Assembly: GCA_964347615.1 (NCBI GenBank)
Contig: CAYFZO010000006.1
Span: 4,126 to 68,125, forward strand
Source: an uncultured Chromatiales bacterium
GTDB taxonomy: Bacteria > Pseudomonadota > Gammaproteobacteria > Poriferisulfidales > Oxydemutatoraceae
Direction of reading: 5' to 3'
Length of the DNA stretch: 64,000 nucleotides
In this document: piece by piece, positions 1-64,000 of the stretch
How positions within the stretch are numbered: the first letter of the stretch is position 1
Layout: every line of letters starts with the position of its first letter
The notes under the pieces: generated by a model
Seen by the model: only the letters and a program-made list of their open reading frames with translations
The model's database searches: none
Told to the model about the DNA's origin: nothing
Program-made: the position numbers and the translations under genes

Positions 1-8
1 AGGCGAGT

Positions 9-458
9 ATGGATTTATCAATGCCGGATTTGCTGAAGAATACCCAATCGAGTGATATTTTCGCGGTCGTCGGCTTACCCGACGTCAAACTCGAAAAGAT
101 CGAAGAGCAAACGGAAGATGGGGATGATCTTTGGCAGGTAACCTTGCACGGCCTGGACGTATTCGACCCCACCACCATGGAGCCTTCCCCCCTGAAAGGC
201 AACGACGTGCCTTGCTGGATGCTAGACACCGATTACGACGGCCAATGCTTCCGCGCCGGTCAAGTATTTTTTCCGCGCACTTCGGCTTGGGATTCAATCC
301 GCCGGGCCGTGCAGGCGGATTTTGACGAAGCCGTGTGGGAACGCCTGCAAAGCGCCGTCAGCGAGCCGTTTGTGGCGGGAGAACAAATCGCCGTCAAAGC
401 CCTTGACGATAGAGGAAACGAACTGATGGTCGTTAAGAAAGTTGCAGACGAGAAATGA
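9..458 (+). CDS. Hypothetical protein. The ORF is open to the window edge, so it may be the 3' end of a longer upstream gene. Its stop overlaps the start of the next gene.
   Basis: ORF in the same orientation as the two downstream genes and coupled to them through an ATGA overlap at 455-458. No stop codon lies between position 3 and the first ATG, so the reading frame may continue upstream of the window. No recognisable catalytic motif. Confidence 0.35.
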   Translation: MDLSMPDLLKNTQSSDIFAVVGLPDVKLEKIEEQTEDGDDLWQVTLHGLDVFDPTTMEPSPLKGNDVPCWMLDTDYDGQCFRAGQVFFPRTSAWDSIRRAVQADFDEAVWERLQSAVSEPFVAGEQIAVKALDDRGNELMVVKKVADEK

Positions 459-2107
459 AAATAACCAAAGTCATCATCCGCAACTTCAAGCGTTTCAGAG
501 ATGAAACTTTCAACCTCGACGGGCACGTCGTTGTCGCCGGTCCAAACAATTCCGGTAAAACAACACTGTTACAGGCAATCGCCACTTGGCATCTGGCACT
601 GACGCGCTGGCGGGAACTGAACAGATATCAACGGCACGGCGGCGTTTACGCAAAGGCGCCGATTGCGAGACAAGCATTTTATTCGGTGCCTTTACGCGCT
701 TTTGACTTGCTGTGGCATCAACGCAGTGCAAACAACAGAATCGAGATAGAGATCACTTTCGACGGCATCCCTGTCCCCGTTGAAATAATCAGCGACTCCA
801 GCGAACAGGTCTTGGTGCGCCCCCTCCAATCCGTGGAGCCGGCGCAACTAAAGAACCCAAGCAACTTCCCCAACCCGGTTTTTGTCCCCGCCATGACCGG
901 CTTGAGTACGGAAGAACCGGTATATCAACAGCCAAAAATCAACCAACTGCTAGGACAAGGAAAGCCCGGCGACGTATTACGCAATCTGCTGGTCGAAACC
1001 CACCAAAACCAAGACGCGTGGGACCGCCTAACAGCGTCATTGAAAAAGATGTTCGACTACGACCTTCTCCCGCCGAATACCGACGGCCCGAACATCATTG
1101 CGGAATATCAACACACCGGCAGCGGGACAAAATACGATATTGCCAACGCCGGCAGCGGCTTTTTGCAAGTGCTGATGCTGCTGACCTTCCTGAACTCCCG
1201 ACAAGGAACCGTACTCTTGCTGGATGAACCCGACGCCCACCTGCACGTGATTCTCCAAGACAGTATTTACAGCGAGCTAAGGCTCGCGGCACAAAAGAGC
1301 AAATCTCAATTGATCATTTCCACCCACTCAGAAGTCATCATAGACACGGTCGACCCGAGAGAACTATGTGTGCTGTTGGGTACTCCCAGAAAGCTGGCAA
1401 GCAACGAAGAAAAAGCCTCGTTGATATTTTCCTTATCCTCGCTTTCCAACTTGGACATCATGCTGGCACTTGAAAAGAAAAAGGTGCTTTATCTGGAAGG
1501 ACACACGGACCTCGACGTGCTGCGCGCGTGGGCTCATATCCTGGAACACCGAGCAGAAAATTTATTGGAGCAGCCGTTTTGGAAGCCCGCCGTATTTGAA
1601 ACCGCACCAGGAGCAAGAGGAATAAAGGCAGAAAATCATTTCGAGGCCCTACTGCTCGTTGAAAAAGAAATCCGCGGCGTACAAGTCATTGACCACGACG
1701 GAAATCCCGATATTCCCGACGGGAATACCGCCTTTGACGGAAAGCTGCTGAAGTTGTGCTGGAGTCGTTATGAGATCGAAAGCTATCTTGTGCATCCCGA
1801 CGTTCTCGCTCGATTCATTGCAGAAACGGTCGGGCCGACGGCGGAAATGGCGAACAGCGAAGCGATGAAAGAACTCATGCACGACTACCTGCCCAAGCAA
1901 GCCGCAGAAAACCCGATGCAGGAACACGGCTATTTCAAAAATACGAAAGCTCGTACCGACGTCTTGCCGCCGATTCTTGACAGGGCCGGACTGCCGGGTT
2001 TTCCTTACACACGTTACGCAGAAATCGCCGAAGTGATGCGGCAGGATGAAATCCACCCTGAGATAACGGAAAAACTGGATGCAATCGCTGACTATCTGGG
2101 ACTGTAA
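455..2107 (+). CDS. OLD-family nuclease (GajA-like): an N-terminal ABC-type ATPase and a C-terminal Toprim domain
   Basis: The N-terminus reads 'IIRNFKRF...VVVAGPNNSGKTTLL' (Walker A). 'LLLDEPDAHLH' is Walker B, followed by the ABC signature/H-loop-like 'ISTHSEVI'. The C-terminus has 'KKVLYLEGHTDLDVL', an E...DxD Toprim-like motif. This layout is typical of OLD/GajA/AriA-type proteins. The stop overlaps the next start. Confidence 0.75.
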   Translation: MKITKVIIRNFKRFRDETFNLDGHVVVAGPNNSGKTTLLQAIATWHLALTRWRELNRYQRHGGVYAKAPIARQAFYSVPLRAFDLLWHQRSANNRIEIEITFDGIPVPVEIISDSSEQVLVRPLQSVEPAQLKNPSNFPNPVFVPAMTGLSTEEPVYQQPKINQLLGQGKPGDVLRNLLVETHQNQDAWDRLTASLKKMFDYDLLPPNTDGPNIIAEYQHTGSGTKYDIANAGSGFLQVLMLLTFLNSRQGTVLLLDEPDAHLHVILQDSIYSELRLAAQKSKSQLIISTHSEVIIDTVDPRELCVLLGTPRKLASNEEKASLIFSLSSLSNLDIMLALEKKKVLYLEGHTDLDVLRAWAHILEHRAENLLEQPFWKPAVFETAPGARGIKAENHFEALLLVEKEIRGVQVIDHDGNPDIPDGNTAFDGKLLKLCWSRYEIESYLVHPDVLARFIAETVGPTAEMANSEAMKELMHDYLPKQAAENPMQEHGYFKNTKARTDVLPPILDRAGLPGFPYTRYAEIAEVMRQDEIHPEITEKLDAIADYLGL

Positions 2108-5100
2108 TGGCCATAAACGAAGTCGAAAACCCGATCATAAACTCGCCCTACCAAGAGCCGGCGGCGCATTGGAAAATTCACGAGCACGAACCGGCGGAAA
2201 AAATCGAGGGGCGCCGAAAACCAACTTATATATACCTGCCGCCGGGAATCCAAATAAGCAGTGAGAACGAACGTGAAGTGGGCTATGAAATAGAACTGCA
2301 ACTGGTCTCCCGGATAAGGGAACGACTCGCGGAATGGCGACCGCTCGCCTTGAACGGAAGCGGCGGTGTTACCCGAACCACGATGGATCTGCTTAACTAC
2401 TGGCGGCGAGACGGAAGAAAACACCCTTTGTTTTTTGCGCAGCTTGAGGCTGCGGAAACAATCATTTTCCTCAAAGAAGCACGCGCGGATTTCTTGCACG
2501 GGATCGACGTTCCTGAGGACGACCCCGGAGAAAACAAGCGGCAGCAGGGGTTCACCGCTTTTCAACGGCTGTGCTGCAGAATGGCAACCGGCTCCGGAAA
2601 AACGACCGTGATGGCCATGCTGGCTGCATGGAACGTGCTGAACAAGGTCAACAACAAGCGGGATCCACGGTTCTCCGACGCCATATTAATCGTTTGCCCG
2701 AATGTGACAATCCGTGACCGACTGGCCGAGCTCGACCCCAAGAGAGGTGAAGCCAGCATTTATCGGACCAGCGACCTCGTCCCGCCCGCGTTCATGCCTC
2801 AATTGGCGCAGGGGCGAGTCCTGACGGTGAATTGGCACGTCTTTGAACCACGCGGCTCCCAACTCGGGAGCAAGGTGGTGAAGACCGGGCAACCCGTGTC
2901 CATCCGAGAGACCGTATTGATTCGCGGTGAAACCACCACCGCGCGCGGCAGACGATACATGACCGAAGACGATCTTAGGCAGAAAGAATCTCTCGGGTTC
3001 TTAACGATTATTCCCGGCTCGGAAAAAAAAGACAAGGACGGCAATCTTGAAAAGGTGGAGATAGAAGCGAAAAAATACGTCGAGTCCGACGCTGCATTGG
3101 TGCAACGTGTCTTGGGAAATGAGCTCGGGACGCGCCGCAAGATCCTGGTATTCAACGACGAGGCGCATCACGCATACCGCCTGCGTGGAGACGACACTGA
3201 AAACACATCAGAAGACGAGCTTATCGGTGATGAAGAGGTAGCAAGAAACTATTACAAGGAAGCCACGGTCTGGGTGGACGGTTTGGACCGAATACATAAA
3301 CTTCGGAACATCAGTTTTTGCGTTGATTTTTCGGCAACGCCGTATTTTCTGGGCAACGCGGGCAAGGACACCAACCGCATATTCCCGTGGACGGTAAGCA
3401 ACTTCGATTTACAAGACGCGATTGAAGCCGGGCTGGTCAAGATTCCTCAACTCGCGGTGCGAGATTCTTCCGGAAGCAACGTCCCGGGATACTTTAATAT
3501 CTGGAAATGGATTTTGCCTCAGCTTACATCTACCGAGCGCGGCGGAAAAAAAGGCGAAGTCAAACCGGAAGCGATTCTCAAATATGCACACACACCGATT
3601 GCCATGCTCGGCGGAATGTGGGAAGCCCTCAGGCAGGAAATGATGAACTCAGACGACCCCCGCCCGCCGGTTTTAATCATTGTCTGTAAAACCCGGAAGC
3701 TGGCGAAAGTCGTGTATGAATGGATAGCCGAAGACCAGCCGCCGAACGCCGCCATTCCGAGTGCGCAGCTGGCCGGACTGCGTAACGACGACGAGCATCA
3801 AAATACGATCTGCGTCTATTCAGACGTGCAAGACGAGATTGAAAGCGGTAACGCCAAGAGCGATGAAAACCGTTGGATGCGCCACACGCTGGACACCATC
3901 GGCAAAAGAGAGTGGCCGACAGACGGTCAGAGGCGACCGCAATACCCCGATGGTTTTGAAGAACTCGCGGAGAAAATGAGGCGCGATAAACACCCGCCGG
4001 GACGGGACGTGCGCTGCATCGTCAGCGTGGGCATGCTCACTGAAGGGTGGGATTGCAACACGGTGACACACATCATCGGCTTGCGCCCGTTCATGTCGCA
4101 ACTTTTGTGCGAGCAAGTGATCGGACGCGGTCTGCGGCGCATTTCTTATGACGTCGGCGAAGACGGGCTGATGAACGAAGAAATCGCCAAGGTGTTCGGC
4201 GTGCCGTTGTCCGCTTTCACCGTTAAAACCTCTAACGGTGGCGGTAAGAAGAAACTGAAGCGCCACCATATTTACGCACTGCCCCAGAAAGAAAACTATG
4301 AGATCCGCTTTCCGCGCGTTGAAGGCTATCGGCAGGTTATCCGAAACCGCCTCGTCTGCGACGTGCAGAAAGTTGCTGAACTAGAAATCGATCCGCAGAA
4401 AATTCCAAAAGAAGTAGAAATGAAAGCAGGGTTATCCAACAACTTTGGTCGTCTTTCTCTTCATGGACCGGGGAAAATCAACCAGGCGGGCTTAGATGAA
4501 TTCCGACAAGAAATGCGGCTGCAACAAAGGTTTTATCAGATGACGACCAGGTTGGCAAAGGATTATTCCCAAAATGAGGGATGCCGATTGCCGGTGGGAA
4601 TTCTGTTTCTTCAACTCTACGAAATCGTACAGGAATATTTTGACGAAAGAGTTGTCGCTATTGAACCTGCAGACAAAAAAGACGCCTTTTTGTCTCCGTA
4701 TTACGGGTACGTGATTGAACGTCTGTTGGAGACCATTCGTCCTGAAGAATCTTCTGGCGAAGCACCTGAGCTGCCACGCTATGAACGCATGAGGGACCAC
4801 GGGTCCACCGCGGAAGTCGATTTCTACACTCGCCGCAAACCTTACTCGGTGTCCAAAAGCCATATAAACGCCGTCGTGCCGGACACCAAGAAGCTTGAGC
4901 AATCAGCTGCGTGGTATCTAGACCGACACCCGAAAGTTTTCTCATTCGCAAAAAATGAAGGAATGGGTTTCGGCATTCCTTATTTGCACGACGGCACGGT
5001 TCACGATTACATGCCTGACTTCCTTGTTCGTCTAGACGGCGAAAACGGCGAAAATCGCTATTTGATTCTTGAGACCAAAGGATACGATGAACTGAAAGAA

Positions 5101-5223
5101 ATCAAACGAAACGCCGCAGAACGTTGGGTCGCCGCGGTTAACGCCGACGGCAAATACGGGCAATGGCACTACGAAATGATTGCCAAAGCCGAAGAAGTAA
5201 ACGGTGTTCTGGATAAGATGTAA
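2107..5223 (+). CDS. SF2 helicase-nuclease of the type III restriction Res-subunit type: a DEAH helicase core with a C-terminal PD-(D/E)xK endonuclease
   Basis: The N-terminus 'NPIINSPYQEP..HW' is characteristic of Res-type proteins. Helicase motifs are present: motif I 'ATGSGKT', motif Ia 'IVCPN', motif II 'FNDEAHH' and motif VI 'QVIGRGLRR'. The C-terminus has 'PDF...RYLILETKG', a PD...ExK nuclease motif. Confidence 0.75.
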   Translation: MAINEVENPIINSPYQEPAAHWKIHEHEPAEKIEGRRKPTYIYLPPGIQISSENEREVGYEIELQLVSRIRERLAEWRPLALNGSGGVTRTTMDLLNYWRRDGRKHPLFFAQLEAAETIIFLKEARADFLHGIDVPEDDPGENKRQQGFTAFQRLCCRMATGSGKTTVMAMLAAWNVLNKVNNKRDPRFSDAILIVCPNVTIRDRLAELDPKRGEASIYRTSDLVPPAFMPQLAQGRVLTVNWHVFEPRGSQLGSKVVKTGQPVSIRETVLIRGETTTARGRRYMTEDDLRQKESLGFLTIIPGSEKKDKDGNLEKVEIEAKKYVESDAALVQRVLGNELGTRRKILVFNDEAHHAYRLRGDDTENTSEDELIGDEEVARNYYKEATVWVDGLDRIHKLRNISFCVDFSATPYFLGNAGKDTNRIFPWTVSNFDLQDAIEAGLVKIPQLAVRDSSGSNVPGYFNIWKWILPQLTSTERGGKKGEVKPEAILKYAHTPIAMLGGMWEALRQEMMNSDDPRPPVLIIVCKTRKLAKVVYEWIAEDQPPNAAIPSAQLAGLRNDDEHQNTICVYSDVQDEIESGNAKSDENRWMRHTLDTIGKREWPTDGQRRPQYPDGFEELAEKMRRDKHPPGRDVRCIVSVGMLTEGWDCNTVTHIIGLRPFMSQLLCEQVIGRGLRRISYDVGEDGLMNEEIAKVFGVPLSAFTVKTSNGGGKKKLKRHHIYALPQKENYEIRFPRVEGYRQVIRNRLVCDVQKVAELEIDPQKIPKEVEMKAGLSNNFGRLSLHGPGKINQAGLDEFRQEMRLQQRFYQMTTRLAKDYSQNEGCRLPVGILFLQLYEIVQEYFDERVVAIEPADKKDAFLSPYYGYVIERLLETIRPEESSGEAPELPRYERMRDHGSTAEVDFYTRRKPYSVSKSHINAVVPDTKKLEQSAAWYLDRHPKVFSFAKNEGMGFGIPYLHDGTVHDYMPDFLVRLDGENGENRYLILETKGYDELKEIKRNAAERWVAAVNADGKYGQWHYEMIAKAEEVNGVLDKM

Positions 5224-5283
5224 CCAATTTCAGTCTTTCCCTTATCTTCTTTATGGTTACGGAGAACCCAAGAAGCAATCACC

Positions 5284-6222
5284 ATGCCAATAACTGATGT
5301 ATTTTCAAAGCGACAGAAGAAGCTTCGTGGGGAAGTTCCTGATGTGTACGTATATGATGATTTGCCACACCCACTTAGGATACAAATTGTCCGAGCCTGG
5401 GAATACTCGCTTAAGCGGCAAGAAGACAGCGGGGATGTTTCTGATTTACTACAAAGAGCTGCTCAAGAAACGATCAGAATCTTGTGTGATGAGTATGGGG
5501 TATTTGAATTGCCTGGAACTGGATACGAATATGAGGATGATTTTTCTAGGCTCTGCAACTTCTTCTTTCAAGAAGAAGATATAGAAAAAGCCCTTGACCC
5601 TGTGGAGCTACTTCCTGATGTTTTTTATCAACGATACCGAGATGAAGAACATTTTACTTCCGACCCGCCTAAACAGTCGTCGGCTAGATTGTTAGAAGAG
5701 CTAAACGCTAGATTCAAGGAGCACGGTGTAGGGTATCGATTTAGTGACGGAAAGATAATTCGTATCAGCTCAGAATTCACTCATTCAGAAATTGTAAAAC
5801 CTGCTTTACAGCTGCTTCATGATCAATCTTATTCCGGTGCTCAAAAAGAATTTTGGAAAGCACACGAGCATTATCGCAAGGGCGACTTCCCAGGAGTGCT
5901 TGTTGAGTGTCATAAAGCTTTCGAGAGTGTTATGAAAGTAATCTGTGAAAAAAGAGGGTGGGATTTCGGAAAAAATCCTAAAGCAAGCAAATTGATTGAA
6001 ACATGTTTCGAAAAAAAGTTAATTCCAGAGTTTTGGAAAAGTCATTATGAGTCATTAGAAAACTTTCTTAAAACCGGTACTCCTACTGCACGCAACAAAT
6101 TAGGCGCCCACGGGAGCGGCTCAACTTCTCCTCCAGTGCCAGATTATCTCGTTGCCTACACGCTACATATAACTGCCTCCACAATCATTTTCCTTGTAGA
6201 AGCAGAAAAAAATCTGTCATGA
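5284..6222 (+). CDS. Hypothetical protein with a C-terminal HEPN-like Rx5H motif (Abi-like candidate)
   Basis: AT-rich ORF sitting in a defence context. 'TARNKLGAHGSG' fits the HEPN Rx4-6H catalytic motif and lies in the C-terminal region. No other family signature was recognised. Confidence 0.4.
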   Translation: MPITDVFSKRQKKLRGEVPDVYVYDDLPHPLRIQIVRAWEYSLKRQEDSGDVSDLLQRAAQETIRILCDEYGVFELPGTGYEYEDDFSRLCNFFFQEEDIEKALDPVELLPDVFYQRYRDEEHFTSDPPKQSSARLLEELNARFKEHGVGYRFSDGKIIRISSEFTHSEIVKPALQLLHDQSYSGAQKEFWKAHEHYRKGDFPGVLVECHKAFESVMKVICEKRGWDFGKNPKASKLIETCFEKKLIPEFWKSHYESLENFLKTGTPTARNKLGAHGSGSTSPPVPDYLVAYTLHITASTIIFLVEAEKNLS

Positions 6223-6237
6223 ACTGATATAAGCCTA

Positions 6238-6531
6238 TTGCTTCTTCTTTTACTTACCCAAGCCAGCCGGCAGCTTTCGACTGCGGCGCCGCGTGGCTCT
6301 CGATTACGCTACAAGCGGGACGCTTCGGCCTCTACTACCCACGGCATGGCCGGTATCAAACGCGACGAGGTGTACCCCGCGCTCGGCATAGACCCCGAGA
6401 AGTATCAGGTGATTTGCGGGTTTGTGCTCGGGGTGTTGGATACGAAAGAGAACCTGAATCAGGACTTTGTCGAGGGCGAGCAGCCGTCGGGACGGGATGC
6501 GCTGGATGTGATTTGGATGAGGGAGGAGTGA
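6238..6531 (+). CDS. Short ORF of uncertain reality between the HEPN-like gene and the distal end of the CRISPR array. It may be a gene remnant.
   Basis: 97-aa ORF with a Leu-run N-terminus and no recognisable motif. It lies in the array trailer region. Confidence 0.15.
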   Translation: MLLLLLTQASRQLSTAAPRGSRLRYKRDASASTTHGMAGIKRDEVYPALGIDPEKYQVICGFVLGVLDTKENLNQDFVEGEQPSGRDALDVIWMREE

Positions 6532-6558
6532 GCATAAGCTTAGTTGAACGGATTTGTA

Positions 6559-8858
6559 TGTGCCAATGAGGCCGGTGCAACGTTGCGCCGGATGTGAAGA
6601 CGCCGATCGTTCTTTACGGTGCGCCTGGCTTGCTTTAATGAAGCCAGCGCAACGGTGCGCCGGATGTGTCAGCGGGGTGTCCATCTCATCGCCGGGCGTG
6701 CCGTCCCTTCAATGAAGCCGCGCAACGTTGCACCGGATATCTCATGCGTCGGCACCTGCTGATCCATGTACCAGTCACTTCAATGAAGCCACCGCAACGT
6801 TACGTCGGATGTTTGGACAACTATAACTTACACTATTTTTTACAAGCTGGCTTCAATGAAGCCGGCGCAATGTTGCGCCAGATTTAGCGGGCGGAGTATC
6901 CGCCGGATCTCGCCCTTCGTACTTCAATGAAGCCGGCGCAATGTTGCGCCGGATGTCCAGCTTCGGGGCGACCTATACCGGCTACAACTTCCCCCTTCAA
7001 TGAAGCCAGCGCAACGTTACGCCGGATTTCTTGGACCGTCAATTTCCGACGCCGAGAGTGCCCCGAGCCTTCAATGAAGCCGGCGCAACGTTACGCCGGA
7101 TTTCACGTACAAACTTTTGCCTGCACCCGGTGCCCCAGTTATCCTTCAATGAAGCCGGCGCAACGTTGCGCCGGATTTGACATTTACCATCACTGACGCT
7201 ACCGGCACGATTACCCTTCAATGAAGCCAGCGCAACGTTGTGCCGGATTTCAAGCTTAGGATAAGCTCTTTTAATCGAGTGCGCTGCCTTCAATGAAGCT
7301 GGCGCAACGTTGCGCCGAATGTGCCTCGTCTGTACAAGGCGTTCTTCGATGGTCAGCCGCTTCAATAAGGCCGGCGCAATATTACGCCGGATGTGTTTCT
7401 TGATTGTTATCGTGTCCCCGACCTTGCCCTCCCTTTAATGAAGCCAGCGCAACATTACGCCGGATGTTTGGACAACTGTAACTTACACTATTTTTACAAG
7501 TTGGCTTCAATGAAGCCGGCGCAACGTTGCGCCGGATTTACCGCAACTCCCTGTAAATCGTCTTGCGCGTCGCCTTGCTTCAATGAAGCCGGCGCAACGT
7601 TGCGCCGGATTTCCAAGCAACTCTCGCGGCCCTGCTCGACGGGCAGGAGCCGCTTCAATGAAGCCGGCGCAACGTTGCGCCGGATTTCCGACGTAAACGG
7701 ATTTGCCCTTGAGTTTTTGGTAGCTTCAATGAAGCCGGCGCAACGTTGCGCCGGATTTCATGTCCTCGGCGAGGACGGCGGATCGAAATGACGGCGCTTC
7801 AATGAAGCCGGCGCAACGTTGCGCCGGATTTGCGTGCACGGACTTGTTGGGTTGGCAAGATTCCTGAGCTTCAATGAAGCCGGCGCAACGTTGCGCCGGA
7901 TTTAGCAGGCCAAGAGAACCTATCGGTCGACCTCGGTATGCTTCAATGAAGCCGGCGCAACGTTGCGCCGGATTTCTCCAGCACCACGCCGAACCACACC
8001 GAGCCTCGGTAGCGCTTCAATGAAGCCGGCGCAACGTTGCGCCGGATTTGAAGATAAACGATCTGAACTGGACATCGATACCCATGCTTCAATGAAGCCG
8101 GCGCAACGTTGCGCCGGATTTCCCTCTTTCCTGACACGTGAAAACCTTGTCATCATTCTGCTTCAATGAAGCCGGCGCAACGTTGCGCCGGATTTTCCCC
8201 GACGTCAACTCCGCTACCGCGTAGATTCCCGGGCTTCAATGAAGCCGGCGCAACGTTGCGCCGGATTTCGCTGTGCCCGCAACGCTCGCTTGCAGTCCCG
8301 CGTTGCGCTTCAATGAAGCCGGCGCAACGTTGCGCCGGATTTCTGGTATAAGCTGCTGCCATGGCTCGTAGGATGCGTAACGCTTCAATGAAGCCGGCGC
8401 AACGTTGCGCCGGATTTGTCGTTGCCGGCGGCGTCATAGGCGGTGAGCTTGTAGCTTCAATGAAGCCGGCGCAACGTTGCGCCGGATTTGGTGGCCGGTG
8501 CGGTTATCCACTGCATCAGGGATGAGCGGCTTCAATGAAGCCGGCGCAACGTTGCGCCGGATTTTGCTCCAGCCCTATCTTGTATTTGATGAGCTCCTGG
8601 CGCTTCAATGAAGCCGGCGCAACGTTGCGCCGGATTTGAGTTCCAGTCTCTCACGGCCTTGAGGGGCAAGGGGGGCTTCAATGAAGCCGGCGCAACGTTG
8701 CGCCGGATTTCCTGTCGTTGTGTCCGTGAGTGACGCCCCTGACGCTCTGCTTCAATGAAGCCGGCGCAACGTTGCGCCGGATTTCATCGCAGCGGCCCGA
8801 GGGGTTACAGCGAGGATCTGGCGCTTCAATGAAGCCGGCGCAACGTTGCGCCGGATTT
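6559..8858 (-). CRISPR. CRISPR array of about 32 repeats of 36 bp with 35-38 bp spacers. The leader is at the high-coordinate end, next to cas2, and the array is transcribed on the minus strand.
   Basis: The repeat GCTTCAATGAAGCCGGCGCAACGTTGCGCCGGATTT recurs with a period of about 73 bp. On the minus strand it reads AAATCCGGCGCAACGTTGCGCCGGCTTCATTGAAGC. It has a perfect internal palindrome, CCGGCGCAACG/CGTTGCGCCGG, and ends in ATTGAAGC, which is the typical 3' handle orientation. Repeats are perfect from about 7,505 to 8,858 and progressively degenerate from 7,433 down to 6,559. Confidence 0.95.
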
Positions 8859-9080
8859 AGCCGCCCCTGATTCCTTTCCACGGCGCGGCTCATTCTGACA
8901 TACTTCGAGACCTGCCACGACACGCTCACGGTTTTCAACTCCTCGGCTGGCGCATCCAGCGCGGTGGTGATTAACTCGTTGCAACGCAAGAGGAAAACTT
9001 GATGCGAGCGCTCGCCGTGATTTGCCCGCCGCTGAAGCCCTCGCGGCGGATGCAGCAACGCGCCCTTCCCTCGGGAACGG
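8859..9080 (-). promoter_or_regulatory. Putative CRISPR leader between the cas2 stop and the first (newest) repeat
   Basis: This unique 222-bp segment lies between the 3' end of cas2 (9,081) and the terminal perfect repeat. It has the same orientation as the cas operon and the array. It is unusually GC-rich for a leader. Confidence 0.45.
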
Positions 9081-9374
9081 CTATACGATGGTCGCTTGTC
9101 GGGTCGGTGCTTCATAGGTCTTTCCCAGACTCTCGACACGCGGGTCAACTTTCTCGGCTGGCCCCAGGTCGAGAATCAAGATGTGATCCTCCGCCGGTTG
9201 AATCAGTTTCTCCAGGCGCGTGAGCATCTCGACGCGCCGCCTGGCCGTCAGCCGGCATTGAAACACCGACAGCTGCAACCAGTAGCCGTATCCTTTCATC
9301 GACTTGAACACCTGCCGCCAGCGTTTCGGTTCGGCGATGTCGTAAGTAACAATGTAAAGATGCTCGTTGGCCAT
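9081..9374 (-). CDS. cas2: Cas2
   Basis: 97-aa protein beginning 'HLYIVTYDIAEPKRWRQVFKSMKGYGYWLQLSVFQC', which is the typical Cas2 N-terminal beta-strand/Asp motif. It lies immediately downstream of cas4-cas1 and next to the array. Confidence 0.9.
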   Translation of the reverse strand: MANEHLYIVTYDIAEPKRWRQVFKSMKGYGYWLQLSVFQCRLTARRRVEMLTRLEKLIQPAEDHILILDLGPAEKVDPRVESLGKTYEAPTRQATIV

Positions 9375-9380
9375 GATACA

Positions 9381-11105
9381 TCACCGCGGAACGTAGTGCG
9401 GGTAAGTCGGAATCTCTCCTTGCAGATGGCGTGCAAGCAGTCGTGTCTGCACTTCGATCAGGCGGCGCATGGAGACACGATAACCGAAAAGCGGATGCGT
9501 TGTTTCCTGTTCCATGCGACGTTCGAAAGCGGCAATGAGCGCCTTGTTCCTGCCGGGCTTCAGCGAACAGGCGGGGCCGTTGAAAACGAAGTCGCTCGGC
9601 TTGACCTCGCCGTTGTTGACGGCTTGGATGACGCAGGAGTCGGCGACAATCGGGCGGAACGGCTCCATCAGGTCAAGCGACAGGGCCGGACGGCCGTGAC
9701 GCGGGCGGTGATAGAAGCCCATGTAGGGGTCGAGCCCCACGGACGAGATCGTCGCGGTGAACGCGCGTACCAGCAGAGCGTAAGCGAGCGACAGCATCGC
9801 ATTCACGGGGTCGGTGGGCGGGCGGCGGTTGCGGGTTGAAAAGGAAAACGTCGCCAGGCCTTCCTTGGCTTCCGTCGAGAGCATGTTCTCAAAACGGGCG
9901 AAGTAAATCGACGCCGCCTCACCTTCCATGCCGAGCAGCTGCTGGGCATCCCGGGCGCGGGACGTCCCCTGAGCGATCTGCTTCAACCGGTTCAGATCCT
10001 CGTTCTTGGCGCTCGTGTCCCGATCGCTTCGCCAGTTCCGCCGCAACATGGTGCGGGAGTTCCTGACTTTCGCCGCGACCAGGTCACGCGAGAAAGCGAG
10101 ACAGCGACGCTCGTCGAAGGCGGTCCGATACTGCGCCTCACGCACGGCGACGTTACCGTTCCCGGTGCTGACGGTGTGCCCGAGAAACCAACCCCCGGTG
10201 GAGAACCACGCCACCGGAATCCCGTCGCGCATCAGCTCGTGCAAGGCGGGCGTGGTCACGGAAATCGGGCCGAACAACGCAACCTGGGAAACCTCGATCA
10301 AGGGAACCTCGACCACTTCCTCCTTGGTCTCGACAACCAGCCGGTCGCCGCTCTTGCGTAAGTACGCGCCGGGCGATTGCACGTAAAGAGGAAGAGCCGG
10401 ATCGTCGGAAGGATTGAGCGGACGCGGCGGATGTCCCTTGCGGAACAGGTTGGTCTCATCCGGCAGACAGATGCCGGCGAGAGAGCAACGAGGACATTTG
10501 GGGCTGTTCTCAAGCGGCGGCGGACGCTTCCCGGAAACGGCGGCGGCGCGCAAACCGGAAATCGCCTCCAGCGTACGGGCGCGCAGCTCATCGCTGAGCG
10601 CAACCGGGACTTTCTCGCGTGAGCCTGCGTACCAGAGCGCTCCCTGCTTCACCTTGTAACCGTTGTCCTCCAGGATCATCGCCTGAGCGCAAACCTGAAC
10701 CCGCTCCGGCTCATACGCACCCGCATCCACGTGGGGCCGCTTGCCCTTCTTGAAGTCCACGGGTATCACGGCGCCTCCATCGGCCTCCACGACGTCCATC
10801 TTGGCGATGACGCCGAGACGTTCGGACGACAGCGTAACGGAACGCGCCTGCGCCATATCTCCATCGAGGTCATCGGGCAGGGGCAGACGCCCCTCTCCCT
10901 TGTCAACCCGGGTATGGGTGCGCTTCCCCTCGGCGGTGTCCCCGCTCTCGGCCCACTCGCCCTCGACCCACTCCAGGTAGGCCAGCCGAGGGCAGTAGAT
11001 CCACTCGTTGATCATCCGCGCAGGCACCAGCGAGGCGTCGGCGTCTGCAGAAGGCGGGGGAATTGCGAGGGAGAATTGGTTGTCGGGGTGTTTCCGTTTA
11101 GACAT
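9381..11105 (-). CDS. cas4-cas1: Cas4-Cas1 fusion protein
   Basis: The N-terminal half has a RecB-like nuclease motif ('EWIYCPRLAYLEW') and a Cys cluster ('CPRCSLAGIC'), which is Cas4-like. The C-terminal half is Cas1-like ('GFYHRPRHGRPALSLDLMEPFRPIVADS'). A Cas4-Cas1 fusion is a hallmark of type I-U/I-G and V-B loci. Confidence 0.88.
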   Translation of the reverse strand: MSKRKHPDNQFSLAIPPPSADADASLVPARMINEWIYCPRLAYLEWVEGEWAESGDTAEGKRTHTRVDKGEGRLPLPDDLDGDMAQARSVTLSSERLGVIAKMDVVEADGGAVIPVDFKKGKRPHVDAGAYEPERVQVCAQAMILEDNGYKVKQGALWYAGSREKVPVALSDELRARTLEAISGLRAAAVSGKRPPPLENSPKCPRCSLAGICLPDETNLFRKGHPPRPLNPSDDPALPLYVQSPGAYLRKSGDRLVVETKEEVVEVPLIEVSQVALFGPISVTTPALHELMRDGIPVAWFSTGGWFLGHTVSTGNGNVAVREAQYRTAFDERRCLAFSRDLVAAKVRNSRTMLRRNWRSDRDTSAKNEDLNRLKQIAQGTSRARDAQQLLGMEGEAASIYFARFENMLSTEAKEGLATFSFSTRNRRPPTDPVNAMLSLAYALLVRAFTATISSVGLDPYMGFYHRPRHGRPALSLDLMEPFRPIVADSCVIQAVNNGEVKPSDFVFNGPACSLKPGRNKALIAAFERRMEQETTHPLFGYRVSMRRLIEVQTRLLARHLQGEIPTYPHYVPR

Positions 11106-11222
11106 ACAGATTTTCTACTACCGTTAAAGCTCCGCCTACAAAGTAAATTTTCAAGGAAGTGAATTTAGGCTAGAAATACCCTCTAGCTGAAATTTGTATG
11201 ACTAACCTGTTAGTAAGATTGG

Positions 11223-13415
11223 TCAACTCACGCCAACAAACAACCCACCACCAAAATGCATTGTTCGGCCCAAAAGAATTGGTCCTTTTACGGCAAGAGA
11301 GAATGTTAAGCGGGCATAGACTTCAAGTCCACCACGAGGACCATGAATAATACGAAGGCACTCTACCTTAGGCTTCGGTAACCCATGGCGACCAAGTTCT
11401 ACAAGTATGTCCTCTGCTACCGCCGTCTCAGGTTTTGTACGCTTGGGGTGACGCGTAGGGCGATAAGGTGTCAAGCTTTCCCAAACTCTTGCTGGGCGAA
11501 AAAGCGGATCTTCGAGGGAAACTGGCATACGGACAAGTTGCAGACGTCCTGCAGAACCAGCACGAAGCTCACTGAACTCTGCTAAAGCATCTTCTAAAAG
11601 CCCCAAGCATTCCTTGTATTCGTCACTCGGTTTATGGTGCTCCATTATGTGAGGGGAAATAACTAGTAGTCGCTGACGAGGCAAATCAGCCAAGAAAGCA
11701 ATATGTCTGTGGTTGCCACCACGCAAGGGAGAGCCATTCATTTTATGGCCTGTGAAGAATGGATGTAAAGAAGCCTGTCCTCTCTTAGCTTGTACCTGAG
11801 CCATAACAGCACGCCGCAAAGCACGGGTCAGAACACTCGGAATTTTCTTTCTCAGCCCGCTAACGATAGCAAAGGCATGTATGCTACAAACCTCATCTTT
11901 ATTCGGGACCATTAACCCAAGTCCCTGAAAACGTCCATCTCCTAGAATAAGCGGCCCTGACACAGGTTTCTGGAAAGTAAGTTTCACATGCCAAAGGGCG
12001 TGCTTCGAAAACCGTGTCCCCACAGCAAATGCTTCAGCTTTTGTTCCCTGAACCGCATAAGGTTCTCGTTGAACCTGTACAGCATTTGGCCTGATATTGA
12101 TATTTGCATGACGAAGCGCCGAAAACACGGCGCGACAAGCAGAATCTTCCTCAAGAATTCGCTCTTTCCCTCCCTTTCTTTCATCAGCCAACTTGTCAGG
12201 ATCAATTCGTCGGCGCTGAATGGGAAGCGCTAGAGGAGTCTCTGAACGCCAAATCGATGCCTCATGATAGTAACGCTCAAACATAGTATGGTTTGTCGCT
12301 GGAACCAACATTGGTAAGGTACCTTTCACTCCATCGGATTTGCTTTCTTCTGCAAGTGGGGAAATTCCATTGAAAGCCCATTCGAGATCATCCACACGAA
12401 GCGGACAATTAGCTGGAATTTCAACGGCAATACGGCGAATTGCTCGATCTCCCTGATATCTAAGTGTCGGAACAGCAAAAACACGAACTCGCCGAAAAGC
12501 ATCAAGACTGCTAGCGTTACGACCGATAAGGAATTTTTCTATAGCCTCCTTTTTATCTGGCAACGAATCAATAAGTTTTTTAGCGGCAAACCGAATCACT
12601 CGCTGAACCAAAAAGCCAGCCTGAGCAGGATCGAAAGATTTTAATTGACTTTTTGTCAGAGAACGTATTTCATAGTGGAGTCGAACTGGCGGAGTGTTGT
12701 AGCGTATTTGCACAAATCTTGGCTGATTCGGAAACATCAATTCAGCTTTTCCTTGATTCGGCGAAGCTCTCAAACGATTAAGAAATGCCTCATAGCGAGA
12801 CTGCAAACTATCAAGCGAACCTTCTGTGGGAGTAGCATAGCCACCTTCCCCTTCCCCTATCGGGCGATAAATTTGGCCGCCGTGCGCCGAAATCATTGCC
12901 GCAGTATCTTCTTCCGTTAAAACTTGGGTCTCTGCCCAAGCAAAATCAACACCTCTCCCAAGTTGATATAAATGATTGGCTATCGCTTTCGTGCAATCCA
13001 TCATTTTTAGATTGTCTGTCTCTTCCCAAAGATAAATAACAGGGATTTCAGAATTGAATAACCACGACTGAGTGCGTTTAATGACTAGTGATTCTTTATA
13101 GGCCTTTTTATAGGCCTCTTTCGCACAGCGCGTGCTTTCTCGCGCGAGCTCTAGCGCAAGCAAGGTATCTAAATCATTATTCGGCATATAAGGATTAGAC
13201 GCTTTCTGTCGTTTAGCAAAGGGGGCTAAAATTGTTGGTGGCTTTTGGCGTTCCAGCCAAAGAAGAGCTTCCCTATCGTTATTATCTATTCTTCGCCCGA
13301 TAGAAGCAGCTGCAACAAATGCCTGAAAGAGCCGTGCAGGAGCAGGTGGCCAATCACCGGATCCGTGGTAGCGCCCCTCGTGAAATCTTATATGAACAGC
13401 AAGATTTTGTAACAT
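11223..13415 (-). CDS. csb2: Csb2-like protein (Cas5/Cas6-family fusion of the GSU0054 group). The Cas8u2/Csx17 alternative is not excluded.
   Basis: The N-terminal motif 'GRYHGSGDWPPAPARLFQAFVAA' resembles the conserved start of GSU0054/Csb2-family proteins, as far as I recall. It sits in the effector-module position between cas7 and cas4-cas1. The assignment rests on memory of the family motif, not a search. Confidence 0.5.
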   Translation of the reverse strand: MLQNLAVHIRFHEGRYHGSGDWPPAPARLFQAFVAAASIGRRIDNNDREALLWLERQKPPTILAPFAKRQKASNPYMPNNDLDTLLALELARESTRCAKEAYKKAYKESLVIKRTQSWLFNSEIPVIYLWEETDNLKMMDCTKAIANHLYQLGRGVDFAWAETQVLTEEDTAAMISAHGGQIYRPIGEGEGGYATPTEGSLDSLQSRYEAFLNRLRASPNQGKAELMFPNQPRFVQIRYNTPPVRLHYEIRSLTKSQLKSFDPAQAGFLVQRVIRFAAKKLIDSLPDKKEAIEKFLIGRNASSLDAFRRVRVFAVPTLRYQGDRAIRRIAVEIPANCPLRVDDLEWAFNGISPLAEESKSDGVKGTLPMLVPATNHTMFERYYHEASIWRSETPLALPIQRRRIDPDKLADERKGGKERILEEDSACRAVFSALRHANINIRPNAVQVQREPYAVQGTKAEAFAVGTRFSKHALWHVKLTFQKPVSGPLILGDGRFQGLGLMVPNKDEVCSIHAFAIVSGLRKKIPSVLTRALRRAVMAQVQAKRGQASLHPFFTGHKMNGSPLRGGNHRHIAFLADLPRQRLLVISPHIMEHHKPSDEYKECLGLLEDALAEFSELRAGSAGRLQLVRMPVSLEDPLFRPARVWESLTPYRPTRHPKRTKPETAVAEDILVELGRHGLPKPKVECLRIIHGPRGGLEVYARLTFSLAVKGPILLGRTMHFGGGLFVGVS

Positions 13416-13423
13416 AATTACGC

Positions 13424-14530
13424 TTATTGCTTATTTTTTTTACCTTTCCCTTTTTTGCTTTTATCCTCTTTTGCTTCCTCTACATCTTTCTTTGCTCGAC
13501 CTTTATCAAATTCAACTGACGGAGCTTTTTTCTCAACTCCAAAAAGTTCAGCTTTTTCTTTTGCGTAACTCAGTGCATCTTGATGAGAAAGGGTGATTTT
13601 TTTTCTTGTCCCATCTCGATAAACAAGTTCGCAAACTTCCTTGTCCTTGTCCTTACAGGCAGAGTCGAGTACTAGTAAACATCCAGACCGCAAAAAACCG
13701 TCGAAAGGCACTGTGGTCGAAACCAATGCAAGTCCTAGAATATAGGTACGAAGTGCGTCTACATTCTCCCCTCTCAAACGACGTAACGCTATCAAGTTTA
13801 AAGTAACGTCACGTCTGATTTCTTCAGCGATTATTCCACCGTGCTTCCCTACTGCGGGTACAGGAACATAACCACGCCGGGCAAGATCTCCCTCCTTCTC
13901 TTTACGCTCTTCTTCCGAAAAAACGCCTAGCTCATCATAGCTCAAAGAAGGAAAATACTGTGCTGACCGAGTAAGCTCGCTCACTCCAAACGCACGAATA
14001 ACCGATTGAACCAAACGAGGAAGTTTTGCCTGAGTATCACGGCTGTCCCAAACACCGAAAACTAGTGAAGTTGGAGCAAGCTTAGCAAGCTTTGTTACAT
14101 CGCCTTCATCCAGCAAGCTCTTAAAAGCAGCTTGTGCTCGTTCCTTAAGATCAGTGCTACGAATAACTGCATCACCTAACCTATGATGCGCCTCTAGAAT
14201 AGAAATAAATTTATCGCCCTCATAAGTAATCTCTATTTGAGGCACGAGATTTCGATATGGAGCTTGTGAGAATATTGGTTCGATTCGATTAGCCTGTGAA
14301 CCTACGCTATCGATAGATGCAACTTTTGTTCCGTCTTCTAGCGTATCAATGTTATAACCAGAATCTTTCCCAGGTGCAGACGCGTAAGTGGCAGGAAAAA
14401 TAGGTGCCCCTCGCCCTTCAACCGGAACTAACATTTGGCGTAAATGGAGTGCAACTGGTGCATTCTCACTATCGACATGCACCCAACTGTCACACTCTAG
14501 GCTCGTATTATTCCTATTTTTAGATGTCAT
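13424..14530 (-). CDS. csb1: Cas7 (Csb1/GSU0053-like)
   Basis: 368-aa protein in the backbone position of a I-U/I-G operon. 'PIFPATYASAPG...GYNID' resembles the Csb1 family. It is translationally coupled, with a 4-bp overlap, to the upstream gene. Confidence 0.55.
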   Translation of the reverse strand: MTSKNRNNTSLECDSWVHVDSENAPVALHLRQMLVPVEGRGAPIFPATYASAPGKDSGYNIDTLEDGTKVASIDSVGSQANRIEPIFSQAPYRNLVPQIEITYEGDKFISILEAHHRLGDAVIRSTDLKERAQAAFKSLLDEGDVTKLAKLAPTSLVFGVWDSRDTQAKLPRLVQSVIRAFGVSELTRSAQYFPSLSYDELGVFSEEERKEKEGDLARRGYVPVPAVGKHGGIIAEEIRRDVTLNLIALRRLRGENVDALRTYILGLALVSTTVPFDGFLRSGCLLVLDSACKDKDKEVCELVYRDGTRKKITLSHQDALSYAKEKAELFGVEKKAPSVEFDKGRAKKDVEEAKEDKSKKGKGKKNKQ

Positions 14531-15426
14531 TTTTTAGTCTCCTCAATAACGGTGGTTATCATGCGTATCTTGCTTCCTTGTCCAGGTTTATCAAGGAGCA
14601 TTCGGAAGCGACGAAGCAGCATACCAGAAATAAATGTTTTTTTTGCACCGAGAGCAGCCCGTAGAAAAACCGGCGGAAAAAGTCGCCCCTTATGCTTATT
14701 CATCGGTACCGCATAACGATACTCTAACCTTTTTACTCGCAGTGGCCTTGCATACCTCATCCCAATTGCGGCAAGCAACTCAACCACAGGGTAGCCGATG
14801 ATACTAATCTTTTTTTCCTGTTTCTTTGGAGTAAAACCAACGTCAATTTGAATATAACTCCTCCGGCAATCAAAGCCAAAGCTATTGGATTGCGGCGTAG
14901 AAAAAGCAAAAGGTTCATCCACTGCAACTTCTTTCCAATGCGACAGTATCAGCTGCTGCGCATCATGAGCAAGCATCGCACCGGGATAGCCGCACATCCC
15001 CGACCAAAATTTTGCTTTATCCCGCCTCGTTTCATCCCCCCAATAGTCAACGCAGATTTTAATATTATCTGCAGATAATTCTATTGGAAGAGTTGCTGGT
15101 TTCGTCGGATTGGGAAAAGGAAAAACGTTTTCTTGCCCGCGTTCTCTTTCCACAACCCATTTATTTTTCCATTTTTTTTGGCTTTCTGAGGTCCAGTTGG
15201 ACGGTTCAAGAACTTTAATTTTGGCATCTTTCAGAAAGCGAAGCGCACTTTCAACAGGGTCTTTATCGCCAGCCGTGCGTAAGCAAAATCGAGTGGCCGG
15301 GAAATCGGACCGATCAAATCCTCCTTCTGTATCACCCATCAGCACATCAGCTATCTCGACCAAACCGAGACAAGCAAAAACCTGACCAGGGTTAAATAAA
15401 TCTACTGGTATTTTTGACTCAGCCAC
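14527..15426 (-). CDS. Cas-associated protein in the large-subunit (Cas8u2/Csx17) position. It is unusually short at 299 aa and its identity is uncertain.
   Basis: Placement between cas3 and cas7, with overlapping stop/start on both sides. No motif recognised. Confidence 0.3.
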   Translation of the reverse strand: MAESKIPVDLFNPGQVFACLGLVEIADVLMGDTEGGFDRSDFPATRFCLRTAGDKDPVESALRFLKDAKIKVLEPSNWTSESQKKWKNKWVVERERGQENVFPFPNPTKPATLPIELSADNIKICVDYWGDETRRDKAKFWSGMCGYPGAMLAHDAQQLILSHWKEVAVDEPFAFSTPQSNSFGFDCRRSYIQIDVGFTPKKQEKKISIIGYPVVELLAAIGMRYARPLRVKRLEYRYAVPMNKHKGRLFPPVFLRAALGAKKTFISGMLLRRFRMLLDKPGQGSKIRMITTVIEETKK

Positions 15427-18136
15427 ATCCTGCCTCTTTCTTTGAAGCTATTTGATCAGCTGAACGTAATAATGCTTCCCACCAAGCGAGCCCCCATGGT
15501 CCCCATCTGTTTTGTAAACGCACATAACGCAGCGCCACTTCAAGTCCCTCATCTTCCAAAGATGAAGGCGGCATCTCATCACAACCTTGTATCGAAATCC
15601 CCGGTCGGGCATTACCATGGTGAGCGGTAATAAGGTGAAGCAAAAGATCCCTGTCCTCTTCATTAGATATGGCCTGAACTTCTGGACAATTCTTCGCAAA
15701 AAGAAAAGAGCCGAACTCATGACGATAACCTGCAAGCGCACGAGGGTTGCCTCGCAACGTCTTTGCATAAGGCCGGCCTTCGAGAGGAGCTGCCATTGCT
15801 TCCTGCCAACGCCGAGCTTTCTTTCCTTCATCATGCAACCGACCAGAAAGGGCCAGCAGGTGAATATATTTTTTCGGCAAGTCCAGCATCTTAGCAATTT
15901 TCTGAGCTTCTTGTTCAACATCAGCAGCGTGGTCAGCTAAAGAAATTGGCTTAGATGAAAGTGATGAGGTTTCATTTTCCCCTTCTTGGGGGGCTTTAAG
16001 AATTTGGGGGGCTTTAAGAATAATACTTAACCAAGAAAGCGGTTCTCCTTCAGTAAAACCTTCGATAAATCTATACGCTTCAAACTCCAAATCGTCTCCA
16101 TGACTCTCACCATCTTTATCCCTAGCTTGAATTTCGAAATCTATATCTTCCCAGCTCTCATCAGCAGTGCTGAAATTCGTACCTGCGCACCGAGTACGTC
16201 GAATTTCGAAATCTATCTCTGCCCAGTTCTCATCAGTGCCAGGCCTGTCAGCGGTCGAGGCAGAATCGTCTGCATCACCACTTAAAAGACCTTCAGGGCT
16301 TAATCCACCAAGATCAGAATGAACAACTAATACCGCTCCCATGAAACTATTTTTAAAATCTTTTTTTTCTTCCTTTTCTTTTTTATTCGTGGGGCTTGCT
16401 AGCTTTAGTAATTCGCCCAGTGTCAACTGTTTCTTGAGCTCATTACGCGTAGTTAGAACATACACTACAACCTCTTTCTTCTTTTCCTCTGAAAAGTCTT
16501 CACTTTTTGATAATACTTTATCTCGTGCTTTGGCTCGCTTACAAAGCCATTCGTGAGCATGGGATGCCTCAGTTTCCAAAATCTCTCTGATGTGCAGCCT
16601 CCCATGGCGAAAAAACGTTTCAACTTCATCACTCTCCACTTTGCCATTCCTCCGTCGAGGCAAGTAAGAGCGCCAAATAATTCGTGTTTGCTGCTCCTCA
16701 CTTTCCGACCAACCATAAAGCCAAGGATGCACTTCCGGACGACCAGTATGTTCCTGAAGTTCAGTCATCGCCCAAGCTTCAATCAGCGGCCGGGTAAGTT
16801 CAGGGTGAAGTGGCGGAGTGGTTGTTGCATCGCGTATTAATTCTGGTTGCGCATTCGAAACTTGCGATAAAGCATCAGGGCCGGCCTGAAAAACTCCATC
16901 CTCTACACAAGGTAGTTTTTTAAGAAGCTCTCTGACCGGTTTAAGAAGTACACCAGAGGGAGTGCTTTTCTCATTTTCATCGCAAACAACAATTTTTGCG
17001 GACCCATCCCCACAGCGATTAACTCGCCCGAGTCTCTGCACCATGCGTTCCCAGGCCACCAGATCCATCACTGCGTGATTAGCGTCAAGATCAACTCCAA
17101 CCTCACCTGCTGAGGTTGCAACAAGAAAAACATTGTCCTTAGGGATTCCGCCTGCTAAAAAACCATGACAACGTAGCTCTTCGTCCGCAATAGTTCGTTC
17201 ATGTACTCGCCGGGCACCAGTAAAAAGAATCACTTTCGTGTCACGCTTTTCACTCTTTTCATGCTTTTCAAGCTTGCTCTTCACTTTCTCCGCAATTTTT
17301 CGGCGGTCACAGTAGATTACACATTTCTGAGCATTGCCATCCATAATCTTAGAAGCTGCATCCACCATCTCATCTACTAGTTTTTCTTTTTCAACAGGGT
17401 GGATTGTCAAACTTTTTGTTGCCGCCATTCGGCGGGCAATTTCTGGGTTTTTACGATCTTCTTGTGAAAGAGAAAATTTTTCACCGTTGGTAGAATTAGT
17501 ATGCGTGGCTGATAAAGCAAGTAGTTGCAGACTTGGTCGTGGCAGTAATTCGGTTCCTTTTAAATCCGACTTAACCACTAGTGAGTCCATTAAAGATTCG
17601 AAAGCTGGCACGAGGTGAGCCTCGTCAAGCACGATAAGCGTATCGACCCCGAGGATGCCTGCGTGCAGAGGACGCATACGCCTTGACACACCGTACCCTT
17701 CAAATAAAAGCCGCGAGCCAATCATATCCACGGTGCCTATGATAATTCCGGGGCGTGCAGGATTCGCTCTCCAGCTCCCGGTATCTATGTGTTGCCCCCT
17801 TAGTTTAGACACCGCTATTCCGTCAGAGAACAGCGAGTTTTTAGAGAATGCTTGTTTCTCAATTATTTGTTGTTCTATGCGCTCAGCTTCAGAACTCGCT
17901 TGATCTACTACCGCACGACGGTTGACCACATACACCAATCTTCGAGGAACATGATTCTTAGCAGCTAGTGCAAGTAGCCAAATGTGTATGACTTTAGTTT
18001 TTCCCAGACCCGTGGGAATATCAACGATTCTTGGGATTTGCCCCTTGCAAAACTCATAATACAGTCTCTCTTGCCAAGGAAAAGGAACAATATCATCTGA
18101 TGCGTTTAGACAACGAAAACCTTCTAGGAAATTCAT
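15419..18136 (-). CDS. cas3: Cas3 helicase with a C-terminal HD nuclease domain (the I-U/I-G arrangement). It contains an internal tandem-repeat insertion.
   Basis: The N-terminal SF2 helicase has motif I 'DIPTGLGKTKV' and motif II 'VLDEAHL'. The C-terminus has 'RLHDEGK...ITAHHG', the HD motif. A C-terminal HD domain is characteristic of I-U/I-G Cas3. Confidence 0.9.
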   Translation of the reverse strand: MNFLEGFRCLNASDDIVPFPWQERLYYEFCKGQIPRIVDIPTGLGKTKVIHIWLLALAAKNHVPRRLVYVVNRRAVVDQASSEAERIEQQIIEKQAFSKNSLFSDGIAVSKLRGQHIDTGSWRANPARPGIIIGTVDMIGSRLLFEGYGVSRRMRPLHAGILGVDTLIVLDEAHLVPAFESLMDSLVVKSDLKGTELLPRPSLQLLALSATHTNSTNGEKFSLSQEDRKNPEIARRMAATKSLTIHPVEKEKLVDEMVDAASKIMDGNAQKCVIYCDRRKIAEKVKSKLEKHEKSEKRDTKVILFTGARRVHERTIADEELRCHGFLAGGIPKDNVFLVATSAGEVGVDLDANHAVMDLVAWERMVQRLGRVNRCGDGSAKIVVCDENEKSTPSGVLLKPVRELLKKLPCVEDGVFQAGPDALSQVSNAQPELIRDATTTPPLHPELTRPLIEAWAMTELQEHTGRPEVHPWLYGWSESEEQQTRIIWRSYLPRRRNGKVESDEVETFFRHGRLHIREILETEASHAHEWLCKRAKARDKVLSKSEDFSEEKKKEVVVYVLTTRNELKKQLTLGELLKLASPTNKKEKEEKKDFKNSFMGAVLVVHSDLGGLSPEGLLSGDADDSASTADRPGTDENWAEIDFEIRRTRCAGTNFSTADESWEDIDFEIQARDKDGESHGDDLEFEAYRFIEGFTEGEPLSWLSIILKAPQILKAPQEGENETSSLSSKPISLADHAADVEQEAQKIAKMLDLPKKYIHLLALSGRLHDEGKKARRWQEAMAAPLEGRPYAKTLRGNPRALAGYRHEFGSFLFAKNCPEVQAISNEEDRDLLLHLITAHHGNARPGISIQGCDEMPPSSLEDEGLEVALRYVRLQNRWGPWGLAWWEALLRSADQIASKKEAGCG

Positions 18137-18305
18137 AGTATAAAGTTAGCCTCACTTATCAATGCCATTAAATTTTTGGGCATTATATACATAAATATGT
18201 ATACCTCACTGGCGTTTACGCCGCCGCGCCTCGCGCACAAGGTAAGGCGTGCGCGGTTCCTAGTGCACCTTGAAAACCAGCGGCACGAGGTAGGATCCGG
18301 GGAGC

Positions 18306-18500
18306 TTACTCTGCATTCACCGCTGCCCATTGCTCCTCATTGAAAAGACAATACATATAGCCGCCCGCAACTGGCCAACAGGGCGTTGTTTCCATATCTA
18401 CCCCGCATTTCATTAACGCTTCCGCCGTTTTCGGATGTACACCAGCACAACCCGTTATGGTAACGAGCGTGACGAAAGAAATAGCTAAAGCTTTTTTCAT
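18306..18500 (-). CDS. Small putative lipoprotein
   Basis: 64-aa protein with an N-terminal signal peptide ending in the lipobox-like 'ITGC'. Confidence 0.35.
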   Translation of the reverse strand: MKKALAISFVTLVTITGCAGVHPKTAEALMKCGVDMETTPCWPVAGGYMYCLFNEEQWAAVNAE

Positions 18501-18517
18501 TTTTATCTCCTTGTTAA

Positions 18518-19141
18518 TTAAAAGGTATGCGCCTTGCCGTCGACAGACATGTAGGCTTCCAACTGAACGCGCGGAGACTTGCCTTTCTGCTTCGCTTCCA
18601 CGCCAGCTCGAGCAAACTTTTTCATTATTTCATTAATCTGCCATTCTTTGTACGGCTGATAGTGTTCTTTCATTGCTTCGATATAGGCCAAGATCCGGTC
18701 GGCGTCGTCTGGCCCGATGCAGCCTTTGTACTCCTTTCGCCTTGCATACCTGTCAACTTTTTCAGCAATGATTTGACTAATCTGCCTCATCAAATCTTTT
18801 CTTTCGCTGTTTCTTTTGGCGTCATGTTCTGCTGTTGCTTTTTCCCGTTGGGCTTCTTTTTCCGCCTTAAGCGAATCAATCAGTTTTGAGCAGCTTGTTA
18901 TATCCATTCCCTCAAGCCAATCCTCTACGGAACCGCGACAATCGGCAGCTGACGCTCCTAGCTTTTGGAATGAATCATCCATTATGTCTGTTGGGTATCC
19001 AGCCTCCTTAAGAAGAGCAAGTGCAAAGTCCACTTGAGCCTCCGTTGCTGGTCGGGTGTCTGCTGACTTCTCTCCAGAGAAAGCCTTAACAATTCCCCAT
19101 CCGATTGCAAGGATTATTACCCAAATTATTAAAGTTTCCAT
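18518..19141 (-). CDS. Membrane-anchored hypothetical protein
   Basis: The N-terminal TM helix is 'LIIWVIILAIGWGIV'. It is followed by a charged, coiled-coil-like region. No family recognised. Confidence 0.4.
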   Translation of the reverse strand: METLIIWVIILAIGWGIVKAFSGEKSADTRPATEAQVDFALALLKEAGYPTDIMDDSFQKLGASAADCRGSVEDWLEGMDITSCSKLIDSLKAEKEAQREKATAEHDAKRNSERKDLMRQISQIIAEKVDRYARRKEYKGCIGPDDADRILAYIEAMKEHYQPYKEWQINEIMKKFARAGVEAKQKGKSPRVQLEAYMSVDGKAHTF

Positions 19142-19159
19142 TTTGTGTTTACCTCTTTA

Positions 19160-19767
19160 TTAAAAGTTGTAATGCACACCGGATATGAATATATTGGCGT
19201 ATCCGTCGACCTTTACCCTACGGTATTGGCCACGGAATCCCCAATGTCCATTAAAGCTGTAGTCGACACCCGCGCCGAACGATACGTCCTCTCCATTCTC
19301 ATCGATACCGATACCTTTTACCCTAACGTCCCAGAACGCCACACCGATAAATCCGAATACCGTGAACTTGTTGAACGGCTGGCGGATATAAACGGTTGGC
19401 ATCCATGCGCGGGAATGCAGCTTGCTTTCAATTCGCCCCACCCCACCCCGAGAATAAAGCCGTAGCGTTTCCAGTCCAACGTATCAAGGTGGGTATAAGG
19501 TAATTCAACGGCTACATACTCGTTGAAAGCATAGCTGCCGTACAGCATATCCGTCAAGGCGTTATCAGCGACGTATTCTTCATCAACGTGCGCATTGTCG
19601 ACACCGAACCCGAAGTAAGGCTGGGATACCGTGATAGGCGACACAAGCAATAGGCTTGCAGCAAGCGCAAGGTTTCTTATTCTTATGTTTTTCAAGGCCT
19701 GACAGAAGCTCATATCGTAATATGACTCCTTAGCTTGGATAAAGACATCGGCGTCGAGCAAATACAT
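19160..19767 (-). pseudogene. Outer-membrane beta-barrel protein gene (OmpW/OmpA-like) disrupted by a frameshift
   Basis: Two overlapping minus-strand ORFs, 19,318..19,767 and 19,160..19,441, lie in different frames. The first has a signal-peptide-like 'NLALAASLLLVSPITVSQPYFGFGVD'. The second ends in '...NIFISGVHYNF', a classic OMP C-terminal beta-strand ending in Phe. Confidence 0.45.
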
Positions 19768-19769
19768 GA

Positions 19770-20927
19770 TTAAACCGGGTATCCCAAACGCCCGCCAAGA
19801 CTTGAAAAAGTCTTTGTGCTCTTTATGTCCAGCATCTTGAACGCATCCCGGTAGAGTGTACGCCCCTCAAGCGTGCTCCCTATCAACGCCCGTGCAAAAC
19901 GAGATCCGACCCGCCGCTCTTCGGTCGAATAAAAATCACCTCCTCCGCTTGCTTTCCTACGTCGCGCCAACACTCCACGCAACTGCCTCATTTTATCTTC
20001 ATAGGCTCTGTCAAACTCTGCGCGCGATACAGCTCTCGCATCCAGGAGCCTCCGCAAAATCACAAGCGTGCTGACTTTGAAATGCTTAGCAAGATCCGAA
20101 ACGGCCTCCAAAGGCTCTTCAGACGGCAAAGCTTGACGCAATTCTTCAAGCGGCACCAACAACTCGGCAGCGACACGGTTACACCACTGTTCGACCGCTT
20201 GCTCAGGTACGGAACTCAACCTGGAGTCCGAAAGCGCCGATTTCCCGAGCCACAGGTGCGCCAATTCATGAGCCAAGGTGAACATCTGGGCGGCTTTGGT
20301 ATCAGCGCCATTGATGAACACCAGCGGAGCAAAGTCATCAACCAGAGCAAATCCGCGGAATTCCTCAGGGTCAAGCTTGCGGTGAGTGTCGTTGCCGACC
20401 ACACCGTTCACCATGACAAGCGCTCCTATCTCATCCGCTTGTTTGATGAACTGTCGAAACGCCTCTTCCCAAGTCGAAAGATCGCGCCGTGCTTCAAGAT
20501 CAAACCTCATTTCCTCGCGCATCCGCGAAGCAGTTTCTTCAATGTCATCTTTGATGTCCGCCGACCCCACAAACTCCCTCGGTTCCTCCCTCTCGGAAAG
20601 GGCAAAATCCCGGTACCAGTCTTGCCGGCGCTGGCAGCGATAAATCGTATCAAGCAAGTCCGGGCTAGGACGGGGCAATTCTCGATTTCCTATCGTCCGG
20701 AAATCCGGAATCGGGATTGGTTCGTCCGGAGGCTCGGGCAAAAACAAATAACCGATTGGCACATGGACGGTCTTGGCAAAACTCTCAAGCTGTTTCAGCG
20801 TAGGCCGTACTTCGCCGTCTTCCCAAGCTTGGATCTTCGGGAACTTTCTCTCCAATCTCTCGCGGTTGCGTCCTGCTCGTTTCCGAGCCCAACGCAACAT
20901 CGAAGGTTCAACTTGAACCCTAGGCAT
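19770..20927 (-). CDS. XRE-family HTH fused to an ImmA/IrrE-family Zn-metallopeptidase
   Basis: An N-terminal HTH region is followed by a 'FTLAHELAHLWLG' HExxH motif. It is a paralogue of the protein at 41,096..42,229. Confidence 0.75.
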   Translation of the reverse strand: MPRVQVEPSMLRWARKRAGRNRERLERKFPKIQAWEDGEVRPTLKQLESFAKTVHVPIGYLFLPEPPDEPIPIPDFRTIGNRELPRPSPDLLDTIYRCQRRQDWYRDFALSEREEPREFVGSADIKDDIEETASRMREEMRFDLEARRDLSTWEEAFRQFIKQADEIGALVMVNGVVGNDTHRKLDPEEFRGFALVDDFAPLVFINGADTKAAQMFTLAHELAHLWLGKSALSDSRLSSVPEQAVEQWCNRVAAELLVPLEELRQALPSEEPLEAVSDLAKHFKVSTLVILRRLLDARAVSRAEFDRAYEDKMRQLRGVLARRRKASGGGDFYSTEERRVGSRFARALIGSTLEGRTLYRDAFKMLDIKSTKTFSSLGGRLGYPV

Positions 20928-21013
20928 ATCGCCTTACCTCTGAGAAAAACAATTTCTGGGGATTACCTGCCAGGCAATCCCAGATTTTCCCACGGCTGGA
21001 GAAACGCGAAAAG

Positions 21014-21790
21014 TCACCCCCCACAAACCTCCGGCATCTCCTTGCTCAGCTCAGCCCCGCCGAGACCCAGCGCTTCCAGCGCCTCGTCCTTGCCCCGCAG
21101 ATAAGCCCGCAGGATCCCACGCGCGGGCACCTCCCCCACCCGGGTGAGTTCGACCTTGGGGTTGTCGAAGAAGTTCTGCAAATACCCGGTCTGGGTGAAC
21201 CGGACGCTCTTCAGTGCCCCGCTCCCGGGATCGCGGCGTATCCTCTTGATCATGTACTGCTGGTTGCCCAGGTCAATGTATTCGTCGTTGGCCAGATAGC
21301 GTCCATACTTGTCGGCCTTCATCTTCTTCCAGCCGGAGGCGAGTCGCTTTCCGTGCAGGCCGTCGTGCAGCCGCGCCAGTCCGCCGCCGCTGTTCCAAAG
21401 TCTCTCGAACAAAGGAAAGACGTAACCGTATTCGGTGCGCTCAGCCCGCTGACAAACCTTGCGGTAGTGAACGTCCGGCTGCCGGATGAATCCGTCCAGC
21501 CGCTCTCTCACCGCTTCGCGGTCCTCCGCCTTGAACACCAACAGCGCCGCCGCGCTTCTCCCCTGCTCAAGCGAAGCAACGCGCTCGACCCAGACGATCA
21601 ACGGCTCGTCCTTGTGAGCCCCGCGATACTCGCCCGCCAAGCCGGCGAACACGTCTCCCGCCCGGTCGCGTTCAGCCCGGTCGCGCTCGGCATGAACGTC
21701 CGCAGCGAAAGCCGCGCACAACGCGAACACCGACGCAGCGCACAGCCGGAACCGCCTTGCGCCCGCCGGCGCGACGCCGGTCGTGGTCAC
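21014..21790 (-). CDS. Putative secreted protein of unknown function
   Basis: A signal-peptide-like stretch, 'RFRLCAASVFALCAAFAADVHA', lies near the N-terminus. The annotated ATG at 21,883 probably over-extends the gene, and a GTG near 21,790 is more plausible. High-GC region. Confidence 0.35.
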   Translation of the reverse strand: MTTTGVAPAGARRFRLCAASVFALCAAFAADVHAERDRAERDRAGDVFAGLAGEYRGAHKDEPLIVWVERVASLEQGRSAAALLVFKAEDREAVRERLDGFIRQPDVHYRKVCQRAERTEYGYVFPLFERLWNSGGGLARLHDGLHGKRLASGWKKMKADKYGRYLANDEYIDLGNQQYMIKRIRRDPGSGALKSVRFTQTGYLQNFFDNPKVELTRVGEVPARGILRAYLRGKDEALEALGLGGAELSKEMPEVCGG

Positions 21791-21821
21791 GCCCGAACCT
21801 CGTCCGTTGGCCGACGGGTCG

Positions 21822-22136
21822 TCACGACTTCTCCGCCGTCTCTTCCTTGAGAAACTCGACGTGGAAACGCACGGGTCGGTCAATCCGCAGGTAGTGTTTC
21901 ATCGTCGGCTCGACAACGCCGGCGACGCCGGGGCGCAATTCGTGCGCTTCCTCCTCAGGCTCGACGATGTGATACGTCAGGCTGCCTTCGGTCACGACAA
22001 TCCTGCCCCACACCCCGGGCTTGGTCGTGTGTGCCTTGAGGATGTTCGCGGGCGCGGTGTCCTGGTCGAACTGCGGCGACCGCTTATAGAAAACGACGTT
22101 GTCCGGAATCCGTTTCATCTTCCCTCCCTTGGTCAA
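21822..22136 (-). CDS. DUF1971-like small protein (resembles the N-terminal domain of TehB)
   Basis: 'KAHTTKPGVWGRIVVTEGSLTYHI' resembles DUF1971, from memory. Low certainty. Confidence 0.35.
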   Translation of the reverse strand: MTKGGKMKRIPDNVVFYKRSPQFDQDTAPANILKAHTTKPGVWGRIVVTEGSLTYHIVEPEEEAHELRPGVAGVVEPTMKHYLRIDRPVRFHVEFLKEETAEKS

Positions 22137-22330
22137 ATTGGGTCAACCTGGGCCAGCCCGGGCCGACCCGCTCATTCTATAGCGCAAGCGCCGGAACGAA
22201 GCCTGCGCCCGTACAACCGCCCGGGAAAACAAGCGCCGGCGCAGGAATACGTCCCGGACGCGCCTACGCCTAGGCGTCTGAGGTCTCGCCACCCCACCGC
22301 CGACTTACGCTAGACTAACAGCAGCTAGCT

Positions 22331-23476
22331 TTGCTCATATCCGCTTGGAGAACCGCCCGAATGACCGACCGACGCGCCAGCGATTATTTCACCGCCCGCG
22401 GCCTCAGAAGCACGACGCCCAAGACGCTGAACAAAGCGTTGCGGGTGGCGCTGGAAAGCATGGAAACATTGGTACGCGACGACGCAGCGGGTTTGGCGCG
22501 CGAAGAGCAAGCGGCGTTGCAGGCAGGCAGTTCAAGACTTGACCCCAAACCGGGAGTAGACTCGCGCACCGAAACCGCGGTCAAACACGCGGCGGTTGGC
22601 AAGCGAAGATTCACAACCAAAGCGGCGAGCAAATTTCTCAGCTCAGCCGCAAGCCACGTACGACATTTGAGAAACAAAACCGCGGTCAAATACGCGGCGG
22701 TTGACAAGCGAAGATTCATGACCAAGGCGGCGAGTAAACGTCTCGACCCAGCCGCAAGCCACATGCAGCATTTGAGAGACGAAACCGCGGTCAAACGCGC
22801 GGCGGTTGGCAAGCGAAGATTCACGACCAAGGCGGCGAGCGAACTTCTCGGCTCAGCCGCAAGCCGCGTACAGCGTCGGAAAAACATCCGAATAACCGCC
22901 CGACCCGCCAGCGACCGCTTCATCACCGCCCACAACCTCAGAAGCACGACGCCCAAGACGCTGAACAAAGCGTTGCGGGTGGTGCTGGAAAGTATGGAGC
23001 CGTTGGCGTACGGCGACGCGGCAGATTTGACGCACAAAGAGCAAGCGGTGTTGCGGGGAGGCGGTTTGAGACTTGACCCCGAGCCGGGAACAGACCCGCG
23101 TACCGAAGCCGCGGTCAAATACGCGGCGATTGTCAAGCGAAGCCTCACGACCAAAGCGGCGAGCGAACGTCTCGGCTTGACCGCAAGCCACGTGCAGCAG
23201 ATGACTGCCGACCGCTCGCTTTACAGTTTCTTGATTTCCGACGTCCGCTACATCCCTGATTTCCAGTTCACCGGCGACGGGTTGGTACCCAATATCGCGC
23301 AAGTGAACAAAGCACTGCCGCCGCACATGCATCCCGTCGGCGTGTACAACTGGTTTCATCTCCCCAATGCGGACTTGTTTCCCGACGGCGACGCGGACAA
23401 CCCCGTCAGCCCTCTGGAATGGCTGTGTGACGGACATGACCCGGCGGTAGCGGTAACTCTCGCGCAAGGCTTGTAG
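22331..23476 (+). CDS. Xre/MbcA/ParS-like antitoxin partner of a RES toxin. It has a highly repetitive N-terminal region.
   Basis: The C-terminus, 'WFHLPNADLFPDGDADNPVSPLEWLCDGHDPAVAVTL', matches the DUF2384 toxin-binding domain pattern (W..PN..L.G..P.E.L..G....V..L). A RES-domain gene lies immediately downstream. The N-terminus contains an about 190-bp block duplicated at 22,370 and 22,905, plus three to four tandem units of about 105 bp (22,560-22,900 and about 23,100). Confidence 0.5.
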   Translation: MLISAWRTARMTDRRASDYFTARGLRSTTPKTLNKALRVALESMETLVRDDAAGLAREEQAALQAGSSRLDPKPGVDSRTETAVKHAAVGKRRFTTKAASKFLSSAASHVRHLRNKTAVKYAAVDKRRFMTKAASKRLDPAASHMQHLRDETAVKRAAVGKRRFTTKAASELLGSAASRVQRRKNIRITARPASDRFITAHNLRSTTPKTLNKALRVVLESMEPLAYGDAADLTHKEQAVLRGGGLRLDPEPGTDPRTEAAVKYAAIVKRSLTTKAASERLGLTASHVQQMTADRSLYSFLISDVRYIPDFQFTGDGLVPNIAQVNKALPPHMHPVGVYNWFHLPNADLFPDGDADNPVSPLEWLCDGHDPAVAVTLAQGL

Positions 23477-23482
23477 ACCTCG

Positions 23483-24132
23483 GTGGCAAAGCCGCCGAAT
23501 TCCCCGGACCCGCAACGGCTGCGGGGGCTTGCGCCGAGCCTTATAACCGTCGCGCCCAGCACCTGCGTCCATCGCATCTACCGAGGCGGGGGGGATTACC
23601 CTGTCCTGTGGAATGCGTTCCGGCATCACGGCCCAACCACCACCGCCAGATTCGATCACCATCTGCGCGACGCCGATAACAAGCCGCAACCGCAAGCGCG
23701 CGGCATCCTGTATCTTGCCAGCGACGTTCCGACCGCCGTGGCCGAAGTCTTTCAGGCAACCCGCACCTTCGACCCCAGCGAAGATTGCCGCTGGCTGGTG
23801 TCGTTCGAGATTGCCCATCAGTTGACCGATCGATTAGCATTGCTGAACTTGACCGACACCTTCCCCCTGCAGGCCGGCGGCTCGATGAAGCTCATCAACG
23901 GCCCGACCCTCGACGCGCAAAACTGTCACGCGGCTTTTACGACGCCTACAAACAAATTCACGGGCTTTACTATCCGTCGTCGCTGACCAACCGTCCTGTA
24001 ATAGCGCTGTATGAGCGGGCACCGGCGGCGGCGTTCCCGCCCTCCCCGCACTTCAACCGCCCCCTCAACGACCCGTTGCTCATCGAGCCGATGAGAAACT
24101 TCTGCCGCGATATCGGCTACGACTTCGTCTAA
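23483..24132 (+). pseudogene. RES-domain toxin gene, split by a frameshift near 23,940
   Basis: The ORF at 23,483..23,986 carries the N-terminal RES motifs ('VHRIYRGGGD...HHG...RF...ILYLASDVPTAVAEV'). The C-terminal RES segment ('YKQIHGLYYPSSLTNRPVIALY') is in another frame, in the ORF at 23,785..24,132. Confidence 0.5.
23858..24132. repeat. Left copy of a segmental duplication covering the RES 3' end. The duplication continues into the anti-sigma paralogue. The right copy is at 25,013..25,291.
   Basis: About 275 bp are near-identical between 23,858-24,132 and 25,013-25,291. The similarity continues at about 90% identity through 24,133-24,700 versus 25,292-25,860. Confidence 0.85.
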
Positions 24133-24184
24133 GCGTCGCGCAAACGCCCGCGGCGCACGGCGGCACCAACCGCGCGCACTTCCC

Positions 24185-24700
24185 CTACCGCGACACCATC
24201 GCAAACAGCAGGCCGCGTTCCTGCCACAGCCGCACTTTAAGCCATTGAGAGTGCAGCGTCAGCGGCACGGCGCCGCGCAGGACATCGGGAACCCCGCGGT
24301 GGACGCTAGGATTGTAGGGAATCTGATACACGGTGTGCATCCCTCCATGGTTGTCGTGCATCCGCAGTTGCGCCGCCGCCTTGCCTTGGATCTTGCAGAC
24401 GCGACCGCCGGTCACCTGCCACGGCTTGTTCCTAATCCACAAGGGTTCGGTCAGGTTGACTGGCAGCGGTTTGAAGAATTCGCGCATCTCGTCCATGTCG
24501 CCTGGTCCCACCTCATGCAATTCTAAATTGAAAGGGTTAGTTGCAAGCGTTTCCAACTCGATGTGGTTGGTTGCGACTTCATCGGCGATATACTGGTGGG
24601 CATCGCCGGCGAAAGTGCTGAAATAGTCGAAGATGTCGAGGCTGTCGCTGATTATGCCGAACGCTACCCCCAGTCCAATGAGCGCGTTAAGGCCAGGCAT
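24185..24700 (-). CDS. Truncated paralogue of the anti-sigma factor C-terminal (periplasmic) domain
   Basis: About 75% identical in protein sequence to the C-terminal 130 aa of the ORF at 25,345..25,980 ('ADEVATNH...GKAAAQLRMHD...LWQERGLLFA'). It lacks the N-terminal cytoplasmic anti-sigma region. Confidence 0.4.
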   Translation of the reverse strand: MPGLNALIGLGVAFGIISDSLDIFDYFSTFAGDAHQYIADEVATNHIELETLATNPFNLELHEVGPGDMDEMREFFKPLPVNLTEPLWIRNKPWQVTGGRVCKIQGKAAAQLRMHDNHGGMHTVYQIPYNPSVHRGVPDVLRGAVPLTLHSQWLKVRLWQERGLLFAMVSR

Positions 24701-25012
24701 GAGGCAACAAGAACGCGAAAGCGTCGTACTGCATCGCCGCCACTGCGACCGCGACGATGAGAGTGTAAAAAATGTGGCATATCTCCATGTAAATAATTAT
24801 ATCAAGCAAACCACAACCTACTGGAAGAAAAAAATACTTATTAAACAAAAGGTTATAAGGGGTTGCGCAATCCCCGACCCTATTAGTGTCCTTTTGAAGC
24901 CGATTGGCAAGCGGGCGAAATACGAAAACTGCAAGCCGACCGTCGAGAAATTGAGGCGCAAATGGCGACTGATGCCGAGGAAGCCCAAGCCGTGATTCGT
25001 AGATTTATGTAT

Positions 25013-25291
25013 ATAATTCCTTTCCCCTGCAGGCCGGCGGCTCGATGAAGCTCATCAACGGCCCGACCCTCGACGCGCAAAACTGTCACGCGGCTTTTAC
25101 GACGCCTACAAACAAATTCACGGGCTTTACTATCCGTCGTCGCTGACCAACCGTCCTGTAATAGCGCTGTATGAGCGGGCACCGGCGGCGGCGTTCCCGC
25201 CCTCCCCGCACTTCAACCGCCCCCTCAACGACCCGTTGCTCATCGAGCCGATGAGAAACTTCTGCCGCGATATCGGCTACGACTTCGTCTA
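25013..25291. repeat. Right copy of the RES 3'-end segment (partial gene fragment)
   Basis: See the entry at 23,858..24,132. It is preceded by an about 310-bp AT-rich unique segment (24,700-25,012). Confidence 0.85.
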
Positions 25292-25344
25292 AGCCCCGCG
25301 CAAACGCCTACGCCGCACGACAGCACCAACCGCGCGCGCTCCCC

Positions 25345-25980
25345 CTACCGCGACACCGTCGCAAACAGCAGGCCGCGTTCCTGCCACAGCCGCACTTCAA
25401 GCCCCTGGGAGTACAGCGTCAGCGGCACGGCACCGCGCAGGACGTCGGGAACCTCGCGGTGGGCACCGGGGTCGTAGGGAACCTGATACACGGTCTGCAC
25501 GCCCCCGCGGTCGTCGTGCATCCGCAGTTGCGCCGCCGCCTTGCCCTGGATCGTGCAGAAGCGACCGCCGATCATCCGCCACGGCGTATTCTCAAGCCGC
25601 GAGGATTCGATCAGGCTGAAGTTCAGCGGCTCGAAGAATCGGCGCACCGCGACCACGTCGTCCGACTGCACTTCAAGCGATTTCAACTTGAGGTGGTTGG
25701 TTGCGACTTCATCGGCGATACGCTGGTGGACGTCGGCGGTGAACGGTGCGAAGGCGCCGTACTGCATCGCCGCCAGCGCGACCGCGACGATCGAGACGGC
25801 GGCGGCGATACCCCAGTAGACCCGCACGCCGCGCGGCACCGCAACGCCGGCGTGCGCGCGCCCGGCGGTCTTGTCGGCCCGGGCGGCGAGTGCGTTCAGC
25901 TGCGCGAAGCGCCGCGCGGGCAGACGCTTGCCTTCGAGCAGCCGCGCGACCGCCTGCTTCATCGGCTCGCGCGCGCTCAC
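25345..25980 (-). CDS. Anti-sigma factor (single TM, periplasmic C-terminal domain), coupled to the ECF sigma factor
   Basis: Its start overlaps the sigma-factor stop (25,977-25,980). The TM helix is 'VYWGIAAAVSIVAVALAAM'. The N-terminal region is Ala/Arg-rich and cytoplasmic. Confidence 0.5.
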   Translation of the reverse strand: MSAREPMKQAVARLLEGKRLPARRFAQLNALAARADKTAGRAHAGVAVPRGVRVYWGIAAAVSIVAVALAAMQYGAFAPFTADVHQRIADEVATNHLKLKSLEVQSDDVVAVRRFFEPLNFSLIESSRLENTPWRMIGGRFCTIQGKAAAQLRMHDDRGGVQTVYQVPYDPGAHREVPDVLRGAVPLTLYSQGLEVRLWQERGLLFATVSR

Positions 25981-26441
25981 GCCGCCCCCTCGGTCTGCGC
26001 CGACACCCGCTTGCGCATGCGCGAGATGCGCGACAACACCGTCCCGCGGGGCAGTTCAAGCCACTGCGCGACCTCGCTCGTGGTGTAGCCTTCCACCGCC
26101 CACAGGAACAGGATCTCGCGGTCGGTCGGGTCGAAACCCGCCCACAGCGCTTCAAGCGTGTCGCGGTCGACCATCACCTGTTCGAGCGTCGCGACGTCGA
26201 AGTCGAGATGCTTGCCGTCGTCGAAAGGCTCGGCTTGGACGCGCCGGCGGCGACGCCAGTCGTCGATGAACCGGTTGCGGATGATCCTCATCATGTAAAA
26301 CTTGCTGATCTCGGCGACGCCGCGTCCCGAAGCCAGGTATCTCTCAAGCGCGTCCTGCAACAGGTCGCACGCCGCGTCGTCGTCGCCGGTCAGCGAACAG
26401 CAGTAGCGATACAGCTGGTCGAACAGCGCTTGGTCGAGCAT
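25977..26441 (-). CDS. ECF (sigma-70 family) RNA polymerase sigma factor
   Basis: Region 2 reads 'DLLQDALERYL...FYMMRIIRNRFIDDWRRRRR'. Region 4 reads 'REILFLWAVEGYTTSEVAQWLELPRGTVLSRISRMRKRV'. Confidence 0.8.
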   Translation of the reverse strand: MLDQALFDQLYRYCCSLTGDDDAACDLLQDALERYLASGRGVAEISKFYMMRIIRNRFIDDWRRRRRVQAEPFDDGKHLDFDVATLEQVMVDRDTLEALWAGFDPTDREILFLWAVEGYTTSEVAQWLELPRGTVLSRISRMRKRVSAQTEGAA

Positions 26442-26442
26442 C

Positions 26443-27285
26443 TCAACGCGGGGTTTCGGGGTCGGGATGGTCGGGGGCGAGACGGAACGCGCTCACCCAG
26501 CCCTTTTCGACCAGGGGCGGCAACGCCCGGTCGAGCCGCGCAAAGCGCCGCGACAAGACCCCGAGCGGCGCGCCTTTGATAATGTCCCCGAGCAGGCGGT
26601 AGGTCGTGCGCGAACAGCGCGCGACGGCCGGACGCAACCGGTCGCGGTGAACGCACAGCCGCTCGCCGCCGGCAGGCCACCCCGCGGGATACGCGCGCGT
26701 GCGCCAGATCGAAAGCAGCGGGTAATCCGAAGACACCAGCGACAGCGCACGGCTTGCCTGCAACGTGATCCGCGGGCGGTCGCGCTCGTCGACCCGCGAG
26801 AACGCCTCGAAGTCGAACCGCGCATCGTCCTCGGCGTAATGCGCGTCGTGATAGCAACGCTCCAGCCGCGCGAGGTCGGGCAGACAGGCGAGACGACGGT
26901 CGGCGCGGTTGTCGGGTTCTTCGCAATAGCGGCGCAGGAAGTCGGCGAACTGCCCGCCGTAATGATTGAGGTCGACACGGCGGCTCGGGTGGAGCCGCAC
27001 GTAGCCCGCCGCGACGCCGGAAAACCGCGCGTCGCCGAGCAGCTGCGCGCACACCGGGTAAACCTCGCGCAACGCACGGATCAAGGCGCCGCGGAAGTTG
27101 CGCCGATAGACCGCGACGCTTTGCGCCCCCGACAGACCGCCCGCGGGAAGCACCTGCGCGACCAGCGCGTCGCCGCCTTCGAGCATCGCCCGCCTGAAGT
27201 TCTCCTGCAACGATTGCAAATCCACGACGTCCGCCTCTCCGCCCCGCGCGTTCAGACTACACCACCCCGCCGGCGGCGTTGTCAA
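26443..27285 (-). CDS. DUF2063-family protein (BufC/MbnC-like partner of an MNIO enzyme)
   Basis: It sits immediately downstream of, and overlapping, a DUF692 gene. The size and the conserved operon context (DUF2282-DUF692-DUF2063) fit. Confidence 0.65.
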   Translation of the reverse strand: MTTPPAGWCSLNARGGEADVVDLQSLQENFRRAMLEGGDALVAQVLPAGGLSGAQSVAVYRRNFRGALIRALREVYPVCAQLLGDARFSGVAAGYVRLHPSRRVDLNHYGGQFADFLRRYCEEPDNRADRRLACLPDLARLERCYHDAHYAEDDARFDFEAFSRVDERDRPRITLQASRALSLVSSDYPLLSIWRTRAYPAGWPAGGERLCVHRDRLRPAVARCSRTTYRLLGDIIKGAPLGVLSRRFARLDRALPPLVEKGWVSAFRLAPDHPDPETPR

Positions 27286-28204
27286 CGCGCAAGCCTTGCG
27301 CCGACGGCGTACGGTCCGAGCAGGCGTTCAAGGCGGGCGACGGGCGCGACGCGGCGGCGATGATCCGCCGCGCCTTGTCCGCCTCGCCGAGCAGGGTTCC
27401 GAACGCGGGCAACGCGTTGTCCCATTCGATCAGCACCGGCACGTCGCGGCGCCTTGCGACGAACGTCTCGAACAACCGCCACACCGGGTCGGCGACCGGG
27501 TGGTCGTGCGCGTCGAGCAGGAAGTCGCCGCAATCCTGAAACCCGCCCAGATGCACTTCGCGCACCCGTTCGAGCGGCAGACGTTCGAACACGTCCGAGA
27601 CCCGCCAGCCGTGGTTGCGCACGTTGACGTGCCAGTTGTTGAGGTCGAGCAGGACGTCGCAGTCGGCGCGCGCGACGACCGCGGCGAGGAAATCCATCTC
27701 GTCCATCGTCGAATGCCTGTAGGTGAGATAACTCGACACGTTCTCGATCAGGATGCGCTGGCCGAGGAAGTCCTGCGCCTCGCGGATCTTGAGCGCGACG
27801 CACTCGACCGCCTCCTCGGTGAACGGCAAAGGCAACAGGTCGTGCATCGGCGCGGCGCCGACCGAGGTGAAGCACAGGTGATCCGAAATCCACAGCGCCT
27901 CGAAACGCCCGGCCAGACGCTTGACCGAGGCGAGGTAATCGTAATCGAGCGAGCCGACCGAGCCGAGCGACATGCCGACGCAATGCAGCGCCAGCGGGTA
28001 GTCGCGGCGCACCATCTCAAGGCCGTGCAACGCCGGGCCGCCCGGGGAGAGATAGTTGTCGGCGAGCGCCTCGAACCAGCCGAGCGCCGGCTTGTCGCGC
28101 AGGACGTCGGCGACGTGCGCCTCGCGCAGACCCACGCCGACCAACGCGACGGCGTCGTCAGGCCGCTGCTCGTGCGCGGGAAACCGTGGCATGGACGTCG
28201 GCAT
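27257..28204 (-). CDS. DUF692/MNIO (multinuclear non-haem iron oxidase, MbnB/BufB-like) enzyme. The true start is probably internal, at 28,204 or 28,192.
   Basis: 'VGVGLREAHVADV', '...HCVGMSLGS...', 'ENVSSY' and 'LLDLNNWHV' resemble the xylose-isomerase-like TIM barrel of DUF692. The annotated 535-aa ORF is an upstream over-extension in GC-rich DNA. Met221 and Met226 give a protein of about 315 aa. Confidence 0.7.
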   Translation of the reverse strand: MPTSMPRFPAHEQRPDDAVALVGVGLREAHVADVLRDKPALGWFEALADNYLSPGGPALHGLEMVRRDYPLALHCVGMSLGSVGSLDYDYLASVKRLAGRFEALWISDHLCFTSVGAAPMHDLLPLPFTEEAVECVALKIREAQDFLGQRILIENVSSYLTYRHSTMDEMDFLAAVVARADCDVLLDLNNWHVNVRNHGWRVSDVFERLPLERVREVHLGGFQDCGDFLLDAHDHPVADPVWRLFETFVARRRDVPVLIEWDNALPAFGTLLGEADKARRIIAAASRPSPALNACSDRTPSAQGLRVDNAAGGVV

Positions 28205-28508
28205 CGGATCGGGCTTTCGTTGCGGAGTTGCGTTGCGGGCTTTCATTCGGAATGCTGCACCGCGCGCCGGCATTGCACGATGCACAGGCGCTTTGCCGTC
28301 CCGGCTCGGGCGACGCGAGGAACGAACGGGGGGCGGCTTGGGCGCAAAGGTTTCACTTCCGCGCACCCCGCACGACGCACGGGTGTTTTGCCGTCCCGGC
28401 CCGGGCGACGCGAGGAACGGACGGGGGGCGGCGCGACGTGGGCGTCGTGCAAGATGCCCCGCTTCACCGCGCCCCGTCCGCCGTCTCGCGGCACCGTCTC
28501 GCAACGGA

Positions 28509-28799
28509 TTACTTCGCGGGCTTGGTCGCGGCGACCATGCCGCCAGTGATCTTCTCGCAAGTCCCTTTCGGCACATAGACCCACTCGTTGTCGTCGTTGT
28601 CGCGGGTCGCCTGCCCGGCGCAACCGTGCTTGCCGTCCAAAGCGCCGCAATCGTTCTTGCCGGCTTTGGCCACACCCGCACACTTCTCCCACGTCTTGGG
28701 CGCATCGGGCACCGCCGCTTGCGCGCCGCCCATGAGCATCGCACCCGCCGCGAGGACGCCTGCGACCGTCGAGTTGATGAGTGTTCTTGTTTTGTCCAT
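28509..28799 (-). CDS. DUF2282-family Cys-containing secreted precursor peptide (bufferin-like RiPP precursor)
   Basis: The signal peptide is '[23 protein letters not shown]'. It is followed by the Cys-rich '[25 protein letters not shown]'. The gene lies directly upstream of the DUF692 and DUF2063 genes on the same strand. Confidence 0.65.
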
Positions 28800-29140
28800 T
28801 GGTTTTCTCCTGTGATTGGTCGTTGATGATGCAGGGTCCGTGAGATCAGAGACCCCGGTGACAAAGACGAATCGGAGGGCCGTTTGATTGCGCGGGGTGG
28901 GGAGGATTAAGAAAATTTTGGCATACGAAAAGAAAAATTCCAGCTCCCCGTCAAAGCCCAGTCAATCAAACGACAGATCCCTGTTCCTTATCCCCTACTG
29001 AATGGTCTGATACAATCGCGCCATGCGACCAGATAAAAACATCATAGCCGCAAATTAAGTTGAGAAGTTGAGGGTGCTGTCAGAAAGCAGGAGAACTTTC
29101 GGTCGCTTCACCAAGCAATGAAAAACTGGAACTTCACATA

Positions 29141-30430
29141 ATGGCAAAAATAGAAGGGTTCCGCATAAAAAACTTCAGGGTGCTGCAAGACGTTACTCTC
29201 GGCAGACTGTGGAACCAACGAGAGGTTAAACCCCTTAGCCCCCTAACAGCGGTTATCGGTAAAAACGGTGTCGGAAAAAGCAACTTGTTTGACGCATTTG
29301 GGTTTTTAGCTGATTGTTTAAAGCTTGGTGTTGAAGAAGCCTGTGATGCTCGAGGGCGTGGTGGCTTTGAAAAGATATTGAGCCGAGGAAAAGAAGGACC
29401 GATTGAATTCGTAGTCTATTACAAAGAAAGCGGAAACTCGCGGCCGATTACTTACGAGCTATCCGTTGATCTTGACGGTACCGGCCGCCCTTACGTTTCC
29501 AAAGAACACCTCCGACAACGGCGCACAGGAGAAAAATATGGTCAGCCACTTTCGTTTCTCGCGCTTAATGACGGAAAAGGCATTGCGTGGAAAGGCGACC
29601 AAGGAGGGTTTTCAATAGATGAAGAGCAGGCAAGAAGCAATTTGGTTTTAGCGCATATTAAAAAAAGCCGCGGAATTAGAGAAGAACCTAAAGATACGGA
29701 AGACGTGGAATTGTCAGACAACAGAGAACTAGGCATTACCACGCTCGGCTCCCTAAAGCAGCATCCGAGAATTTCCGCCTTTCGAAAATTCATTCAGAGC
29801 TGGCACCTCAGCTATTTTACGCCGGATGCGGCACGTAGCCTTCCGCTTGCGGGCCCGCAAAAACATCTTAATGCTCACGGCGATAACCTTGGAAACGTGG
29901 TGCAGTTTATGGAACGTGAACACCCCGGGAAATTTCAGAATATCTTAGACCGCATCGCCAAGAAAATACCGGGAATAGACAAAATCGACACGGAAAAAAC
30001 CGAAGATAACCGCATACTTCTTCGATTCAACGACAAAGGGTTTGATGATCCGTTTTACGCTCAGCAAATGTCCGATGGAACACTGAAGATATTTACATAT
30101 CTGCTGATGCTTGAACACCCGGAACCGCCGCCGTTTCTTTGCATCGAGGAACCGGAAAACGGCTTGTATCACAAGCTGCTTGAAACGCTTGCTCAGGAGT
30201 TCAGAGAGCACGCCACCGGTCACGGAAGCAGGTCTCAGATTTTTGTTACAACGCACCAGCCTTACTTTGTTAACGCTCTGGAGCCAGAAGAGGTATGGGT
30301 GCTGGAAAAAAACGCCAGCGGATTCTCCGACGTCAAGCGCGCGAGTGACGATGAAACCGTGAAGAACATGGTGTCGGAAGGACTGCCCTTAGGGGGACTT
30401 TGGTACAGTGATTATTTAGATGCGAGGTAG
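29141..30430 (+). CDS. ABC-type AAA ATPase (AAA_15/AAA_21-like; OLD/AriA/AbiL-type defence ATPase)
   Basis: 'RIKNFRVL' is an SMC-like N-terminal strand. Walker A is 'VIGKNGVGKSNL', Walker B/D-loop is 'LCIEEPENGLYHKL', and the H-loop is 'VTTHQP'. Confidence 0.75.
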   Translation: MAKIEGFRIKNFRVLQDVTLGRLWNQREVKPLSPLTAVIGKNGVGKSNLFDAFGFLADCLKLGVEEACDARGRGGFEKILSRGKEGPIEFVVYYKESGNSRPITYELSVDLDGTGRPYVSKEHLRQRRTGEKYGQPLSFLALNDGKGIAWKGDQGGFSIDEEQARSNLVLAHIKKSRGIREEPKDTEDVELSDNRELGITTLGSLKQHPRISAFRKFIQSWHLSYFTPDAARSLPLAGPQKHLNAHGDNLGNVVQFMEREHPGKFQNILDRIAKKIPGIDKIDTEKTEDNRILLRFNDKGFDDPFYAQQMSDGTLKIFTYLLMLEHPEPPPFLCIEEPENGLYHKLLETLAQEFREHATGHGSRSQIFVTTHQPYFVNALEPEEVWVLEKNASGFSDVKRASDDETVKNMVSEGLPLGGLWYSDYLDAR

Positions 30431-31097
30431 CTTAATGCGTCTTGAGGTATTAGTTGAAGACCAATCAGGGCAAAAAATGCTTGAGATTCTTATCCCTAAA
30501 ATTGTTGGTGACGAACACACTTTCCGAGTTCATGCCTATAAAGGAATTGGCAACATCCCAAAAAATGTAGATAAGATACCTACCGCTAAAAATCGTTTGC
30601 TTCTTAATAACCTTTCAAGGTTGCTTAAGGGACATGGAAAAACTTTTCTCCAAAGCGGTAACTACCAAAAATGTTGCGTGGTCGTAGTTTGCGACTTAGA
30701 TGAAAAATGTTTAAAAGAATTCCGCAGGCAACTTCTTCAGGTTCTCAACAGGTGCACACATAAACCAAGAACTCAGTTTTGCATAGCTATAAAAGAAAGC
30801 GAAGCCTGGTTCCTGGGGGATACCCCAGCCGTCAAATCCGCATATCCAAGGGCAAGAGATAGGGTGCTTGACAAATTCCAACGTGATTTTATCTCTGGCA
30901 CTTGGGATTCTCTTGCCGACGCTGTCTTCCCCGGTGGCGCCAGAAAACTCCAAAATCAAGGGTGGCAGGCGATTGGCGCAGAAAAAATGAAGTGGGCTGA
31001 AAAAATCACGCCATATATGAAAGTAGACGACAATAAATCTTCCAGCTTTTGTTATTTCCGAGACAAAATGAGACAGATTCTTCAAACCAGCAATTAA
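30420..31097 (+). CDS. Toprim-like partner protein (DUF4276-like) of the preceding ATPase
   Basis: It overlaps the ATPase stop. 'RLEVLVEDQSG' is an acidic E..E.D motif and 'VVVCDLDE' is a DxD motif, in the spacing expected of a Toprim/OLD-type nuclease domain. The family name is from memory only. Confidence 0.5.
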   Translation: MRGSLMRLEVLVEDQSGQKMLEILIPKIVGDEHTFRVHAYKGIGNIPKNVDKIPTAKNRLLLNNLSRLLKGHGKTFLQSGNYQKCCVVVVCDLDEKCLKEFRRQLLQVLNRCTHKPRTQFCIAIKESEAWFLGDTPAVKSAYPRARDRVLDKFQRDFISGTWDSLADAVFPGGARKLQNQGWQAIGAEKMKWAEKITPYMKVDDNKSSSFCYFRDKMRQILQTSN

Positions 31098-31260
31098 TTT
31101 CCCCTCACCCAATCAACTTAACGTCCGCCCCCTATTCCGCGTCAGGGCGGCAACCGTATAACCGTCAAGTGTCTCAAGGAACCGCTTGGCGGCTCCACTC
31201 AGGATGCCCTCGAGCCGGCATCCGAGCATCGGTGCAGCCCACCACGTCAAGCGTGTTTTC
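31090..31260. repeat. Left copy of an imperfect direct repeat of about 170 bp (about 85% identity) bracketing the 20-kb module. The right copy is at 51,025..51,195.
   Basis: The core 'CGTATAACCGTC.AGT.TCTCAAGGAACCGCTTG.CGGC...GAGCCGGCATCCGAGCATCGGTGCAG' is shared by both copies. The minus-strand translations of both copies are homologous: APMLGCRLEGILSGAAKRFLETLDGYT versus APMLGCRLKGVLNEAVKRFLEILDGYT. Confidence 0.8.
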
Positions 31261-31370
31261 CGTGAGCTACTCGGCGTTTTCGCCCGCGCCGGCTGCTGAT
31301 GAGAGACGCCTTTACACTGAGGGCAGGCTTACGGGATAATCGCCGCAATTCAGAAAACACGGAGACAACG

Positions 31371-31883
31371 ATGGTTACAGAATGGACACGAAACGACGTT
31401 TGGCAGAATATGCTGGATGCGGAACGGCTTGTTCGATACTACGAAGTGATTTTAGATCGGTGCCAACGTAATTACATGCTGCCTCGTTTTATCCTGCTTC
31501 TCGGAATGACGGGCGTATTGATATCTTTGCTGGAATTGGTTCCGGAAGGTTACAAAGACGCCATCCAAGCCGTCTCTAGCGTCATGGTGATCGCGGCACT
31601 TGCTTGGGACTCTCATGCCAACTACGCAGGAAAGGCGCTGGTATTACAGCAGGTCAGCGTTGAATGCATCAAACTGCAAGTCGAATGGCGGGTGCTGTGG
31701 AACGCCATCGAGACTCATACCATTGAAGACGAGAAAGCGCGGGAAAAAAACGCTTGCTTAAGTCGCAGGATCGCTGCTGTAACCGTACGCCCCGGAGATG
31801 CCGGTGTCCGGGAAGACCGAAAACTCAACCGGAAGTGCGCCAGGGATGCATATAAAGTGATGGCGGGGCGGTATGCGGTGTAA
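31371..31883 (+). CDS. Small 2-TM membrane protein, a candidate SLATT-like effector
   Basis: An N-terminal helix is followed by two hydrophobic helices, 'FILLLGMTGVLISLLELV' and 'VSSVMVIAALAW', and then a helical tail. It lies 45 bp upstream of the SNF2 gene on the same strand. The start was chosen at the internal Met (31,371), which has a GGAGA ribosome-binding site. Confidence 0.35.
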   Translation: MVTEWTRNDVWQNMLDAERLVRYYEVILDRCQRNYMLPRFILLLGMTGVLISLLELVPEGYKDAIQAVSSVMVIAALAWDSHANYAGKALVLQQVSVECIKLQVEWRVLWNAIETHTIEDEKAREKNACLSRRIAAVTVRPGDAGVREDRKLNRKCARDAYKVMAGRYAV

Positions 31884-31928
31884 ATTAATTGGTTGCCATA
31901 ATAAGAAGCTCTATGGCCCAACTTTACA

Positions 31929-34900
31929 ATGAACAACGACGTCCCTCGCCCCGGAATGATTGCGACAGTTCGCAACCGGCGTGGTGTAATTGCCTCTGTT
32001 GAACCTTTTGACGGCCAAACTGGACGTATTCACCTTGTCGACATAGAGTACAAGGACAACTACGCGCCGGATACGGAACGCATCCTATGGGAACGTGAAC
32101 CTAACCGAGATCTTCTTGAACCGACCGCATTACCCGACCCAACTCAAGACCCCATGCCTCCGAAAGAGTTCGACGCGCTTTTACGCGCCGCTCGATGGAC
32201 GGCTCTTTCCCCATACCTCGACCCTGATGGTGACGGCCCCTTAGATCGAGAACCAATTTCAAGTCCATTCCACGGTGGCGTACGAGTGGAAGACTATCAG
32301 CTCGTCCCATTATTAAAAGCTCTCCGCATGCCTCGCGTGAGCTTGTTGATTGCCGACGACGTCGGGCTTGGCAAAACCGTTGAAGCAGGGCTGATTTTGA
32401 CCGAACTTCTTCTCCGACGTCGTATCCGACGCATTCTAGTCCTCACACCCGCGTCTCTGCGTCAGCAATGGCAGGATGAGCTCTGGGAGAAATTCTCACT
32501 TCGATTCAAAATTATCGATCGCAGCTCAACGGAAAAATTGCGCCGAGACCGAGGAATAGATGCAAATCCATGGCGATCATTCGACCGCATCGTTGCCTCC
32601 TACCATTATTTACGTCAACCCGACGTACGCGAACAATTTTTATCAGCATGTCATACCCCGGAAAATTCACCACACCTACCGTGGGACTTGCTGATAGTGG
32701 ACGAATGTCACAACTTGATGCCGTCATCGTTTGGAGAAGACAGCGAGCTTTGCAAAACGCTCGGTTTGGTCGCACCACGGTTTGAACACCGGCTGTTTCT
32801 TTCGGCGACTCCACACAACGGCCACACGCGTTCGTTCACCGGGCTGCTGGAAATGCTTGACCCGGTGCGCTTCACCCGCACCCACGAAATGAAACCTGCC
32901 ATGCGTGGACGAATCAACGACATAATGATTCGTCGGCTAAAACGCCAGATTAACGCTGGCAGTGCAACACCAAGATTTTGTACCCGGCATCCGCCCAAAT
33001 CTTTGGAACTCAACACAGATCCGCGCGAATCTGCCCTTTCCGAGGCTTTCGATGCCTTTCGCAGCGCTATTCGTAATCTCATCACGGAAGGAACAAAGCA
33101 GCGCCGCCGCGCTGGAATTTTTGCGGTCGAAATTCTCGGCAAACGGCTGCTCTCCTGCCCTACAACGTTTGCTGAATCTTGGAGCCGGACAAGACGGGGG
33201 TTTCGCGAACAGGATGTCTCAGATGAAACGGAATTGGCAGCCGCCGAACGGTCATTGCGTCAGGAAACCGGCGATGACAGAGAAACAGAAAAGCGCGAAG
33301 CCAATGCTGCTGCAACTATAGGTGCATGGCTTAAGAATTTTTCTGACGACGTCAAGGATGAGATCAACCGCATCGAAAAAGCGATTGATGAGCTAGGCTT
33401 TGATCTCAATGCCTCTATTGTTGAACAAACGCCTTGTGTTGACGTGCGCTTCGACACGCTTGTCTCGTTAATCGAAAATCTCCTGCGGAAGAAAAATAAG
33501 TTCCGCGATGACGAACGCTTAATCGTCTTTACAGAATACAAAACCACGCTCGATTACGTCGCTCGACGCCTGCGCGAAAAATACCCTGCCGAACGAATTT
33601 TGACGCTGTTTGGGGCCGGTGGACAGGAGGGTATGGATGAAAGCGAACGTGAAAACGTCAAAGCGGCTTTCAACAATCCGGGTTCACCTGTACGCGTTCT
33701 TATTGCGACCGACGCTGCGTCGGAGGGACTCAACCTGCACCAGACGGCACGATATTTGCTGCATTACGACTGCCCATGGAACCCGTCACGCTTGGAACAA
33801 CGCAACGGCCGCCTTGATCGTTACGGTCAAGCCCGTGACGTGACCGTGCATCACTTTGTCAGCAGTACAGATCCTGATTTGCGCTTTATTGATTGCGTTA
33901 TTCGTAAAGCAGATGAAATTCGAGAAGACCTTGGTTCCGTCAACGAAGTTTTTGACCGTGCAACTTATCGCCGCCTGATTCAAGGGGAAGATGCAGAATC
34001 AGTGAAAACAGATATGTATGCAGGGCTTGACGCCGCCCAAGAAAGCTCGGCTATTGAAGCCGACGAAACGGCCACGATAAAAAACGAAGCAGCGTCTGAT
34101 GATGCGTTGCTTGACGCAATGTCTAAAGAGATCGACTTAGATAGTTATGCACTCGGCGATACGCTTGAAGCGGCAATGATCTCATCGAGTGGTCGAAGGC
34201 CTCAACTCGAAGTCGGTGAGGAGCCGGGATGTTATCGCGTGACAAACCCGGAACTCCCCCACTGGCGTGACATTATTGATGAAACTGTACGCCGTCCATC
34301 ACTTCATGCCGCCCGCGGACCAATGCCGCAACTCGCATTTGACACTAAACAATTCATTAAGCCACTCGGATCTTTGAGTGTTTTTCTACCACGGAAAGAA
34401 GTCTTGCTTATCCACCTTGCACATCCGCTGATGCAACGTGCTCTCAGTCTCCTTACACAATGTCGCTATCCCGGTAACCGCCAAGTTTCACGATGGACGG
34501 TACGCCGAGGTGACGGAGAAATCCCAAAAGATGCTGATGCAGCCATTTTATTTAGTATTGAAGAAATTGCCGTAAATGAATTGCGCGAAACGTTTCATCG
34601 CTGGGTACGCACCGTGGTATTTCCCGTTCAGAATGGAATCCTTGGTGAACCGCTTCCACATATTCCGGCACACAGCTTTCGTGGAGCATCTGTAACGAAA
34701 AATCAAAGCGAACAAAAACAGGCAGGAGAAATCCTTGAGGAGGTTAATGGCTCACTGAGGAAATGGCTGGAACAACACCAGAAAGAACTTACCGACTCTC
34801 TCCAAAATCAACTTGAGAGTGACGGTAAAGCGGCTCGTGGACTTGAAGAGAATCGGTACAAGCAGCGGCAAGGAGAACTATCAAAACTAATCGAAGAAAC

Positions 34901-35186
34901 GACAATAGCAAAACTTACTCGAGAAATTAAGCAACTTCAAGAAAGGCTGCGGCAAAGAAAACTTTTAGATGAAGCCGAGAAAATTATGGAGATTGAACGC
35001 TCTATCAAGAAAAAAGAAGAAGAAATAGAACGTCGCCGTTCTTATTACAAAGAGATCAAAAATCAATTGAAGCGCGAACATGAACGGACTCTTAAACATC
35101 TCCTTCCTAAACGCTTTGCAATGTCAGGCAACGCTCAAGTATTCCCTGTCACAGTTGAAATTCGTTTCCCGGAACAGCAGCCTTGA
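31929..35186 (+). CDS. SNF2-family helicase (DISARM DrmD-like)
   Basis: 'DYQLVPLLKAL...LIADDVGLGKTVEAG' and 'LIVDECHNL' (DExH) are the N-terminal motifs. 'ATDAASEGLNLHQTARYLLHYDCPWNPSRLEQRNGRLDRYGQ' is the SNF2 C-terminal helicase signature. The gene is translationally coupled to the downstream methyltransferase. Confidence 0.85.
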   Translation: MNNDVPRPGMIATVRNRRGVIASVEPFDGQTGRIHLVDIEYKDNYAPDTERILWEREPNRDLLEPTALPDPTQDPMPPKEFDALLRAARWTALSPYLDPDGDGPLDREPISSPFHGGVRVEDYQLVPLLKALRMPRVSLLIADDVGLGKTVEAGLILTELLLRRRIRRILVLTPASLRQQWQDELWEKFSLRFKIIDRSSTEKLRRDRGIDANPWRSFDRIVASYHYLRQPDVREQFLSACHTPENSPHLPWDLLIVDECHNLMPSSFGEDSELCKTLGLVAPRFEHRLFLSATPHNGHTRSFTGLLEMLDPVRFTRTHEMKPAMRGRINDIMIRRLKRQINAGSATPRFCTRHPPKSLELNTDPRESALSEAFDAFRSAIRNLITEGTKQRRRAGIFAVEILGKRLLSCPTTFAESWSRTRRGFREQDVSDETELAAAERSLRQETGDDRETEKREANAAATIGAWLKNFSDDVKDEINRIEKAIDELGFDLNASIVEQTPCVDVRFDTLVSLIENLLRKKNKFRDDERLIVFTEYKTTLDYVARRLREKYPAERILTLFGAGGQEGMDESERENVKAAFNNPGSPVRVLIATDAASEGLNLHQTARYLLHYDCPWNPSRLEQRNGRLDRYGQARDVTVHHFVSSTDPDLRFIDCVIRKADEIREDLGSVNEVFDRATYRRLIQGEDAESVKTDMYAGLDAAQESSAIEADETATIKNEAASDDALLDAMSKEIDLDSYALGDTLEAAMISSSGRRPQLEVGEEPGCYRVTNPELPHWRDIIDETVRRPSLHAARGPMPQLAFDTKQFIKPLGSLSVFLPRKEVLLIHLAHPLMQRALSLLTQCRYPGNRQVSRWTVRRGDGEIPKDADAAILFSIEEIAVNELRETFHRWVRTVVFPVQNGILGEPLPHIPAHSFRGASVTKNQSEQKQAGEILEEVNGSLRKWLEQHQKELTDSLQNQLESDGKAARGLEENRYKQRQGELSKLIEETTIAKLTREIKQLQERLRQRKLLDEAEKIMEIERSIKKKEEEIERRRSYYKEIKNQLKREHERTLKHLLPKRFAMSGNAQVFPVTVEIRFPEQQP

Positions 35187-38100
35187 GTACAGAACAGACC
35201 AATGCCGATCTACCTGGATGGGATTCACTACGCCATGGTGGACTGTTGTTCGATGTTGCTCGGCTTAAAACACTTACCGAATTTATCCCCCCACGATTAA
35301 ACGAATACGTTGAACAGCAGCTACGCCACCAGGGAAGCTCTATATTGAACGAAACCGGCGACACCTCAACTTTCGTTACTTTCGTTTTAGAGCAAGTCTG
35401 CGGACTCGATGGTTCAACCGGCACTTGGTTACGCGGCAACAACGTTCCATCATCTTGGGGACGACGGGCGATTACCGGCGAGACCGTTAAACCTCGTCAT
35501 CTGTGGCAAGGACAACACGACGCGTTGCTACCAATATTCATAGACGACAAAAAACGCATCGGCATCGGCAAAGGACGTCGCACCATTAGCCAAGTGCTTG
35601 GTTGGCTTCGCGCTGGCAACAACCAACTTGCATTAATAACCAACGGTCGCCAATGGCGACTGCTGTTTGCCGGCCTCGACTATGACGCTTGGTGCGAATG
35701 GGATATGGATATGTGGTTTGAGGAGGGTGGGCTCTCGCCGCAAGTAACAGCACTGCGCACCTTGCTCAATTTTGAACTTTGGACTCCGAAATCCGAAGAC
35801 GCTCCACCACTCCTATTACAAGCGATTCGAGATACACGCAAAGGCCAAGCGGAACTCTCAGAGGAACTCGGCGAACAAGTGCGTAAAGCAGTCGAAAAGT
35901 TAATTCAAGGTCACAGCGAAGCACTTCGAGAGTACCACGATTCCGTTGCTCCTGCAGATATTTACCGTGCTGCTTGCCGCGTAGTAATGCGGCTCATAGT
36001 GATCTTGTTCGCCGAATCTCGGGACCTGCTACCTCGAGAAAATGCTCTTTACCACGGTAGCTACGGACTGAATGGACTGTTCGACCAACTCGAACACAGT
36101 GCCCACCATGGCGCGGACCTCGCGAACAGCTGGGCTGCATGGCCCCGCATACTGGCTCTGTTCAACTTAGTGCGGCAAGGATCTCATCACCCCGACTTAC
36201 CAGTAACAGCTTACGGTGGAAAGCTTTTCGCAACTGGGCGCCCAGATCCAGCGGATAGAGCATCCAAAGCAATCGATATCTTTGAACGCGAGAATCAAAG
36301 TGCATTATTTTCCGATCGAGACGTTCACAAGATGCTGAGATTGCTTACCCGCACGACCATCAGCATCCGCCAAGGACGTGGTGTGAGGAGGAGTAAGGCA
36401 CCGGTAGATTTTTCCGATCTCTCGTCTGAATACATCGGCATTCTCTACGAAGGATTATTAGACTATGAGCTTAAGACTGCTCCTGACGACGATTCGGTGG
36501 TCTTTCTGACCGTCGGCAATCGGCCAGCACTTCCACTATCGCGTTTGGAAAAAATGGAAGACGGTGCTATCAGAACCCTTTTTAAGTCTCTCAAGAAAAA
36601 GAAAGCGGTTACAGATGACGATACTTCCGAAGATAGCGAGCAAGAGAGCAAAGACGTCGAGCTGGAAAGTAAGGTTGACGAATTGTCTTTCGATGCCAAT
36701 GATGTAACGCTCTATGATAAAAATGACCAATTAGATATATCTCGGGCAGAAGCATGGGCACGTCGTGCCGTGCAAGTAGCGAAGCTAGTAAAAAAACCAC
36801 TTGTCGCGCGAGTTGTCCTACCAGGCGAATGGTATCTAGTCCGCTGGGGCGGCACTCGAAAAGGCTCTGGAAGCTTCTACACTCGACCGGGACTTGCTGT
36901 GCCAACCGTACAACGCACCCTACGCCCGCTTGCCTATGACCCACCTCCAAAAGCCAATGGAGCGCCAGATACAGCAGCGCGTGCGGAAAGTTGGATTCCG
37001 AAACTGCCGGAACAAATTCTAGACGTTAAAACATGCGACCCCGCCTGTGGATCAGGCACCTTTCCACTGGCAGCGTTACGCTTCCTCACCGATGCTTTAT
37101 ACAAATCTCTTCAACGTCATGAACGCATCAAGCGAGACGGTGAACGTTCGGTGATACGGTTACTACGCCTTCACCATGATAAAAATTCAACAACGGCTGG
37201 TGAATCTCCTTTCCACGAAGAACTTATTCCCTGCCCCCCGGACGACGGCGACTTTGAACCTCGATTAAAGGCGGTATTGCGCCGTCACGTAGTAGAGCGC
37301 TGTATCTACGCTGTAGATCTCGATCCGCTTGCCGTAGAGCTGTGTCAGCTGTCTCTGTGGATTGAAACAATGAACCGTGAACTGCCGTTCGGCTTCCTGG
37401 ATCACAAAATAAAGTGCGGCGACGCGCTACTCGGGGCATGGTTCGACCAGTTTCAACACTATCCTGTTATGGCTTGGAAAAACCGCGAGGGGGGCGATAA
37501 AAATCATTCAGAAGGCGTCCATTTTGAGAAAAACGTTCGTACGAAAAAAATCAAGGATTTTGTCAAAGATAAACTGACACCGGATCTAAAACTCTTTCTG
37601 CGAGGCCGCGATCTATTTCAGGAAGATACACTTGAAATAGCAACAACCGCTCACAAAGAATCACTTTCTGTGTTGGAGAAGATGCACAAAATGTCGGTGC
37701 AGGATACAGAGGAACGAGCGAGAATCTACCACCAGAACTTTTTGGGCAGAAAAGCATGGAGCCAAATCAAAGATGCAATGGATCTTTGGTGCGCTTGCTG
37801 GTTCTGGCCGGTAGACAAGATTGAACAGGCGCCTTTACCAAGTAACTTCGCCAAGCCACCAGGCGAGACGCTCGCTGTCGCTAAACAAACAGCGAATAAA
37901 ATGCGATTCTTCCACTGGGAACTGGAATTTCCAGACGTGTTCCAAGAGCAAGGAGCAGGCTTTAGCGCGATTTTAGGTAACCCCCCGTGGGATGCTCCAA
38001 AGCCTATCTCCAAGGAGTTTTTTTCAGATATTGACCCTCTCTACCGTACCTATGGCAAACAGGAAGCTTTGCAATATCAATCCCGCTGCTTCAAAGACGG

Positions 38101-40558
38101 TGATGCCGTTGAACGTCGCTGGCTCGATGACAATGCCGATTTCCGTGCCCGGGCAAACTTTTTCAGATACGTCCGGGGACCGTTCGGTGATCCAGAAGAA
38201 ACCACCGACGGTAAAAACAGATTTGTGGTTATCCGAGGCAAAACCAATCAGGACCTACATGAAAATTGGCGGCAAGCGCGCAACCACACTGTTAGCTTCA
38301 GCGATCCGAAACATCCATTCCGTCATCAAGGCTCGGCGGATATCAATCTCTATAAACTATTCCTCGAATCTGCCCATGCCTTGTTGGGATTTGGCGGAAG
38401 GTTGGGGTTCATCGTTCCTTCAGGGGTATATTCAGATGACGGAACACAGGCGCTTCGAAAGCTTTTTCTTGACAATTGCCGATGGGAGTGGCTGTTTGGC
38501 ATTGTAAACCGTGAAAACATTTTCCCCATTCATAAAAACTACAAATTCAACCCCGTAATCATTGAAAAAGGCGGAAACACGGAAGCAATCCAAACTGCTT
38601 TCATGCAACGCAATCTCGAAAACTGGGAAAATGCCGAGAGCATCTCTATTTCTTACCCTCAAACGTGGATAAAGCAGTTCAGCCCTAAAAATCGAACTTT
38701 CGTGGAAATTCAATCACAACGTAATTTGGAAATTTTGGAAAAGATATACAACCACAGCATTCTACTAGGTGATAACAGTTCCTCTGGATGGGGCGTTCGT
38801 TACTTTCGTGAATTCGATCAGACAAACGACTCAGAACTCTTCCCACCTCGCCCAGAGTGGGAGAATAAAGGGTATAGACCCGACGAGTACAACCGCTGGT
38901 TGCGAGGCGACTGGCAGCCGATTGAAAACCTCTTGGAGTCTTTAGATATTAATCCAGCCCAGGCCGAACCAGCAGAATTAGAACTTGAAGAGTGGTTGCT
39001 TCACGAGACAAGTTCAGAACGTCAAAAAACCGAAGTCCGACTCGTACGCGGCTATTTGCTCAGACCCGGCGACGTCGCCAGGACCGTTTGGAGTCTACGC
39101 TGCGCGCAGCCACCCTACGACAAACTGCCAATTCCGCGTTCGAAAGTACCTGCTGGAATAATTCTCTCACGAGAGGGTGATACCTATATCCACGTGGATA
39201 AAATCGAAGATATAGCCCTCCCACTTTACGTGGGAAAGATGATTTACGTCGGTGATTGGAACGCATCCACGATTCAGTTAAACGAGTTGAAACAACACAG
39301 CCCCAATCCTGAATACCTTTTAGGTATAAAAGACCTCCGACATAACCGCCAAACAAACAACCGCATCGTTTTCCGTGATGTATCACATGCAACCAATGAA
39401 CGTAGCTTCGTAGCGACTCTCATCCCTGGATTATTTCCCTGCGGGAACAAATTGCCGATACTAAGCTTGCCACCCTACAACCCTGTTCAAAGTCTTGAAT
39501 TAATCAATGCTTTGGTAAGTTTCGGATTCGACTGGGTTGTTCGACAGCGTTTCGCTGGAAATAGCCTCAATTGGCACATTGTCGAACCTTGCCCAGTGCC
39601 GCGCCCGGGTACTAGCACCAACAGAACGATAACGCAGTTGGCAAGGTTATTACTCGGAAACATTCTCTTTTCAAGCGACTGGCTGCAACTTTCGAATCTG
39701 GTTTCGCAGCCTCATTTTTACCCGTGTACTTTCAAAGAAAGGCTTCGTATTACTATTATGCTTGACGCAGTAATGACCGCCACCATGGGGCTTTCGGGGT
39801 CGGATTTTCGACGTATCCTGGCAGGGTGTGATTACCCGGCTGGGAACATCATTGACAAGCAACTAAAAGGTTTCTGGCGCGTGGACAAAGACAAAGCCCC
39901 TGAGCTCCGCCAAACTGTCCTGTCTCTAGTTGCTTTCCAAGACCTCGAAGAGCGAATTAAAGCAGCCAATAACAACGTGGAAAAGGGGATTGATTCTTTT
40001 CTTGCACAAAATCACGGCGAAGGGTGGATGCTGCCGGAAACGTTACGCCTTGCCGACTACGGCCTCGGCCATGACAATCGCGCGAAACAACCACAACCCG
40101 TCGCCAGCCGTCTCCCCGGCCCGCGCTTCTACGATTGGCAACTCGCTCAAAGCCCCAAAGAAGCTTGGCAAGAATGTCATCTCCACGCCCGAAATTTACT
40201 CGGCGCCGATGGTTACGCCCAACACGTTCTGAAACTGATTGAACAACGCGTCTCTAACGATGAAGAGTTTCTTGACCTTCTAACGCTACCGTTTGTGCGT
40301 GATTTCATGAACGAGGATGGTTACACGACGACTATAATCAAACTTCGGGCAAAAAAAATCCTAGACGAGACCGCCTACACCCAACTTCTCGATCATCTTC
40401 GAGCACGTAACCTCTTGGACGAAGTCCGTTATCGTCGCCAACGTGAACGTATTACTTCCACGCCGGAACAGGAGCCTCTGCCGAGAGTAGCCGAGCTCCC
40501 GGCAGACTACGATACCGAAACGCCCTCAAAAGAGAATCAAACAAAGATGTTCGAATAG
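35183..40558 (+). CDS. Giant (1,791-aa) gamma-class N6-adenine DNA methyltransferase (DrmMI/PglX-like) with large N- and C-terminal extensions of unknown function
   Basis: Motif I is 'DPACGSGTFPLAALRFL' at about residue 617. 'IYAVDLDPLAVELCQLSLWIE' follows. Motif IV, 'ILGNPPWD' (NPPW), is at about residue 931. The TTG start overlaps the SNF2 stop. Confidence 0.8.
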   Translation: MSTEQTNADLPGWDSLRHGGLLFDVARLKTLTEFIPPRLNEYVEQQLRHQGSSILNETGDTSTFVTFVLEQVCGLDGSTGTWLRGNNVPSSWGRRAITGETVKPRHLWQGQHDALLPIFIDDKKRIGIGKGRRTISQVLGWLRAGNNQLALITNGRQWRLLFAGLDYDAWCEWDMDMWFEEGGLSPQVTALRTLLNFELWTPKSEDAPPLLLQAIRDTRKGQAELSEELGEQVRKAVEKLIQGHSEALREYHDSVAPADIYRAACRVVMRLIVILFAESRDLLPRENALYHGSYGLNGLFDQLEHSAHHGADLANSWAAWPRILALFNLVRQGSHHPDLPVTAYGGKLFATGRPDPADRASKAIDIFERENQSALFSDRDVHKMLRLLTRTTISIRQGRGVRRSKAPVDFSDLSSEYIGILYEGLLDYELKTAPDDDSVVFLTVGNRPALPLSRLEKMEDGAIRTLFKSLKKKKAVTDDDTSEDSEQESKDVELESKVDELSFDANDVTLYDKNDQLDISRAEAWARRAVQVAKLVKKPLVARVVLPGEWYLVRWGGTRKGSGSFYTRPGLAVPTVQRTLRPLAYDPPPKANGAPDTAARAESWIPKLPEQILDVKTCDPACGSGTFPLAALRFLTDALYKSLQRHERIKRDGERSVIRLLRLHHDKNSTTAGESPFHEELIPCPPDDGDFEPRLKAVLRRHVVERCIYAVDLDPLAVELCQLSLWIETMNRELPFGFLDHKIKCGDALLGAWFDQFQHYPVMAWKNREGGDKNHSEGVHFEKNVRTKKIKDFVKDKLTPDLKLFLRGRDLFQEDTLEIATTAHKESLSVLEKMHKMSVQDTEERARIYHQNFLGRKAWSQIKDAMDLWCACWFWPVDKIEQAPLPSNFAKPPGETLAVAKQTANKMRFFHWELEFPDVFQEQGAGFSAILGNPPWDAPKPISKEFFSDIDPLYRTYGKQEALQYQSRCFKDGDAVERRWLDDNADFRARANFFRYVRGPFGDPEETTDGKNRFVVIRGKTNQDLHENWRQARNHTVSFSDPKHPFRHQGSADINLYKLFLESAHALLGFGGRLGFIVPSGVYSDDGTQALRKLFLDNCRWEWLFGIVNRENIFPIHKNYKFNPVIIEKGGNTEAIQTAFMQRNLENWENAESISISYPQTWIKQFSPKNRTFVEIQSQRNLEILEKIYNHSILLGDNSSSGWGVRYFREFDQTNDSELFPPRPEWENKGYRPDEYNRWLRGDWQPIENLLESLDINPAQAEPAELELEEWLLHETSSERQKTEVRLVRGYLLRPGDVARTVWSLRCAQPPYDKLPIPRSKVPAGIILSREGDTYIHVDKIEDIALPLYVGKMIYVGDWNASTIQLNELKQHSPNPEYLLGIKDLRHNRQTNNRIVFRDVSHATNERSFVATLIPGLFPCGNKLPILSLPPYNPVQSLELINALVSFGFDWVVRQRFAGNSLNWHIVEPCPVPRPGTSTNRTITQLARLLLGNILFSSDWLQLSNLVSQPHFYPCTFKERLRITIMLDAVMTATMGLSGSDFRRILAGCDYPAGNIIDKQLKGFWRVDKDKAPELRQTVLSLVAFQDLEERIKAANNNVEKGIDSFLAQNHGEGWMLPETLRLADYGLGHDNRAKQPQPVASRLPGPRFYDWQLAQSPKEAWQECHLHARNLLGADGYAQHVLKLIEQRVSNDEEFLDLLTLPFVRDFMNEDGYTTTIIKLRAKKILDETAYTQLLDHLRARNLLDEVRYRRQRERITSTPEQEPLPRVAELPADYDTETPSKENQTKMFE

Positions 40559-40596
40559 ATAGAAAGCCAAGAGATCAGATGAAGCTGTTTCGGAAC

Positions 40597-41112
40597 CTAA
40601 CCACCAATCTCTCTGGTGAATCGATTAATTATATCTTCGTTGATGTGCGTAGGGCTAGATTCATGCATTTGGTTAGCAACCGCCAAAGCAGTATGCTGCG
40701 TAAGAACACCAGCAGTAACCAAATCCACCATTAGGGTAAGCCCGAAACGAGTTTTGACGCGATGTTTTTCGCAAAGTCGCTGAAGTGCTCTATCGTTTGT
40801 GACGCACGTCCATCCTCTTTCTTTACAGGTAACGAGGCAAAGGCGGTCATTAAATGAAACGTTTGACTCGACTTCTCCAGCTGCAAGCATTTGTTCTGTC
40901 TCAACTTCGACGACCTCGATACCATAACGACGACACTGAGACACTGATACTCCTCGGACCTCGTCGAGCACGTGCGTCAAAACGGCTATTTGCCCTACGG
41001 ACTGAGTTACGAGTTTTAGAACCTCTAGCTTGGAATCACGGTAGTCTATAAGAACGTCCGCATCCGCAAGAAGCCCAGTTTGTAAGGCCCCGCGTTCAAT
41101 TTGTCCACTCAC
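40597..41112 (-). CDS. PIN-like nuclease-fold protein (DUF4411-like), partner of the HTH-ImmA regulator
   Basis: The N-terminus 'LLADADVLIDY' is a PIN-like first-Asp strand. Further acidic residues follow ('THVLDEVRG', 'VTNDRAL'). Its start overlaps the upstream HTH-ImmA stop. The ImmA-plus-DUF4411 pairing is a recurring defence-island dyad (from memory). Confidence 0.45.
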   Translation of the reverse strand: MSGQIERGALQTGLLADADVLIDYRDSKLEVLKLVTQSVGQIAVLTHVLDEVRGVSVSQCRRYGIEVVEVETEQMLAAGEVESNVSFNDRLCLVTCKERGWTCVTNDRALQRLCEKHRVKTRFGLTLMVDLVTAGVLTQHTALAVANQMHESSPTHINEDIINRFTREIGG

Positions 41113-42229
41113 GCGCCTGTTTCCTCATCTCCTCTCGAGTAATCCTCAATATTTCGGCAGCGCGCCCAAGCGAAATATGCTGCTTCTCGACCGCCCTCCG
41201 CACGAGACGCGATAGGCGATTCTCAACGAAATCGTTATAGGAAAGACCTTCTGGTTCTTCAGATCGGCGCCAGCTCCAAGCAAATTCTCCCGCTTCCAGA
41301 GCGAAAGGCTCGTCGACCTTGCGGAGGGTTTTGCCAAAGCGAGCACGATGCTGCCGTTGAAACGTACGCCAAATTTCAGATTCTGCGCGCTCCGATTCCA
41401 CCAAGCGGTAAAGAACTGTCTTATAACTTACTCGGAAAATTCTCTTGACTTTAAGGACACGAATCAAAAGCGGATGTCCATAAGTTTCATTCCATTCACT
41501 GTTAAATGCTTCCTCCGGCATTAGAAACTCACTTGCGAACGCATCTGCTTCACGTTCTGTATCTGCAGAAAGATCGGTCTCATCACGTTGATACTCCCCA
41601 GGGTGAAGCAATAGATGTCCCAACTCATGTGCTGCGGTAAATATCCAACGCTCCACCGATATTCGGTCCCACCTATTGACAACAATCGCTGGCCCGCCAT
41701 CTTGTTCCCCAGCGCTCAACCCAAAGAAAGAATCCCGCTTTTTGTCCAGAAGCAAGAGTTTTACTCCATTTTTCTCAAGTAATCCACAGATGTCCCGCAC
41801 CGGTTCCTTAGGCCCTAACTCAGCAATCTCACGTACTTTTTGGGCAGCACTTTCAGGTCCTGCACTACGAAAAATCTCAGGGTTAAATTTGAATGGACAC
41901 TGCTCGCCCAGGCTGACTTCCAGACTCTTATAGTCATCCAGCCATTTTGAAACTTCCGCCAAAATTTGCTCTCTCCCATGCACTTGGGTCTTGGCGCGAA
42001 ACCGTACACTCTTGAGAGGACGTACGGGAGTCACGAGAACACCGACCGGAACCGCCAGCGCCTTTGCCAACGCAGTAAGTGTTCCCTCCCGCGGGATGAC
42101 TACACCCCGCTCAATCTTGCCAAGCGCCACCCGTGAAAGCCCCGCCTTATCGGCAAGCTGTTCCTGAGTCAGCTCCCGATCCAAGCGTAACCGCGCTACG
42201 TTTGCGGCAATCCCCGCTCTGTCTTCCAT
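41096..42229 (-). CDS. XRE-family HTH fused to an ImmA/IrrE-family Zn-metallopeptidase
   Basis: The HTH is 'LTQEQLADKAGLSRVALGKIERG'. The HExxH motif is 'FTAAHELGHLLLH'. It is divergently oriented from the Ubl operon. Confidence 0.8.
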   Translation of the reverse strand: MEDRAGIAANVARLRLDRELTQEQLADKAGLSRVALGKIERGVVIPREGTLTALAKALAVPVGVLVTPVRPLKSVRFRAKTQVHGREQILAEVSKWLDDYKSLEVSLGEQCPFKFNPEIFRSAGPESAAQKVREIAELGPKEPVRDICGLLEKNGVKLLLLDKKRDSFFGLSAGEQDGGPAIVVNRWDRISVERWIFTAAHELGHLLLHPGEYQRDETDLSADTEREADAFASEFLMPEEAFNSEWNETYGHPLLIRVLKVKRIFRVSYKTVLYRLVESERAESEIWRTFQRQHRARFGKTLRKVDEPFALEAGEFAWSWRRSEEPEGLSYNDFVENRLSRLVRRAVEKQHISLGRAAEILRITREEMRKQAREWTN

Positions 42230-42252
42230 CTTCGAACTTCGAAAAGCGCCCC

Positions 42253-42281
42253 TTGACAGGCGTTCACCAGTAAGGTATCAT
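42253..42281 (+). promoter_or_regulatory. Candidate sigma-70 promoter for the Ubl/E2/JAB/E1/helicase operon, with TTCGAA repeats immediately upstream
   Basis: The sequence is TTGACA, 17 nt, TATCAT (42,253-42,258 and 42,276-42,281). It lies in the divergent intergenic region between the HTH-ImmA gene and the Ubl gene. 'CTTCGAACTTCGAA' at 42,229-42,246 is a possible operator. Confidence 0.4.
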
Positions 42282-42406
42282 ATCTCCCGAAGTTGTCAAT
42301 ATGAATACTTTCAGATTGGCAGCTATAGGGCCGAACGCTTGGCTGATTGCCGTTTTGCTGTCAGCAGGCTTCGGGATTATACAACAAGCACGGGAGGGAC
42401 CAGATA

Positions 42407-42658
42407 ATGGTTGATCCAGACAAAGTAATCCTCGAAATTGCGGCACCGAAAGGGCTGTTCAAAGGGGAGTTCGAAAAAACTGTTACCGTTCAACAGGTAA
42501 TCGACGCAGTTATAGAAAAACAACAATTGCAGCGCGGCGATGTTTTTGAGCTGTTTTATAAAGGTAAGCAGCTTGAACCAGTAAAACAAACGCTGGCTGA
42601 GTTTAATCTTGCAGGAGTAGTTCAGCTCGAGCTCGTTGCTACCGGTCAAGGAGTATAG
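42407..42658 (+). CDS. Small ubiquitin-like (beta-grasp) protein
   Basis: 83 aa with a GGGAGGGA ribosome-binding site. It is the first gene of an operon that also encodes E2-like, JAB/MPN and E1-like proteins. The C-terminus reads '...LELVATGQGV'. Confidence 0.5.
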   Translation: MVDPDKVILEIAAPKGLFKGEFEKTVTVQQVIDAVIEKQQLQRGDVFELFYKGKQLEPVKQTLAEFNLAGVVQLELVATGQGV

Positions 42659-42664
42659 CGATCC

Positions 42665-43123
42665 ATGGCAACGGTATCTGAGTTGATTCTCGGTGAAGAG
42701 TTCGGTCATTTGCGCGAGATAGCCGAAGCTCGTAACTGGCCTCTCAGTCAAGTCAACAAGCGTACATTTAAGCTCACGCTTACAGCACGTGATGATGCCC
42801 GCTTCAGCTTATTGGTTAGCTGCAGCGATTACCCGCAAAAACCACCGGCTTGGCACTGGTGTAATCCTGAAACGGATGCTCTGGACCAAAAAAGCGATAC
42901 GCCGAAAGGGACTGGAGGATATTTTGACCAGTCGGGTTGCATTTGTGCGCCTTGGAACAGGCTCGCCTATCAGCAAGAGAACCCTGAAGGCCCTCACCCA
43001 GATTGGAATCTTGTGAACTGGAGGACAAATGATTGGACAAAAGGATGCACCACGCTGTCCGCAATGGCGTCACGTATCGCGGTCGAACTCATGAGCGATC
43101 GTTACCGAGGCCGGGAAATCTGA
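42665..43123 (+). CDS. E2-like (UBC-fold) candidate conjugating protein
   Basis: 152-aa protein lying between the Ubl and JAB genes. 'QSGCICAPWN' is a candidate catalytic Cys loop. The assignment is mainly by operon context. Confidence 0.35.
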   Translation: MATVSELILGEEFGHLREIAEARNWPLSQVNKRTFKLTLTARDDARFSLLVSCSDYPQKPPAWHWCNPETDALDQKSDTPKGTGGYFDQSGCICAPWNRLAYQQENPEGPHPDWNLVNWRTNDWTKGCTTLSAMASRIAVELMSDRYRGREI

Positions 43124-43128
43124 GATAA

Positions 43129-43650
43129 ATGCTTGAACGAATAAAAAAGTTGTTTTTTCGTAAACGAGTTTTCAAACCTGGTCCGCCAGAACCACCTAGA
43201 TTGATTTTAGCTCAATCCAGTGTGACTGCTCTACGGTCTTGCATGAAACCGGAAATTCGAAAAAAACACGAAAGTATCGCTTACCTTCTGGGTCAGACTA
43301 ACTCTACGACAACTTTGGTTGTGAGTGTAATCCGACCTCAGGCCCAAACCACACCGGGGAGCTTCAAGGTCGAGTCCGTAGCAATGATACGAATTATGCG
43401 TGCAGCTGTCCGTCTTGGACTTCAGGTAGTTGGACAAATACATACCCATCCTAGGAAAGCATTTCACAGCGAAGGAGACGAGGAAGGAGCACGTATTGCC
43501 TATAGCGGCTACGCTTCGATCGTGTTGCCTGATTATGGGCGACGCCTCCCCTCGTTCAAAGGAGCAGTTGCCTACATGTTCCAGACTAACAGCGGCTTTA
43601 TACCAATCGCTCCAGATTGCTTCGTGATCGTGCCGGGAAAAACATCGTGA
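43129..43650 (+). CDS. JAB/MPN+ (JAMM) metalloprotease / deubiquitinase-like
   Basis: The JAMM motif is 'GQIHTHPRKAFHSEGDEEG' (H-x-H-x7-S-x2-D). An upstream Glu lies in 'FKVESVAMIR'. Confidence 0.7.
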   Translation: MLERIKKLFFRKRVFKPGPPEPPRLILAQSSVTALRSCMKPEIRKKHESIAYLLGQTNSTTTLVVSVIRPQAQTTPGSFKVESVAMIRIMRAAVRLGLQVVGQIHTHPRKAFHSEGDEEGARIAYSGYASIVLPDYGRRLPSFKGAVAYMFQTNSGFIPIAPDCFVIVPGKTS

Positions 43651-44996
43651 ACGGGGAAGACTGGAGAAGGGAACGTGACAGTCGTTCCTTGCTCTATGCG
43701 GGGCGAGTACTCGACCGTAATCGGTGGGTGTCGCTGTGTCCTGATCCACGTTACGTGTCGCGTTACGATGGGCAAGTGGCGCTTCTGACCGCGGCGAATC
43801 TCCTTGGTCGAATGACCCCCAGTATTGCGTTGGATATTCCTGATTCAATCCCCATCGTTGATTCTCTACCTAATGCCGGGAAGAACTTGCGTGACGTGTT
43901 GCTTGACCAGCTTCATGAAGCAGATCCTTCTGGGAGTTTCTGTCGCCGCTCATATAAACCGGATGACTACATCATCAGATTCGGTAAGACCGGCGGCGTC
44001 AATACAGTGCACGGGTCGGGCTGGAAAATGTACTGCGGCCCAAGCCCATCACCTTTGGCAGAAACCGAAACGGTAAATCCAATTGGCCCAGCAATGGCTT
44101 CTATTCTTGCTGTAAGTGAAGCTTTCCGAACAAATCTTACTTCACCTCCCGGACAATACACTTTCGATGCTCTAACTTGGACTTCTGACGTAAAAGATGA
44201 AAGTGATGCTCCACTTCCTACTCAGTCGAAGCTCGGAGAAGTTTGGGTTGTTGGTACTGGCTCAGTTGGAACAGCGGTACTCTATTTTTTGAGCCTTGCT
44301 ACACGGAATTTTTCCGCGGTTCTTTTCGACATGGATATAGTCGAAATTCACAATCTGGATCGATCTCCTATATTCACGAGTAACGATGCGGATAATAAAA
44401 CAAACAAAGCAATAGCGACAAAAAGATATCTAAACCAAGTAGGAGTTTCTAACGTCAAAGCCGAACCACACGCCCTTGATGAATCCGATATCTGGAAAAA
44501 CCGTCAGCCAGGTACCCCCGACGTTTTAGTCCCGACCGCAAACGAGCGTAATGTGCGTTCCCTTATCGAAAGTTACTTTCCGCCAATCCAAGTTTACGGA
44601 ACCACGGGGCAGAACGGACAAGCCACAATGATTCGTCATATTCCCCCGCATGATCCATGTTCGCTTTGCCTATTTCCTGACACTGACCACGCACCAACGA
44701 GTTGCGCGATCGGTAAAGTTGAGAATGAAAGTAATGAAAAGAAAATTGATGCGGCGCTCCCTTTTCTATCCTTTGCTGCAGGAGCAATGGCCGTCGCCGA
44801 AATTCTAAAACTCAGCCTGCCTGATTATCCAGCCAATAGAAGTAACCGAACAATCTTGTACACAGGCTGTCCACCCCGTTTCACATCTGGACAATTATCT
44901 TTCAGAGATGGTTGCCCATGCCGGCAACGTAACTACGACCTTTATCGAAAAATAACCGAGAACACCTGCTTTTCCCACTTGATGCGTTTCTCATGA
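43617..44996 (+). CDS. E1-like ThiF/MoeB-family activating enzyme
   Basis: The Rossmann nucleotide-binding motif is 'VWVVGTGSVGTAVLYFL', with 'FDMDIVEIHNLDRS' after it. A C-terminal Cys pair lies in 'PHDPCSLCLFPDTDH...SCAIG'. Its start overlaps the JAB gene. Confidence 0.7.
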   Translation: MLRDRAGKNIVNGEDWRRERDSRSLLYAGRVLDRNRWVSLCPDPRYVSRYDGQVALLTAANLLGRMTPSIALDIPDSIPIVDSLPNAGKNLRDVLLDQLHEADPSGSFCRRSYKPDDYIIRFGKTGGVNTVHGSGWKMYCGPSPSPLAETETVNPIGPAMASILAVSEAFRTNLTSPPGQYTFDALTWTSDVKDESDAPLPTQSKLGEVWVVGTGSVGTAVLYFLSLATRNFSAVLFDMDIVEIHNLDRSPIFTSNDADNKTNKAIATKRYLNQVGVSNVKAEPHALDESDIWKNRQPGTPDVLVPTANERNVRSLIESYFPPIQVYGTTGQNGQATMIRHIPPHDPCSLCLFPDTDHAPTSCAIGKVENESNEKKIDAALPFLSFAAGAMAVAEILKLSLPDYPANRSNRTILYTGCPPRFTSGQLSFRDGCPCRQRNYDLYRKITENTCFSHLMRFS

Positions 44997-45027
44997 TTTC
45001 GTAGTTTAGGCACTCAATCGGCCAACA

Positions 45028-48000
45028 ATGTATTATCGGCTGGTTTGGAACTTTCAAAGTGCTGTATTTCCAATGGCTTTAAACCCCATCGCTTACACGG
45101 AAAGCGTCGTCCGTAGTTTTCTGCGTTACCAACTTACGGCGTACCCTTTCGCTGACCAAAGATTGCACGAACAGATGTGCAAATTGCTGTCTCTTAACGA
45201 AACTCGTCAGTCTCCCCTCCTCAAAGGCCCCTACGTCAGCTTATCGCGCTCATTCCGGCAAGGCGCTTCAGTCGCGTCTTTAGTGAAAGAAAGGCTGCTA
45301 CACCCTCACTTACAACAACGTATTCGCAACGAAGTTACACATCTCTATAGTCATCAAGAAAAAGCGATCCGTGCTATTGCGAAGAAGCAGACAACCCTCG
45401 TATCCACCGGAACCGGTTCAGGCAAAACCGAATGCTTCCTCTATCCCATCATTAGCCAATGCCTGAAACTCAGGGATGAAAAAGCATCCCCCGGTATTAG
45501 CGCGGTCATTGTCTATCCGATGAACGCATTGGCGGAAGATCAGCTCATGCGATTACGCGGCCTGTTGGCAGGCACTGGAATTCCATTTGGGATTTATGTA
45601 GGCAAGACACCTGAGAATGAAGCCGATGTGACTGGCGTTAAATTGCATGATGGGGCGTCACGGGATGATTACGAAACCCGGCTGAAACGAGCACAACAAG
45701 AAAGCAGCGGCGAGACGGTTTATCCAGCAGAAGAGGTTTGTTCACGGGAGGTTATGCGCACAGAAGGCAAACAGCCACGAATTCTCTTAACCAACGTGAA
45801 GCAGCTTGAGCTGCTGCTGACGCGGCAGATAGATATTCAACTGTTCGCTAATGCTCGACTGGATTTTCTGGTATTCGATGAGGCTCATACGTTCACTGGG
45901 GCGCTAGGAGCGGAAACAGCCTGCCTAATCCGGCGCCTGCGTGCATTCTGTGACATCAATATAAACCACACTACATGCGTCGCTACCTCAGCAACGATCG
46001 TTGATAAGGAAGAGCCTGACGCCGCCCGAAAATTCGCCGCACGATTTTTCGGCGTTCCACGCGAAGCAGTAACTACAGTTAATGAAGACTACGAAAAAGA
46101 CGTTTGGGAAGAGCCACGGTTTGTTCCCACTGCTCCCCCTGAAAAAGCTGCCGATATTCTCAGCAACTGTATTGAGGCAGTTGAAGACGAAGACAATTCA
46201 AACGCTGAAAAAATAGAGGCAATCTATCGTGCGTTAACCGGCGAGGGCCTGCCCGAAAGAAACTGGCCGGAAGCCCTGCACAATGCTATGTCTCGCAATG
46301 ATCTGGTTTTTCGCTTGAACGAGGAGCTCCATACCCCGAGGGAGCTGGCGGAATTACCAGCAGCACTTGAACGGCATATCGACCGCCCTGTAGCTGAGGA
46401 AGAAATTCTTGCTTGGCTGACGTTAGGGGCGGCAGCACGCAAGCAAGGTCGACCTTTATTACGCCCCATCGTACATAACTTCGTACGCGGCATCAGCGGC
46501 GCCGTGGTGACATTTCCTAAAGATATGAATAGCCCGAAGCTATGGCTCGCTGCAAAAGACGAGGGTGAGATTGAACCTGACACGTCTGAAGATAAACATG
46601 CGCATTTTCCTGTAACGACCTGTACTACTTGTGGACAGCACTACTTCATTGCGTTCCTAAAAGACTTCTCTTTCACCGGAAACGTGCCTGAGGGCGGTGA
46701 AACCAGCTCCACCGGCCCTTGGTGGTCTTCGAAAGAAGAAACTTTGGGTGGTAAACGCGTTGTTCTAGTAGACAAATTGATTGGAGAAAGTGACGAAGAC
46801 GAGGACACGTCTCCTCATGCGAAGATGGCACCACTCTATTTCTGTCGCCGATGCGGAACAGCACACCTTGAAACACAGTCACGATGCCTTTGCTGTGGAT
46901 ATGAAAATGGTACGGTTCAGCTGCACGCAGTCCGCCAGAAGGAAAAAAATCCTGGCAAACTGGCCAGCTGCCTTTCTTGTGGTTCTACCAGTCGTCGACT
47001 CGGCGGGGATTACCGCGAACCAGCCCGGCCCGTGCGTGCAGTTAACGTGGCGGACGTGCACGTTCTCACCCAAGACATGGTGCACCACGCAGAACGACGT
47101 CGTCTGCTCGTATTCTGCGATAACCGGCAGGACGCGGCATTTCAAGCTGGCTGGATGAAAGACCGCGCCCGACGTTTCAGGTTACGAGCGTTAATGATGG
47201 AAAACATCAAAAAAAGCGCGTGCTCCGTAGGCGATTTGGCCGGGCATCTCGATAAGTTAATGGAAAAAGATGAAACCCTTTCACGAGCGTTGCTTCCTGA
47301 GGTATGGCGCGTTGCACGTCGAGAAGACAGCGGTACCCGCCACCAACAGGAACGCTACAAGTTTCTTCGCTTCCAAGTATTGCGCGAAGTTACACTGCCG
47401 TCACGACAAGCGGTTGGTCTCGAGCCATGGGGCCGCATGAAAATCGAATACACGGGGCTCGACGCGGTGCTACCATGGATTCAGAAGCATGCTCATTCCC
47501 TAAGCCTCCCCCCAGATGGCTTGCGGGAAGGCGTCGCAAGCGTACTCGACTACTTGAGACGAAGAGGGGTGCTGTATGACCCTGAGAATGAGATATTTAC
47601 GAAATACTGGGGAAAAGGAGACCTTGAGATCCAGCGTGGGTACTTACCCGACTCTATTCGACCCAACTCCACCAAGCTACAGCGCCAAGCAGATGAAAAA
47701 CGGGAAGTAATTATTCAATGGATAAGCGACAGGGGCAGCCCAACGGTACCCCAAATCGTCAAGAAATGGGGGGCAGAGAAAAACGCAATCAAACCACTTT
47801 TGGAAAGCTTGTTTCAATTCTTAAAGGAAAACAAACTACTAGTGCCTGTACGACTTAAAGGTTACAAAGGCCGCGCGCTCCCAAAGGTACACGGCGTCTA
47901 CCAAGTAAATAGCGACAAATTACTGTTGACTCCGAACAAAGGCATGAGACGTTGTCGTAGCTGTCGCCGCACTACCACTCGGAACTTACCTTACGACCAC

Positions 48001-51000
48001 TGCCCTGCCCGGAATTGCAACGGAACTTTGGAATGGGTGCCGGAAGATCCAGACAACTATGATTTGCATCTGCTCGATAGCGCATACGAAATGCTGCGTC
48101 CGGAAGAACACACTGCTATGGTCCCATCTGAGGACCGCGAACGTTTTGAGAACTTGTTTAAGGGTGAATCAGAGGCAGTAAATTGTCTGGTGTGTACCCC
48201 AACGTTGGAACTAGGAATTGATATCGGGCGACTCGACTCAGTCCTGATGCGCAACGTACCCCCGTTGCCGGCAAATTATTGGCAGCGCGCCGGACGCGCC
48301 GGACGGCGACATCGCATGGCGGTGAATGTCACCTATTGCCGACCAGTCTCACACGACCGTGCCTACTTCTCAGAGCCGCCTAAATTGCTGGCAGGCAGGA
48401 TTGACCCTCCGGCATTTAATCTAAGAAACGAAGTGATGGTCGAAAAACACGTTCACGCAATAATCATCGCCTCTTTGTATCGCTATTGTCATGATAACGC
48501 TAGACCAGAAGCGGAACGTAACACGATACAGGAAACTTTGCTCAATTGTTTTCCCTCGTTTATCTCGCCTTATCTATTCGATGACAATGAAGAAGTACGG
48601 ACAACGCTGTTCGGCTTCACTTCCTTACGCGATTTAGTTCAGGAAAACTATCAAGCATTGGTCACCGACGTGCAACGTGTGTTTGAGCAAGGATGGCCAG
48701 AGACGGATGCCGACGTTGTAACCCAAGAAGCTCTTTCTGCCTACGTCGCCAAATTCGCCGATAACTTGGAAAACGTCGTCAAACGTTTGCAGCGCCGTCT
48801 GCGTTGGGCTATGAACCAGATTCAGCGCCTCAATAATCACCGTCAGAGCCAGGGAACGCTTTCCCGTGAGGATGAAACGCTATTCCGCCGTTGCGACAAT
48901 CTGGTAAAACGACTAAAAGGCACGAGCTGGAGACGACGAAGCCGAGCGGAAGGGCACTACGACTCGAACACGTTCAGCGTGCTCTCAGCGGAGGGATTCC
49001 TGCCGGGTTACGGCCTGGAAGTCGGCTCGATAAGAGGTGAAGCGGAAATTCCACCCTGGCTCCCCGGAGCTAAGAGTTTTTCTTTACCTCGACCGCCTGC
49101 AATCGCTCTACGTGAATACGTTCCTGGCAATCTCATCTATGCCAACGGACAACGTTTTGTCGCGCGTCACTTTCGCCGCGAGGCAGGCGAGGAATATTCA
49201 GAGATGCCGTGCTACGAAGTATCAATTGACCACCAAGCCGTTAAGCCCGTTAGTTTAAATGCACCCTCGTCATTAGGCGGATACGTCCTCCAAACAATAT
49301 CCGTCTGTGATACGGACTTAATTCATACTTCACACATATCCGACGAAGAAGAATTTCGGTTTCAATTAGGCTTAGCTATTTACGGATTGGAAATCAAGCA
49401 GCACAACGGCGGAATCTCATATCGTTGGGGAGAAAAAACCATGCAACATCGCCGTGGAGTACATATACAACTTGTCAACGTAGGGGCTTTGCTCGCCATC
49501 CGCAAAGGAGAAATTGGTTATCCTGTCTGCACGGTATGCGGCCAAAGTATCTCCCCTATTTCCTCTGACAGACAGCACCAAGAGTTTGTTAAAGATCACA
49601 AGGAACGTTGTGGACGTGAGCCAAAATCTATCGGTTTCTATACCAACGTAGTTGCCGACGCGCTTTCGCTGCCTGAGTGTGACAACTTGGAAATCGCGTA
49701 CAGCGTCTTAGAGTCTTTGCGCTTCGCCGCTACTAGAGTACTTGACATGCATACGGAAGACTTGCAGGTGCTTGTTATAGGACACGTTGAACGAGACGGC
49801 GTAGATGCTTTGTTATGGGATCCAATGCCTGGTGGATCCGGGCTGCTTGACCGCGTGTGTGAACGCTTTGATGAAATCGTGCAAGCAGCTAAAGAAATCG
49901 TTAGTGATTGTCCCGCAGTATGTGACTCATCCTGCATAGATTGCCTTCAGACGTTCCGCAACGCTTATTACCATGAGCACCTCAATCGCCATACAGCCCA
50001 AACACGATTGGAAGAATGGGGAGAACAGCTGGTACGCCGTCACGATATTCCACCGTTGCAACAAAACATTGCCTCCAGCAAAAATGCAATGCCGGTTAAC
50101 GAGGCAGAAACCAAGCTGCGGCACCTGCTACTCGCCGCTGGATTTGACGAAGGCATCCGAGACGAACAGATTCAGTTAGATCGAGCAATAGGAACTACAA
50201 CACCTGACGTAATCTACCGAACGGAAACCGATGGAACAGACGAAGGTGTATGTATTTATTTGGACGGATTGAGTGCACATATCCATGGCAACCCAAAAAC
50301 CGCTGAGAAAGACAGGGAAATCCGGGATTGGTTACGCAATAGAGGATATGAGGTCATTGAAATCACCGCTAACCAGTTAGACGATGAAGATGCAATGACA
50401 CGTCACTTTCGCCGCCTCGCAAGATATTTGCAGATGCCAGATACATTAAGCCGGCTGCGTGATGATCACTCGTGGTTTCGCCAATCTAAAAAGGCATCAG
50501 TTTCTCCTTTGCGATTGGTTACACCGACACCTGAAACGCGTTATGTCACCTGCGTGCCTCTAGTCCCCTTGCAGATTGCCGCAGGGACGTTTGGCGATCC
50601 CAATGCCGCTCCCGACGAATCCGAATGGCAGTGGGTAAAACTTAACTCAGTACGCACGCTGCGCCCTGGAATGTTTGTTGCTGCCGTAACTGGAAAATCT
50701 ATGGAGCCAAAAATACCCGATGGCTCATACTGCCTTTTTTCCGGCCCTGTCACTGGGACGCGGCAAGAAAAAATCGTGCTTGCTCAAATGCACGACACGA
50801 TTGACCCTGAAACCGGGGCCAGGTTTACTGTAAAACGCTATCGGAGCACGAAAGGGGAAAACGACGATGGCTGGCGACACATCAAAATCACCCTTGAACC
50901 TATTAACCCTGACTATCAACCGATTGAGTTAGCGACGGATAACGAGAACTCCGTCACAGTAGCCGCGGAACTGGTTAGCGTTCTTGGCCAAGACGCTCCT

Positions 51001-51024
51001 GTAGATGATACGGATTCTCTCTAA
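45028..51024 (+). CDS. Giant (1,998-aa) multidomain protein. Domains in order: DEAD/DEAH SF2 helicase with multiple Zn-ribbon insertions, a DUF1998 (MrfA/DrmA-B)-like region, a DUF559/Vsr-like nuclease-fold region, and a C-terminal LexA/S24 peptidase domain.
   Basis: Motif I 'VSTGTGSGKTECF' is at about residue 126, motif II 'VFDEAHTF' at about 281, and motif VI 'QRAGRAGRR' at about 1,086. CxxC pairs are present ('CTTCGQ', 'CRRCG...CLCCG', 'CLSCG', 'CRSCRR...CPARNC', 'CTVCGQ...C'). 'GVCIYLDGLSAHIHGNP...EIRDW...YEVIEI' is at about residue 1,740. The C-terminus reads 'PLVPLQIAAGTFGDP' followed by 'TGKSMEPKIPDGSY...KR', the S24 Ser/Lys dyad. Confidence 0.8.
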   Translation: MYYRLVWNFQSAVFPMALNPIAYTESVVRSFLRYQLTAYPFADQRLHEQMCKLLSLNETRQSPLLKGPYVSLSRSFRQGASVASLVKERLLHPHLQQRIRNEVTHLYSHQEKAIRAIAKKQTTLVSTGTGSGKTECFLYPIISQCLKLRDEKASPGISAVIVYPMNALAEDQLMRLRGLLAGTGIPFGIYVGKTPENEADVTGVKLHDGASRDDYETRLKRAQQESSGETVYPAEEVCSREVMRTEGKQPRILLTNVKQLELLLTRQIDIQLFANARLDFLVFDEAHTFTGALGAETACLIRRLRAFCDININHTTCVATSATIVDKEEPDAARKFAARFFGVPREAVTTVNEDYEKDVWEEPRFVPTAPPEKAADILSNCIEAVEDEDNSNAEKIEAIYRALTGEGLPERNWPEALHNAMSRNDLVFRLNEELHTPRELAELPAALERHIDRPVAEEEILAWLTLGAAARKQGRPLLRPIVHNFVRGISGAVVTFPKDMNSPKLWLAAKDEGEIEPDTSEDKHAHFPVTTCTTCGQHYFIAFLKDFSFTGNVPEGGETSSTGPWWSSKEETLGGKRVVLVDKLIGESDEDEDTSPHAKMAPLYFCRRCGTAHLETQSRCLCCGYENGTVQLHAVRQKEKNPGKLASCLSCGSTSRRLGGDYREPARPVRAVNVADVHVLTQDMVHHAERRRLLVFCDNRQDAAFQAGWMKDRARRFRLRALMMENIKKSACSVGDLAGHLDKLMEKDETLSRALLPEVWRVARREDSGTRHQQERYKFLRFQVLREVTLPSRQAVGLEPWGRMKIEYTGLDAVLPWIQKHAHSLSLPPDGLREGVASVLDYLRRRGVLYDPENEIFTKYWGKGDLEIQRGYLPDSIRPNSTKLQRQADEKREVIIQWISDRGSPTVPQIVKKWGAEKNAIKPLLESLFQFLKENKLLVPVRLKGYKGRALPKVHGVYQVNSDKLLLTPNKGMRRCRSCRRTTTRNLPYDHCPARNCNGTLEWVPEDPDNYDLHLLDSAYEMLRPEEHTAMVPSEDRERFENLFKGESEAVNCLVCTPTLELGIDIGRLDSVLMRNVPPLPANYWQRAGRAGRRHRMAVNVTYCRPVSHDRAYFSEPPKLLAGRIDPPAFNLRNEVMVEKHVHAIIIASLYRYCHDNARPEAERNTIQETLLNCFPSFISPYLFDDNEEVRTTLFGFTSLRDLVQENYQALVTDVQRVFEQGWPETDADVVTQEALSAYVAKFADNLENVVKRLQRRLRWAMNQIQRLNNHRQSQGTLSREDETLFRRCDNLVKRLKGTSWRRRSRAEGHYDSNTFSVLSAEGFLPGYGLEVGSIRGEAEIPPWLPGAKSFSLPRPPAIALREYVPGNLIYANGQRFVARHFRREAGEEYSEMPCYEVSIDHQAVKPVSLNAPSSLGGYVLQTISVCDTDLIHTSHISDEEEFRFQLGLAIYGLEIKQHNGGISYRWGEKTMQHRRGVHIQLVNVGALLAIRKGEIGYPVCTVCGQSISPISSDRQHQEFVKDHKERCGREPKSIGFYTNVVADALSLPECDNLEIAYSVLESLRFAATRVLDMHTEDLQVLVIGHVERDGVDALLWDPMPGGSGLLDRVCERFDEIVQAAKEIVSDCPAVCDSSCIDCLQTFRNAYYHEHLNRHTAQTRLEEWGEQLVRRHDIPPLQQNIASSKNAMPVNEAETKLRHLLLAAGFDEGIRDEQIQLDRAIGTTTPDVIYRTETDGTDEGVCIYLDGLSAHIHGNPKTAEKDREIRDWLRNRGYEVIEITANQLDDEDAMTRHFRRLARYLQMPDTLSRLRDDHSWFRQSKKASVSPLRLVTPTPETRYVTCVPLVPLQIAAGTFGDPNAAPDESEWQWVKLNSVRTLRPGMFVAAVTGKSMEPKIPDGSYCLFSGPVTGTRQEKIVLAQMHDTIDPETGARFTVKRYRSTKGENDDGWRHIKITLEPINPDYQPIELATDNENSVTVAAELVSVLGQDAPVDDTDSL

Positions 51025-51195
51025 CCCCCTCACCTATCAGCTTCAACACCCACTCCCTATTCCACGTCAGATCGGCAATCGTATAACCGTCGAGTATCTC
51101 AAGGAACCGCTTGACGGCCTCATTCAGGACGCCCTTGAGCCGGCATCCGAGCATCGGTGCAGTCCGCCGCGTCACGAGCGTCTCGTGCAATCAGC
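51025..51195. repeat. Right copy of the imperfect direct repeat of about 170 bp (see 31,090..31,260)
   Basis: It overlaps the last codons of the giant helicase gene. It carries an intact start of a minus-strand ORF fragment (50,975..51,190, 'MHETLVTRRTAPMLGCRLKGVLNEAVKRFLEILDGY...'). Confidence 0.8.
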
Positions 51196-51295
51196 CCCCG
51201 GTCTATCCTTAATCGCGCAACGTTGGCGGCAATCGGTGTTTTGCTTGTCATCTGGCGCAACAATTATCCGCTGATTTCAGTTCACTTTTCGCGCG

Positions 51296-52492
51296 TTACA
51301 GCAAATACTTAGAGATATCTACATTGTCACAACCTGATTTTGCCTTCATAAACCACTTATCGCCATCCTTAGAAATCCAAATATGCCAAAACGGTCGGTC
51401 AGGCTTTTCTGTTTGGTGCACTTTCTCAAGTAACAGAAGAAAATCAGAGCGCGGTATAGCAAACAGCGTCTTCACACTGCCGCACCCTAATATGAAATAA
51501 GATTCCTCCACCTCTTCCAAAAACGCTTTGTGTCGTGCGCGAGGTGTAAACCAAAAACTTTCGCCCTGAAACTGTTTTGATACTTTGCAGATTACACCAT
51601 ATTTGCGGTCAGACGATGACCAAACGGCTCTCGTCCGACGAACAAGCCTAGACGGAAAATTCTTTTTTTCTTCAAAACGAGCAAGACATTCCTCGTGAAA
51701 AGAAGCAGGTTTACCACCTTTTCTCGAAGACTCACTTTCTGCATCAGGCTCCTCTTCTTCCACGTCTGTAACCACTTCCGCATCAAGCTCCTCTTCTTCC
51801 ACGTCTGTAACCACTGAAAGAAGCAAATCTGAGATTTTGTCAAGCTTCGTGAACTCTTCAGGAATCAATACACTTCTTACCTTAGAAAAAACAGACTCAT
51901 CCTCCATTTTTTCCTTCAACTCCGCAAGCGCCAGTAACGAGGACACGCTGATCAAACGCATATCCCAGGCATAGCGTGATCCTCGTATCTGACTTTCCAA
52001 ACTATCCGTTTCGTCTCTGCCTACCACCAGTAAGAAAGAAATATCTTCCTTGCTAAAGCTTTTTTCTTTAGAGATGAGATCATCCCGATAACGAGCAAGA
52101 GTTTCGAGATTTAAGTTGTACACGTCGGTTGTCTTTACTTCGACGATAATTGATTCTCCACTCGACAATTTCCATAAACCATCATACCCCACCTCGTTTC
52201 TCACTCCCCGGTATCTCCCGTTCTCAACTTCAAAGTCCAGTCGCCGACCCACTTCGTTGATTATGTCTTGCAATGCAAATCCTAAGTTTACGTGCTTTTG
52301 CACCGGCAATAGACAACACTCTTCCGCATACTCTTTGAGTTTGGCGAGAGGGATGATTTGAAGGAACTCCCGAAACTCTTGGGATGTTCCGTTGTTGTCT
52401 GCGAGTTTGCCGTCGCCGGCAATCCCAATAACTGGTGGAAGGCGTTTCCCCTCCAACGCGCCTTCGTTCCAAAGATCAACTAGTCGCAGCAT
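51296..52492 (-). CDS. Protein with an N-terminal Mrr-like PD-(D/E)xK nuclease motif and an internal acidic tandem repeat
   Basis: 'VGYDGLWKL...ESIIVEVKTTD' is a D...ExK motif, Mrr_cat-like. A duplicated 'VVTDVEEEE(L/P)DAE' tandem repeat lies in the middle. The C-terminal domain is unknown. Confidence 0.4.
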   Translation of the reverse strand: MLRLVDLWNEGALEGKRLPPVIGIAGDGKLADNNGTSQEFREFLQIIPLAKLKEYAEECCLLPVQKHVNLGFALQDIINEVGRRLDFEVENGRYRGVRNEVGYDGLWKLSSGESIIVEVKTTDVYNLNLETLARYRDDLISKEKSFSKEDISFLLVVGRDETDSLESQIRGSRYAWDMRLISVSSLLALAELKEKMEDESVFSKVRSVLIPEEFTKLDKISDLLLSVVTDVEEEELDAEVVTDVEEEEPDAESESSRKGGKPASFHEECLARFEEKKNFPSRLVRRTRAVWSSSDRKYGVICKVSKQFQGESFWFTPRARHKAFLEEVEESYFILGCGSVKTLFAIPRSDFLLLLEKVHQTEKPDRPFWHIWISKDGDKWFMKAKSGCDNVDISKYLL

Positions 52493-52756
52493 CTTTCCTC
52501 CTGAATGTCACCAACGGACTGGCACTGGCTCTACGAGAACCAAGCGAAAAACAGAAATGGTGTCCGCGGCACTGAAAATATTAATGTGCAAAGCCGTAAT
52601 CCCAATCACTGTTTAAGCCAGCAATCCGTATCATAACAATGGTAGCACTCCCCCGAAATCGAGCGCGAGATACATCGGCACGCAAAGCGATAAATCGGTG
52701 CGCTTGGTCGGTTGCATCTCAGGCTCGGGGCTTCGGGCCGGTCGAATCGGTCGGCG

Positions 52757-53554
52757 TCATTCTTCCAGCGCGCGCAGCCATTGCTGCAACATGCGCCCTC
52801 CGTTGGCTTCGCCTCGTTCGCCCCATTCGGCGGCGTCGCGGCGCAGCTCGTCGAGGTTCGCGTTCACCTGGTCGAGTTCGCTGATGTGTCCGACCAGCCA
52901 GCGTTCCTGCGCTTGCGCGCCGACTTCGGCGTGGAACTGCAACGCAAGCACGTGGCGGCCTGCGGCGAACGCCTGATGAGGGCACAGCGCGGTCGAGGCG
53001 AGGTTCTCGGCGCCGGCGGGCAGGTCGAACGTCTCGCCGTGCCAGTGCAGCACCGGCGTCGTCAGGTGCGCGAGCGGGCTTTGCCGTCCGGCCTCGGTCA
53101 GGTTCAGCGACGACCAACCGATTTCCTTTTGCGCCATCGGATACACGCGCGCGCCCATGACCCTGGCGATGAGTTGTGCGCCGAGACACACACCGATCGT
53201 CGGCTTGTTGTTTTCGACGCGGTGCTCGATCAGCGCGAGTTCGTCGTTGAGGAAAGGAAAGCGGTGCACGTCGTTGGCGCTGATCGGCCCGCCCATGACG
53301 ACGAGCAACGCCGCGTCGCGCGCGGGCGAGAGGTCGCCGGTCGCCGCGTCAACGTGTTCGCAATGAATGCCCGTGTCCTTGAGCGTCGCACCGAAACCGC
53401 CGATGGTTTCGAACGGGACGTGGGTTACGACAACGGCGTTCATCAGGGCGGGCGGGTGTCTCGGTGCTCGGGCTTGCGGCGGGTCGGCGCATTCTATGCC
53501 ATGGTCATGCGGCGCCGCGTCGTGTTCGAGTCGAGGAACAACGGCACGAGCCAA
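52757..53554 (-). CDS. Class I glutamine amidotransferase-like protein
   Basis: 'IGVCLGAQLIARVMGARV' is the GATase1 Cys-containing nucleophile elbow. The N-terminus 'VVVTHVPFETIGGFG' also fits. Confidence 0.65.
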   Translation of the reverse strand: MARAVVPRLEHDAAPHDHGIECADPPQARAPRHPPALMNAVVVTHVPFETIGGFGATLKDTGIHCEHVDAATGDLSPARDAALLVVMGGPISANDVHRFPFLNDELALIEHRVENNKPTIGVCLGAQLIARVMGARVYPMAQKEIGWSSLNLTEAGRQSPLAHLTTPVLHWHGETFDLPAGAENLASTALCPHQAFAAGRHVLALQFHAEVGAQAQERWLVGHISELDQVNANLDELRRDAAEWGERGEANGGRMLQQWLRALEE

Positions 53555-54111
53555 GCGATCGCCAGGACGACGCCCGCGACCAGGAATCCGCGTCCCAGCC
53601 AGATCTGGTCACCGAGCAGATAGTTGTTGCACAACCGTTCGGGCGAGACCAGGTAGAGCCAGCCGAGGCGGAAAAGCATGCTGATGAACTCGATCTTGAC
53701 GACGCCGCGCGCAATCGGGTGCAGACGCTGCCAGCTCCACGCGAGCGGCATCCCGACGAGGAGCACCAGGGAGACGTATTTGGCGAACGCGACGGCGGGG
53801 TCGGTCAAGGATGCGTCAAGCCAGCGCGGAATCATCCAGAACGCGAGGGCGAACGTCGCAACCAGGATGCCCGGGATGCCGCAGGCGTTGAACGGCGTAA
53901 GCACGCGCAAGAGGTACGGCTCGACTCGCGCGCCGAGGATCACGCCGACGGCGACCAGCAGGGGAATCTCGACCAGCACGTGTCCGGTCATCGTCGCTTC
54001 GAGCGCGGCGCCGACCGGGGTCAACGTGATCGCCAGCCACGCGACGACGGCCGCCGCCGCAAGGATCAGCGAGCGGGGGCGGTGGATGGTCAGCCCTGTG
54101 AAATCCGCCAT
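53494..54111 (-). CDS. Polytopic membrane protein, possibly a caa3/ba3 oxidase assembly factor (CtaG-like)
   Basis: Multiple TM helices. It lies in an operon with SCO1 and the oxidase subunits. The family assignment is uncertain. Confidence 0.35.
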   Translation of the reverse strand: MADFTGLTIHRPRSLILAAAAVVAWLAITLTPVGAALEATMTGHVLVEIPLLVAVGVILGARVEPYLLRVLTPFNACGIPGILVATFALAFWMIPRWLDASLTDPAVAFAKYVSLVLLVGMPLAWSWQRLHPIARGVVKIEFISMLFRLGWLYLVSPERLCNNYLLGDQIWLGRGFLVAGVVLAIAWLVPLFLDSNTTRRRMTMA

Positions 54112-54818
54112 TCGATCGCCTCCAGCAACGCGCCGCGGTCGTCGACGTCGTAAATGCCGACGACTTGCCCGCGGTGCGCGAGATAAACCGCGGTGTTGTG
54201 CACGAAGCCGACGTCGGGTTCGGGAATCACGACGACGCCGAGCTGATCGAGCACGGCTTCAAGGTCGCGGTCGTCTTCAAACCGTGCGGCGTTCCATGAG
54301 GTCTCGTCCGCCGAGAACCGCGACAGGTAACGCGCCAGTTGATCCGGCCCGTCGCGGGCGGGATCGAAAGTGAGGCTCAGCAGTTGCACCTTGTCCTGCA
54401 GCCCGAGGTCGGCGAGATCGCGCTGCAAGCGGCGGAACGCGGCGCCCATCGCAAGGCAGGCGCCGGGGCAGTGGGTATAGATGAAGTCGATCAGCACGAC
54501 CGGACGGTCGAGATCCGCGAGCGACAGCTTGCGTTCGTGCGCGTCGAGCAACGGCGCGGGCGGCAACGGCCTGGGGTGTTCGATCACCGCGAGGCGTCTT
54601 GCGCTTTCGGACGTCCACGCGGCACCGCCGTCGGTGCCGATCCACAGTGCCGACAACCCGGCACCGAGCACGACAATCGCCGTGGCCAGCGAAAGCAGCC
54701 GGCGGTTCATGCCGTCCTGGCGTGCTTGAGGCCGGTCAGGAACCTGACGGTGAAGACCGCGGTCGCGAGCACGATCAGCACGGCGACGACGGCCGCGGGC
54801 TGGCTGAGCCCGATCCAT
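54090..54818 (-). CDS. SCO1/SenC copper chaperone (thioredoxin fold)
   Basis: 'VLIDFIYTHCPGACLAMG' contains the SCO1 CxxxC motif. An N-terminal TM helix is present. Confidence 0.75.
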   Translation of the reverse strand: MDRAQPARGRRRRADRARDRGLHRQVPDRPQARQDGMNRRLLSLATAIVVLGAGLSALWIGTDGGAAWTSESARRLAVIEHPRPLPPAPLLDAHERKLSLADLDRPVVLIDFIYTHCPGACLAMGAAFRRLQRDLADLGLQDKVQLLSLTFDPARDGPDQLARYLSRFSADETSWNAARFEDDRDLEAVLDQLGVVVIPEPDVGFVHNTAVYLAHRGQVVGIYDVDDRGALLEAIEWRISQG

Positions 54819-56152
54819 TCAGGCAGATGCTGTGCCCAGCGGCGCGGCACCGATTGGTAGCCGCTGACCAGGAAGCTGAACGAGAACGCGATGCCGCCGA
54901 CGGTGAACAGCCAGAACGCACCGGTATCGATCGGCTTCGAGGCTTTGTCCCGGCCGACCATGTAGTACATGAACGCAAAGATCATCGCCACCAGGCCGAC
55001 GAGCAGGTAGGTGTGGAAGTGTCCCGGCACCCACATCGTGTTGTGCATCACGTGGTTGACCGTGATCGTCCCGTCGATGACCGCGGGAATCACGCCGACC
55101 GCCCAGCCGAACACCGACAGGAACAAGAGCCGCGAGACGACGTCCCATTGCATCCCGGAGCGATACACCAGGGTAAGTGCGCCGAACGCGGTCACCAGGA
55201 GAATCGGGAAGCCGCTGAGATAGGAAATCACCTGCCCGAGGACCAACGCCCAGGTGGGCATGGCGAAGTCCATCAGCAAGTGGTGCGGGTACACGATCAG
55301 CACCATGATCGTCGAGGCGGTCCACGCGGCGAGAAAGATCTTGCTGACTTTCCACGGACGGCCGGCGTATTCCGGCAGGATGGCGTACACCGCGATGACC
55401 GCCTGATAGATCGTCGCGTTGATGAAGACGTGGCCGAAGAAGTAGATCAGGTTCTTGGCGAGCAGCGCGTCAACCGCGAACTGCGGCATGAAAAGGTTCA
55501 CGAGCATCAGCACCAGCACCACCGCGGCACCGAGGATGCCGGCGACGTTGACGATCAGCACCATCGTCGAGGCGACCACCGCGGGCGGCGGCGGCTCGTC
55601 GGTGCTCGACCCGAACAGTTGCGGCCAGCCGAGCCCTTTCGCGAGCGAGCCGTATCTCCCGATGATGGCGCGGGCGACGTCCAGGTAAAGCAGCAGGAAC
55701 CCGACCCCGATGGACAGGATGCCGAGCATGTAGGACGCGGCGCCCGCCGTGCCCCAAGCGCCCATGCCGTGCGAGGGCAGCGGGAACAGGAACGTCCAGG
55801 CACCGGCGAAGCCGCCGAGAAAGATGCCGCCGAGCACCAGCACGACGCCGAGCAGGAAGAACCCGAGGTTCGCCCACAGGATCGCGGTGGTGAGCTCGAC
55901 GTGGCGGCGCAGGAAGTACCACAGCACGGCGCTGCCCGCGAGACCCGAGACGCCGACCATCCCCGCGCCGTGGGCGGTCATGATCTGATAGAAGACGCCG
56001 GGGCTCACGCCGAACCACGCCGCCTGCCCCGCCCGCAGCACGAGACCGAAGACCATCAGCAACAGGTAAACCACGGCGGTGACGCCGAGGTAGGTCAGGA
56101 CGCCCGCCCTGGCGTCGGGTTGAATCGGCGAAACGCCGGTGCCTGTGCTCAT
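54707..56152 (-). CDS. Haem-copper oxidase subunit I (short, B-type/ba3-like)
   Basis: Three elements occur in the canonical order: 'YFFGHVFINA', then 'VYPHHLL', then 'NTMWVPGHFHTY'. About 12 TM helices. Confidence 0.75.
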   Translation of the reverse strand: MSTGTGVSPIQPDARAGVLTYLGVTAVVYLLLMVFGLVLRAGQAAWFGVSPGVFYQIMTAHGAGMVGVSGLAGSAVLWYFLRRHVELTTAILWANLGFFLLGVVLVLGGIFLGGFAGAWTFLFPLPSHGMGAWGTAGAASYMLGILSIGVGFLLLYLDVARAIIGRYGSLAKGLGWPQLFGSSTDEPPPPAVVASTMVLIVNVAGILGAAVVLVLMLVNLFMPQFAVDALLAKNLIYFFGHVFINATIYQAVIAVYAILPEYAGRPWKVSKIFLAAWTASTIMVLIVYPHHLLMDFAMPTWALVLGQVISYLSGFPILLVTAFGALTLVYRSGMQWDVVSRLLFLSVFGWAVGVIPAVIDGTITVNHVMHNTMWVPGHFHTYLLVGLVAMIFAFMYYMVGRDKASKPIDTGAFWLFTVGGIAFSFSFLVSGYQSVPRRWAQHLPEWIGLSQPAAVVAVLIVLATAVFTVRFLTGLKHARTA

Positions 56153-56172
56153 GATCCGCCTCCTCCTTCAGG

Positions 56173-56757
56173 TCACGGGGTTACGGTGAACTCGCTGATC
56201 ATCACGTGGTGGGCGAGCCCGCAATACTCAAGGCACATCAGCTTGTAAGCGCCGGGCCGGTCGAACTTCAGCTCGAGCGAGTTGGTGTAGCCGGGCATCG
56301 CCTGAGTCTGCCCGATCAGGCGCATGTCGGGGTCATAGACGCCGAGGCCGTGGTTGACGTCGGCGGTGGTGACGTGGAAGACGACCGTGTCGCCGGCTTT
56401 CGCGCGTTGGCTGCTCAGCTCCCAGTACCATTGATGTCCCTTGACGTCGATCGCGACGGCATCGTCCGAGACCTTTCCTCGGGTCGCCGCGTAAGGCAGG
56501 TCCAGCGTGGTGACGATCGTGATGAGGACGCCCGCGACCAGCAGCACCCAGAACAGCTTGGAACGGAAAGCACCGGCTTTCGCCTGCGTCGGCGCGTATT
56601 CGTCGGCGCGGCGGCCGGCGTTGAGAGCGACAAAGATGAAGATCGCCGAGACAATCGCCATGAGTACGGCGGTCAATATAAACACGGTGTCGTGAATCAT
56701 AAGCCATCTCCTTGAGGCCCCGCCCGGCGAGCGGTTGACTACGTACTCGGGATACAT
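56173..56757 (-). CDS. Cytochrome c oxidase subunit II (CuA cupredoxin domain)
   Basis: An N-terminal TM helix is present. The CuA site is 'CLEYCGLAHHVM' (C-x-E-x-C-G-x2-H-x2-M). Confidence 0.8.
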   Translation of the reverse strand: MYPEYVVNRSPGGASRRWLMIHDTVFILTAVLMAIVSAIFIFVALNAGRRADEYAPTQAKAGAFRSKLFWVLLVAGVLITIVTTLDLPYAATRGKVSDDAVAIDVKGHQWYWELSSQRAKAGDTVVFHVTTADVNHGLGVYDPDMRLIGQTQAMPGYTNSLELKFDRPGAYKLMCLEYCGLAHHVMISEFTVTP

Positions 56758-56948
56758 AGTTAATTACGACCGCGGCGGAATGTCAATCTCGGCGGCGACG
56801 GCTTGCGTCCCGCGCGAGCGCGGCGTTCAGGACGGGCAAACGCGACGTCCCTAAGACCGGGCAGCTCAAAAGCGCACCCGGCTTTCTCGTCACGGCGCAA
56901 CCGACGCGGCGGGGCGACGCAAGCAACCGCGCTATAATCCACGCCGCC

Positions 56949-57836
56949 ATGGGCATCGACATCAGCAGCATCAAACGCGTCGCTCTGGCAATCAAGCCGA
57001 ACGAGGCGCGGGCGCTCGAATTGGCCGCAACGCTGACCGACTACCTGCTCGAACGTTTCGACGCGGTCGTCGCGGACAAGGAGTCCGCCGCCGCCGTCGG
57101 CAGCGAACGATTGACCGCGGTCGAAAAGGACGAGATCGGCGCCGCCTGCGATCTCGCCGTCGTGCTCGGCGGCGACGGCACTTTCCTCAGCGCGGCACGC
57201 GCCATGGCGCGGCACGGCGTGCCGATCGTCGGCGTCAACCTCGGGCGGCTGGGCTTCCTCACCGAAATCCCGCCCGAGGACATGCTCGCCCAGCTCGACC
57301 GCGTCCTCAGCGGCGATCACCACGTCGAGGAACGCACGATGATCGGCGTCACCTACCTCCGCGACGGGAACGCGTCGAGCCGCCAGGACGCGTGCAACGA
57401 CCTGACGCTCAAGCACAAGGACTCGGTGCGCATGATCGAAGTGGACACTTCAGTTGACGGCGTGTTCCTGAACACGGTGTGGTCGGACGGGCTGATCGTC
57501 TCGACGCCGACCGGCTCGACCGGCTACGCGCTGTCGAGCGGCGGGCCGATTGTCGAACCCACGCTCGACGCGTTGCTGCTGGTGCCGATCTGTCCGCACA
57601 CGCTGAGTTACCGCCCGTTGATCGTCAAGCCCGGCAAGCCGATCGAAATCCGCTACACCCGGCACAACAACGACGCCGGACTCGCCTCGGTCGACGGGCA
57701 AATCAACCAGGTGCTCAACCCCGGCGACGCGGTGATCGTCGAAACGCTGCCCTACAAGCTGCAACTGATCCAGCCGTCAAACCACGATTACCTGCGCACG
57801 CTGCGGACCAAGCTGCGTTGGAGCGAAAGGCTGTAA
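56949..57836 (+). CDS. nadK: NAD+ kinase
   Basis: 'VVLGGDGTFLSAAR' is the GGDG motif. 'NDLTL', 'DGLIVSTPTGSTGYALSSGGPIV' and the conserved nadK-recN adjacency also fit. Confidence 0.9.
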   Translation: MGIDISSIKRVALAIKPNEARALELAATLTDYLLERFDAVVADKESAAAVGSERLTAVEKDEIGAACDLAVVLGGDGTFLSAARAMARHGVPIVGVNLGRLGFLTEIPPEDMLAQLDRVLSGDHHVEERTMIGVTYLRDGNASSRQDACNDLTLKHKDSVRMIEVDTSVDGVFLNTVWSDGLIVSTPTGSTGYALSSGGPIVEPTLDALLLVPICPHTLSYRPLIVKPGKPIEIRYTRHNNDAGLASVDGQINQVLNPGDAVIVETLPYKLQLIQPSNHDYLRTLRTKLRWSERL

Positions 57837-57882
57837 GCCGTCCGGCGGTTCCCGACGAGTTCGCGGCGGGGAGTGAAATCCC

Positions 57883-59550
57883 ATGTTGAAATCGCTGGCG
57901 GTCGAGAATTTCACCATCATCGAAAAGGCGCATCTCGAATTCAGTGCCGGCATGACCACGATCACCGGTGAAACCGGCGCGGGCAAGTCGATCCTGATCG
58001 ACGCGCTCGGGCTCGCGCTCGGGCGGCGCGCGCAATCCCACTACCTGAACGCCGACGCCAAGCTGTCGGTGACGCTCGAGGTCGAGCCGGTCAATCTGCC
58101 GGACGTCGTCGCGTGGCTCGAAGAGCACGACCTTGCAAGCGGCGAGGAATGCATCCTGCGGCGCACCCTCGCCCGGGACGGTCGCTCGCGCGCGTTCATC
58201 AACGGCGCGCAGGTGCCGATTGCGCAGATGCAGTCGTTGAGCGCGCGGCTCATCGAGATCGTCGGGCAGAACTCGCAACAGCCGTTGATGCACCCCGGCG
58301 GACATCTCGATATTCTCGACGCGCAATGCAACCACGACGACGCACTGGAGGCGCTCAGGACGGTACACCGCGAGTGGAGCGCGACGTCGCGGAAGCTGAA
58401 GGCGCGGCTTCAGCAAAGCAGCGAGATCGAAGACCGCGTCGCGCTGCTGAACTACCAGCTCAAGGAGCTCGATGAATTCGCGCCCGAGGACGGCGAGTTC
58501 GAGCGGGTCGATCAGGCGCACCGGCGCCTGTCGAAGAAAGAGTTGCTGCGCGAGGAGGCGCACCGGGCGCTGGCCTTGCTCGACCAGACCGAATCGAGCG
58601 ACGCTTCGGCGCAGATCGCCGCCGCCGCGCGTTCGTTGCGCGCGCTGGCCGACGCCGACCCGGGGCTTGCGACCGCAAGCGAACAGCTCGACGCCGCGCT
58701 CGACCACGTGCAGACCGCGAGCCGTGAAATCCGCGACTGCCTCGAGCGCGTCGAGGTCAGCGAGGAGGAATACCAGGCGTTGGAGAAGCGCCTGCGCGGC
58801 TATCTCGACCTGTCGCACAAATACAAGACCAAGCCGGAGGCGCTCGTCGAGTTCCGACGCGGCCTGAGAAAGACGCTCGACGAGACCGAGAGTCCCGAGG
58901 CGAACCCCGAAGCGATGCAACGCCGGCTCGACGAGCTGAAAGCCCGTTACGCAACGCTCGCCGGCAAGGTCGGCAAACGCCGCAGGGCGACGGCCACCGC
59001 GCTATGCAAGGAGGTGACGAGCACCCTCGAGGATCTCAACATGCAAGGCGCCGAATTCAGCGTCGAGTTCAAACCCAACGACGACGACGCACCGAGCGCC
59101 CACGGCGGCGAGCAAGCCGAGTTCTTCGTGCGCACCAACGCGGGGCAGCCGCCCGGCCCGCTCGCGCGGATCGCGTCGGGCGGCGAGCTGTCGCGCGTCA
59201 GCTTGGCGATACAGGCGGCGTTCGCGGCGAAAAACCCGGTGCCGACGCTGGTTTTCGACGAGGTGGACGCGGGGGTCGGCGGCAAGACCGCCGAATTGGT
59301 CGGCAAGCTGCTGAAGAAAATCAGCGCGGGCGCCCAAGTATTCTGCGTCACCCATCTGCCGCAAGTCGCGGCCCAGGCCGACCATCACTTCCGGGTGGAC
59401 AAGCAGGAACGCGACGGGCGCACGCGGGTAGGCGTCGCCGCGTTGTCGCCGGAGCAGCGCCGCGGCGAAATCGCGCGGATGATGGCGGGTGCCGAAATCA
59501 CCGAGAAGTCGCTTGCGCACGCGGGCGAGATGCTGAACCCGCGGGGATGA
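57883..59550 (+). CDS. recN: DNA repair protein RecN
   Basis: 'LAVENFTIIEKAHLEFSAGMTTITGETGAGKSILIDAL' is the N-terminal Walker A of RecN. An SMC-like coiled coil follows. The C-terminus has 'GGELSRVSLAI' and 'LVFDEVDAGVGG'. Confidence 0.9.
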   Translation: MLKSLAVENFTIIEKAHLEFSAGMTTITGETGAGKSILIDALGLALGRRAQSHYLNADAKLSVTLEVEPVNLPDVVAWLEEHDLASGEECILRRTLARDGRSRAFINGAQVPIAQMQSLSARLIEIVGQNSQQPLMHPGGHLDILDAQCNHDDALEALRTVHREWSATSRKLKARLQQSSEIEDRVALLNYQLKELDEFAPEDGEFERVDQAHRRLSKKELLREEAHRALALLDQTESSDASAQIAAAARSLRALADADPGLATASEQLDAALDHVQTASREIRDCLERVEVSEEEYQALEKRLRGYLDLSHKYKTKPEALVEFRRGLRKTLDETESPEANPEAMQRRLDELKARYATLAGKVGKRRRATATALCKEVTSTLEDLNMQGAEFSVEFKPNDDDAPSAHGGEQAEFFVRTNAGQPPGPLARIASGGELSRVSLAIQAAFAAKNPVPTLVFDEVDAGVGGKTAELVGKLLKKISAGAQVFCVTHLPQVAAQADHHFRVDKQERDGRTRVGVAALSPEQRRGEIARMMAGAEITEKSLAHAGEMLNPRG

Positions 59551-59587
59551 GCCGCGACCGCTTTCCGGCGGCGGCAAGGCGGAAAAC

Positions 59588-60043
59588 CTACTTGAGATCC
59601 TTGTGGTCTTCCCGGCGGTCTTCCCGGCAGTCTTCCCGGTTACAGTCCACGTACATCGTCAGTTCGTGGTCGGCGATCGAAAAGCCGTTGCTCTTCGCAA
59701 CCTCGCGCTGGCGCTGCTCGATCGTCTCGTCCATGAACTCGGTGATCTTGCCGCAGCGGATGCACACCATGTGGTCGTGGTGATGCCCTCGGTCGAGCTC
59801 GAACACCGCGGTATTGCCTTCGAAGTGATGGCGGATCACCAGCCCTGCCGCCTCGAACTGGGTAAGCACGCGGTACACCGTCGCAAGCCCGATTTCCTCT
59901 CCCGCCTCGAGCAGTTTCCGGTAGAGGCTGTCGGCGGTGACGTGGTGGACGTCGGCGCGCTCCAGCAGCTCGAGGATTTTCATCCTCGGCAATGTCACCT
60001 TGAGCCCGGCGGCTTTCAGGTTCTGGTGTTCGGAGGCGCCCAT
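59588..60043 (-). CDS. fur: Ferric uptake regulator Fur
   Basis: 'LKVTLPRMKILELLE...HVTADSLYRKL...IGLATVYRVLTQFEAAGLV...HHHDHMVCIRCGKI...' is the Fur winged-helix plus HHxH/CxxC metal sites. The start was set at the internal Met ('MGASEHQ'). The ORF track over-extends the gene in GC-rich DNA. Confidence 0.85.
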   Translation of the reverse strand: MGASEHQNLKAAGLKVTLPRMKILELLERADVHHVTADSLYRKLLEAGEEIGLATVYRVLTQFEAAGLVIRHHFEGNTAVFELDRGHHHDHMVCIRCGKITEFMDETIEQRQREVAKSNGFSIADHELTMYVDCNREDCREDRREDHKDLK

Positions 60044-60651
60044 AAAATCGCAACCGTCGGCTTGATCGACGCAGCTTCGGTTTCGTCCCGATATTAACAC
60101 CAGCGGCGTACATTTCTCAACGCCGCGCGGGAAGCGATACAATCCGCAACGACCAAGCGTTCGCGCACGATGGAAACAACCGGGACTCACAGACACCAAT
60201 CCGCCGACGACCGACGATCCGCCGGGCGGTGAAGCGACGGCGGCCCGGAAGCAGAGAACCTGGGAGCAGTAAAAGTACGGGAGCCATGACAATCCGCGCA
60301 AGACGTGAAAGCACGCCGCCCGAACCGTTGTCGGTTGCGTCCCGGAACCATACCCGGAGCGAAGCGGTTGCACCGCCCGGCCGGCGCGTGCGGATTCGTA
60401 CGGCGCCGCTTCGCCGGAGAATTTCGCGGGCGACGTCGTCGCGTGTCTCACGGCACAAGTCGGGGCAAGCCGCGGCAAGCCCGGAACGGCGGCACCGCAA
60501 CCACCGCCCCGCGCCGCCGGCTGCAAGACCGTCGGGACTTTTGCGGAACGGGGCTTGCGGACGCGGCGGCAGGCCGTCCGCCGGTGAAGCGTTTGACGGA
60601 GGCAAAACGCCTCACAAAACATCCCACAAAATATCTCAGGGGTTCACGTAC

Positions 60652-61197
60652 ATGAACTCCAGGACAACGCCCTCGACGGGCGCCGCCGCATCGATGCGCA
60701 CCCCGAATCAGGTTTCGGCCCGGGTTTCGGCCCAGGTTTCAAGCCGGGTTTCAGGCACAGCCCGGAGCCTGTTCTTGGCTTTGGCGTTGGCGCCGCTGCT
60801 CGCGGGCTGTACCACGAAGTCCGACTTCAAGGAAAGCGGCGAATTCTTCAAGAAGATTTTCAGGAAAGAGACTTATTCACTGTATCGCCCCGATATTCAA
60901 CAGGGCAACACCGTGGACCCGGCCAAGCTCGCCCAGCTCAAGCTCGGCATGAGCAAGAAACAGGCACGCTACTTGCTGGGCAATCCGATCGCCGAAAACG
61001 TATTTCACAGGAACCGCTGGGTCTACACCTACTACCTGATACCGGGCAGGGGAGAACGGCGACGTTATCAGCTGGTGTTGTTCTTCAGCGAAAATCGACT
61101 GTACAAAATCCGGAAATCGAAAGAGATCGCGGAACTTGAGAGAAAGCCGCGCAAGAAGAGCAAGCCGCGACGAAGCAAGCGCGAAGACGGAAGCTAA
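60652..61197 (+). CDS. bamE: Outer membrane assembly lipoprotein BamE (SmpA/OmlA family)
   Basis: A signal peptide plus lipobox ('LLAGCTT') is present. 'VDPAKLAQLKLGMSKKQARYLLGNPIA...FHRNRWVYTYY' fits BamE. The upstream part of the ORF-track entry is an over-extension. Confidence 0.7.
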   Translation: MNSRTTPSTGAAASMRTPNQVSARVSAQVSSRVSGTARSLFLALALAPLLAGCTTKSDFKESGEFFKKIFRKETYSLYRPDIQQGNTVDPAKLAQLKLGMSKKQARYLLGNPIAENVFHRNRWVYTYYLIPGRGERRRYQLVLFFSENRLYKIRKSKEIAELERKPRKKSKPRRSKREDGS

Positions 61198-61228
61198 GCC
61201 GGAAGCTGGCCGGGATCTGGGCCGGGAG

Positions 61229-61525
61229 CTAAGCGTCGCGCGCCGCGCGACGGCGACGCGCTTCCATCGGGGCGCGCTTGAGCGGGCGGTAGATCTCGAT
61301 GCGGTCGCCGTCGGCGGGCACCGCGTCGAACCCGACCTGCTCGCCGAAGATGCCGACCCCGCCCTTGCCGCCCGCGGGATCGACCTCCGGCGGACATTGC
61401 GTCAGGATCCCCGAGCGGCGGACGATGCCGGCGACGGTCTCGCCGGGACGCGCGCGCAACTTGATCGACACCCGGTAGCCGCGTTCGGCGTACACCACCT
61501 CGACCTTGATCGCGCCGGCTGTCAC
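61229..61525 (-). CDS. rnfH: RnfH-family ubiquitin-like protein (UPF0125; RatB-like)
   Basis: 'IKVEVVYA...SGIL...EVDPAGG.VGIFG...DGDRIEIYRPL' fits RnfH. It is adjacent to ratA, as in the conserved smpB-ratA-rnfH-bamE neighbourhood. Confidence 0.7.
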   Translation of the reverse strand: MTAGAIKVEVVYAERGYRVSIKLRARPGETVAGIVRRSGILTQCPPEVDPAGGKGGVGIFGEQVGFDAVPADGDRIEIYRPLKRAPMEARRRRAARDA

Positions 61526-61959
61526 GCCCGCCCGTACACTTCACCGGCGCGCTCGGCGAAAGCCTCCACCAAGGACGACGCCACCCGCTCGAACACCGGC
61601 TTGAGCAAGCCCGCGTAGACGCGGTTGGAGAAATCAAAGTCCAGCCTCAGCTCGACCGTGCAGCCGCCGCCCTCAAGCGACGCGAACGTCCATTTGCCCC
61701 TGAGGTGCTTGAACGGACCCGCGGCGAGCTCCATCTCGATCGAACTCGGCGGCACGTTGCGGTTGAGCGTGGTCAGCGACAAGCCCACGCCTTTGTGCTT
61801 CAGGTGCAGGGTTGCGCGCGTGCGCCCGCGGTCTTCGCCTTCTATCGACGATCCGTCGCACCACGGCAGGAAGTTCTGGTACGCGGCGACGTCGCTGACC
61901 AGCGCGTACATCTGGTCGCAGGAGTACGCCGTCGTCGCCCGCCGCAGGATTGCCGCCAT
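61522..61959 (-). CDS. ratA: SRPBCC-fold protein RatA/PasT (Coq10-like)
   Basis: 145-aa protein with 'YSCDQMYALVSDVAAYQNFLPWC' at the N-terminus. Conserved position between smpB and rnfH. Confidence 0.7.
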   Translation of the reverse strand: MAAILRRATTAYSCDQMYALVSDVAAYQNFLPWCDGSSIEGEDRGRTRATLHLKHKGVGLSLTTLNRNVPPSSIEMELAAGPFKHLRGKWTFASLEGGGCTVELRLDFDFSNRVYAGLLKPVFERVASSLVEAFAERAGEVYGRA

Positions 61960-61962
61960 ACC

Positions 61963-63321
61963 TCAAAACGGCCACACGAGGCTGACGAAGACCGCGCCGA
62001 TGGCGATCGGGCTCAGATAGCGCAGCATGAAACGCCACAGGCGGTAAAAACCCTCGTTCCTGATGTTGAGTTCCTCGCGCAACACGAAAGCGGGCAGCTT
62101 CCAGCCCCCGTACAGCGCAATCAGGATGCCGCCGAACGGCAGCAGGACGTTCGCCGTCAGGTAATCGAACGAGTCGAACACGGTGCGCCCGAACACCGTC
62201 CAATTTTCCGCGTCGCTGAAGGAAAACACCGTGCCGAGACCGAGCAGCCAAGCGACGAAGCCGATGATCCACGCCGCCCCGCCCCGCCCGATGCGCCAGT
62301 TGTCGGTCAACCACGACAGCCCCGGCTCGATCAAGGACACCGCCGAGGTCCACGCCGCGACAAACAGCAGGAAAAAGAACACCGCGCCCAGCACCTCACC
62401 CCCCGGGATGCCCCCGAACACCAACGGCAGGGTCTGGAACACCAACCCCGCCCCCTGCCCGGGTTCGAGGCCGTAGTGAAACACCAGGGAAAACACGATC
62501 AGCCCGGCGACGATTGCGACCAGCGAGTCCAACGCGGCGATGACGAAAGCCGTGCGCACGATCGGGACCTGAGCCGGCAGGTATGAACCGTACACCATGA
62601 TCGCGCCCAAGCCGATGCTCAAGGAGAAGAACGCCTGACCCAACGCCGCGAGCACGCCGGCGCCGGTGAGTTTCGAGAAGTCGAACACGAACATGTACTC
62701 GACAGCGGCGTCGAACCCGGTCTTGACCGCCACGTACGCCAAAAGCACCACAAGCAGGATAAACAGCACCGGCATCATAAACTTCACCGCTTTCTCGAGA
62801 CCGGATTTTATGTTCCACCCCATCACGCTCGAGGTGAAGACGATGAAGAGCGTGTGCCAAGCGAGCAATTTCTCGGTGCTGCCCGTGAGGTCCGAAAAGA
62901 TATGCGCGACGCCTTCCACCGTCGCCCGCTCGAAAGTGCCGGCGCCGGTGCGGAAAAAATACGCCATCGTCCAACCCGCGATGACGCTGTAGTAAGACAG
63001 GATCATCAGCGCCGCGCCCACGCCCATGAGGCCGACCCCTTTCCACGCGCGGTGCACGCCGAATTCCGCGGACAATCGTTGCATCGCGTGCACCGGGCTG
63101 CCGCACCCCCGACGCCCGATCAGGATCTCGCTGGTCATGATCGGCAAGATCAGCACCACCGCGAGCAAGTAAACCAAGATGAACGCGCCGCCGCCGTGCT
63201 GACCGGTGACGTAGGGGAACTTCCAGATGTTGCCGAGTCCGACCGCCGAGCCGGTCGCCGCCAGAATGAACACCCATTGCGACGACCACTGGCTGCGGAC
63301 GTTTTGACTCAGCGTAGACAT
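61963..63321 (-). CDS. Sodium-dependent transporter of the NSS (SNF) family
   Basis: 'ILAATGSAVGLGNIWKFPYVTGQHGGGAFILVY' is the NSS signature in TM1. About 12 TM helices. Confidence 0.85.
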   Translation of the reverse strand: MSTLSQNVRSQWSSQWVFILAATGSAVGLGNIWKFPYVTGQHGGGAFILVYLLAVVLILPIMTSEILIGRRGCGSPVHAMQRLSAEFGVHRAWKGVGLMGVGAALMILSYYSVIAGWTMAYFFRTGAGTFERATVEGVAHIFSDLTGSTEKLLAWHTLFIVFTSSVMGWNIKSGLEKAVKFMMPVLFILLVVLLAYVAVKTGFDAAVEYMFVFDFSKLTGAGVLAALGQAFFSLSIGLGAIMVYGSYLPAQVPIVRTAFVIAALDSLVAIVAGLIVFSLVFHYGLEPGQGAGLVFQTLPLVFGGIPGGEVLGAVFFFLLFVAAWTSAVSLIEPGLSWLTDNWRIGRGGAAWIIGFVAWLLGLGTVFSFSDAENWTVFGRTVFDSFDYLTANVLLPFGGILIALYGGWKLPAFVLREELNIRNEGFYRLWRFMLRYLSPIAIGAVFVSLVWPF

Positions 63322-63389
63322 GGACGGAAAGTTTTCATCGCCCGTCGCAGCCCGGCGGGCGCGCTTATAATAGCAGACGTTCGGGAGAA

Positions 63390-63857
63390 GTGACGATGAA
63401 AAACACCGACAGCCTCATCGCCGACAACCCTCAGGCGCGACGCAACTATTTCATTGAAGACCGGTTTGAAGCGGGGCTTGCGCTGGAGGGGTGGGAAGTC
63501 AAGAGCCTGCGGCAGAAACGCCTGCAGCTGAAGGAGGGGTACGCCTACGTCAAGGACGGCGAGGTATGGCTGCTCGGCGCGCACATCAGCCCCCTGCCCT
63601 CGTCCAATGCCCACCCCGAACCCGTGCCGTCCCGGACCCGCAAACTGCTGCTCAACAAGACCGAGATCAGGCGCCTGATCGGCGCGGTCGAGCGCAAGGG
63701 CTATACCCTGGTGCCGCTGAAGGCATACTGGAAGAACAACCGCGCGAAAGTCGAAATCGGCGTCGGCAAGGGCAAGCACGTGCACGACCGGCGCGACGCG
63801 GAAAAACGACGCGATTGGCAAAGGGAAAAACGCCGCTTGCTCAAACAATCGGCGTAG
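63390..63857 (+). CDS. smpB: SsrA-binding protein SmpB
   Basis: '[29 protein letters not shown]' and '...GAHISPL...' fit SmpB. The K/R-rich C-terminal tail is typical. Confidence 0.9.
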   Translation: [155 protein letters not shown]

Positions 63858-64000
63858 ACGCGGGCGAAGCGCGCTTTACGCGTCGCAGGAATACGCGCCG
63901 TCGGCGTAGCCTTTCTCCCGGACGTGCTGCATCGCCTTGTCCACGCACTCGTTGTAGGTGCCGAACTTGCCGATCATCTCGGTCTTCGCTCCCGGCCCCT

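Follow-up and report, generated by a model that had tools for sequence, protein, structure and literature searches.

Gene content and layout of the locus

The window, by which we mean the whole stretch of 64,000 nucleotides that was analysed, begins with the 3' end of a type III methyltransferase gene (mod), followed by a gene for an OLD-family protein and by a type III restriction gene (res). Coordinates are positions in this window; flanking sequence was taken from the extended contig L001, which is 100% identical to it. In the list below, conservation refers to 56 homologues for the OLD-family protein and to the Res alignment A2, which comprises four sequences, for Res.

1..458, + strand: 3' end of mod (last 151 codons), type III DNA methyltransferase (PADLOC MTase_III PDLC03632)
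455..2107, + strand: OLD-family protein, 550 aa, ABC ATPase followed by a nuclease part made up of Toprim and helical domains
539..562, + strand: Walker A, G29-P-N-N-S-G-K35-T36; G29, P30, N31, G34, K35 and T36 invariant
1223..1228, + strand: Walker B D257 (invariant) and catalytic E258 (in at least 90%)
1496..1510, + strand: Toprim E348 and D352, motif YLEGHTD; both in at least 90%, Y346 invariant
1691..1699, + strand: Toprim DxD, D413-H-D415; D413 and D415 invariant
1772..1780, + strand: E440-I-E442 in the motif W-x-R-Y-E-I-E-x-Y-L; W436, R438, Y439, E442, Y444 and L445 invariant, E440 in at least 90%
2107..5223, + strand: res, type III restriction subunit of 1,038 aa, BPTD_3080 family (NCBIfam NF046055)
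2581..2607, + strand: Res helicase motif I, M159-ATGSGKTT-167, invariant
3157-3168, + strand: Res DEAH box, D351-H354, invariant
5017..5079, + strand: Res nuclease core, P-D971 ... E989-T-K991; D971, E989 and K991 invariant

The first frame (3-458) contains no stop back to the window edge and is hence open upstream. Its stop codon TGA (456-458) overlaps the ATG of the ATPase gene (455-457), whose own TAA (2105-2107) has one base in common with the ATG of res (2107-2109). The coordinates given in an earlier note on this DNA proved exact, and that note had described the OLD gene as translationally coupled on both sides, as is indeed the case. Promoter-like and terminator-like sites in 1-6600 were not above the shuffled expectation, and an internal promoter or terminator between the genes was rejected on this basis; the result is consistent with one transcription unit. 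Unlike in the canonical two-gene operon, where mod and res are adjacent, a 1.65-kb gene lies between them here. [quoted passage not shown] An AbiJ-HEPN gene further downstream (5284-6222) was considered as a fourth component and rejected, as it was found only in two assemblies of the same contig.

The part of Mod within the window aligns to positions 824-983 of 983 of MTase_III PDLC03632 (E 5.6e-14). In L001 the full protein has 881 aa, contains the Pfam domain N6_N4_Mtase (PF01555), shows DPPY and FxGxG-type motifs, matches PADLOC MTase_III with E 1.7e-133 and terminates at the ATPase start; the suspicion of the earlier note that the upstream gene might be of the Mod type, and that the OLD nuclease might sit inside a type III R-M locus, separating mod from res, was therefore borne out. 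Res exceeds the cutoff of NF046055 (978.8 bits versus 800, aligned over 6-1037) and contains ResIII, RE_endonuc and a TnsA-like N-terminal domain. It carries helicase motifs I, II and VI together with its own PD-(D/E)xK core, which aligns to positions 882-953 of 986 of the type III endonuclease PRK15483 and to RE_endonuc, in agreement with the helicase and C-terminal nuclease noted earlier from the sequence. A beta-class N6_N4 Mod, and a Res with N-terminal SF2 helicase motifs and a C-terminal PD-(D/E)xK nuclease, are features of type III R-M, and both are present here; plasmid homologues of Res are annotated as 'type III restriction-modification enzyme, R/helicase subunit' or 'BPTD_3080 family'.

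The 550-aa protein starts with an ABC ATPase (residues 1 to about 318; AAA_15, 4e-24; AAA_21, 5e-22). In the 56 homologues, P259, D260 and H262 near Walker B are invariant, as are G233, S234 and G235 of the ABC signature and H291 of the H-loop. The nuclease part (residues about 320-550) consists of a Toprim and a helical domain; a predicted structure and a search for similar folds both support the Toprim. This domain contains all the conserved residues by which a Toprim is recognised, namely Glu, Gly and DxD (PMC6755086): E348 and D352 have the same spacing as E400/E404 of BpOLD (PMC6755086), G389 is conserved in the homologue alignment, and the DxD motif lies at the end of the model strand E407-412. 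E440 and E442 are candidate second-metal ligands by analogy with T506/E508 of BpOLD. The identification of the protein as an OLD-type Toprim nuclease in the earlier note is upheld by these conserved residues, with which structure prediction and fold search agree.

No HMM supported the Toprim assignment. Residues 318-550 gave no Pfam, NCBIfam or PADLOC match except AriAB (E 0.038), residues 300-550 yielded nothing usable from Pfam at E up to 10, NCBIfam or PADLOC, a 22-sequence profile searched against all PDB sequences returned chance matches only, and curated Toprim models gave sub-threshold matches from distant paralogues only. Of the families that the earlier note had proposed to look for by HMM, AAA_15/AAA_21, ResIII and N6_N4_Mtase were thus recovered, and Toprim was not. 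Since HMM detection of the nuclease domain failed, the Toprim assignment rests on structure: the best full-length match was TsOLD (6p74), at about 14% identity to solved OLD proteins, and the ABC ATPase matched TsOLD, PtuA and GajA with E of about 1e-10. Because the Toprim domain escapes the Pfam, NCBIfam and PADLOC models, such genes are now labelled merely 'AAA family ATPase'.

The mod-res junction and its cargo

The arrangement is common: more than 479 related stretches were found in metagenomes. Of the 65 metagenomic ATPase-Toprim copies whose downstream flank spans 400 bp or more, 57 (88%) are followed by a Res homologue, with a gap of 0-59 bp in 53. Mod lies upstream in 55 of 67 assessable metagenomic loci, at a distance of 3-45 bp in all but one; in trio loci it was present wherever upstream sequence could be assessed, and the ATPase plus Res without Mod was never seen where this was the case. 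Pairwise distances of ATPase-Toprim and Res are correlated (r = 0.857, Mantel p = 0.001), comparably to those of Mod and Res (r = 0.877). These results, with 38 co-diverging trios, show that the ATPase-Toprim family is nearly confined to the mod-res slot and diverges together with Res. Neither plasmids (no match at E 1e-20 among 72,556) nor IMG/VR viral contigs (no relative above 34% identity) appear to be its source, and a plasmid- or phage-borne origin was rejected on these grounds. Distant paralogues (37-40% identity) are associated with different modification-based systems, within or next to them: a DUF1156 methylase and a DUF499 ATPase flank one of them in an Hma-like setting, and another follows immediately downstream of an MmeI-type enzyme; a further one (L131) is found beside housekeeping genes.

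The junction itself is a variable cargo slot in this R-M family. In 48 species-level genome loci it holds the ATPase-Toprim gene in 18, remnants in two, other defence or toxin-antitoxin cargo in 17 and nothing in 11. In 11 of these loci, and likewise on plasmid pS2b of M. avium, mod and res lie next to or almost next to each other; the canonical adjacency, mod directly followed by res, is seen in nine of the 48 and also on pS2b. The 17 loci with other cargo carry a HEC-01 ATPase + DUF4276 pair (L003, L027 and L042), NACHT + Mrr_cat, Schlafen/AlbA_2, MNT-HEPN, PIN, Fic or DUF5131; DUF6731 and several unannotated proteins are held in the slot as well. Where several cargo genes share it, the ATPase-Toprim gene keeps its place, adjoining Res in 17 of its 18 loci. 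On a Res tree of 42 taxa at least six gains or losses of the gene are needed, including losses inside an ATPase-rich clade (L012 and L016), and in two loci (L013 and L058) decayed remnants stand beside an intact res. The gene is therefore flanked on the same strand by one defence system that also exists without it, at a site of variable content, as is characteristic of embedded cargo. As the R-M family also lives without the ATPase-Toprim gene and the slot takes unrelated cargo, the gene behaves like embedded cargo rather than like a core subunit.

A possible guardian of the restriction enzyme

By analogy with nucleases nested in other systems, the embedded gene probably serves as a second line of defence that comes into action once restriction has been disabled by phages. 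Mod and Res would perform ordinary type III restriction of unmethylated DNA, and translational coupling would cause the ATPase-Toprim protein to be made alongside them and kept latent, possibly as an auto-inhibited oligomer, so that it would act as a second layer, or 'guardian', of its own R-M enzyme. Upon neutralisation of restriction by a phage DNA mimic or another anti-restriction protein, or upon perturbation of the Mod-Res complex, the ABC ATPase would sense the change and license the predicted Toprim site (E348/D352/D413/D415/E440/E442), which might then cut tRNA, as do AriB and P2 Old, or DNA, as do GajA and Class 1 OLD proteins, leading to growth arrest or abortive infection. Precedents for such a sequence of events are available. 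PrrC, embedded in the type Ic EcoprrI locus, is activated upon restriction inhibition (PMC12707154), PARIS senses Ocr and cuts tRNA-Lys (PMC12707154; PMC9122126), and the BREX locus of StySA harbours a nested ATPase + DUF4435 pair (PMC9009780). According to one preprint (bioRxiv 10.1101/2024.01.29.577857), HEC-04, an ABC ATPase-TOPRIM fusion in Hma, protects against phage provided that Walker A and the acidic residues of its Toprim are intact, and HEC-01, a related embedded ATPase-Toprim pair, gave no defence in the sole published test. What is observed are the genes present, their coupling, the fold and conserved catalytic residues of the protein, its near-exclusive linkage and co-divergence, and the fact that the R-M family can do without it; the relatives from which trigger, substrate and phenotype are extrapolated have less than 17% identity to it in the nuclease domain. 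Taken as a whole, with latency, trigger, substrate and outcome all inferred, we give the proposal an even chance of being correct.

Unlikely, although the best of the alternatives, is an autonomous Class 1-like OLD abortive-infection nuclease lodged at the junction, which would respond to a generic cue (RecBCD inhibition, DNA ends or nucleotide depletion) and gain co-expression and co-transfer without cross-talk with R-M. A junction open to many defence and toxin-antitoxin modules of unrelated kinds would suit it, as would the distant paralogues beside housekeeping genes (L131) and other systems. Class 1 OLD proteins are single-gene actors (PMC12392090). PARIS functions without any resident R-M system (PMC9122126), hence genomic embedding need not imply functional dependence. 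However, a freely moving module is expected to show scattered contexts and incongruent distances, whereas the same Res family stands right behind 88% of the copies, the ATPase-Toprim tracks Res in its divergence as closely as Mod does, and the family was found neither in the 72,556 plasmids nor, above 34% identity, in IMG/VR.

We consider it improbable that the protein is an integral accessory subunit that joins the Mod-Res complex for DNA cleavage, post-cleavage degradation or regulation of Res, giving a three-component restriction enzyme. The translational coupling at both gene ends and the constant position right before res agree with such a role, and near-exclusive linkage with co-divergence is also what is expected of a true third subunit. 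Yet Mod and Res are complete alone, Res having motifs I, II and VI and a PD-(D/E)xK core, the slot is empty in 11 of 48 loci and on plasmids, and the gene was repeatedly gained or lost (at least six events, L012 and L016 among them) or left as a remnant (L013, L058) with res intact.

Finally, the Gabija-like pair named first in the earlier note, read as a two-gene, methylation-independent system in which an SF2 helicase-nuclease would replace GajB, is hardly tenable: an overlapping helicase gene does lie directly downstream and PADLOC GajA models do match the 550-aa protein (best E 4.5e-20), but these matches cover little beyond the ATPase region and end at residue 356 of 550, before the DxD at 413-415, GajB is a UvrD-type SF1 helicase (PMC12392090) and the partner here an SF2 one. 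This partner scores above the cutoff as a type III Res equivalog and belongs to a complete R-M system that exists without the ATPase in many genomes. Of 67 assessable loci, 55 have the cognate Mod upstream, and the ATPase and Res without Mod were never seen where assessable.

The guardian reading would give the locus a wider significance. To our knowledge, the R-M guardians recognised so far, namely PrrC, PARIS and the pair nested in StySA, belong to systems of type I or of the BREX type, and no type III back-up has been described. With some hesitation, and as rather less than an even prospect, we suggest that the trio may represent a fifth OLD synteny class, with a Toprim nuclease dedicated to one type III enzyme family, inherited as a three-gene unit, docking on Mod/Res and firing upon inhibition, and thus the first type III guardian known, and that its junction may be a previously unrecognised integration slot minable for defence genes. 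The synteny-based scheme of four OLD classes has no place for a mod-OLD-res arrangement. Being widespread and co-evolving, the trio would be a compact natural system for studying how an ABC ATPase-Toprim protein senses a specific restriction failure, and would also allow a test of tRNA versus DNA cutting by such nucleases. The junction of the BPTD_3080 family is a rich site for 'guilt-by-embedding' (HEC-01, NACHT-Mrr, Schlafen-like, DUF6731 and several unannotated proteins), and, as far as could be checked, is not among the hosts mined in the published embedding survey. The literature searched contained no paper on 'BPTD_3080' and no relevant paper on type III R-M with an embedded ATPase; as its coverage was incomplete, the absence of a description is not proof of novelty. 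The arrangement may accordingly be called unusual, as in the earlier note, in that no description of it was found there, but not in the sense of being rare.

Comparison with known systems

In Gabija (GajA/GajB, Class 2 OLD) the partner is a UvrD-like SF1 helicase, GajB. Here it is a type III Res of the SF2 kind, which contains a nuclease of its own and is accompanied by its cognate Mod; the downstream helicase (ResIII/SF2, NF046055 979 bits) showed no domain of the UvrD type. Closer in architecture are the Class 1 OLD proteins (P2 Old, Thermus scotoductus OLD and Vibrio cholerae OLD), likewise single polypeptides with an N-terminal ABC ATPase and a C-terminal Toprim/helical domain, and the acidic constellation E...D, DxD, ExE of the 550-aa protein resembles the two-metal site of BpOLD and TsOLD. 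However, Class 1 genes are by definition isolated (PMC12392090), whereas this one lies between mod and res and co-diverges with the R-M system, and the protein has no Pfam OLD-like_TOPRIM match besides its low identity to solved OLDs.

PARIS (Class 4 OLD) combines the ABC ATPase AriA with the DUF4435 Toprim AriB, sometimes fused as AriAB, and is detected as an AAA_15/AAA_21 ATPase with a DUF4435 Toprim, in two genes or as a fusion (Rousset et al., PMC9122126). Here there is no DUF4435 match, the C-terminal domain alone reaches merely E 0.038 against AriAB, and in structure the ATPase resembles PtuA, OLD and GajA more closely than it does AriA. PARIS is also mobile (P4 satellites, phages) and R-M-independent (PMC9122126), unlike the present family, which is absent from the plasmids searched and only distantly represented in viral contigs.

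PrrC, the classic guardian of an R-M system, becomes active once the restriction enzyme is inhibited by a phage peptide (PMC12707154), and shares with our locus the nesting of an ABC-type NTPase-nuclease gene within an R-M operon. Its host is a type I system in contrast to the type III system here, its nuclease domain is not Toprim, and physical masking was shown for it; for the predicted association of the present protein with the R-M complex, and its activation upon inhibition of that complex, coupling, linkage and co-divergence are indirect evidence.

The embedded defences of Payne et al. 2024 share the 'guilt-by-embedding' setting, and their HEC-01 pairs use this very mod-res slot. HEC-04 has a domain architecture identical to that of the 550-aa protein and requires Walker A and the Toprim E/D/D residues experimentally. 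Identity with HEC-04 was rejected, as no PADLOC model, HEC-04 included, covers the C-terminal domain; HEC-04 is also absent from the best 25 matches of the Hma-embedded paralogue L132. As far as a term search of the preprint (bioRxiv 10.1101/2024.01.29.577857) shows, the hosts considered there comprise Hma, BREX, DISARM and R-M of type I, 'type III' appearing only as DRT type III. The embedded cargo of that study is typically variable, whereas the ATPase-Toprim gene described here co-diverges with its host.

Operon layout and the genes flanking the ATPase-Toprim gene

Three co-oriented ORFs fill window positions 1-5223, and the coordinates that the earlier note had assigned to the second and third are correct. 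Its claim that the 550-aa gene is translationally coupled on both sides is likewise borne out: the mod/ATPase-Toprim junction is ATGA (455-458) and the ATPase-Toprim/res junction is TAATG (2105-2109), so both downstream starts overlap the preceding stops. Promoter-like and terminator-like matches in window 1-6600 were not above their frequency in shuffled sequence.

Features of the window (first three lines from ORF reading)
1-458, plus strand: 3' end of mod, frame open from the window edge, stop at 456-458
455-2107, plus strand: ATPase-Toprim, 550-aa ORF
2107-5223, plus strand: res, 1,038-aa ORF
5284-6222, plus strand: 312-aa AbiJ_NTD4 and DUF7014/HEPN protein (NCBIfam STM4504/CBY_0614 family, 315 bits; PADLOC candidate PDC-S32)
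~6544-8860, minus strand: CRISPR array, about 32 repeats of 36 nt (GCTTCAATGAAGCCGGCGCAACGTTGCGCCGGATTT), degenerating toward 6544
9081-18136, minus strand: cas genes after the array (cas2, cas4-cas1 fusion, GSU0054, GSU0053, 299-aa gene, cas3)
29141-31097, plus strand: second ABC ATPase module, 429-aa AAA_21 protein (E 2e-46) overlapping a 225-aa ORF
31929-51024, plus strand: DISARM-like set of SNF2 helicase (1,085 aa), Eco57I-type methylase (1,791 aa) and DEAD helicase (1,998 aa, MZB/DUF1998, C-terminal Peptidase_S24 domain)

Two public metagenome contigs encode a protein identical to the ATPase-Toprim of the window, and one (L001) reaches further upstream. There, the gene truncated in the window is complete: it encodes 881 aa, matches Pfam N6_N4_Mtase and stops where the ATPase gene starts; it is thus the methyltransferase that the mod reading in the earlier note had supposed. 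At full length, its product hits PDLC03632, the type III methyltransferase model of PADLOC (E 1.7e-133); the window fragment aligns to the final 160 positions of that model. The 1,038-aa Res aligns over its whole length with NCBIfam NF046055, 'BPTD_3080 family restriction endonuclease' (978.8 bits, cutoff 800), and also has weak RE_endonuc and TnsA-like matches. Its SF2 motifs (ATGSGKTT 160-167, DEAH 351-354, QxxGRGxRR 670-678) and the C-terminal PD...ExK core (D971, E989, K991) are invariant in an alignment of four homologues, and Res homologues on plasmids carry type III R-subunit annotations. Together, the two flanking genes constitute a type III R-M system, and the Mod and Res matches uphold the alternative offered in that note, an OLD nuclease inserted between mod and res.

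The AbiJ_NTD4 gene, which starts 61 bp past res, is not kept beside res in other loci and is therefore a separate defence gene. The CRISPR array and cas set (~6544-18136) form a type I-G/I-U system. The 429-aa protein and its 225-aa neighbour may be a further ATPase-effector defence pair, and the genes at 40.6-45 kb between the DISARM-like parts, among them a ThiF-family protein (43617-44996), may be a second embedding case in the same window.

Fold and catalytic residues of ATPase-Toprim

Residues 1 to ~310 match AAA_15 and AAA_21, with PtuA, GajA, OLD and AriA among the weaker matches; for residues 318-550, neither the Pfam, NCBIfam and PADLOC models nor a PDB sequence-profile search gave a match. 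A full-length AlphaFold model (pLDDT 86.5), built from an alignment of 56 sequences at 55-77% identity, has full-length Thermus scotoductus OLD as its best PDB match (E 3.7e-11), with PtuA and GajA ranking next. For the C-terminal 233 residues modelled separately (pLDDT 94.2), Foldseek placed Class 2 OLD catalytic regions on top (E 5e-3, TM 0.44-0.50) and AriB next; the nearest solved structure varies with the method. Based on these models and structural matches, residues 318-550 are predicted to form an OLD/AriB-type Toprim plus helical domain. The residues defining the Toprim and OLD two-metal site (PMC6755086) have conserved counterparts in the 56 sequences: E348 and D352 (YLEGHTD), G389, D413-x-D415 and E440-x-E442. 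Two sub-threshold sequence bridges were also found, a 37%-identical paralogue matching DUF4435 (E 7.4e-5) and a 28%-identical viral relative matching OLD-like_TOPRIM (E 0.015). Searched against 1.84 billion proteins, the Toprim-domain profile recovered 729 cluster representatives at E <= 1e-3, and those of full-length size have ~540-610 aa with the Toprim domain C-terminal.

The mod-res junction and linkage to res

The Res alignment, scanned against one genome per species, found 52 loci, of which 48 were assessable; many of the closest are from sponge-symbiont MAGs, which makes such an organism the probable source of the window. In every one of the 48 loci with both gene ends visible, mod precedes res in the same orientation, at a distance of 3 bp to 5.9 kb. 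The junction holds an intact ATPase-Toprim homologue in 18 of the 48, remnants of one in 2, other genes or spacers >400 bp in 17, and is empty in 11 (9 abutting, 2 with spacers <400 bp). A single junction can contain up to three stacked modules.

Other cargo of the mod-res junction
AAA_21 and DUF4276 pairs (PADLOC HEC-01, up to 1e-60)
490-aa AAA_15 protein and 160-aa partner
639-aa OLD-like protein
NACHT and Mrr_cat
Schlafen/AlbA_2 and HATPase_c_4
DUF6731
MNT-HEPN
PIN
Fic
DUF5131 with GMT-wHTH partner

Stacked cargo is seen in L015:4139-10001 (914-aa ABC ATPase, Schlafen/AlbA_2-HATPase_c_4 protein, ATPase-Toprim), L003:8000-13499 (AAA_15 gene, ATPase-Toprim, HEC-01 pair) and L004:7731-11650 (757-aa Mrr_cat-NACHT protein, ATPase-Toprim). 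Slot proteins of four further loci have no Pfam match (L018, 166 aa; L039, 319 aa; L048, 183 aa; L051, 271 aa). Decay or loss of ATPase-Toprim is seen in mod-res operons that are otherwise intact, as a 329-aa N-terminal fragment (L013:7418-8407), a 353-residue remnant (L058:8932-9984) or a 2-kb junction with no convincing ORF (L012:7932-10001). On plasmids, mod overlaps res in M. avium pS2b, and a 354-aa hypothetical protein occupies the slot in Planktothrix p3.

Where several cargo genes share the junction, it is ATPase-Toprim that adjoins res, in 17 of 18 loci. A metagenome scan with the ATPase alignment gave >479 relatives; among the best 80, Res follows in 57 of 65 copies with >=400 bp downstream (0-59 bp away in 53 of these) and Mod precedes in 55 of 67 with upstream sequence, ending 3-45 bp ahead in all but one. 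In 38 complete trios, ATPase and Res pairwise distances correlate (r = 0.857, Mantel p = 0.001) about as strongly as those of Mod and Res (r = 0.877), with the ATPase somewhat faster-evolving. Presence and absence on a 42-taxon Res tree require at least six changes, among them losses within the ATPase-rich clade. No copy was found among 72,556 plasmids, and the relatives in viral contigs reach at most 34% identity. Such near-exclusive linkage, fixed position, coupling and co-divergence exceed ordinary embedding and argue for a functional tie to this restriction enzyme.

Copies lacking the mod/res context are mostly, not solely, the most divergent ones (37-42% identity) and have other defence contexts. 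In the 37-39% class, one paralogue lies between a DUF1156 methylase and a HEPN_Swt1-DUF499 protein (Hma-like; L132:2371-11133) and another directly after an MmeI-type R-M enzyme (L135:3211-7725), which suggests that the wider family specialises in modification-based hosts. Another copy comes after an AAA_11/12 helicase-DUF559 protein, and one adjoins housekeeping genes.

Proposed role and relation to known systems

The Mod-Res family clearly functions without ATPase-Toprim, so the latter is best regarded as a defence gene embedded in the operon rather than as one of the core subunits. An autonomous OLD-type Abi, acting independently of its neighbours, would suit the copies in other contexts and sits poorly with the linkage to res; we consider it rather unlikely. 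A true third subunit would agree with the co-divergence and coupling, and is improbable given the many operons lacking it. The Gabija-like pair that headlined the earlier note does not hold up, since the helicase is a genuine Res accompanied by its cognate Mod.

By analogy, we would give about even chances to the embedded gene encoding a latent, ATP-regulated Toprim nuclease that would act as a second layer once the type III enzyme is defeated. This proposal draws on the closest functional precedents. Within the type Ic EcoprrI locus lies the gene for PrrC, an ABC-type NTPase nuclease, which is unleashed upon restriction inhibition by T4 Stp (PMC12707154); PARIS responds to the anti-restriction protein Ocr by cleaving tRNA-Lys (PMC12707154; PMC9122126); StySA BREX harbours a nested ATPase-DUF4435 pair (PMC9009780). 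HEC-04 is an Hma-embedded ATPase-TOPRIM fusion whose defence needs Walker A and Toprim acidic residues (bioRxiv 10.1101/2024.01.29.577857). For P2 Old, cleavage of tRNA anticodon arms was reported recently (PMC12445682), and a Vibrio Class 1 OLD nicks DNA (PMC12392090).

ABC ATPase-Toprim modules embedded in modification-based defences are already known, and DefenseFinder's permissive fused-PARIS profile (threshold 20 bits) might label such proteins already. In the available part of the embedding survey (bioRxiv 10.1101/2024.01.29.577857), 'type III' is used only for DRT type III, and the literature covered, itself incomplete, held nothing relevant on the BPTD_3080 family name or a mod-OLD-res arrangement. 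Formally, synteny divides the OLD family into four classes, namely isolated genes, genes paired with GajB, genes paired with a retron, and the split PARIS form (PMC12392090), none of which covers a fused protein whose gene is fixed in the junction of type III mod and res.

Follow-up and report, generated by a model that had tools for sequence, protein, structure and literature searches.

Relics of two regulator genes form the direct repeats around a 20-kb segment of a defence hotspot and are probable footprints of homologous recombination

Introduction

Some core defence hotspots have been described as having no single mobilising element, and homology of the flanks was proposed as the route by which their content is exchanged (PMC10250203). 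The locus presented here raises this matter in a concrete form: a segment of about 20 kb carrying defence genes lies between two imperfect copies of the same short sequence, and the question is what this sequence is and how it came to stand on both sides. A first-pass annotation, made from the sequence alone, took both copies for the N-terminal end of a protein-coding gene and proposed cassette exchange between paralogous boundary genes. The copies were dissected in the window (the whole 64-kb stretch of DNA that was analysed) and compared with sister metagenome contigs, referred to as L003, L004 and L007.

The Repeats and the Segment Between Them

The imperfect direct repeats bracketing the segment were confirmed. 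Positions 31101-31256 and 51026-51181, separated by an offset of 19925, are 81% identical over 156 nt in an ungapped alignment. Identity is 82% over 149 nt and rises to 87% for the central 111 nt; the longest perfect match between the two copies is 26 nt. When gaps are allowed the homology covers 31066-31262 and 51004-51190, that is, about 190 columns with 77% identity, one 14-nt indel and one 2-nt indel.

The repeat is rare. Patterns of 26 and 34 nt each occur exactly twice in the window, against 0 occurrences expected from shuffled sequences, and no third copy was found in the 64 kb. Exact-pattern scans gave 0 matches in GTDB species genomes (two scans), JGI metagenomes and IMG/VR, using first a 21-mer, whose sequence varies in L003 and L004, and then a 26-nt pattern shared unchanged by 4/4 alleles; blastn against plasmid and phage collections gave no match either. 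A dispersed element of the REP or MITE kind, an outcome that the first-pass annotation had itself held up against its proposal, is ruled out by the two window copies and the 0 matches in all the collections just named, and on the same figures its view that the repeat is not an IS end stands.

The genes concerned are the following:

29141..31097, plus strand: HEC-01A/B (AAA_21 ATPase and DUF4276; PADLOC E 1e-191 and 4e-86)
31299..51024: bracketed segment of about 20 kb; Pfam and PADLOC scans find a SLATT-like gene, a DrmD-like SNF2 helicase, a type IIG/DrmMI-like methylase-nuclease, PIN, Bil-like E2/JAB/E1 genes and a DruE-like helicase with MZB and S24 domains
41096-42229, minus strand: intact, diverged HTH-M78 regulator, a paralogue inside the island
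51296..52492, minus strand: protein of 398 aa outside the right repeat, the first island gene beside the core glutamine amidotransferase (GATase) gene (52757-53443)

The GC content is about 50% in the bracketed segment and 66-68% in the flanking core. HEC-01A/B lies outside the left repeat, beside the bufferin operon, and belongs to a backbone that by blast is partly common to L003 and L007. The 398-aa protein, for which Pfam and PADLOC gave no match, is conserved in all sister contigs as alleles of 390, 398 or 410 aa. Pfam scans of about 40 larger ORFs (positions 9-56152) found no integrase, recombinase, excisionase or transposase, in agreement with the preference of the first-pass annotation for cassette exchange over a transposon insertion, and there is no tRNA in the 64 kb.

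Composite Make-Up of the Repeat Unit

Each copy is a non-functional composite relic of two regulator genes, and neither a live gene nor the 5' end of one. The order of parts is the same in both: about 20-27 nt from the middle of an HTH-M78 gene, the last ~42 codons of an Rrf2/NsrR-like gene up to its stop, and about 22 nt of downstream DNA. This arrangement is called here the M78-Rrf2 scar, and its parts are:

51191..51251, minus strand: start of the resident HTH-M78 gene, the first 61 nt from the ATG, abutting the right unit
51164..51190, minus strand: right unit, part 1, M78-derived, 27 nt, TTGCACGAGACGCTCGTGACGCGGCGG, corresponding to nt ~384-410 of the HTH-M78 regulator gene
51026..51163, minus strand: right unit, part 2, Rrf2/NsrR-like 3' fragment of 46 codons, TAPMLGCRLKGVLNEAVKRFLEILDGYTIADLTWNREWVLKLIGEG
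51004..51025, minus strand: right unit, part 3, shared DNA downstream of the Rrf2 stop, ~22 nt, from gapped alignments
31239..31256, minus strand: left unit, part 1, M78-derived, CACGCT--TGACGTGGTGG, shortened and diverged, with the same Rrf2 junction
31113..31238, minus strand: left unit, part 2, Rrf2/NsrR-like 3' fragment of 41 codons, AAPMLGCRLEGILSGAAKRFLETLDGYTVAALTRNRGRTLS
31066..31100, minus strand: left unit, part 3, a 14-nt left-specific insertion (31087-31100) and then the shared downstream flank of ~21 nt

The M78-derived part of the right unit, which contains the palindrome CACGAG-N3-CTCGTG, agrees at 96-100% with the M78 genes that are intact in L003 (nt 284-310 of the annotated ORF) and in L007 (12555-12581). 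The 61 nt beside it are 98% identical to L003 16912-16973 and to the M78 start of L007, and an internal deletion of M78 nt ~62-383 joins them to the right unit, leaving a remnant ORF of 43 codons (51120-51251); this also accounts for repeat family D2 of the window. Alignments of left and right copies show that their homology extends some 20-25 nt beyond the M78-Rrf2 junction.

The main body of the unit derives from the 3' end of an Rrf2/NsrR-like gene. The right fragment matches positions 101-138 of 141 of the NCBIfam model for NsrR (NF008240, E 1.3e-6), and the left one matches the same family with E 1e-3; the match to Pfam Rrf2 covers positions 103-130, and a profile search retrieves full-length Rrf2 proteins. 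With E. coli NsrR as query, tblastn finds 49% over residues 102-138 in the right copy and 54% over residues 102-127 in the left, and no other part of the Rrf2 gene in the window. What is present is the C-terminal dimerisation helix that follows the third Cys ligand; the N-terminal winged helix and two of the three cluster-ligand Cys are missing from both fragments. The search for an intact parent gene gave nothing above ~46% identity, and L007 has none at this locus. The main body was also tried as a diverged C-terminus of the HTH-M78, PIN or 398-aa protein, and this origin was rejected (Smith-Waterman scores against shuffles, p at least 0.09; nothing by blast).

The fragments are decayed in different ways. 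In the scar of L003 a TAG stop is found exactly at the point where homology to other contexts stops. In the right copy a 1-nt deletion removed the original stop, so that the frame continues to 50975, and the ORF of 59 or 71 aa exists because of this deletion. In the left copy a premature TGA (31113-31115) ends the frame after 41 codons; a credible start is missing, and homology runs on to 31101. Downstream, the right unit overlaps the last 7 codons and the stop (51022-51024) of the plus-strand gene of the DruE-like helicase (ORF 45028-51024, 1998 aa), an overlap that had been described correctly; on the left the shared flank encodes the last codons of HEC-01B in a frame other than that of DruE, the HEC-01B stop (ORF 30420-31097) being contained in the 14-nt insertion.

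The minus-strand frame named by the first-pass annotation is open in both copies and its protein-coding origin holds; the identification as an N-terminus does not, for the 71-aa fragment has its parent family in Rrf2/NsrR and matches the C-terminal ~40 residues of these regulators, fused to the HTH-M78 piece. The claim that differences fall largely at synonymous or conservative positions could not be sustained either: the 23 differences are split 10/8/5 over codon positions 1/2/3, with 3 synonymous against 17 non-synonymous codons, substitutions among four alleles are split 7/10/5, and tests of all six frames gave no synonymous bias.

Turnover of the Hotspot in Sister Contigs

The locus is a defence hotspot located between the GATase gene and the bufferin (bufA1) operon and common to the sister metagenome contigs. 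L003 carries a single copy of the scar with the same boundary as in the window, followed by a different cassette (Mza), and this 6.9-kb block of scar and Mza cassette lies between 410-bp direct repeats of the M78 5' region that start exactly at the ATG. L007 represents a minimal state, with no scar and one intact M78 gene, and is the single-copy state relative to the 410-bp repeat of L003; it may be a descendant of an L003-like state and not its ancestor. The gain/loss polymorphism between these two contigs is bounded by the M78 repeats and not by the Rrf2 fragment.

Of the exchange scenario of the first-pass annotation, the defence hotspot is upheld, its content differing behind the same boundary in L003 and L007, while the paralogous boundary genes are not, the copies being decayed relics. 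Related genomes supplied the alternative cassette (L003) and the minimal state (L007), and a haplotype with just one, hybrid copy (398 aa - M78' - scar - HEC-01B) was not encountered among the sister contigs. The 398-aa gene was also considered together with M78 and the scar as a conserved module, which was rejected since neither an M78 gene nor the scar follows its homologues in 32 JGI loci.

L004 is nearly identical to the window from 49.5 to 52.75 kb except for 12 SNPs inside the right copy, a conversion patch confined to that copy. The four scar alleles form a mosaic with incompatible sites, and the SNPs are distributed in several patches rather than around one clean reciprocal crossover point. 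A further GATase homologue, with 67% identity (L008), has a different genomic context, and no ancestral Rrf2 gene is therefore visible there.

Origin of the Repeats

The explanation preferred here, with a probability of roughly 0.6, is that the repeats are footprints, and possibly substrates, of integrase-independent homologous recombination in the defence hotspot, the repeated sequence being a composite gene relic with no function of its own. The identical M78-Rrf2 junction in both window copies and in one sister-strain copy shows that all of them come from one event, which would have been a deletion or illegitimate join fusing the 5' part of an HTH-M78 gene (ImmA/IrrE type) to the last ~140 nt of an Rrf2/NsrR-like gene. 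Outwards, the right copy passes without a break into the backbone (398-aa gene and M78 start), collinear with L003 and L007, and its inner junction is novel; the left copy is the mirror image, continuous outwards into HEC-01B and with a novel inner junction. Outer continuity, novel inner junctions and mosaic alleles make up the geometry of a Campbell-type scar, and all three are present in the window and the alleles. A circular or looped DNA with a homologous fragment of ~190 bp and the cargo may have entered by a single (Campbell-type) crossover, and unequal recombination between strains would lead to the same geometry. The same recombination logic is seen directly in the 410-bp-bounded block of L003 and the single-copy state of L007. 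By extension, the two window copies would themselves mediate exchange, or gain and loss, of the 20-kb block and could still be substrates for RecA-type deletion, exchange and gene conversion, although with 26 nt of perfect identity efficient recombination by RecA would today be at the margin. A founder scar followed by later insertions would describe the history equally well.

The first alternative, which seems unlikely, is that each copy arrived with a different cassette from a different donor, the scar acting as a portable homology arm that was never duplicated within the genome. The copies are indeed 13-23% diverged, compared with 1.6-3% between sister contigs, the L003 scar adjoins a third, unrelated cassette, and the reticulate mosaic of alleles is in line with such arrivals. 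The scar was found, however, in this lineage alone in every collection searched, so that no outside donors are visible, and this alternative differs from recombination within the hotspot as set out above in nothing other than the place of duplication.

Slightly less probable again is site-specific integration. Many genomic islands target tRNA genes or the 3' ends of protein genes, and the repeats could accordingly be read as attL and attR of an integrative island directed to the 3' end of an Rrf2/NsrR gene and carrying a surrogate 3' end. Direct orientation, a gene 3' end including the stop codon, a 20-kb island of low GC and a perfectly shared block of 26 nt are all compatible with this, and an ancient event of such kind could have first produced the Rrf2 fragment. 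On the other side, Pfam scans of the larger ORFs of the 64-kb window contain none of the enzymes expected of such an island (integrase, recombinase, excisionase or transposase), the 5' part of Rrf2 is found neither beside either copy nor elsewhere in the window nor in L007, L003 has one copy only, and the polymorphism actually observed has M78 and not Rrf2 boundaries. No intact target gene was found at either junction; the same M78 fragment is attached upstream of both copies, and the duplicated sequence is therefore the composite scar and not the end of a target gene.

It is a rather doubtful elaboration of the preferred recombination scenario that the scar, or M78 5' fragments in general, are selected as a portable homology arm allowing integrase-free entry of cassettes, restoration of the regulator and exit by the reverse route, possibly with a candidate factor acting at CACGAG-N3-CTCGTG. 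Cassettes of this lineage would then travel with a piece of the resident regulator and enter by a single crossover inside that regulator.

A cis-acting non-coding element at the cassette boundaries (a structured RNA, an operator or terminator, or an attC-like site) is very improbable. The unit does always lie at the boundary between cassettes, its consensus folds with many pairs, a weak terminator-like hairpin occurs on the plus strand of the left copy, and GTTAGAC/GTTAGAG at the end of the homology resembles by eye the GTTRRRY core of integrons. A structured RNA was nevertheless rejected, with no Rfam match, fold z-scores inconsistent between copies (-2.2, -0.6, -1.5, +1.0, +1.7 and +0.5), and at most one compensatory pair and no covariation; promoters and terminators are not beyond chance. 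Integron gene cassettes have an IntI integrase, attC sites with inverse cores (RYYYAAC...GTTRRRY) and a hairpin-forming bottom strand. An attC site was rejected as well, the locus having no IntI, no inverse core at the other end, no consistent structure and a cargo of 20 kb with genes on both strands, and GTTAG being in L003 simply the stop codon (TAG) of Rrf2.

Just as improbable is a small functional protein duplicated with the cassettes (the 59-71-aa ORF, or an HTH-only M78 5' part with 14 unit codons): a gene caller predicts a gene of 59 or 44 aa on the unit in three contigs, and the M78 5' fragment plus unit of L003 is an intact ORF of 152 codons with the whole HTH domain, but substitutions look non-coding in every frame, starts and stops vary per copy (41, 44 and 59 codons), an ATG-led ORF of at least 50 aa is missing from the left copy, the HTH ORF of the window is cut to 43 codons by the internal deletion, the fragment is without the wHTH domain and two of the three Rrf2 Cys ligands, and homologues outside this lineage are absent, 3 proteins among 5.8 billion matching the repeat ORF, all from this lineage. 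Caution is advised in annotating the 59-aa "gene" predicted on the repeat, which is a relic of an Rrf2 regulator.

This is a fairly ordinary finding that reveals no new mechanism or element. It provides a nucleotide-resolution view of the remodelling of one chromosomal defence hotspot that has no mobile-element genes: pieces of regulator genes have been duplicated where the cassettes join, and what distinguishes the sister strains is exactly the DNA enclosed by such repeats. It thereby supports the published proposal of turnover of core defence hotspots through homologous recombination.

Comparison with Known Systems

From the third cluster-ligand Cys onwards the body of the repeat aligns with the C-terminal helix of the Rrf2 family (NsrR/RirA-like; CRLKGVL..A...F...LDGYT.ADL..NR) and is 37-46% identical to full-length members; unlike these it consists of the last ~42 codons only, with a frameshift, a stop and no purifying selection, and is a relic rather than a member gene. 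The inner ends of the units and the 61 nt beside the right unit match the 5' part of the intact sister-strain gene for an HTH-peptidase M78 regulator (ImmA/IrrE type; PADLOC RmrA, CapH/CapP-like) at 96-100%, whereas of that gene only nt 1-61 and ~384-410 remain, with no peptidase domain.

With the att repeats that genomic islands derive from the 3' end of a target gene, the locus shares direct repeats of a gene 3' end and stop flanking low-GC DNA; it differs in having no integrase and no intact target gene, in including a foreign M78 fragment and in an identity of only 81-87%. A parallel also exists with the core defence hotspots cDHS1/2 of P. aeruginosa (PMC10250203), where likewise fixed core genes (GATase and the bufferin bufA1 operon in the present case) enclose a variable defence set, the content varies between sister strains and there is no single mobilising element, while in the present locus the cassette junctions are marked by internal relic repeats, the M78-Rrf2 scar and the 410-bp M78 duplication, and not by the core flanks alone.

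The repeat and the surrounding island

The imperfect direct repeat that the first-pass annotation had described at the edges of a ~20-kb block of defence genes was confirmed by pairwise alignment, repeat search and ungapped comparison, which agree on 81% identity over 156 nt (31101-31256 versus 51026-51181, spacing 19,925). Identity is 87% in the central 111 nt, and gapped homology (31066-31262 versus 51004-51190) amounts to 77% over ~190 columns, the left copy carrying a 14-nt insertion and a 2-nt deletion relative to the right one. Each of two patterns taken from the repeat has exactly two occurrences in the window and none in shuffles which, together with the alignments, means that the repeat is real, far beyond chance and non-dispersed within the window. 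A REP-like element present at many genomic locations, which the annotation had considered, was not found: the patterns have no match in 185,579 GTDB species genomes, nor has the unit in JGI metagenomes, IMG/VR, INPHARED phages or PLSDB plasmids, and it is lineage-restricted.

Both copies lie in an island of ~50% GC (~29.0-52.7 kb; organism ~65%), flanked by the core bufferin operon BufA1-MbnB-HvfC on the left and a GATase gene on the right.

Components of the island, from left to right
29141-31097: HEC-01A/B (AAA_21 and DUF4276)
Left repeat
SLATT-like ORF
DrmD-like SNF2 helicase
Type IIG/DrmMI-like enzyme, 1791 aa
PIN gene and intact HTH-peptidase-M78 (ImmA/IrrE-type) regulator (41096-42229), minus strand
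42665-51024: Bil-like E2/JAB/E1 genes and, directly downstream, a DruE-like helicase (1998 aa) with MZB (DUF1998) and C-terminal S24 (LexA-like) peptidase domains
Right repeat
51296-52492: 398-aa protein without Pfam or PADLOC match

The Bil-like and DruE-like block adjoins the divergently transcribed HTH-M78 and PIN pair, an unusual grouping that may constitute one system. The 398-aa protein contains a 39-nt in-frame tandem repeat (51737-51815) encoding the acidic motif VVTDVEEEE(L/P)DAE, with two copies in the window and three in the sister contig L003 (8980-9097). Its homologues occur in 32 JGI metagenome contigs (31-52% identity), and neither M78 genes nor the scar are linked to them at these 32 loci.

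Composite origin of the repeat

Exact-protein look-ups matched the window to the ENA metagenome contig NODE_142 (100% identical) and also retrieved the sister haplotypes L003, L004 and L007, all three of which belong to a second sample. Aligned with these, the repeat resolves into a decayed composite whose internal junction is shared by both copies.

M78-derived segments at the right boundary
51164-51190 (27 nt): innermost part of the right copy, nt ~384-410 of the HTH-M78 gene, 96-100% identical to the intact genes of L003 and L007
51191-51251 (61 nt): beside the right copy, first 61 nt of the HTH-M78 gene, from the ATG

Since nt 1-61 are joined to nt ~384-410, the M78 gene at the right boundary is a pseudogene with an internal deletion, which also accounts for the minor repeat D2 seen in the window's repeat search. 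The junction of M78 with the remaining DNA is identical in the left copy; what is repeated is therefore a single composite scar and not a gene end.

The other ~140 nt derive from the 3' end of an Rrf2/NsrR-like gene. They match, weakly, the extreme C-terminus of the Pfam Rrf2 model and, in the four alleles of the window and sister contigs, positions 101-138 of 141 of the NCBIfam NsrR equivalog model (E 1.3e-6, 1.3e-6, 1.9e-4 and 1e-3); an NsrR chain was the sole, weak match in the PDB. With an E. coli NsrR query, tblastn gave 49% identity for the right copy (residues 102-138) and 54% for the left (102-127), and no further Rrf2-like pieces elsewhere in the window. Among the matches of an index-free profile search (1.84 billion representatives), the full-length ones were ~150-aa Rrf2 proteins aligned at residues ~104-138. 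The frame ends in L003 at a TAG inside GGGGGTTAGA, exactly where cross-context homology stops; the right copy has lost 1 nt at this position, so that its frame runs on as a 59/71-aa ORF, and in the left copy a TGA comes earlier. Both window copies also share ~22 nt downstream of the Rrf2 stop, within which the HEC-01B and DruE genes both end, in different frames. The nearest intact Rrf2 relatives are just 37-46% identical, meaning that either the fragment is old or its parent gene has yet to be sampled.

Sister haplotypes at the hotspot

Related haplotypes, in which the annotation had suggested looking for an empty or alternative cassette, show another cargo next to the shared boundary in L003, a minimal state in L007 and, between them, a presence/absence polymorphism bounded by repeats.

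The 790-kb L003 contig (core 96.7% identical to the window) has the same GATase gene, a 410-aa gene, an M78 5' fragment and one scar. The next cassette is an Mza system (Dcm methylase, MzaB, MzaC/Z1, NOV_C); beyond it come the intact M78 gene, SLATT-like gene and truncated HEC-01 of this contig. The M78 sequence from ATG to junction (410 nt) is present twice in direct orientation (96% identity), flanking 6.9 kb that comprise the scar and Mza. On L007 (1.15 Mb) the order is GATase, 390-aa gene, a single intact M78 gene, SLATT-like gene, 64-nt HEC-01 remnant and bufA1; the contig lacks the Rrf2 fragment, and the 5' region of its M78 gene combines both L003 copies as a mosaic. The two contigs differ by exactly the DNA between the direct repeats, the signature of a Campbell-type insertion or of a deletion by homologous recombination.

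The right copy carries a conversion patch: in L004, arranged as the window and 98.4% identical, it shows 12 differences inside an otherwise near-identical stretch (49.5-52.75 kb), several of them matching the window's left copy, which indicates local gene conversion or recombination. Site patterns among the four alleles are incompatible.

Two side observations concern the same contigs. Three tandem 66-nt repeats (80% identical; L003 18212-18409) lie between the M78 3' end and the SLATT-like gene, at the exact spot where the window has the PIN, type IIG and DrmD genes. A HEC-01B deletion breakpoint (window 30539) is common to L003 (19099) and L007 (14121-14184, window 30476-30539), and L007 additionally lacks HEC-01A; HEC-01 is thus eroding in the sister strains and intact in the window.

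Origin of the two copies

We consider it somewhat favoured (probability about 0.6) that ~20 kb of defence DNA bearing a homologous scar underwent a single crossover or unequal exchange with the scar already resident, and that the resulting copies could still serve as substrates for deletion or exchange, only weak ones because their longest perfect match is a 26-mer. The geometry fits such an origin: on the outside, the right copy continues collinearly into the backbone, and on the inside it meets the DruE end at a novel junction; the left copy likewise has its novel junction on the inside and continues outwards into HEC-01B. Independent arrival of the copies with different cassettes is less probable, as no donor outside the lineage turned up in the collections searched. 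An integrase-borne island aimed at the Rrf2 3' end, with the copies as att sites, is likewise less probable than recombination between scars: site-specific machinery is absent from the locus, as Pfam scans of ~40 larger ORFs (9-56152) found no integrase or transposase in the 64 kb, which also contain no tRNA or Rfam family.

A small functional protein encoded by the unit also ranks below scar recombination. The strand and frame proposed by the first-pass annotation are correct, and the frame is open in both copies, but the gene is a dead Rrf2 gene, not a live one, and the part concerned is its 3' end, not the 5' end. Nor were the differences of the synonymous type claimed: the 23 between the copies fall 10/8/5 at codon positions 1/2/3 (3 synonymous versus 17 non-synonymous codons), and the four-allele pattern is 7/10/5, with no third-position bias in any frame of either strand. 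In the left copy no start codon yields an ORF of at least 50 aa, and the frame stops after 41 codons; the right-hand ORF matches only three proteins, all from the same lineage, in a 5.8-billion-protein collection. These sequence features argue against a live coding sequence, although the frame is open. A cis-acting RNA or attC-like site is also less probable than scar recombination, the folding z-scores being inconsistent, compensatory pairs numbering at most one, and promoter and terminator scans giving no signal beyond chance. A further reading, of low probability, is that pieces of regulator genes serve as selected, portable arms of homology by which cassettes are captured without an integrase.

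Other loci in the window

A CRISPR array (~6994-8858; ~37-nt repeat GCTTCAATGAAGCCGGCGCAACGTTGCGCCGGATTTC) adjoins cas genes; the locus (6994-18136) is type I-U/I-G-like and lies in a second low-GC patch.

Defence-type genes at the window's left end (455-6222), followed by the cas genes
455-2107: AAA_15/AAA_21 ATPase
2107-5223: ResIII helicase, 1038 aa, with TnsA-like/RE nuclease end
5284-6222: AbiJ_NTD4-DUF7014 protein
9081-9374: cas2
9381-11105: cas4-cas1 fusion
11223-13415: GSU0054
13424-14530: GSU0053
15419-18136: cas3

Beside the CRISPR-cas block, and conserved in L007, a second peptidase-M78 gene (385 aa, 19770-20927) adjoins an ORF weakly matching DUF4411 (19318-19767). A 105-nt tandem repeat (2.9 copies, 22572-22872) lies within an ORF of 381 aa upstream of a RES-domain gene, and the GC-rich DNA to the left of the bufferin operon contains a ~755-nt imperfect direct repeat (23859-24613 versus 25019-25743, 85.7% identical).

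Comparison with known defence hotspots

The feature belongs to a kind already known, the scars of recombination and relics of genes within defence islands, of which it is a new instance; it can help annotation and serve as a worked example, and will not surprise a specialist. In the core defence hotspots of P. aeruginosa, turnover is not explained by any single mobile element and recombination via conserved flanks was proposed (PMC10250203). The present locus behaves similarly; here individual cassette junctions are marked by relic repeats inside the island.

Follow-up and report, generated by a model that had tools for sequence, protein, structure and literature searches.

Background

ARMADA, a class of anti-phage systems named in 2025, combines an SNF2 helicase (ArmA), a PglX/DrmMI-like methyltransferase (ArmB) and a YprA-like helicase of fused architecture that bears a Vsr nuclease at its C-terminus (ArmC) (Bell et al., bioRxiv 10.1101/2025.09.15.676423). 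The ArmC helicase of type I is further marked by insertions around RecA2, namely a BrxA-like domain, a zinc-binding beta-barrel and a MarR-like element. Bell et al. describe ArmA as BrxHII-like and ArmB as PglX-like, and report the order armA-armB-armC in some type I lineages of archaea and cyanobacteria. Experimentally validated ARMADA is type II only; in this type every gene is essential, the NPPW motif is required and defence is non-abortive. ARMADA is by definition related to DISARM, and the SNF2 and methyltransferase genes are common to the two. DISARM is the sole branch in which the helicase is consistently split: class 1 DISARM has DrmA separate from DrmB (OB-CON-DUF1998), together with a separate PLD nuclease, DrmC. 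Druantia (types I-III) has a large fused helicase, DruE, with zinc modules and DUF1998.

Here we describe a locus within a low-GC defence island (about 28.9-52.5 kb) of a 64,000-nucleotide window, the window being the whole stretch of DNA that was analysed. The region is very probably an ARMADA type I anti-phage system with the order armA-armB-armC, into which other defence genes have been inserted, and most likely not a new DISARM variant. Its core triad is already known as ARMADA; new with respect to Bell et al. are a cargo slot between armB and armC and an S24 (LexA-like) tail on ArmC. Neither feature appears in the main text of Bell et al. or the supplements consulted, or in our literature searches.

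The SNF2 helicase and methyltransferase genes

A preliminary description of this DNA reported an SNF2 helicase ORF whose stop codon overlaps the TTG start of a large N6-adenine methyltransferase ORF. Both ORFs and the overlap were confirmed in the sequence.

31929-35186, plus strand: armA, BrxHII/RapA/DrmD-like SNF2 helicase, 1085 aa (Pfam SNF2-rel_dom and Helicase_C)
32364-32378, plus strand: Walker A motif GLGKT of ArmA, residue 146
32700-32711, plus strand: DECH motif of ArmA, residue 258
35183-40558, plus strand: armB, PglX/DrmMI-like N6-adenine DNA methyltransferase, 1,791 aa, TTG start
37037-37057, plus strand: motif I (DPACGSG) of ArmB, residue 619
37979-37990, plus strand: motif IV (NPPW) of ArmB, residue 933

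ArmA matches the PADLOC DrmD profile (PDLC02621) from end to end at 8e-202, BrxHII at 2e-70 and RapA at 1.7e-45. It also scores 672.8 bits against the curated NCBIfam equivalog DISARM_DrmD, above the cutoff of 610, and is 28% identical to the validated E. coli ArmA (6e-61). ArmB matches Pfam Eco57I (1e-20) and the validated E. coli ArmB (1e-24, 20% identity). The comparison of ArmB with DrmMI and BREX PglX models that the preliminary description had proposed gave a divided result: DrmMI matches at 2e-126 over residues 135-948, REase_MTase_IIG scores higher and is the top PADLOC profile (1230 bits), and the NCBIfam BREX PglX models reach 19.7 bits against a cutoff of 900.

A BREX-family system might be read from the BrxHII match of ArmA and from the BrxHII-like/PglX-like labels that Bell et al. 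give the pair. We give that reading next to no credence in view of the PglX scores and of the island ORFs, among which PglZ, BrxC/PglY, BrxA, BrxB and BrxL were not found.

The segments flanking the catalytic core of ArmB (~618 aa before and ~855 aa after) agree with the ~600 and ~850 aa given previously, but the protein is not unusually large, as had been supposed. ArmB has 2,188 relatives in all, and the best 120 of these 2,188 (53-68% identity) are 1,722-2,348 aa long; the validated E. coli ArmB has 1,644 aa, with GxG and NPPW at similar positions (Bell et al.). A profile of the ArmB family found nothing at E<=0.001 among PDB sequences, its only match being a 32-residue TaqI motif (E=0.025). 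The N-terminal 600 aa gave an AF2 model of moderate confidence (pLDDT 62.5), for which the closest PDB entry, the type IIG enzyme BpuSI, fell short of significance (E=0.21). In the homologue alignment, the ArmB N-terminus has no conserved (D/E)xK after the conserved D121.

The armA/armB junction reads ...CCTTGAGT..., in which the TTG (35183-35185) and the TGA (35184-35186) share the overlap TTGA. There is no in-frame ATG close downstream of the TTG, and conservation among ArmB homologues begins at residue ~11 (PGW...), which supports the TTG start. Of 72 related loci, 48 have an in-frame 4-nt overlap of ATG, GTG or TTG followed by A between these two genes, which is not due to chance. The two genes are translationally coupled through the overlap, an arrangement kept across phyla.

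A fused helicase-nuclease

The preliminary description placed a PIN/HTH-ImmA pair, a Ubl operon and a DUF1998-type helicase downstream of the methyltransferase. All are present, the first two lying as cargo between the methyltransferase and the helicase, armC.

45028-51024, plus strand: armC, YprA/DruE-like DExH helicase-nuclease (Pfam DEAD, Helicase_C, MZB and Peptidase_S24)
45415-45429, plus strand: GSGKT motif of ArmC
45877-45888, plus strand: DEAH motif of ArmC
49717-49947, plus strand: MZB/DUF1998 of ArmC
50125-50397, plus strand: predicted Vsr-like PD-(D/E)xK nuclease domain of ArmC, residues ~1700-1790, with the conserved block TTTPD...YLDG...HG...D...EVIEI

The ArmC protein is 1998 aa long from ATG 45028 and 1983 aa from ATG 45073. 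The latter is the more likely start, since residue 16 is where homologue alignments begin and the gene called by ENA likewise encodes 1983 aa. Four CxxC zinc motifs were read from the translation at residues ~532-650, which fits the zinc module expected of ARMADA. The helicase core and DUF1998 (MZB) are fused in one ORF, not split. In PADLOC, ArmC matches DruE1 (3e-118), DruE3 (9e-108) and DrmA (1.5e-14); it scores 394 bits on the DruE profiles against ~51 bits on DrmA, and the match to DrmA is confined to the generic Helicase_C region. It scores 187 bits against E. coli ArmC-II and 161 bits against DruE-III, and is 22% identical to the validated E. coli ArmC (8e-33).

Downstream of the helicase, ArmC is predicted to carry an active Vsr-type PD-(D/E)xK nuclease, at a position matching that of the C-terminal Vsr nuclease which Bell et al. 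predict for the ARMADA helicase. Within the Vsr-like block (residues 1723-1778), D1727, D1746, H1753, D1762 and E1778 are invariant among homologues. A profile of the ArmC tail gave a marginal match among PDB sequences to the Vsr-like I-Bth0305I (3r3p, E=0.06), and Foldseek matched the tail model to the same protein (3r3p_B, probability 0.90, TM 0.68).

These results bear on the earlier view of the locus as DISARM class-1-like. In such a variant DrmD and DrmMI would be joined by a fused DrmA/B-type helicase, DrmC having been lost. Part of this view stands: the SNF2 protein and the methyltransferase are homologous to DrmD and DrmMI, with the scores given above, and the helicase belongs to the common YprA superfamily. 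The helicase itself, however, is fused and DruE-like, not a DrmA/DrmB pair, and its nuclease is a fused Vsr type and not a separate PLD protein. Bell et al. moreover imply that homologous helicases lie outside the DISARM/Dpd clade. As had been noted, there is no PLD gene: no PLD domain was detected in the 14 island ORFs and 10 other window ORFs scanned. This absence had been counted as a deviation from DISARM; it is expected of ARMADA, because ArmC carries its own nuclease.

Conservation of the triad and its classification

Related loci were collected from 80 genomes, with 10 kb fetched downstream of the methyltransferase. In 75 of the 80 the methyltransferase is preceded by SNF2, and in 50 a helicase 52-70% identical to ArmC follows it within 10 kb, with or without cargo. 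This helicase abuts the methyltransferase directly in four loci (L026, L043, L071 and L074) and lies ~120-270 bp away in two others (L052 and L076). Another 29 loci have no helicase within the 10 kb fetched; some of these contigs are too short, and elsewhere armC may be missing or lie beyond a larger slot. The triad of SNF2 helicase, methyltransferase and helicase is conserved in many bacterial phyla.

Among the related loci are four contigs that carry the label "ARMADA Type I helicase" in Table S1 of Bell et al.: CP175563.1 (L012), DASYEH010000008.1 (L038), JBBAAN010000016.1 (L051) and MEKT01000042.1 (L056). The helicases on these contigs are 59-65% identical to ArmC. Our assignment to type I is based on this identity and on the cross-reference, which is at the level of contigs. 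The authors who defined both clades thus class homologous contigs as ARMADA Type I, a further point against DISARM class 1, and we consider a DISARM variant improbable.

As in type I ARMADA, ArmC has DUF1998 and putative zinc modules fused to its helicase and a predicted Vsr-type nuclease towards the C-terminus, ArmB has NPPW, and ArmD is lacking. The locus differs from the type I loci of Bell et al. in that the order armA-armB-armC is seen here in Acidobacteriota, Gemmatimonadota, Gammaproteobacteria, Binatia, Spirochaetia, Planctomycetota and Actinomycetota. Type II ARMADA (E. coli O157, NCTC 12900 and ATCC 8739) has the same gene order and homologous proteins, though of low identity (28%, 20% and 22% for ArmA, ArmB and ArmC). 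In type II, however, the genes are contiguous, ArmC is without the G-x-S-M-x-P (S24 active-site) motif, and ArmD (RelE-GajB/UvrD helicase) follows armC. A tblastn search of the whole window with E. coli ArmD found no match, and the locus is therefore not type II.

Curated models (NCBIfam DISARM_DrmD and PADLOC DrmD, DrmMI and DruE) would mislabel such a locus as an incomplete DISARM and a stray DruE.

A hypervariable slot between armB and armC

The gap between armB and armC ranges from -36 to >10,823 bp across the related loci. Its cargo amounts to 217 ORFs, which group into 166 clusters and belong mostly to defence families; in some loci, shorter insertions also separate armA from armB. The slot at the armB-armC junction is hypervariable and takes up defence modules of unrelated kinds. 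Embedded defence genes also occur in type I R-M and BREX loci. The slot resembles Hma, whose PADLOC "Hma-embedded candidates" likewise reflect a conserved multi-gene system with an internal junction that gathers unrelated defence modules; here, in contrast, the host system is probably ARMADA and the slot lies between armB and armC. As a recurrent landing site, the junction could be mined through its uncharacterised occupants for new defence genes, in the manner of the Hma-embedded candidates.

At this locus the slot holds two modules:

40597-41112, minus strand: cargo 1, PIN-domain toxin (Pfam PIN)
41096-42229, minus strand: cargo 1, HTH and M78/ImmA-IrrE peptidase (Pfam HTH_3 and Peptidase_M78; PADLOC RmrA, 3e-38)
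42347 or 42407 to 42658, plus strand: cargo 2, putative Ubl (ubiquitin/Rad60-SLD; weak match of 4e-4, below the Pfam cutoff)
42665-43123, plus strand: cargo 2, E2-like protein (PADLOC BilB, 1e-6)
43129-43650, plus strand: cargo 2, JAB deubiquitinase (Pfam Prok-JAB; PADLOC BilC, 1e-14)
43617-44996, plus strand: cargo 2, E1 (Pfam ThiF; PADLOC BilD, 3e-17; precomputed BilD_N)

Cargo 1 (40597-42229) is identified from these matches as a Rosmer-like RmrT/RmrA pair. Strong RmrA-like matches (54-72% identity) occur near armB in 10 of the 80 related loci and PIN matches in 8, mostly but not always within the slot. Cargo 2 (42347-44996) is, by its profile matches, a predicted Bil-like (bacterial ISG15-like) ubiquitin-conjugation operon, with putative counterparts of BilA (Ubl), BilB (E2), BilC (JAB) and BilD (E1); the Ubl ORF has no call from the ENA gene finder. 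The best promoter-like site of the region (42253-42281) precedes the Ubl gene, in a scan in which promoter and terminator counts were at or below chance, which makes it weak evidence. The armC gene starts 31-76 nt after the E1 gene. It is 4.5 kb from armAB, a distance that includes the two opposite-strand genes, and this counts against claiming co-regulation of all three.

Such a layout might also come about if two unrelated systems were neighbours, namely a type IIG/ISP-like R-M enzyme with a helper SNF2 and a Druantia-like helicase tied to the Ubl operon. The REase_MTase_IIG profile and the non-significant BpuSI match would fit the first, and the close spacing of armC behind E1, the promoter-like site before the Ubl gene and the DruE match would fit the second. 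The comparative data argue otherwise: the helicase follows the methyltransferase in many loci across phyla, whether cargo is present or not and with several pairs abutting, whereas homologues of the Bil-like operon were found in none of the 80 related loci. The missing (D/E)xK motif in the ArmB N-terminus counts against an R-M enzyme. Druantia shares with ArmC the features of DruE listed above, but the partners here are SNF2 and methyltransferase, and the nuclease is of Vsr type, not PLD. No island ORF matches any Dru profile besides DruE (DruA-D, DruM/F/G and DruH being the partners sought), and a tblastn search of the window with E. coli DruH found nothing. We therefore regard two unrelated neighbours as highly improbable and retain the assignment to ARMADA type I.

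A LexA-like tail on ArmC

Beyond the Vsr-like nuclease, ArmC ends in a predicted peptidase module.

50560-50982, plus strand: C-terminal LexA/UmuD-type S24 peptidase module (Pfam Peptidase_S24)
50581-50586, plus strand: putative cleavage site A1852-G1853
50698-50700, plus strand: predicted catalytic Ser1891
50833-50835, plus strand: predicted catalytic Lys1936

Pfam Peptidase_S24 matches ArmC at 8.5e-9, above the cutoff, and all 19 homologous tails searched gave a match above the cutoff too. The Ala-Ala and Ser1891 do not vary among 49 sequences, at least 90% of which keep Gly1853 and Lys1936. The AF2 model of the tail (pLDDT 82) has as its top Foldseek matches the lambda cI cleavage fragment (2ho0), LexA (7b5g), LexA-RecA (8s7g) and UmuD-RecA (8gmt). 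The profile of the ArmC tail found no LexA match among PDB sequences, so it is Pfam and the fold search that support the S24 assignment. Like LexA, UmuD and lambda cI (MEROPS S24), the tail has an Ala-Gly site, a G-x-S-M-x-P serine and a T-V-K-R lysine, and its model matches their folds (TM 0.60-0.71 on target). Unlike them, the module is fused C-terminally to a helicase-nuclease of ~1,850 aa and not to an HTH DNA-binding domain.

These features suggest autoproteolytic control of ArmC, possibly stimulated by RecA. The tail is present in 18 of 23 aligned ArmC homologues and absent in 5, and is therefore not essential to the core mechanism. That many ArmC proteins carry a LexA-like module with catalytic and cleavage-site residues intact gives a testable hypothesis for the regulation of a YprA-type helicase-nuclease, one by which RecA filaments may be linked to the activation of defence.

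Proposed mode of action

By analogy with what experiments have shown for DISARM, Druantia III and the type II ARMADA of E. coli, ArmB would mark host DNA with m6A or otherwise provide sequence discrimination, and ArmA would translocate on DNA. Where invader DNA is unmodified, ArmC would load on its ssDNA or forked intermediates, unwind these and cut with the Vsr-like nuclease. Defence would be direct and non-abortive. To this we add an inference of our own, that the S24 tail may cleave itself between A1852 and G1853. A possible stimulus would be RecA-ssDNA filaments assembled on intermediates of phage replication or on DNA that has been damaged. Cleavage would free the last ~146 residues and could switch the activity, oligomeric state or stability of ArmC.

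More tentatively, and with odds that we place clearly against it, the tail may be a working RecA-ssDNA-stimulated autoproteolytic switch and the slot at the same time a shared expression platform that deploys its modules together with armC. RecA-ssDNA filaments on intermediates of phage replication or recombination would then stimulate cleavage at A1852-G1853 and so detach the tail, by which the helicase-Vsr nuclease would be licensed or, alternatively, limited in time. The Bil-like operon would run into armC, with the promoter-like site at 42253 as its apparent promoter. If the S24/RecA reading were true, an ARMADA system based on methylation would be coupled straight to the ssDNA/SOS sensor of the cell.

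Neighbouring genes in the island

The window contains no tRNA, no direct repeat of at least 14 nt was found between the island borders, and no integrase was recognised. Searches of Pfam, PADLOC, NCBIfam and PHROGs returned nothing convincing for three ORFs (31299-31883, 51005-51274 and 51296-52492), which have homologues in 0 of the 80 related loci and were left out of the system. Hma was rejected as an identity for the locus, the HmaA match being partial (4e-69) and HmaB and HmaC being absent among the matches listed. MADS was likewise rejected: mad3 is matched only by the neighbouring AAA_21 ATPase, and NCBIfam MAD2 reaches 22.9 bits against 720.

That ATPase belongs to a gene pair upstream of armA:

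29141-30430, plus strand: HEC-01 ATPase, AAA_21 (PADLOC HEC-01A, 1e-191; Pfam AAA_21)
30420-31097, plus strand: HEC-01 DUF4276 protein (PADLOC HEC-01B, 4e-86; Pfam DUF4276)

The pair (29141-31097) is not conserved beside armA in the related loci and is, as judged from its profile matches, a neighbouring system outside ARMADA. HEC-01 is a PADLOC "Hma-embedded candidate", here adjoining armA.

Gene organization of the island

GC content falls to ~0.49 across ~28.9-52.5 kb of the window, against 0.60-0.68 in the flanking DNA, and the region is part of this low-GC block. Its main features are:

29141-31097: HEC-01 pair, AAA_21 ATPase and DUF4276 protein, just 5' of armA (PADLOC 1e-191 and 4e-86)
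31929-35186, plus strand: armA, SNF2 helicase, 1085 aa
35183-40558, plus strand: armB, N6-adenine methyltransferase, 1791 aa
Between armB and the Ubl operon, minus strand: PIN protein, then HTH + M78 peptidase protein (RmrA 3e-38, Rosmer-like)
3' of the PIN/M78 pair: Ubl/E2/JAB/E1 operon, weak to moderate matches to BilB (1e-6), BilC (1e-14) and BilD (3e-17)
45028-51024, plus strand: armC, helicase, 1,998 aa, with DEAD, Helicase_C, MZB/DUF1998 and C-terminal Peptidase_S24
50560-50982 (ArmC residues ~1845-1985): C-terminal S24 module, LexA/UmuD-type

Both armA and armB are present on the plus strand where the preliminary description had placed them, and they overlap by four bases, the TTG start of armB (35183-35185) lying over the TGA stop of armA (35184-35186; junction CCTTGAGT). 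The TTG start is credible, since conservation among armB homologues begins at about residue 11 and there is no in-frame ATG nearby. The longest armC ORF runs from the ATG at 45028, but homologues align only from residue 16 onward and ENA calls a product of 1,983 aa, so the ATG at 45073 is the likelier start. Within 42347-42751, the ENA gene caller missed both the full E2-like ORF and the plus-strand Ubl ORF (42347 or 42407-42658), calling an overlapping minus-strand ORF in their place. The Ubl protein ends in ATGQGV and its Pfam ubiquitin score is under the cutoff. Of the promoter-like sites in the region, the strongest (TTGACA-17-TATCAT, 42253-42281) lies 5' of the Ubl gene, and 31-76 nt separate the end of the E1 gene from the armC start. 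Since promoter-like sites in the region are not above chance in number, co-transcription of the Bil-like operon with armC is only a possibility.

HEC-01 stands for 'Hma-embedded candidate' in PADLOC naming. For three further island ORFs, 31299-31883 (194 aa), 51005-51274 (89 aa) and 51296-52492 (398 aa), searches of Pfam, PADLOC, NCBIfam and PHROGs gave nothing convincing; the first has a sub-threshold SLATT_5 match (0.002). No attachment site, tRNA or integrase of the island was found.

Assignment to ARMADA type I

ArmA contains the Pfam SNF2-rel_dom and Helicase_C domains, matches the PADLOC DrmD profile end to end (8e-202) and exceeds the curated NCBIfam DISARM_DrmD cutoff (672.8 vs 610 bits). 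In ArmB the methyltransferase core is of the Eco57I N6-adenine type, its DPACGSG and NPPW motifs lying at residues 619 and 933; among PADLOC profiles a 'type IIG' model ranks first (1230 bits) and DrmMI second (2e-126, residues 135-948). To this extent the profiles agree with the preliminary reading of a DISARM class-1-like DrmD/DrmMI pair without drmC, but that reading fails on the split DrmA/DrmB that defines DISARM. ArmC meets DrmA through the generic Helicase_C region only (1.5e-14), whereas it matches the Druantia DruE profiles at 3e-118. The PLD gene that had seemed to be missing is accounted for by ArmC's own predicted Vsr-type nuclease. Nor is ArmB unusually large, as had been thought: the best 120 of its 2,188 relatives at E<=1e-10 are 1,722-2,348 aa long (53-68% identity), so a protein of this length is normal for the family. 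A moderate-quality model of the ArmB N-terminus, conceivably a degenerate nuclease fold, gave no significant fold match, and sequence-profile searches against PDB were uninformative.

ARMADA (Bell et al., bioRxiv 10.1101/2025.09.15.676423) consists of ArmA, a BrxHII/RapA-like SNF2 helicase; ArmB, a PglX-like methyltransferase; and ArmC, a fused YprA-like helicase nearest to Druantia DruE and ending in a Vsr-type nuclease. Type II has ArmD in addition; in type I, armC usually comes first, the order armA-armB-armC occurring in some lineages. Table S1 of the same preprint lists four contigs under 'ARMADA Type I helicase' that also carry loci of our set, CP175563.1 (L012), DASYEH010000008.1 (L038), JBBAAN010000016.1 (L051) and MEKT01000042.1 (L056), and their helicases are 59-65% identical to the window ArmC. 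The window proteins are homologous to but distant from those of the validated ARMADA II operon of E. coli O157 Sakai (ArmA, 28% identity, 6e-61; ArmB, 20%, 1e-24; ArmC, 22%, 8e-33). The helicase scores 187 bits against ArmC-II vs 161 bits against DruE-III, and neither ArmD nor DruH has a match anywhere in the window. We conclude from these comparisons that the locus is a predicted ARMADA type I system of order armA-armB-armC. This class was described only recently, and the cargo slot between armB and armC and the LexA-like ArmC tail are both apparently unreported.

Conservation of the triad

The window's proteins were used to probe 80 related loci taken from reference genomes of many phyla and groups (Acidobacteriota, Gemmatimonadota, Gammaproteobacteria, Binatia, Spirochaetia, Planctomycetota, Actinomycetota, Chlorobiota and a Synechococcus MAG). 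The SNF2 gene lies 5' of the methyltransferase gene in 75 of the 80, with an in-frame ATGA, GTGA or TTGA overlap in 48 of 72. A downstream helicase 52-70% identical to ArmC is found in 50; in another 29 it is absent within the 10 kb fetched, contig ends accounting for several. RmrA-like matches are strong in 10 loci and PIN matches occur in 8. The other island genes are not conserved in this set: the Bil-like operon has no counterpart, HEC-01 none except two weak AAA_21 matches to its ATPase, and the three unassigned ORFs no homologue. The triad is conserved and the other island genes are not, so armA, armB and armC form the unit under selection. One locus, L016:1-5291, has the canonical type I order, armC overlapping armA by 4 nt with armB 4.7 kb further; therefore both gene orders exist within this clade.

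A hypervariable cargo slot

The distance from methyltransferase to helicase ranges from -36 bp to >10.8 kb (median 4.2 kb). The two genes directly abut in L026, L043, L071 and L074 and are ~120-270 bp apart in L052 and L076. Across phyla, the slot (window 40559-45027; corresponding gaps in L002-L081) is hypervariable, from 0 to >10.8 kb. The 217 ORFs that fill it in 44 loci fall into 166 sequence clusters, of which 136 have a single member, and defence families are in the majority among 128 bulk-annotated representatives. The cargo includes:

ATPase types: AbiL/AAA_21 with RloB, AriA-like, PtuA-like
RmrA, SoFic, Schlafen/AlbA, AbiEi/AbiEii, DarT
S_4TM, nSTAND3, ThiF-type E1s, HNH

Because slot contents vary across loci and belong mostly to defence families, the PIN/RmrA pair and the Bil-like operon represent two insertions into a slot that takes varied cargo, not system components. 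Such an interruption is not mentioned in the main text or available supplements of bioRxiv 10.1101/2025.09.15.676423, and a hypervariable defence-cargo slot in ARMADA is apparently unreported.

The armA-armB junction is also occupied in some loci, by small toxin-antitoxin or Schlafen-type genes. Small inserts at L035:9232-9968, L037:8220-9989, L041:9088-9998 and L076:3909-5354 disrupt the usual 4-nt overlap; they encode a SpoVT/AbrB-like + PIN pair, a Phd/YefM-like antitoxin and Schlafen/AlbA-type proteins, labels that were read from translations, not profiles.

A LexA-like tail on ArmC

Downstream of DUF1998, ArmC carries a Vsr-like block (TTTPD 1723-1727, YLDG 1744-1747, H1753, D1762, E1778), and the modelled Vsr-like part matches I-Bth0305I (3r3p) with a probability of 0.90. 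The S24 module that follows has a PL-x-PL-x-AAAG motif with a LexA-type Ala-Gly site (A1852-G1853), Ser1891 within G-K-S-M-E-P and Lys1936 within T-V-K-R-Y. The tail is present in 18 of 23 aligned helicase homologues from related loci, the other 5 ending after the Vsr block; the L016 ArmC, with armC-armA order, has it too. Pfam detects Peptidase_S24 in 19/19 tails, and a 49-sequence alignment shows no variation at the site Ala-Ala or the Ser and at least 90% conservation of the Gly and the Lys. A 360-aa tail query retrieved 995 database proteins at E<=1e-5, many of them fragments auto-annotated as 'LexA' by their sources. Among PDB structures, the AlphaFold2 model of the tail (pLDDT 82) best matches the cleavage fragment of lambda repressor (2ho0), LexA of E. 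coli (7b5g), RecA-bound LexA (8s7g) and UmuD in complex with a RecA filament (8gmt). Literature searches turned up no report of S24 or LexA in connection with ARMADA or ArmC, and the module does not appear in the ARMADA paper or its available supplements (bioRxiv 10.1101/2025.09.15.676423); the tail is apparently an unreported feature.

Proposed mechanism

Experiments on ARMADA II showed that all genes and the NPPW motif are required and that protection is direct and non-abortive; recent biochemistry describes DruE as a 3'-to-5' helicase that loads on ssDNA. The observations here are of gene content, translational coupling, conservation, the slot, and intact catalytic and cleavage motifs. By analogy with ARMADA II and DruE, ArmB would mark or discriminate host DNA, ArmA would translocate, and ArmC would unwind and cut unmodified invader DNA. 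More doubtfully, the S24 tail might cleave itself, possibly on RecA-ssDNA filaments, and thereby switch ArmC activity.

Other loci in the window

Defence-type genes elsewhere in the window encode an AAA_15/AAA_21 ATPase (455-2107), a 1,038-aa ResIII-type protein (2107-5223) and an AbiJ_NTD4 + DUF7014 protein (5284-6222). What looks like a type I-U/I-G CRISPR system occupies 6544-8880 and 9381-18136 (minus strand), with Cas4-Cas1 fusion, Cas_GSU0054, Cas_GSU0053 and Cas3 genes adjoining an array of at least 31 repeats of ~36 nt (core CTTCAATGAAGCCGGCGCAACGTTGCGCCGGATTT, ~73-nt period). A second M78/ImmA-IrrE peptidase protein (385 aa, 19770-20927, minus strand), outside the ARMADA island, may be another RmrA-like regulator. 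The high-GC left flank (25345-28799, minus strand) carries a bufferin-type RiPP operon (BufA1, MbnB/TglH/ChrH, HvfC_N) and with it a sigma-70 family gene, both assigned from precomputed Pfam matches of the ENA contig.
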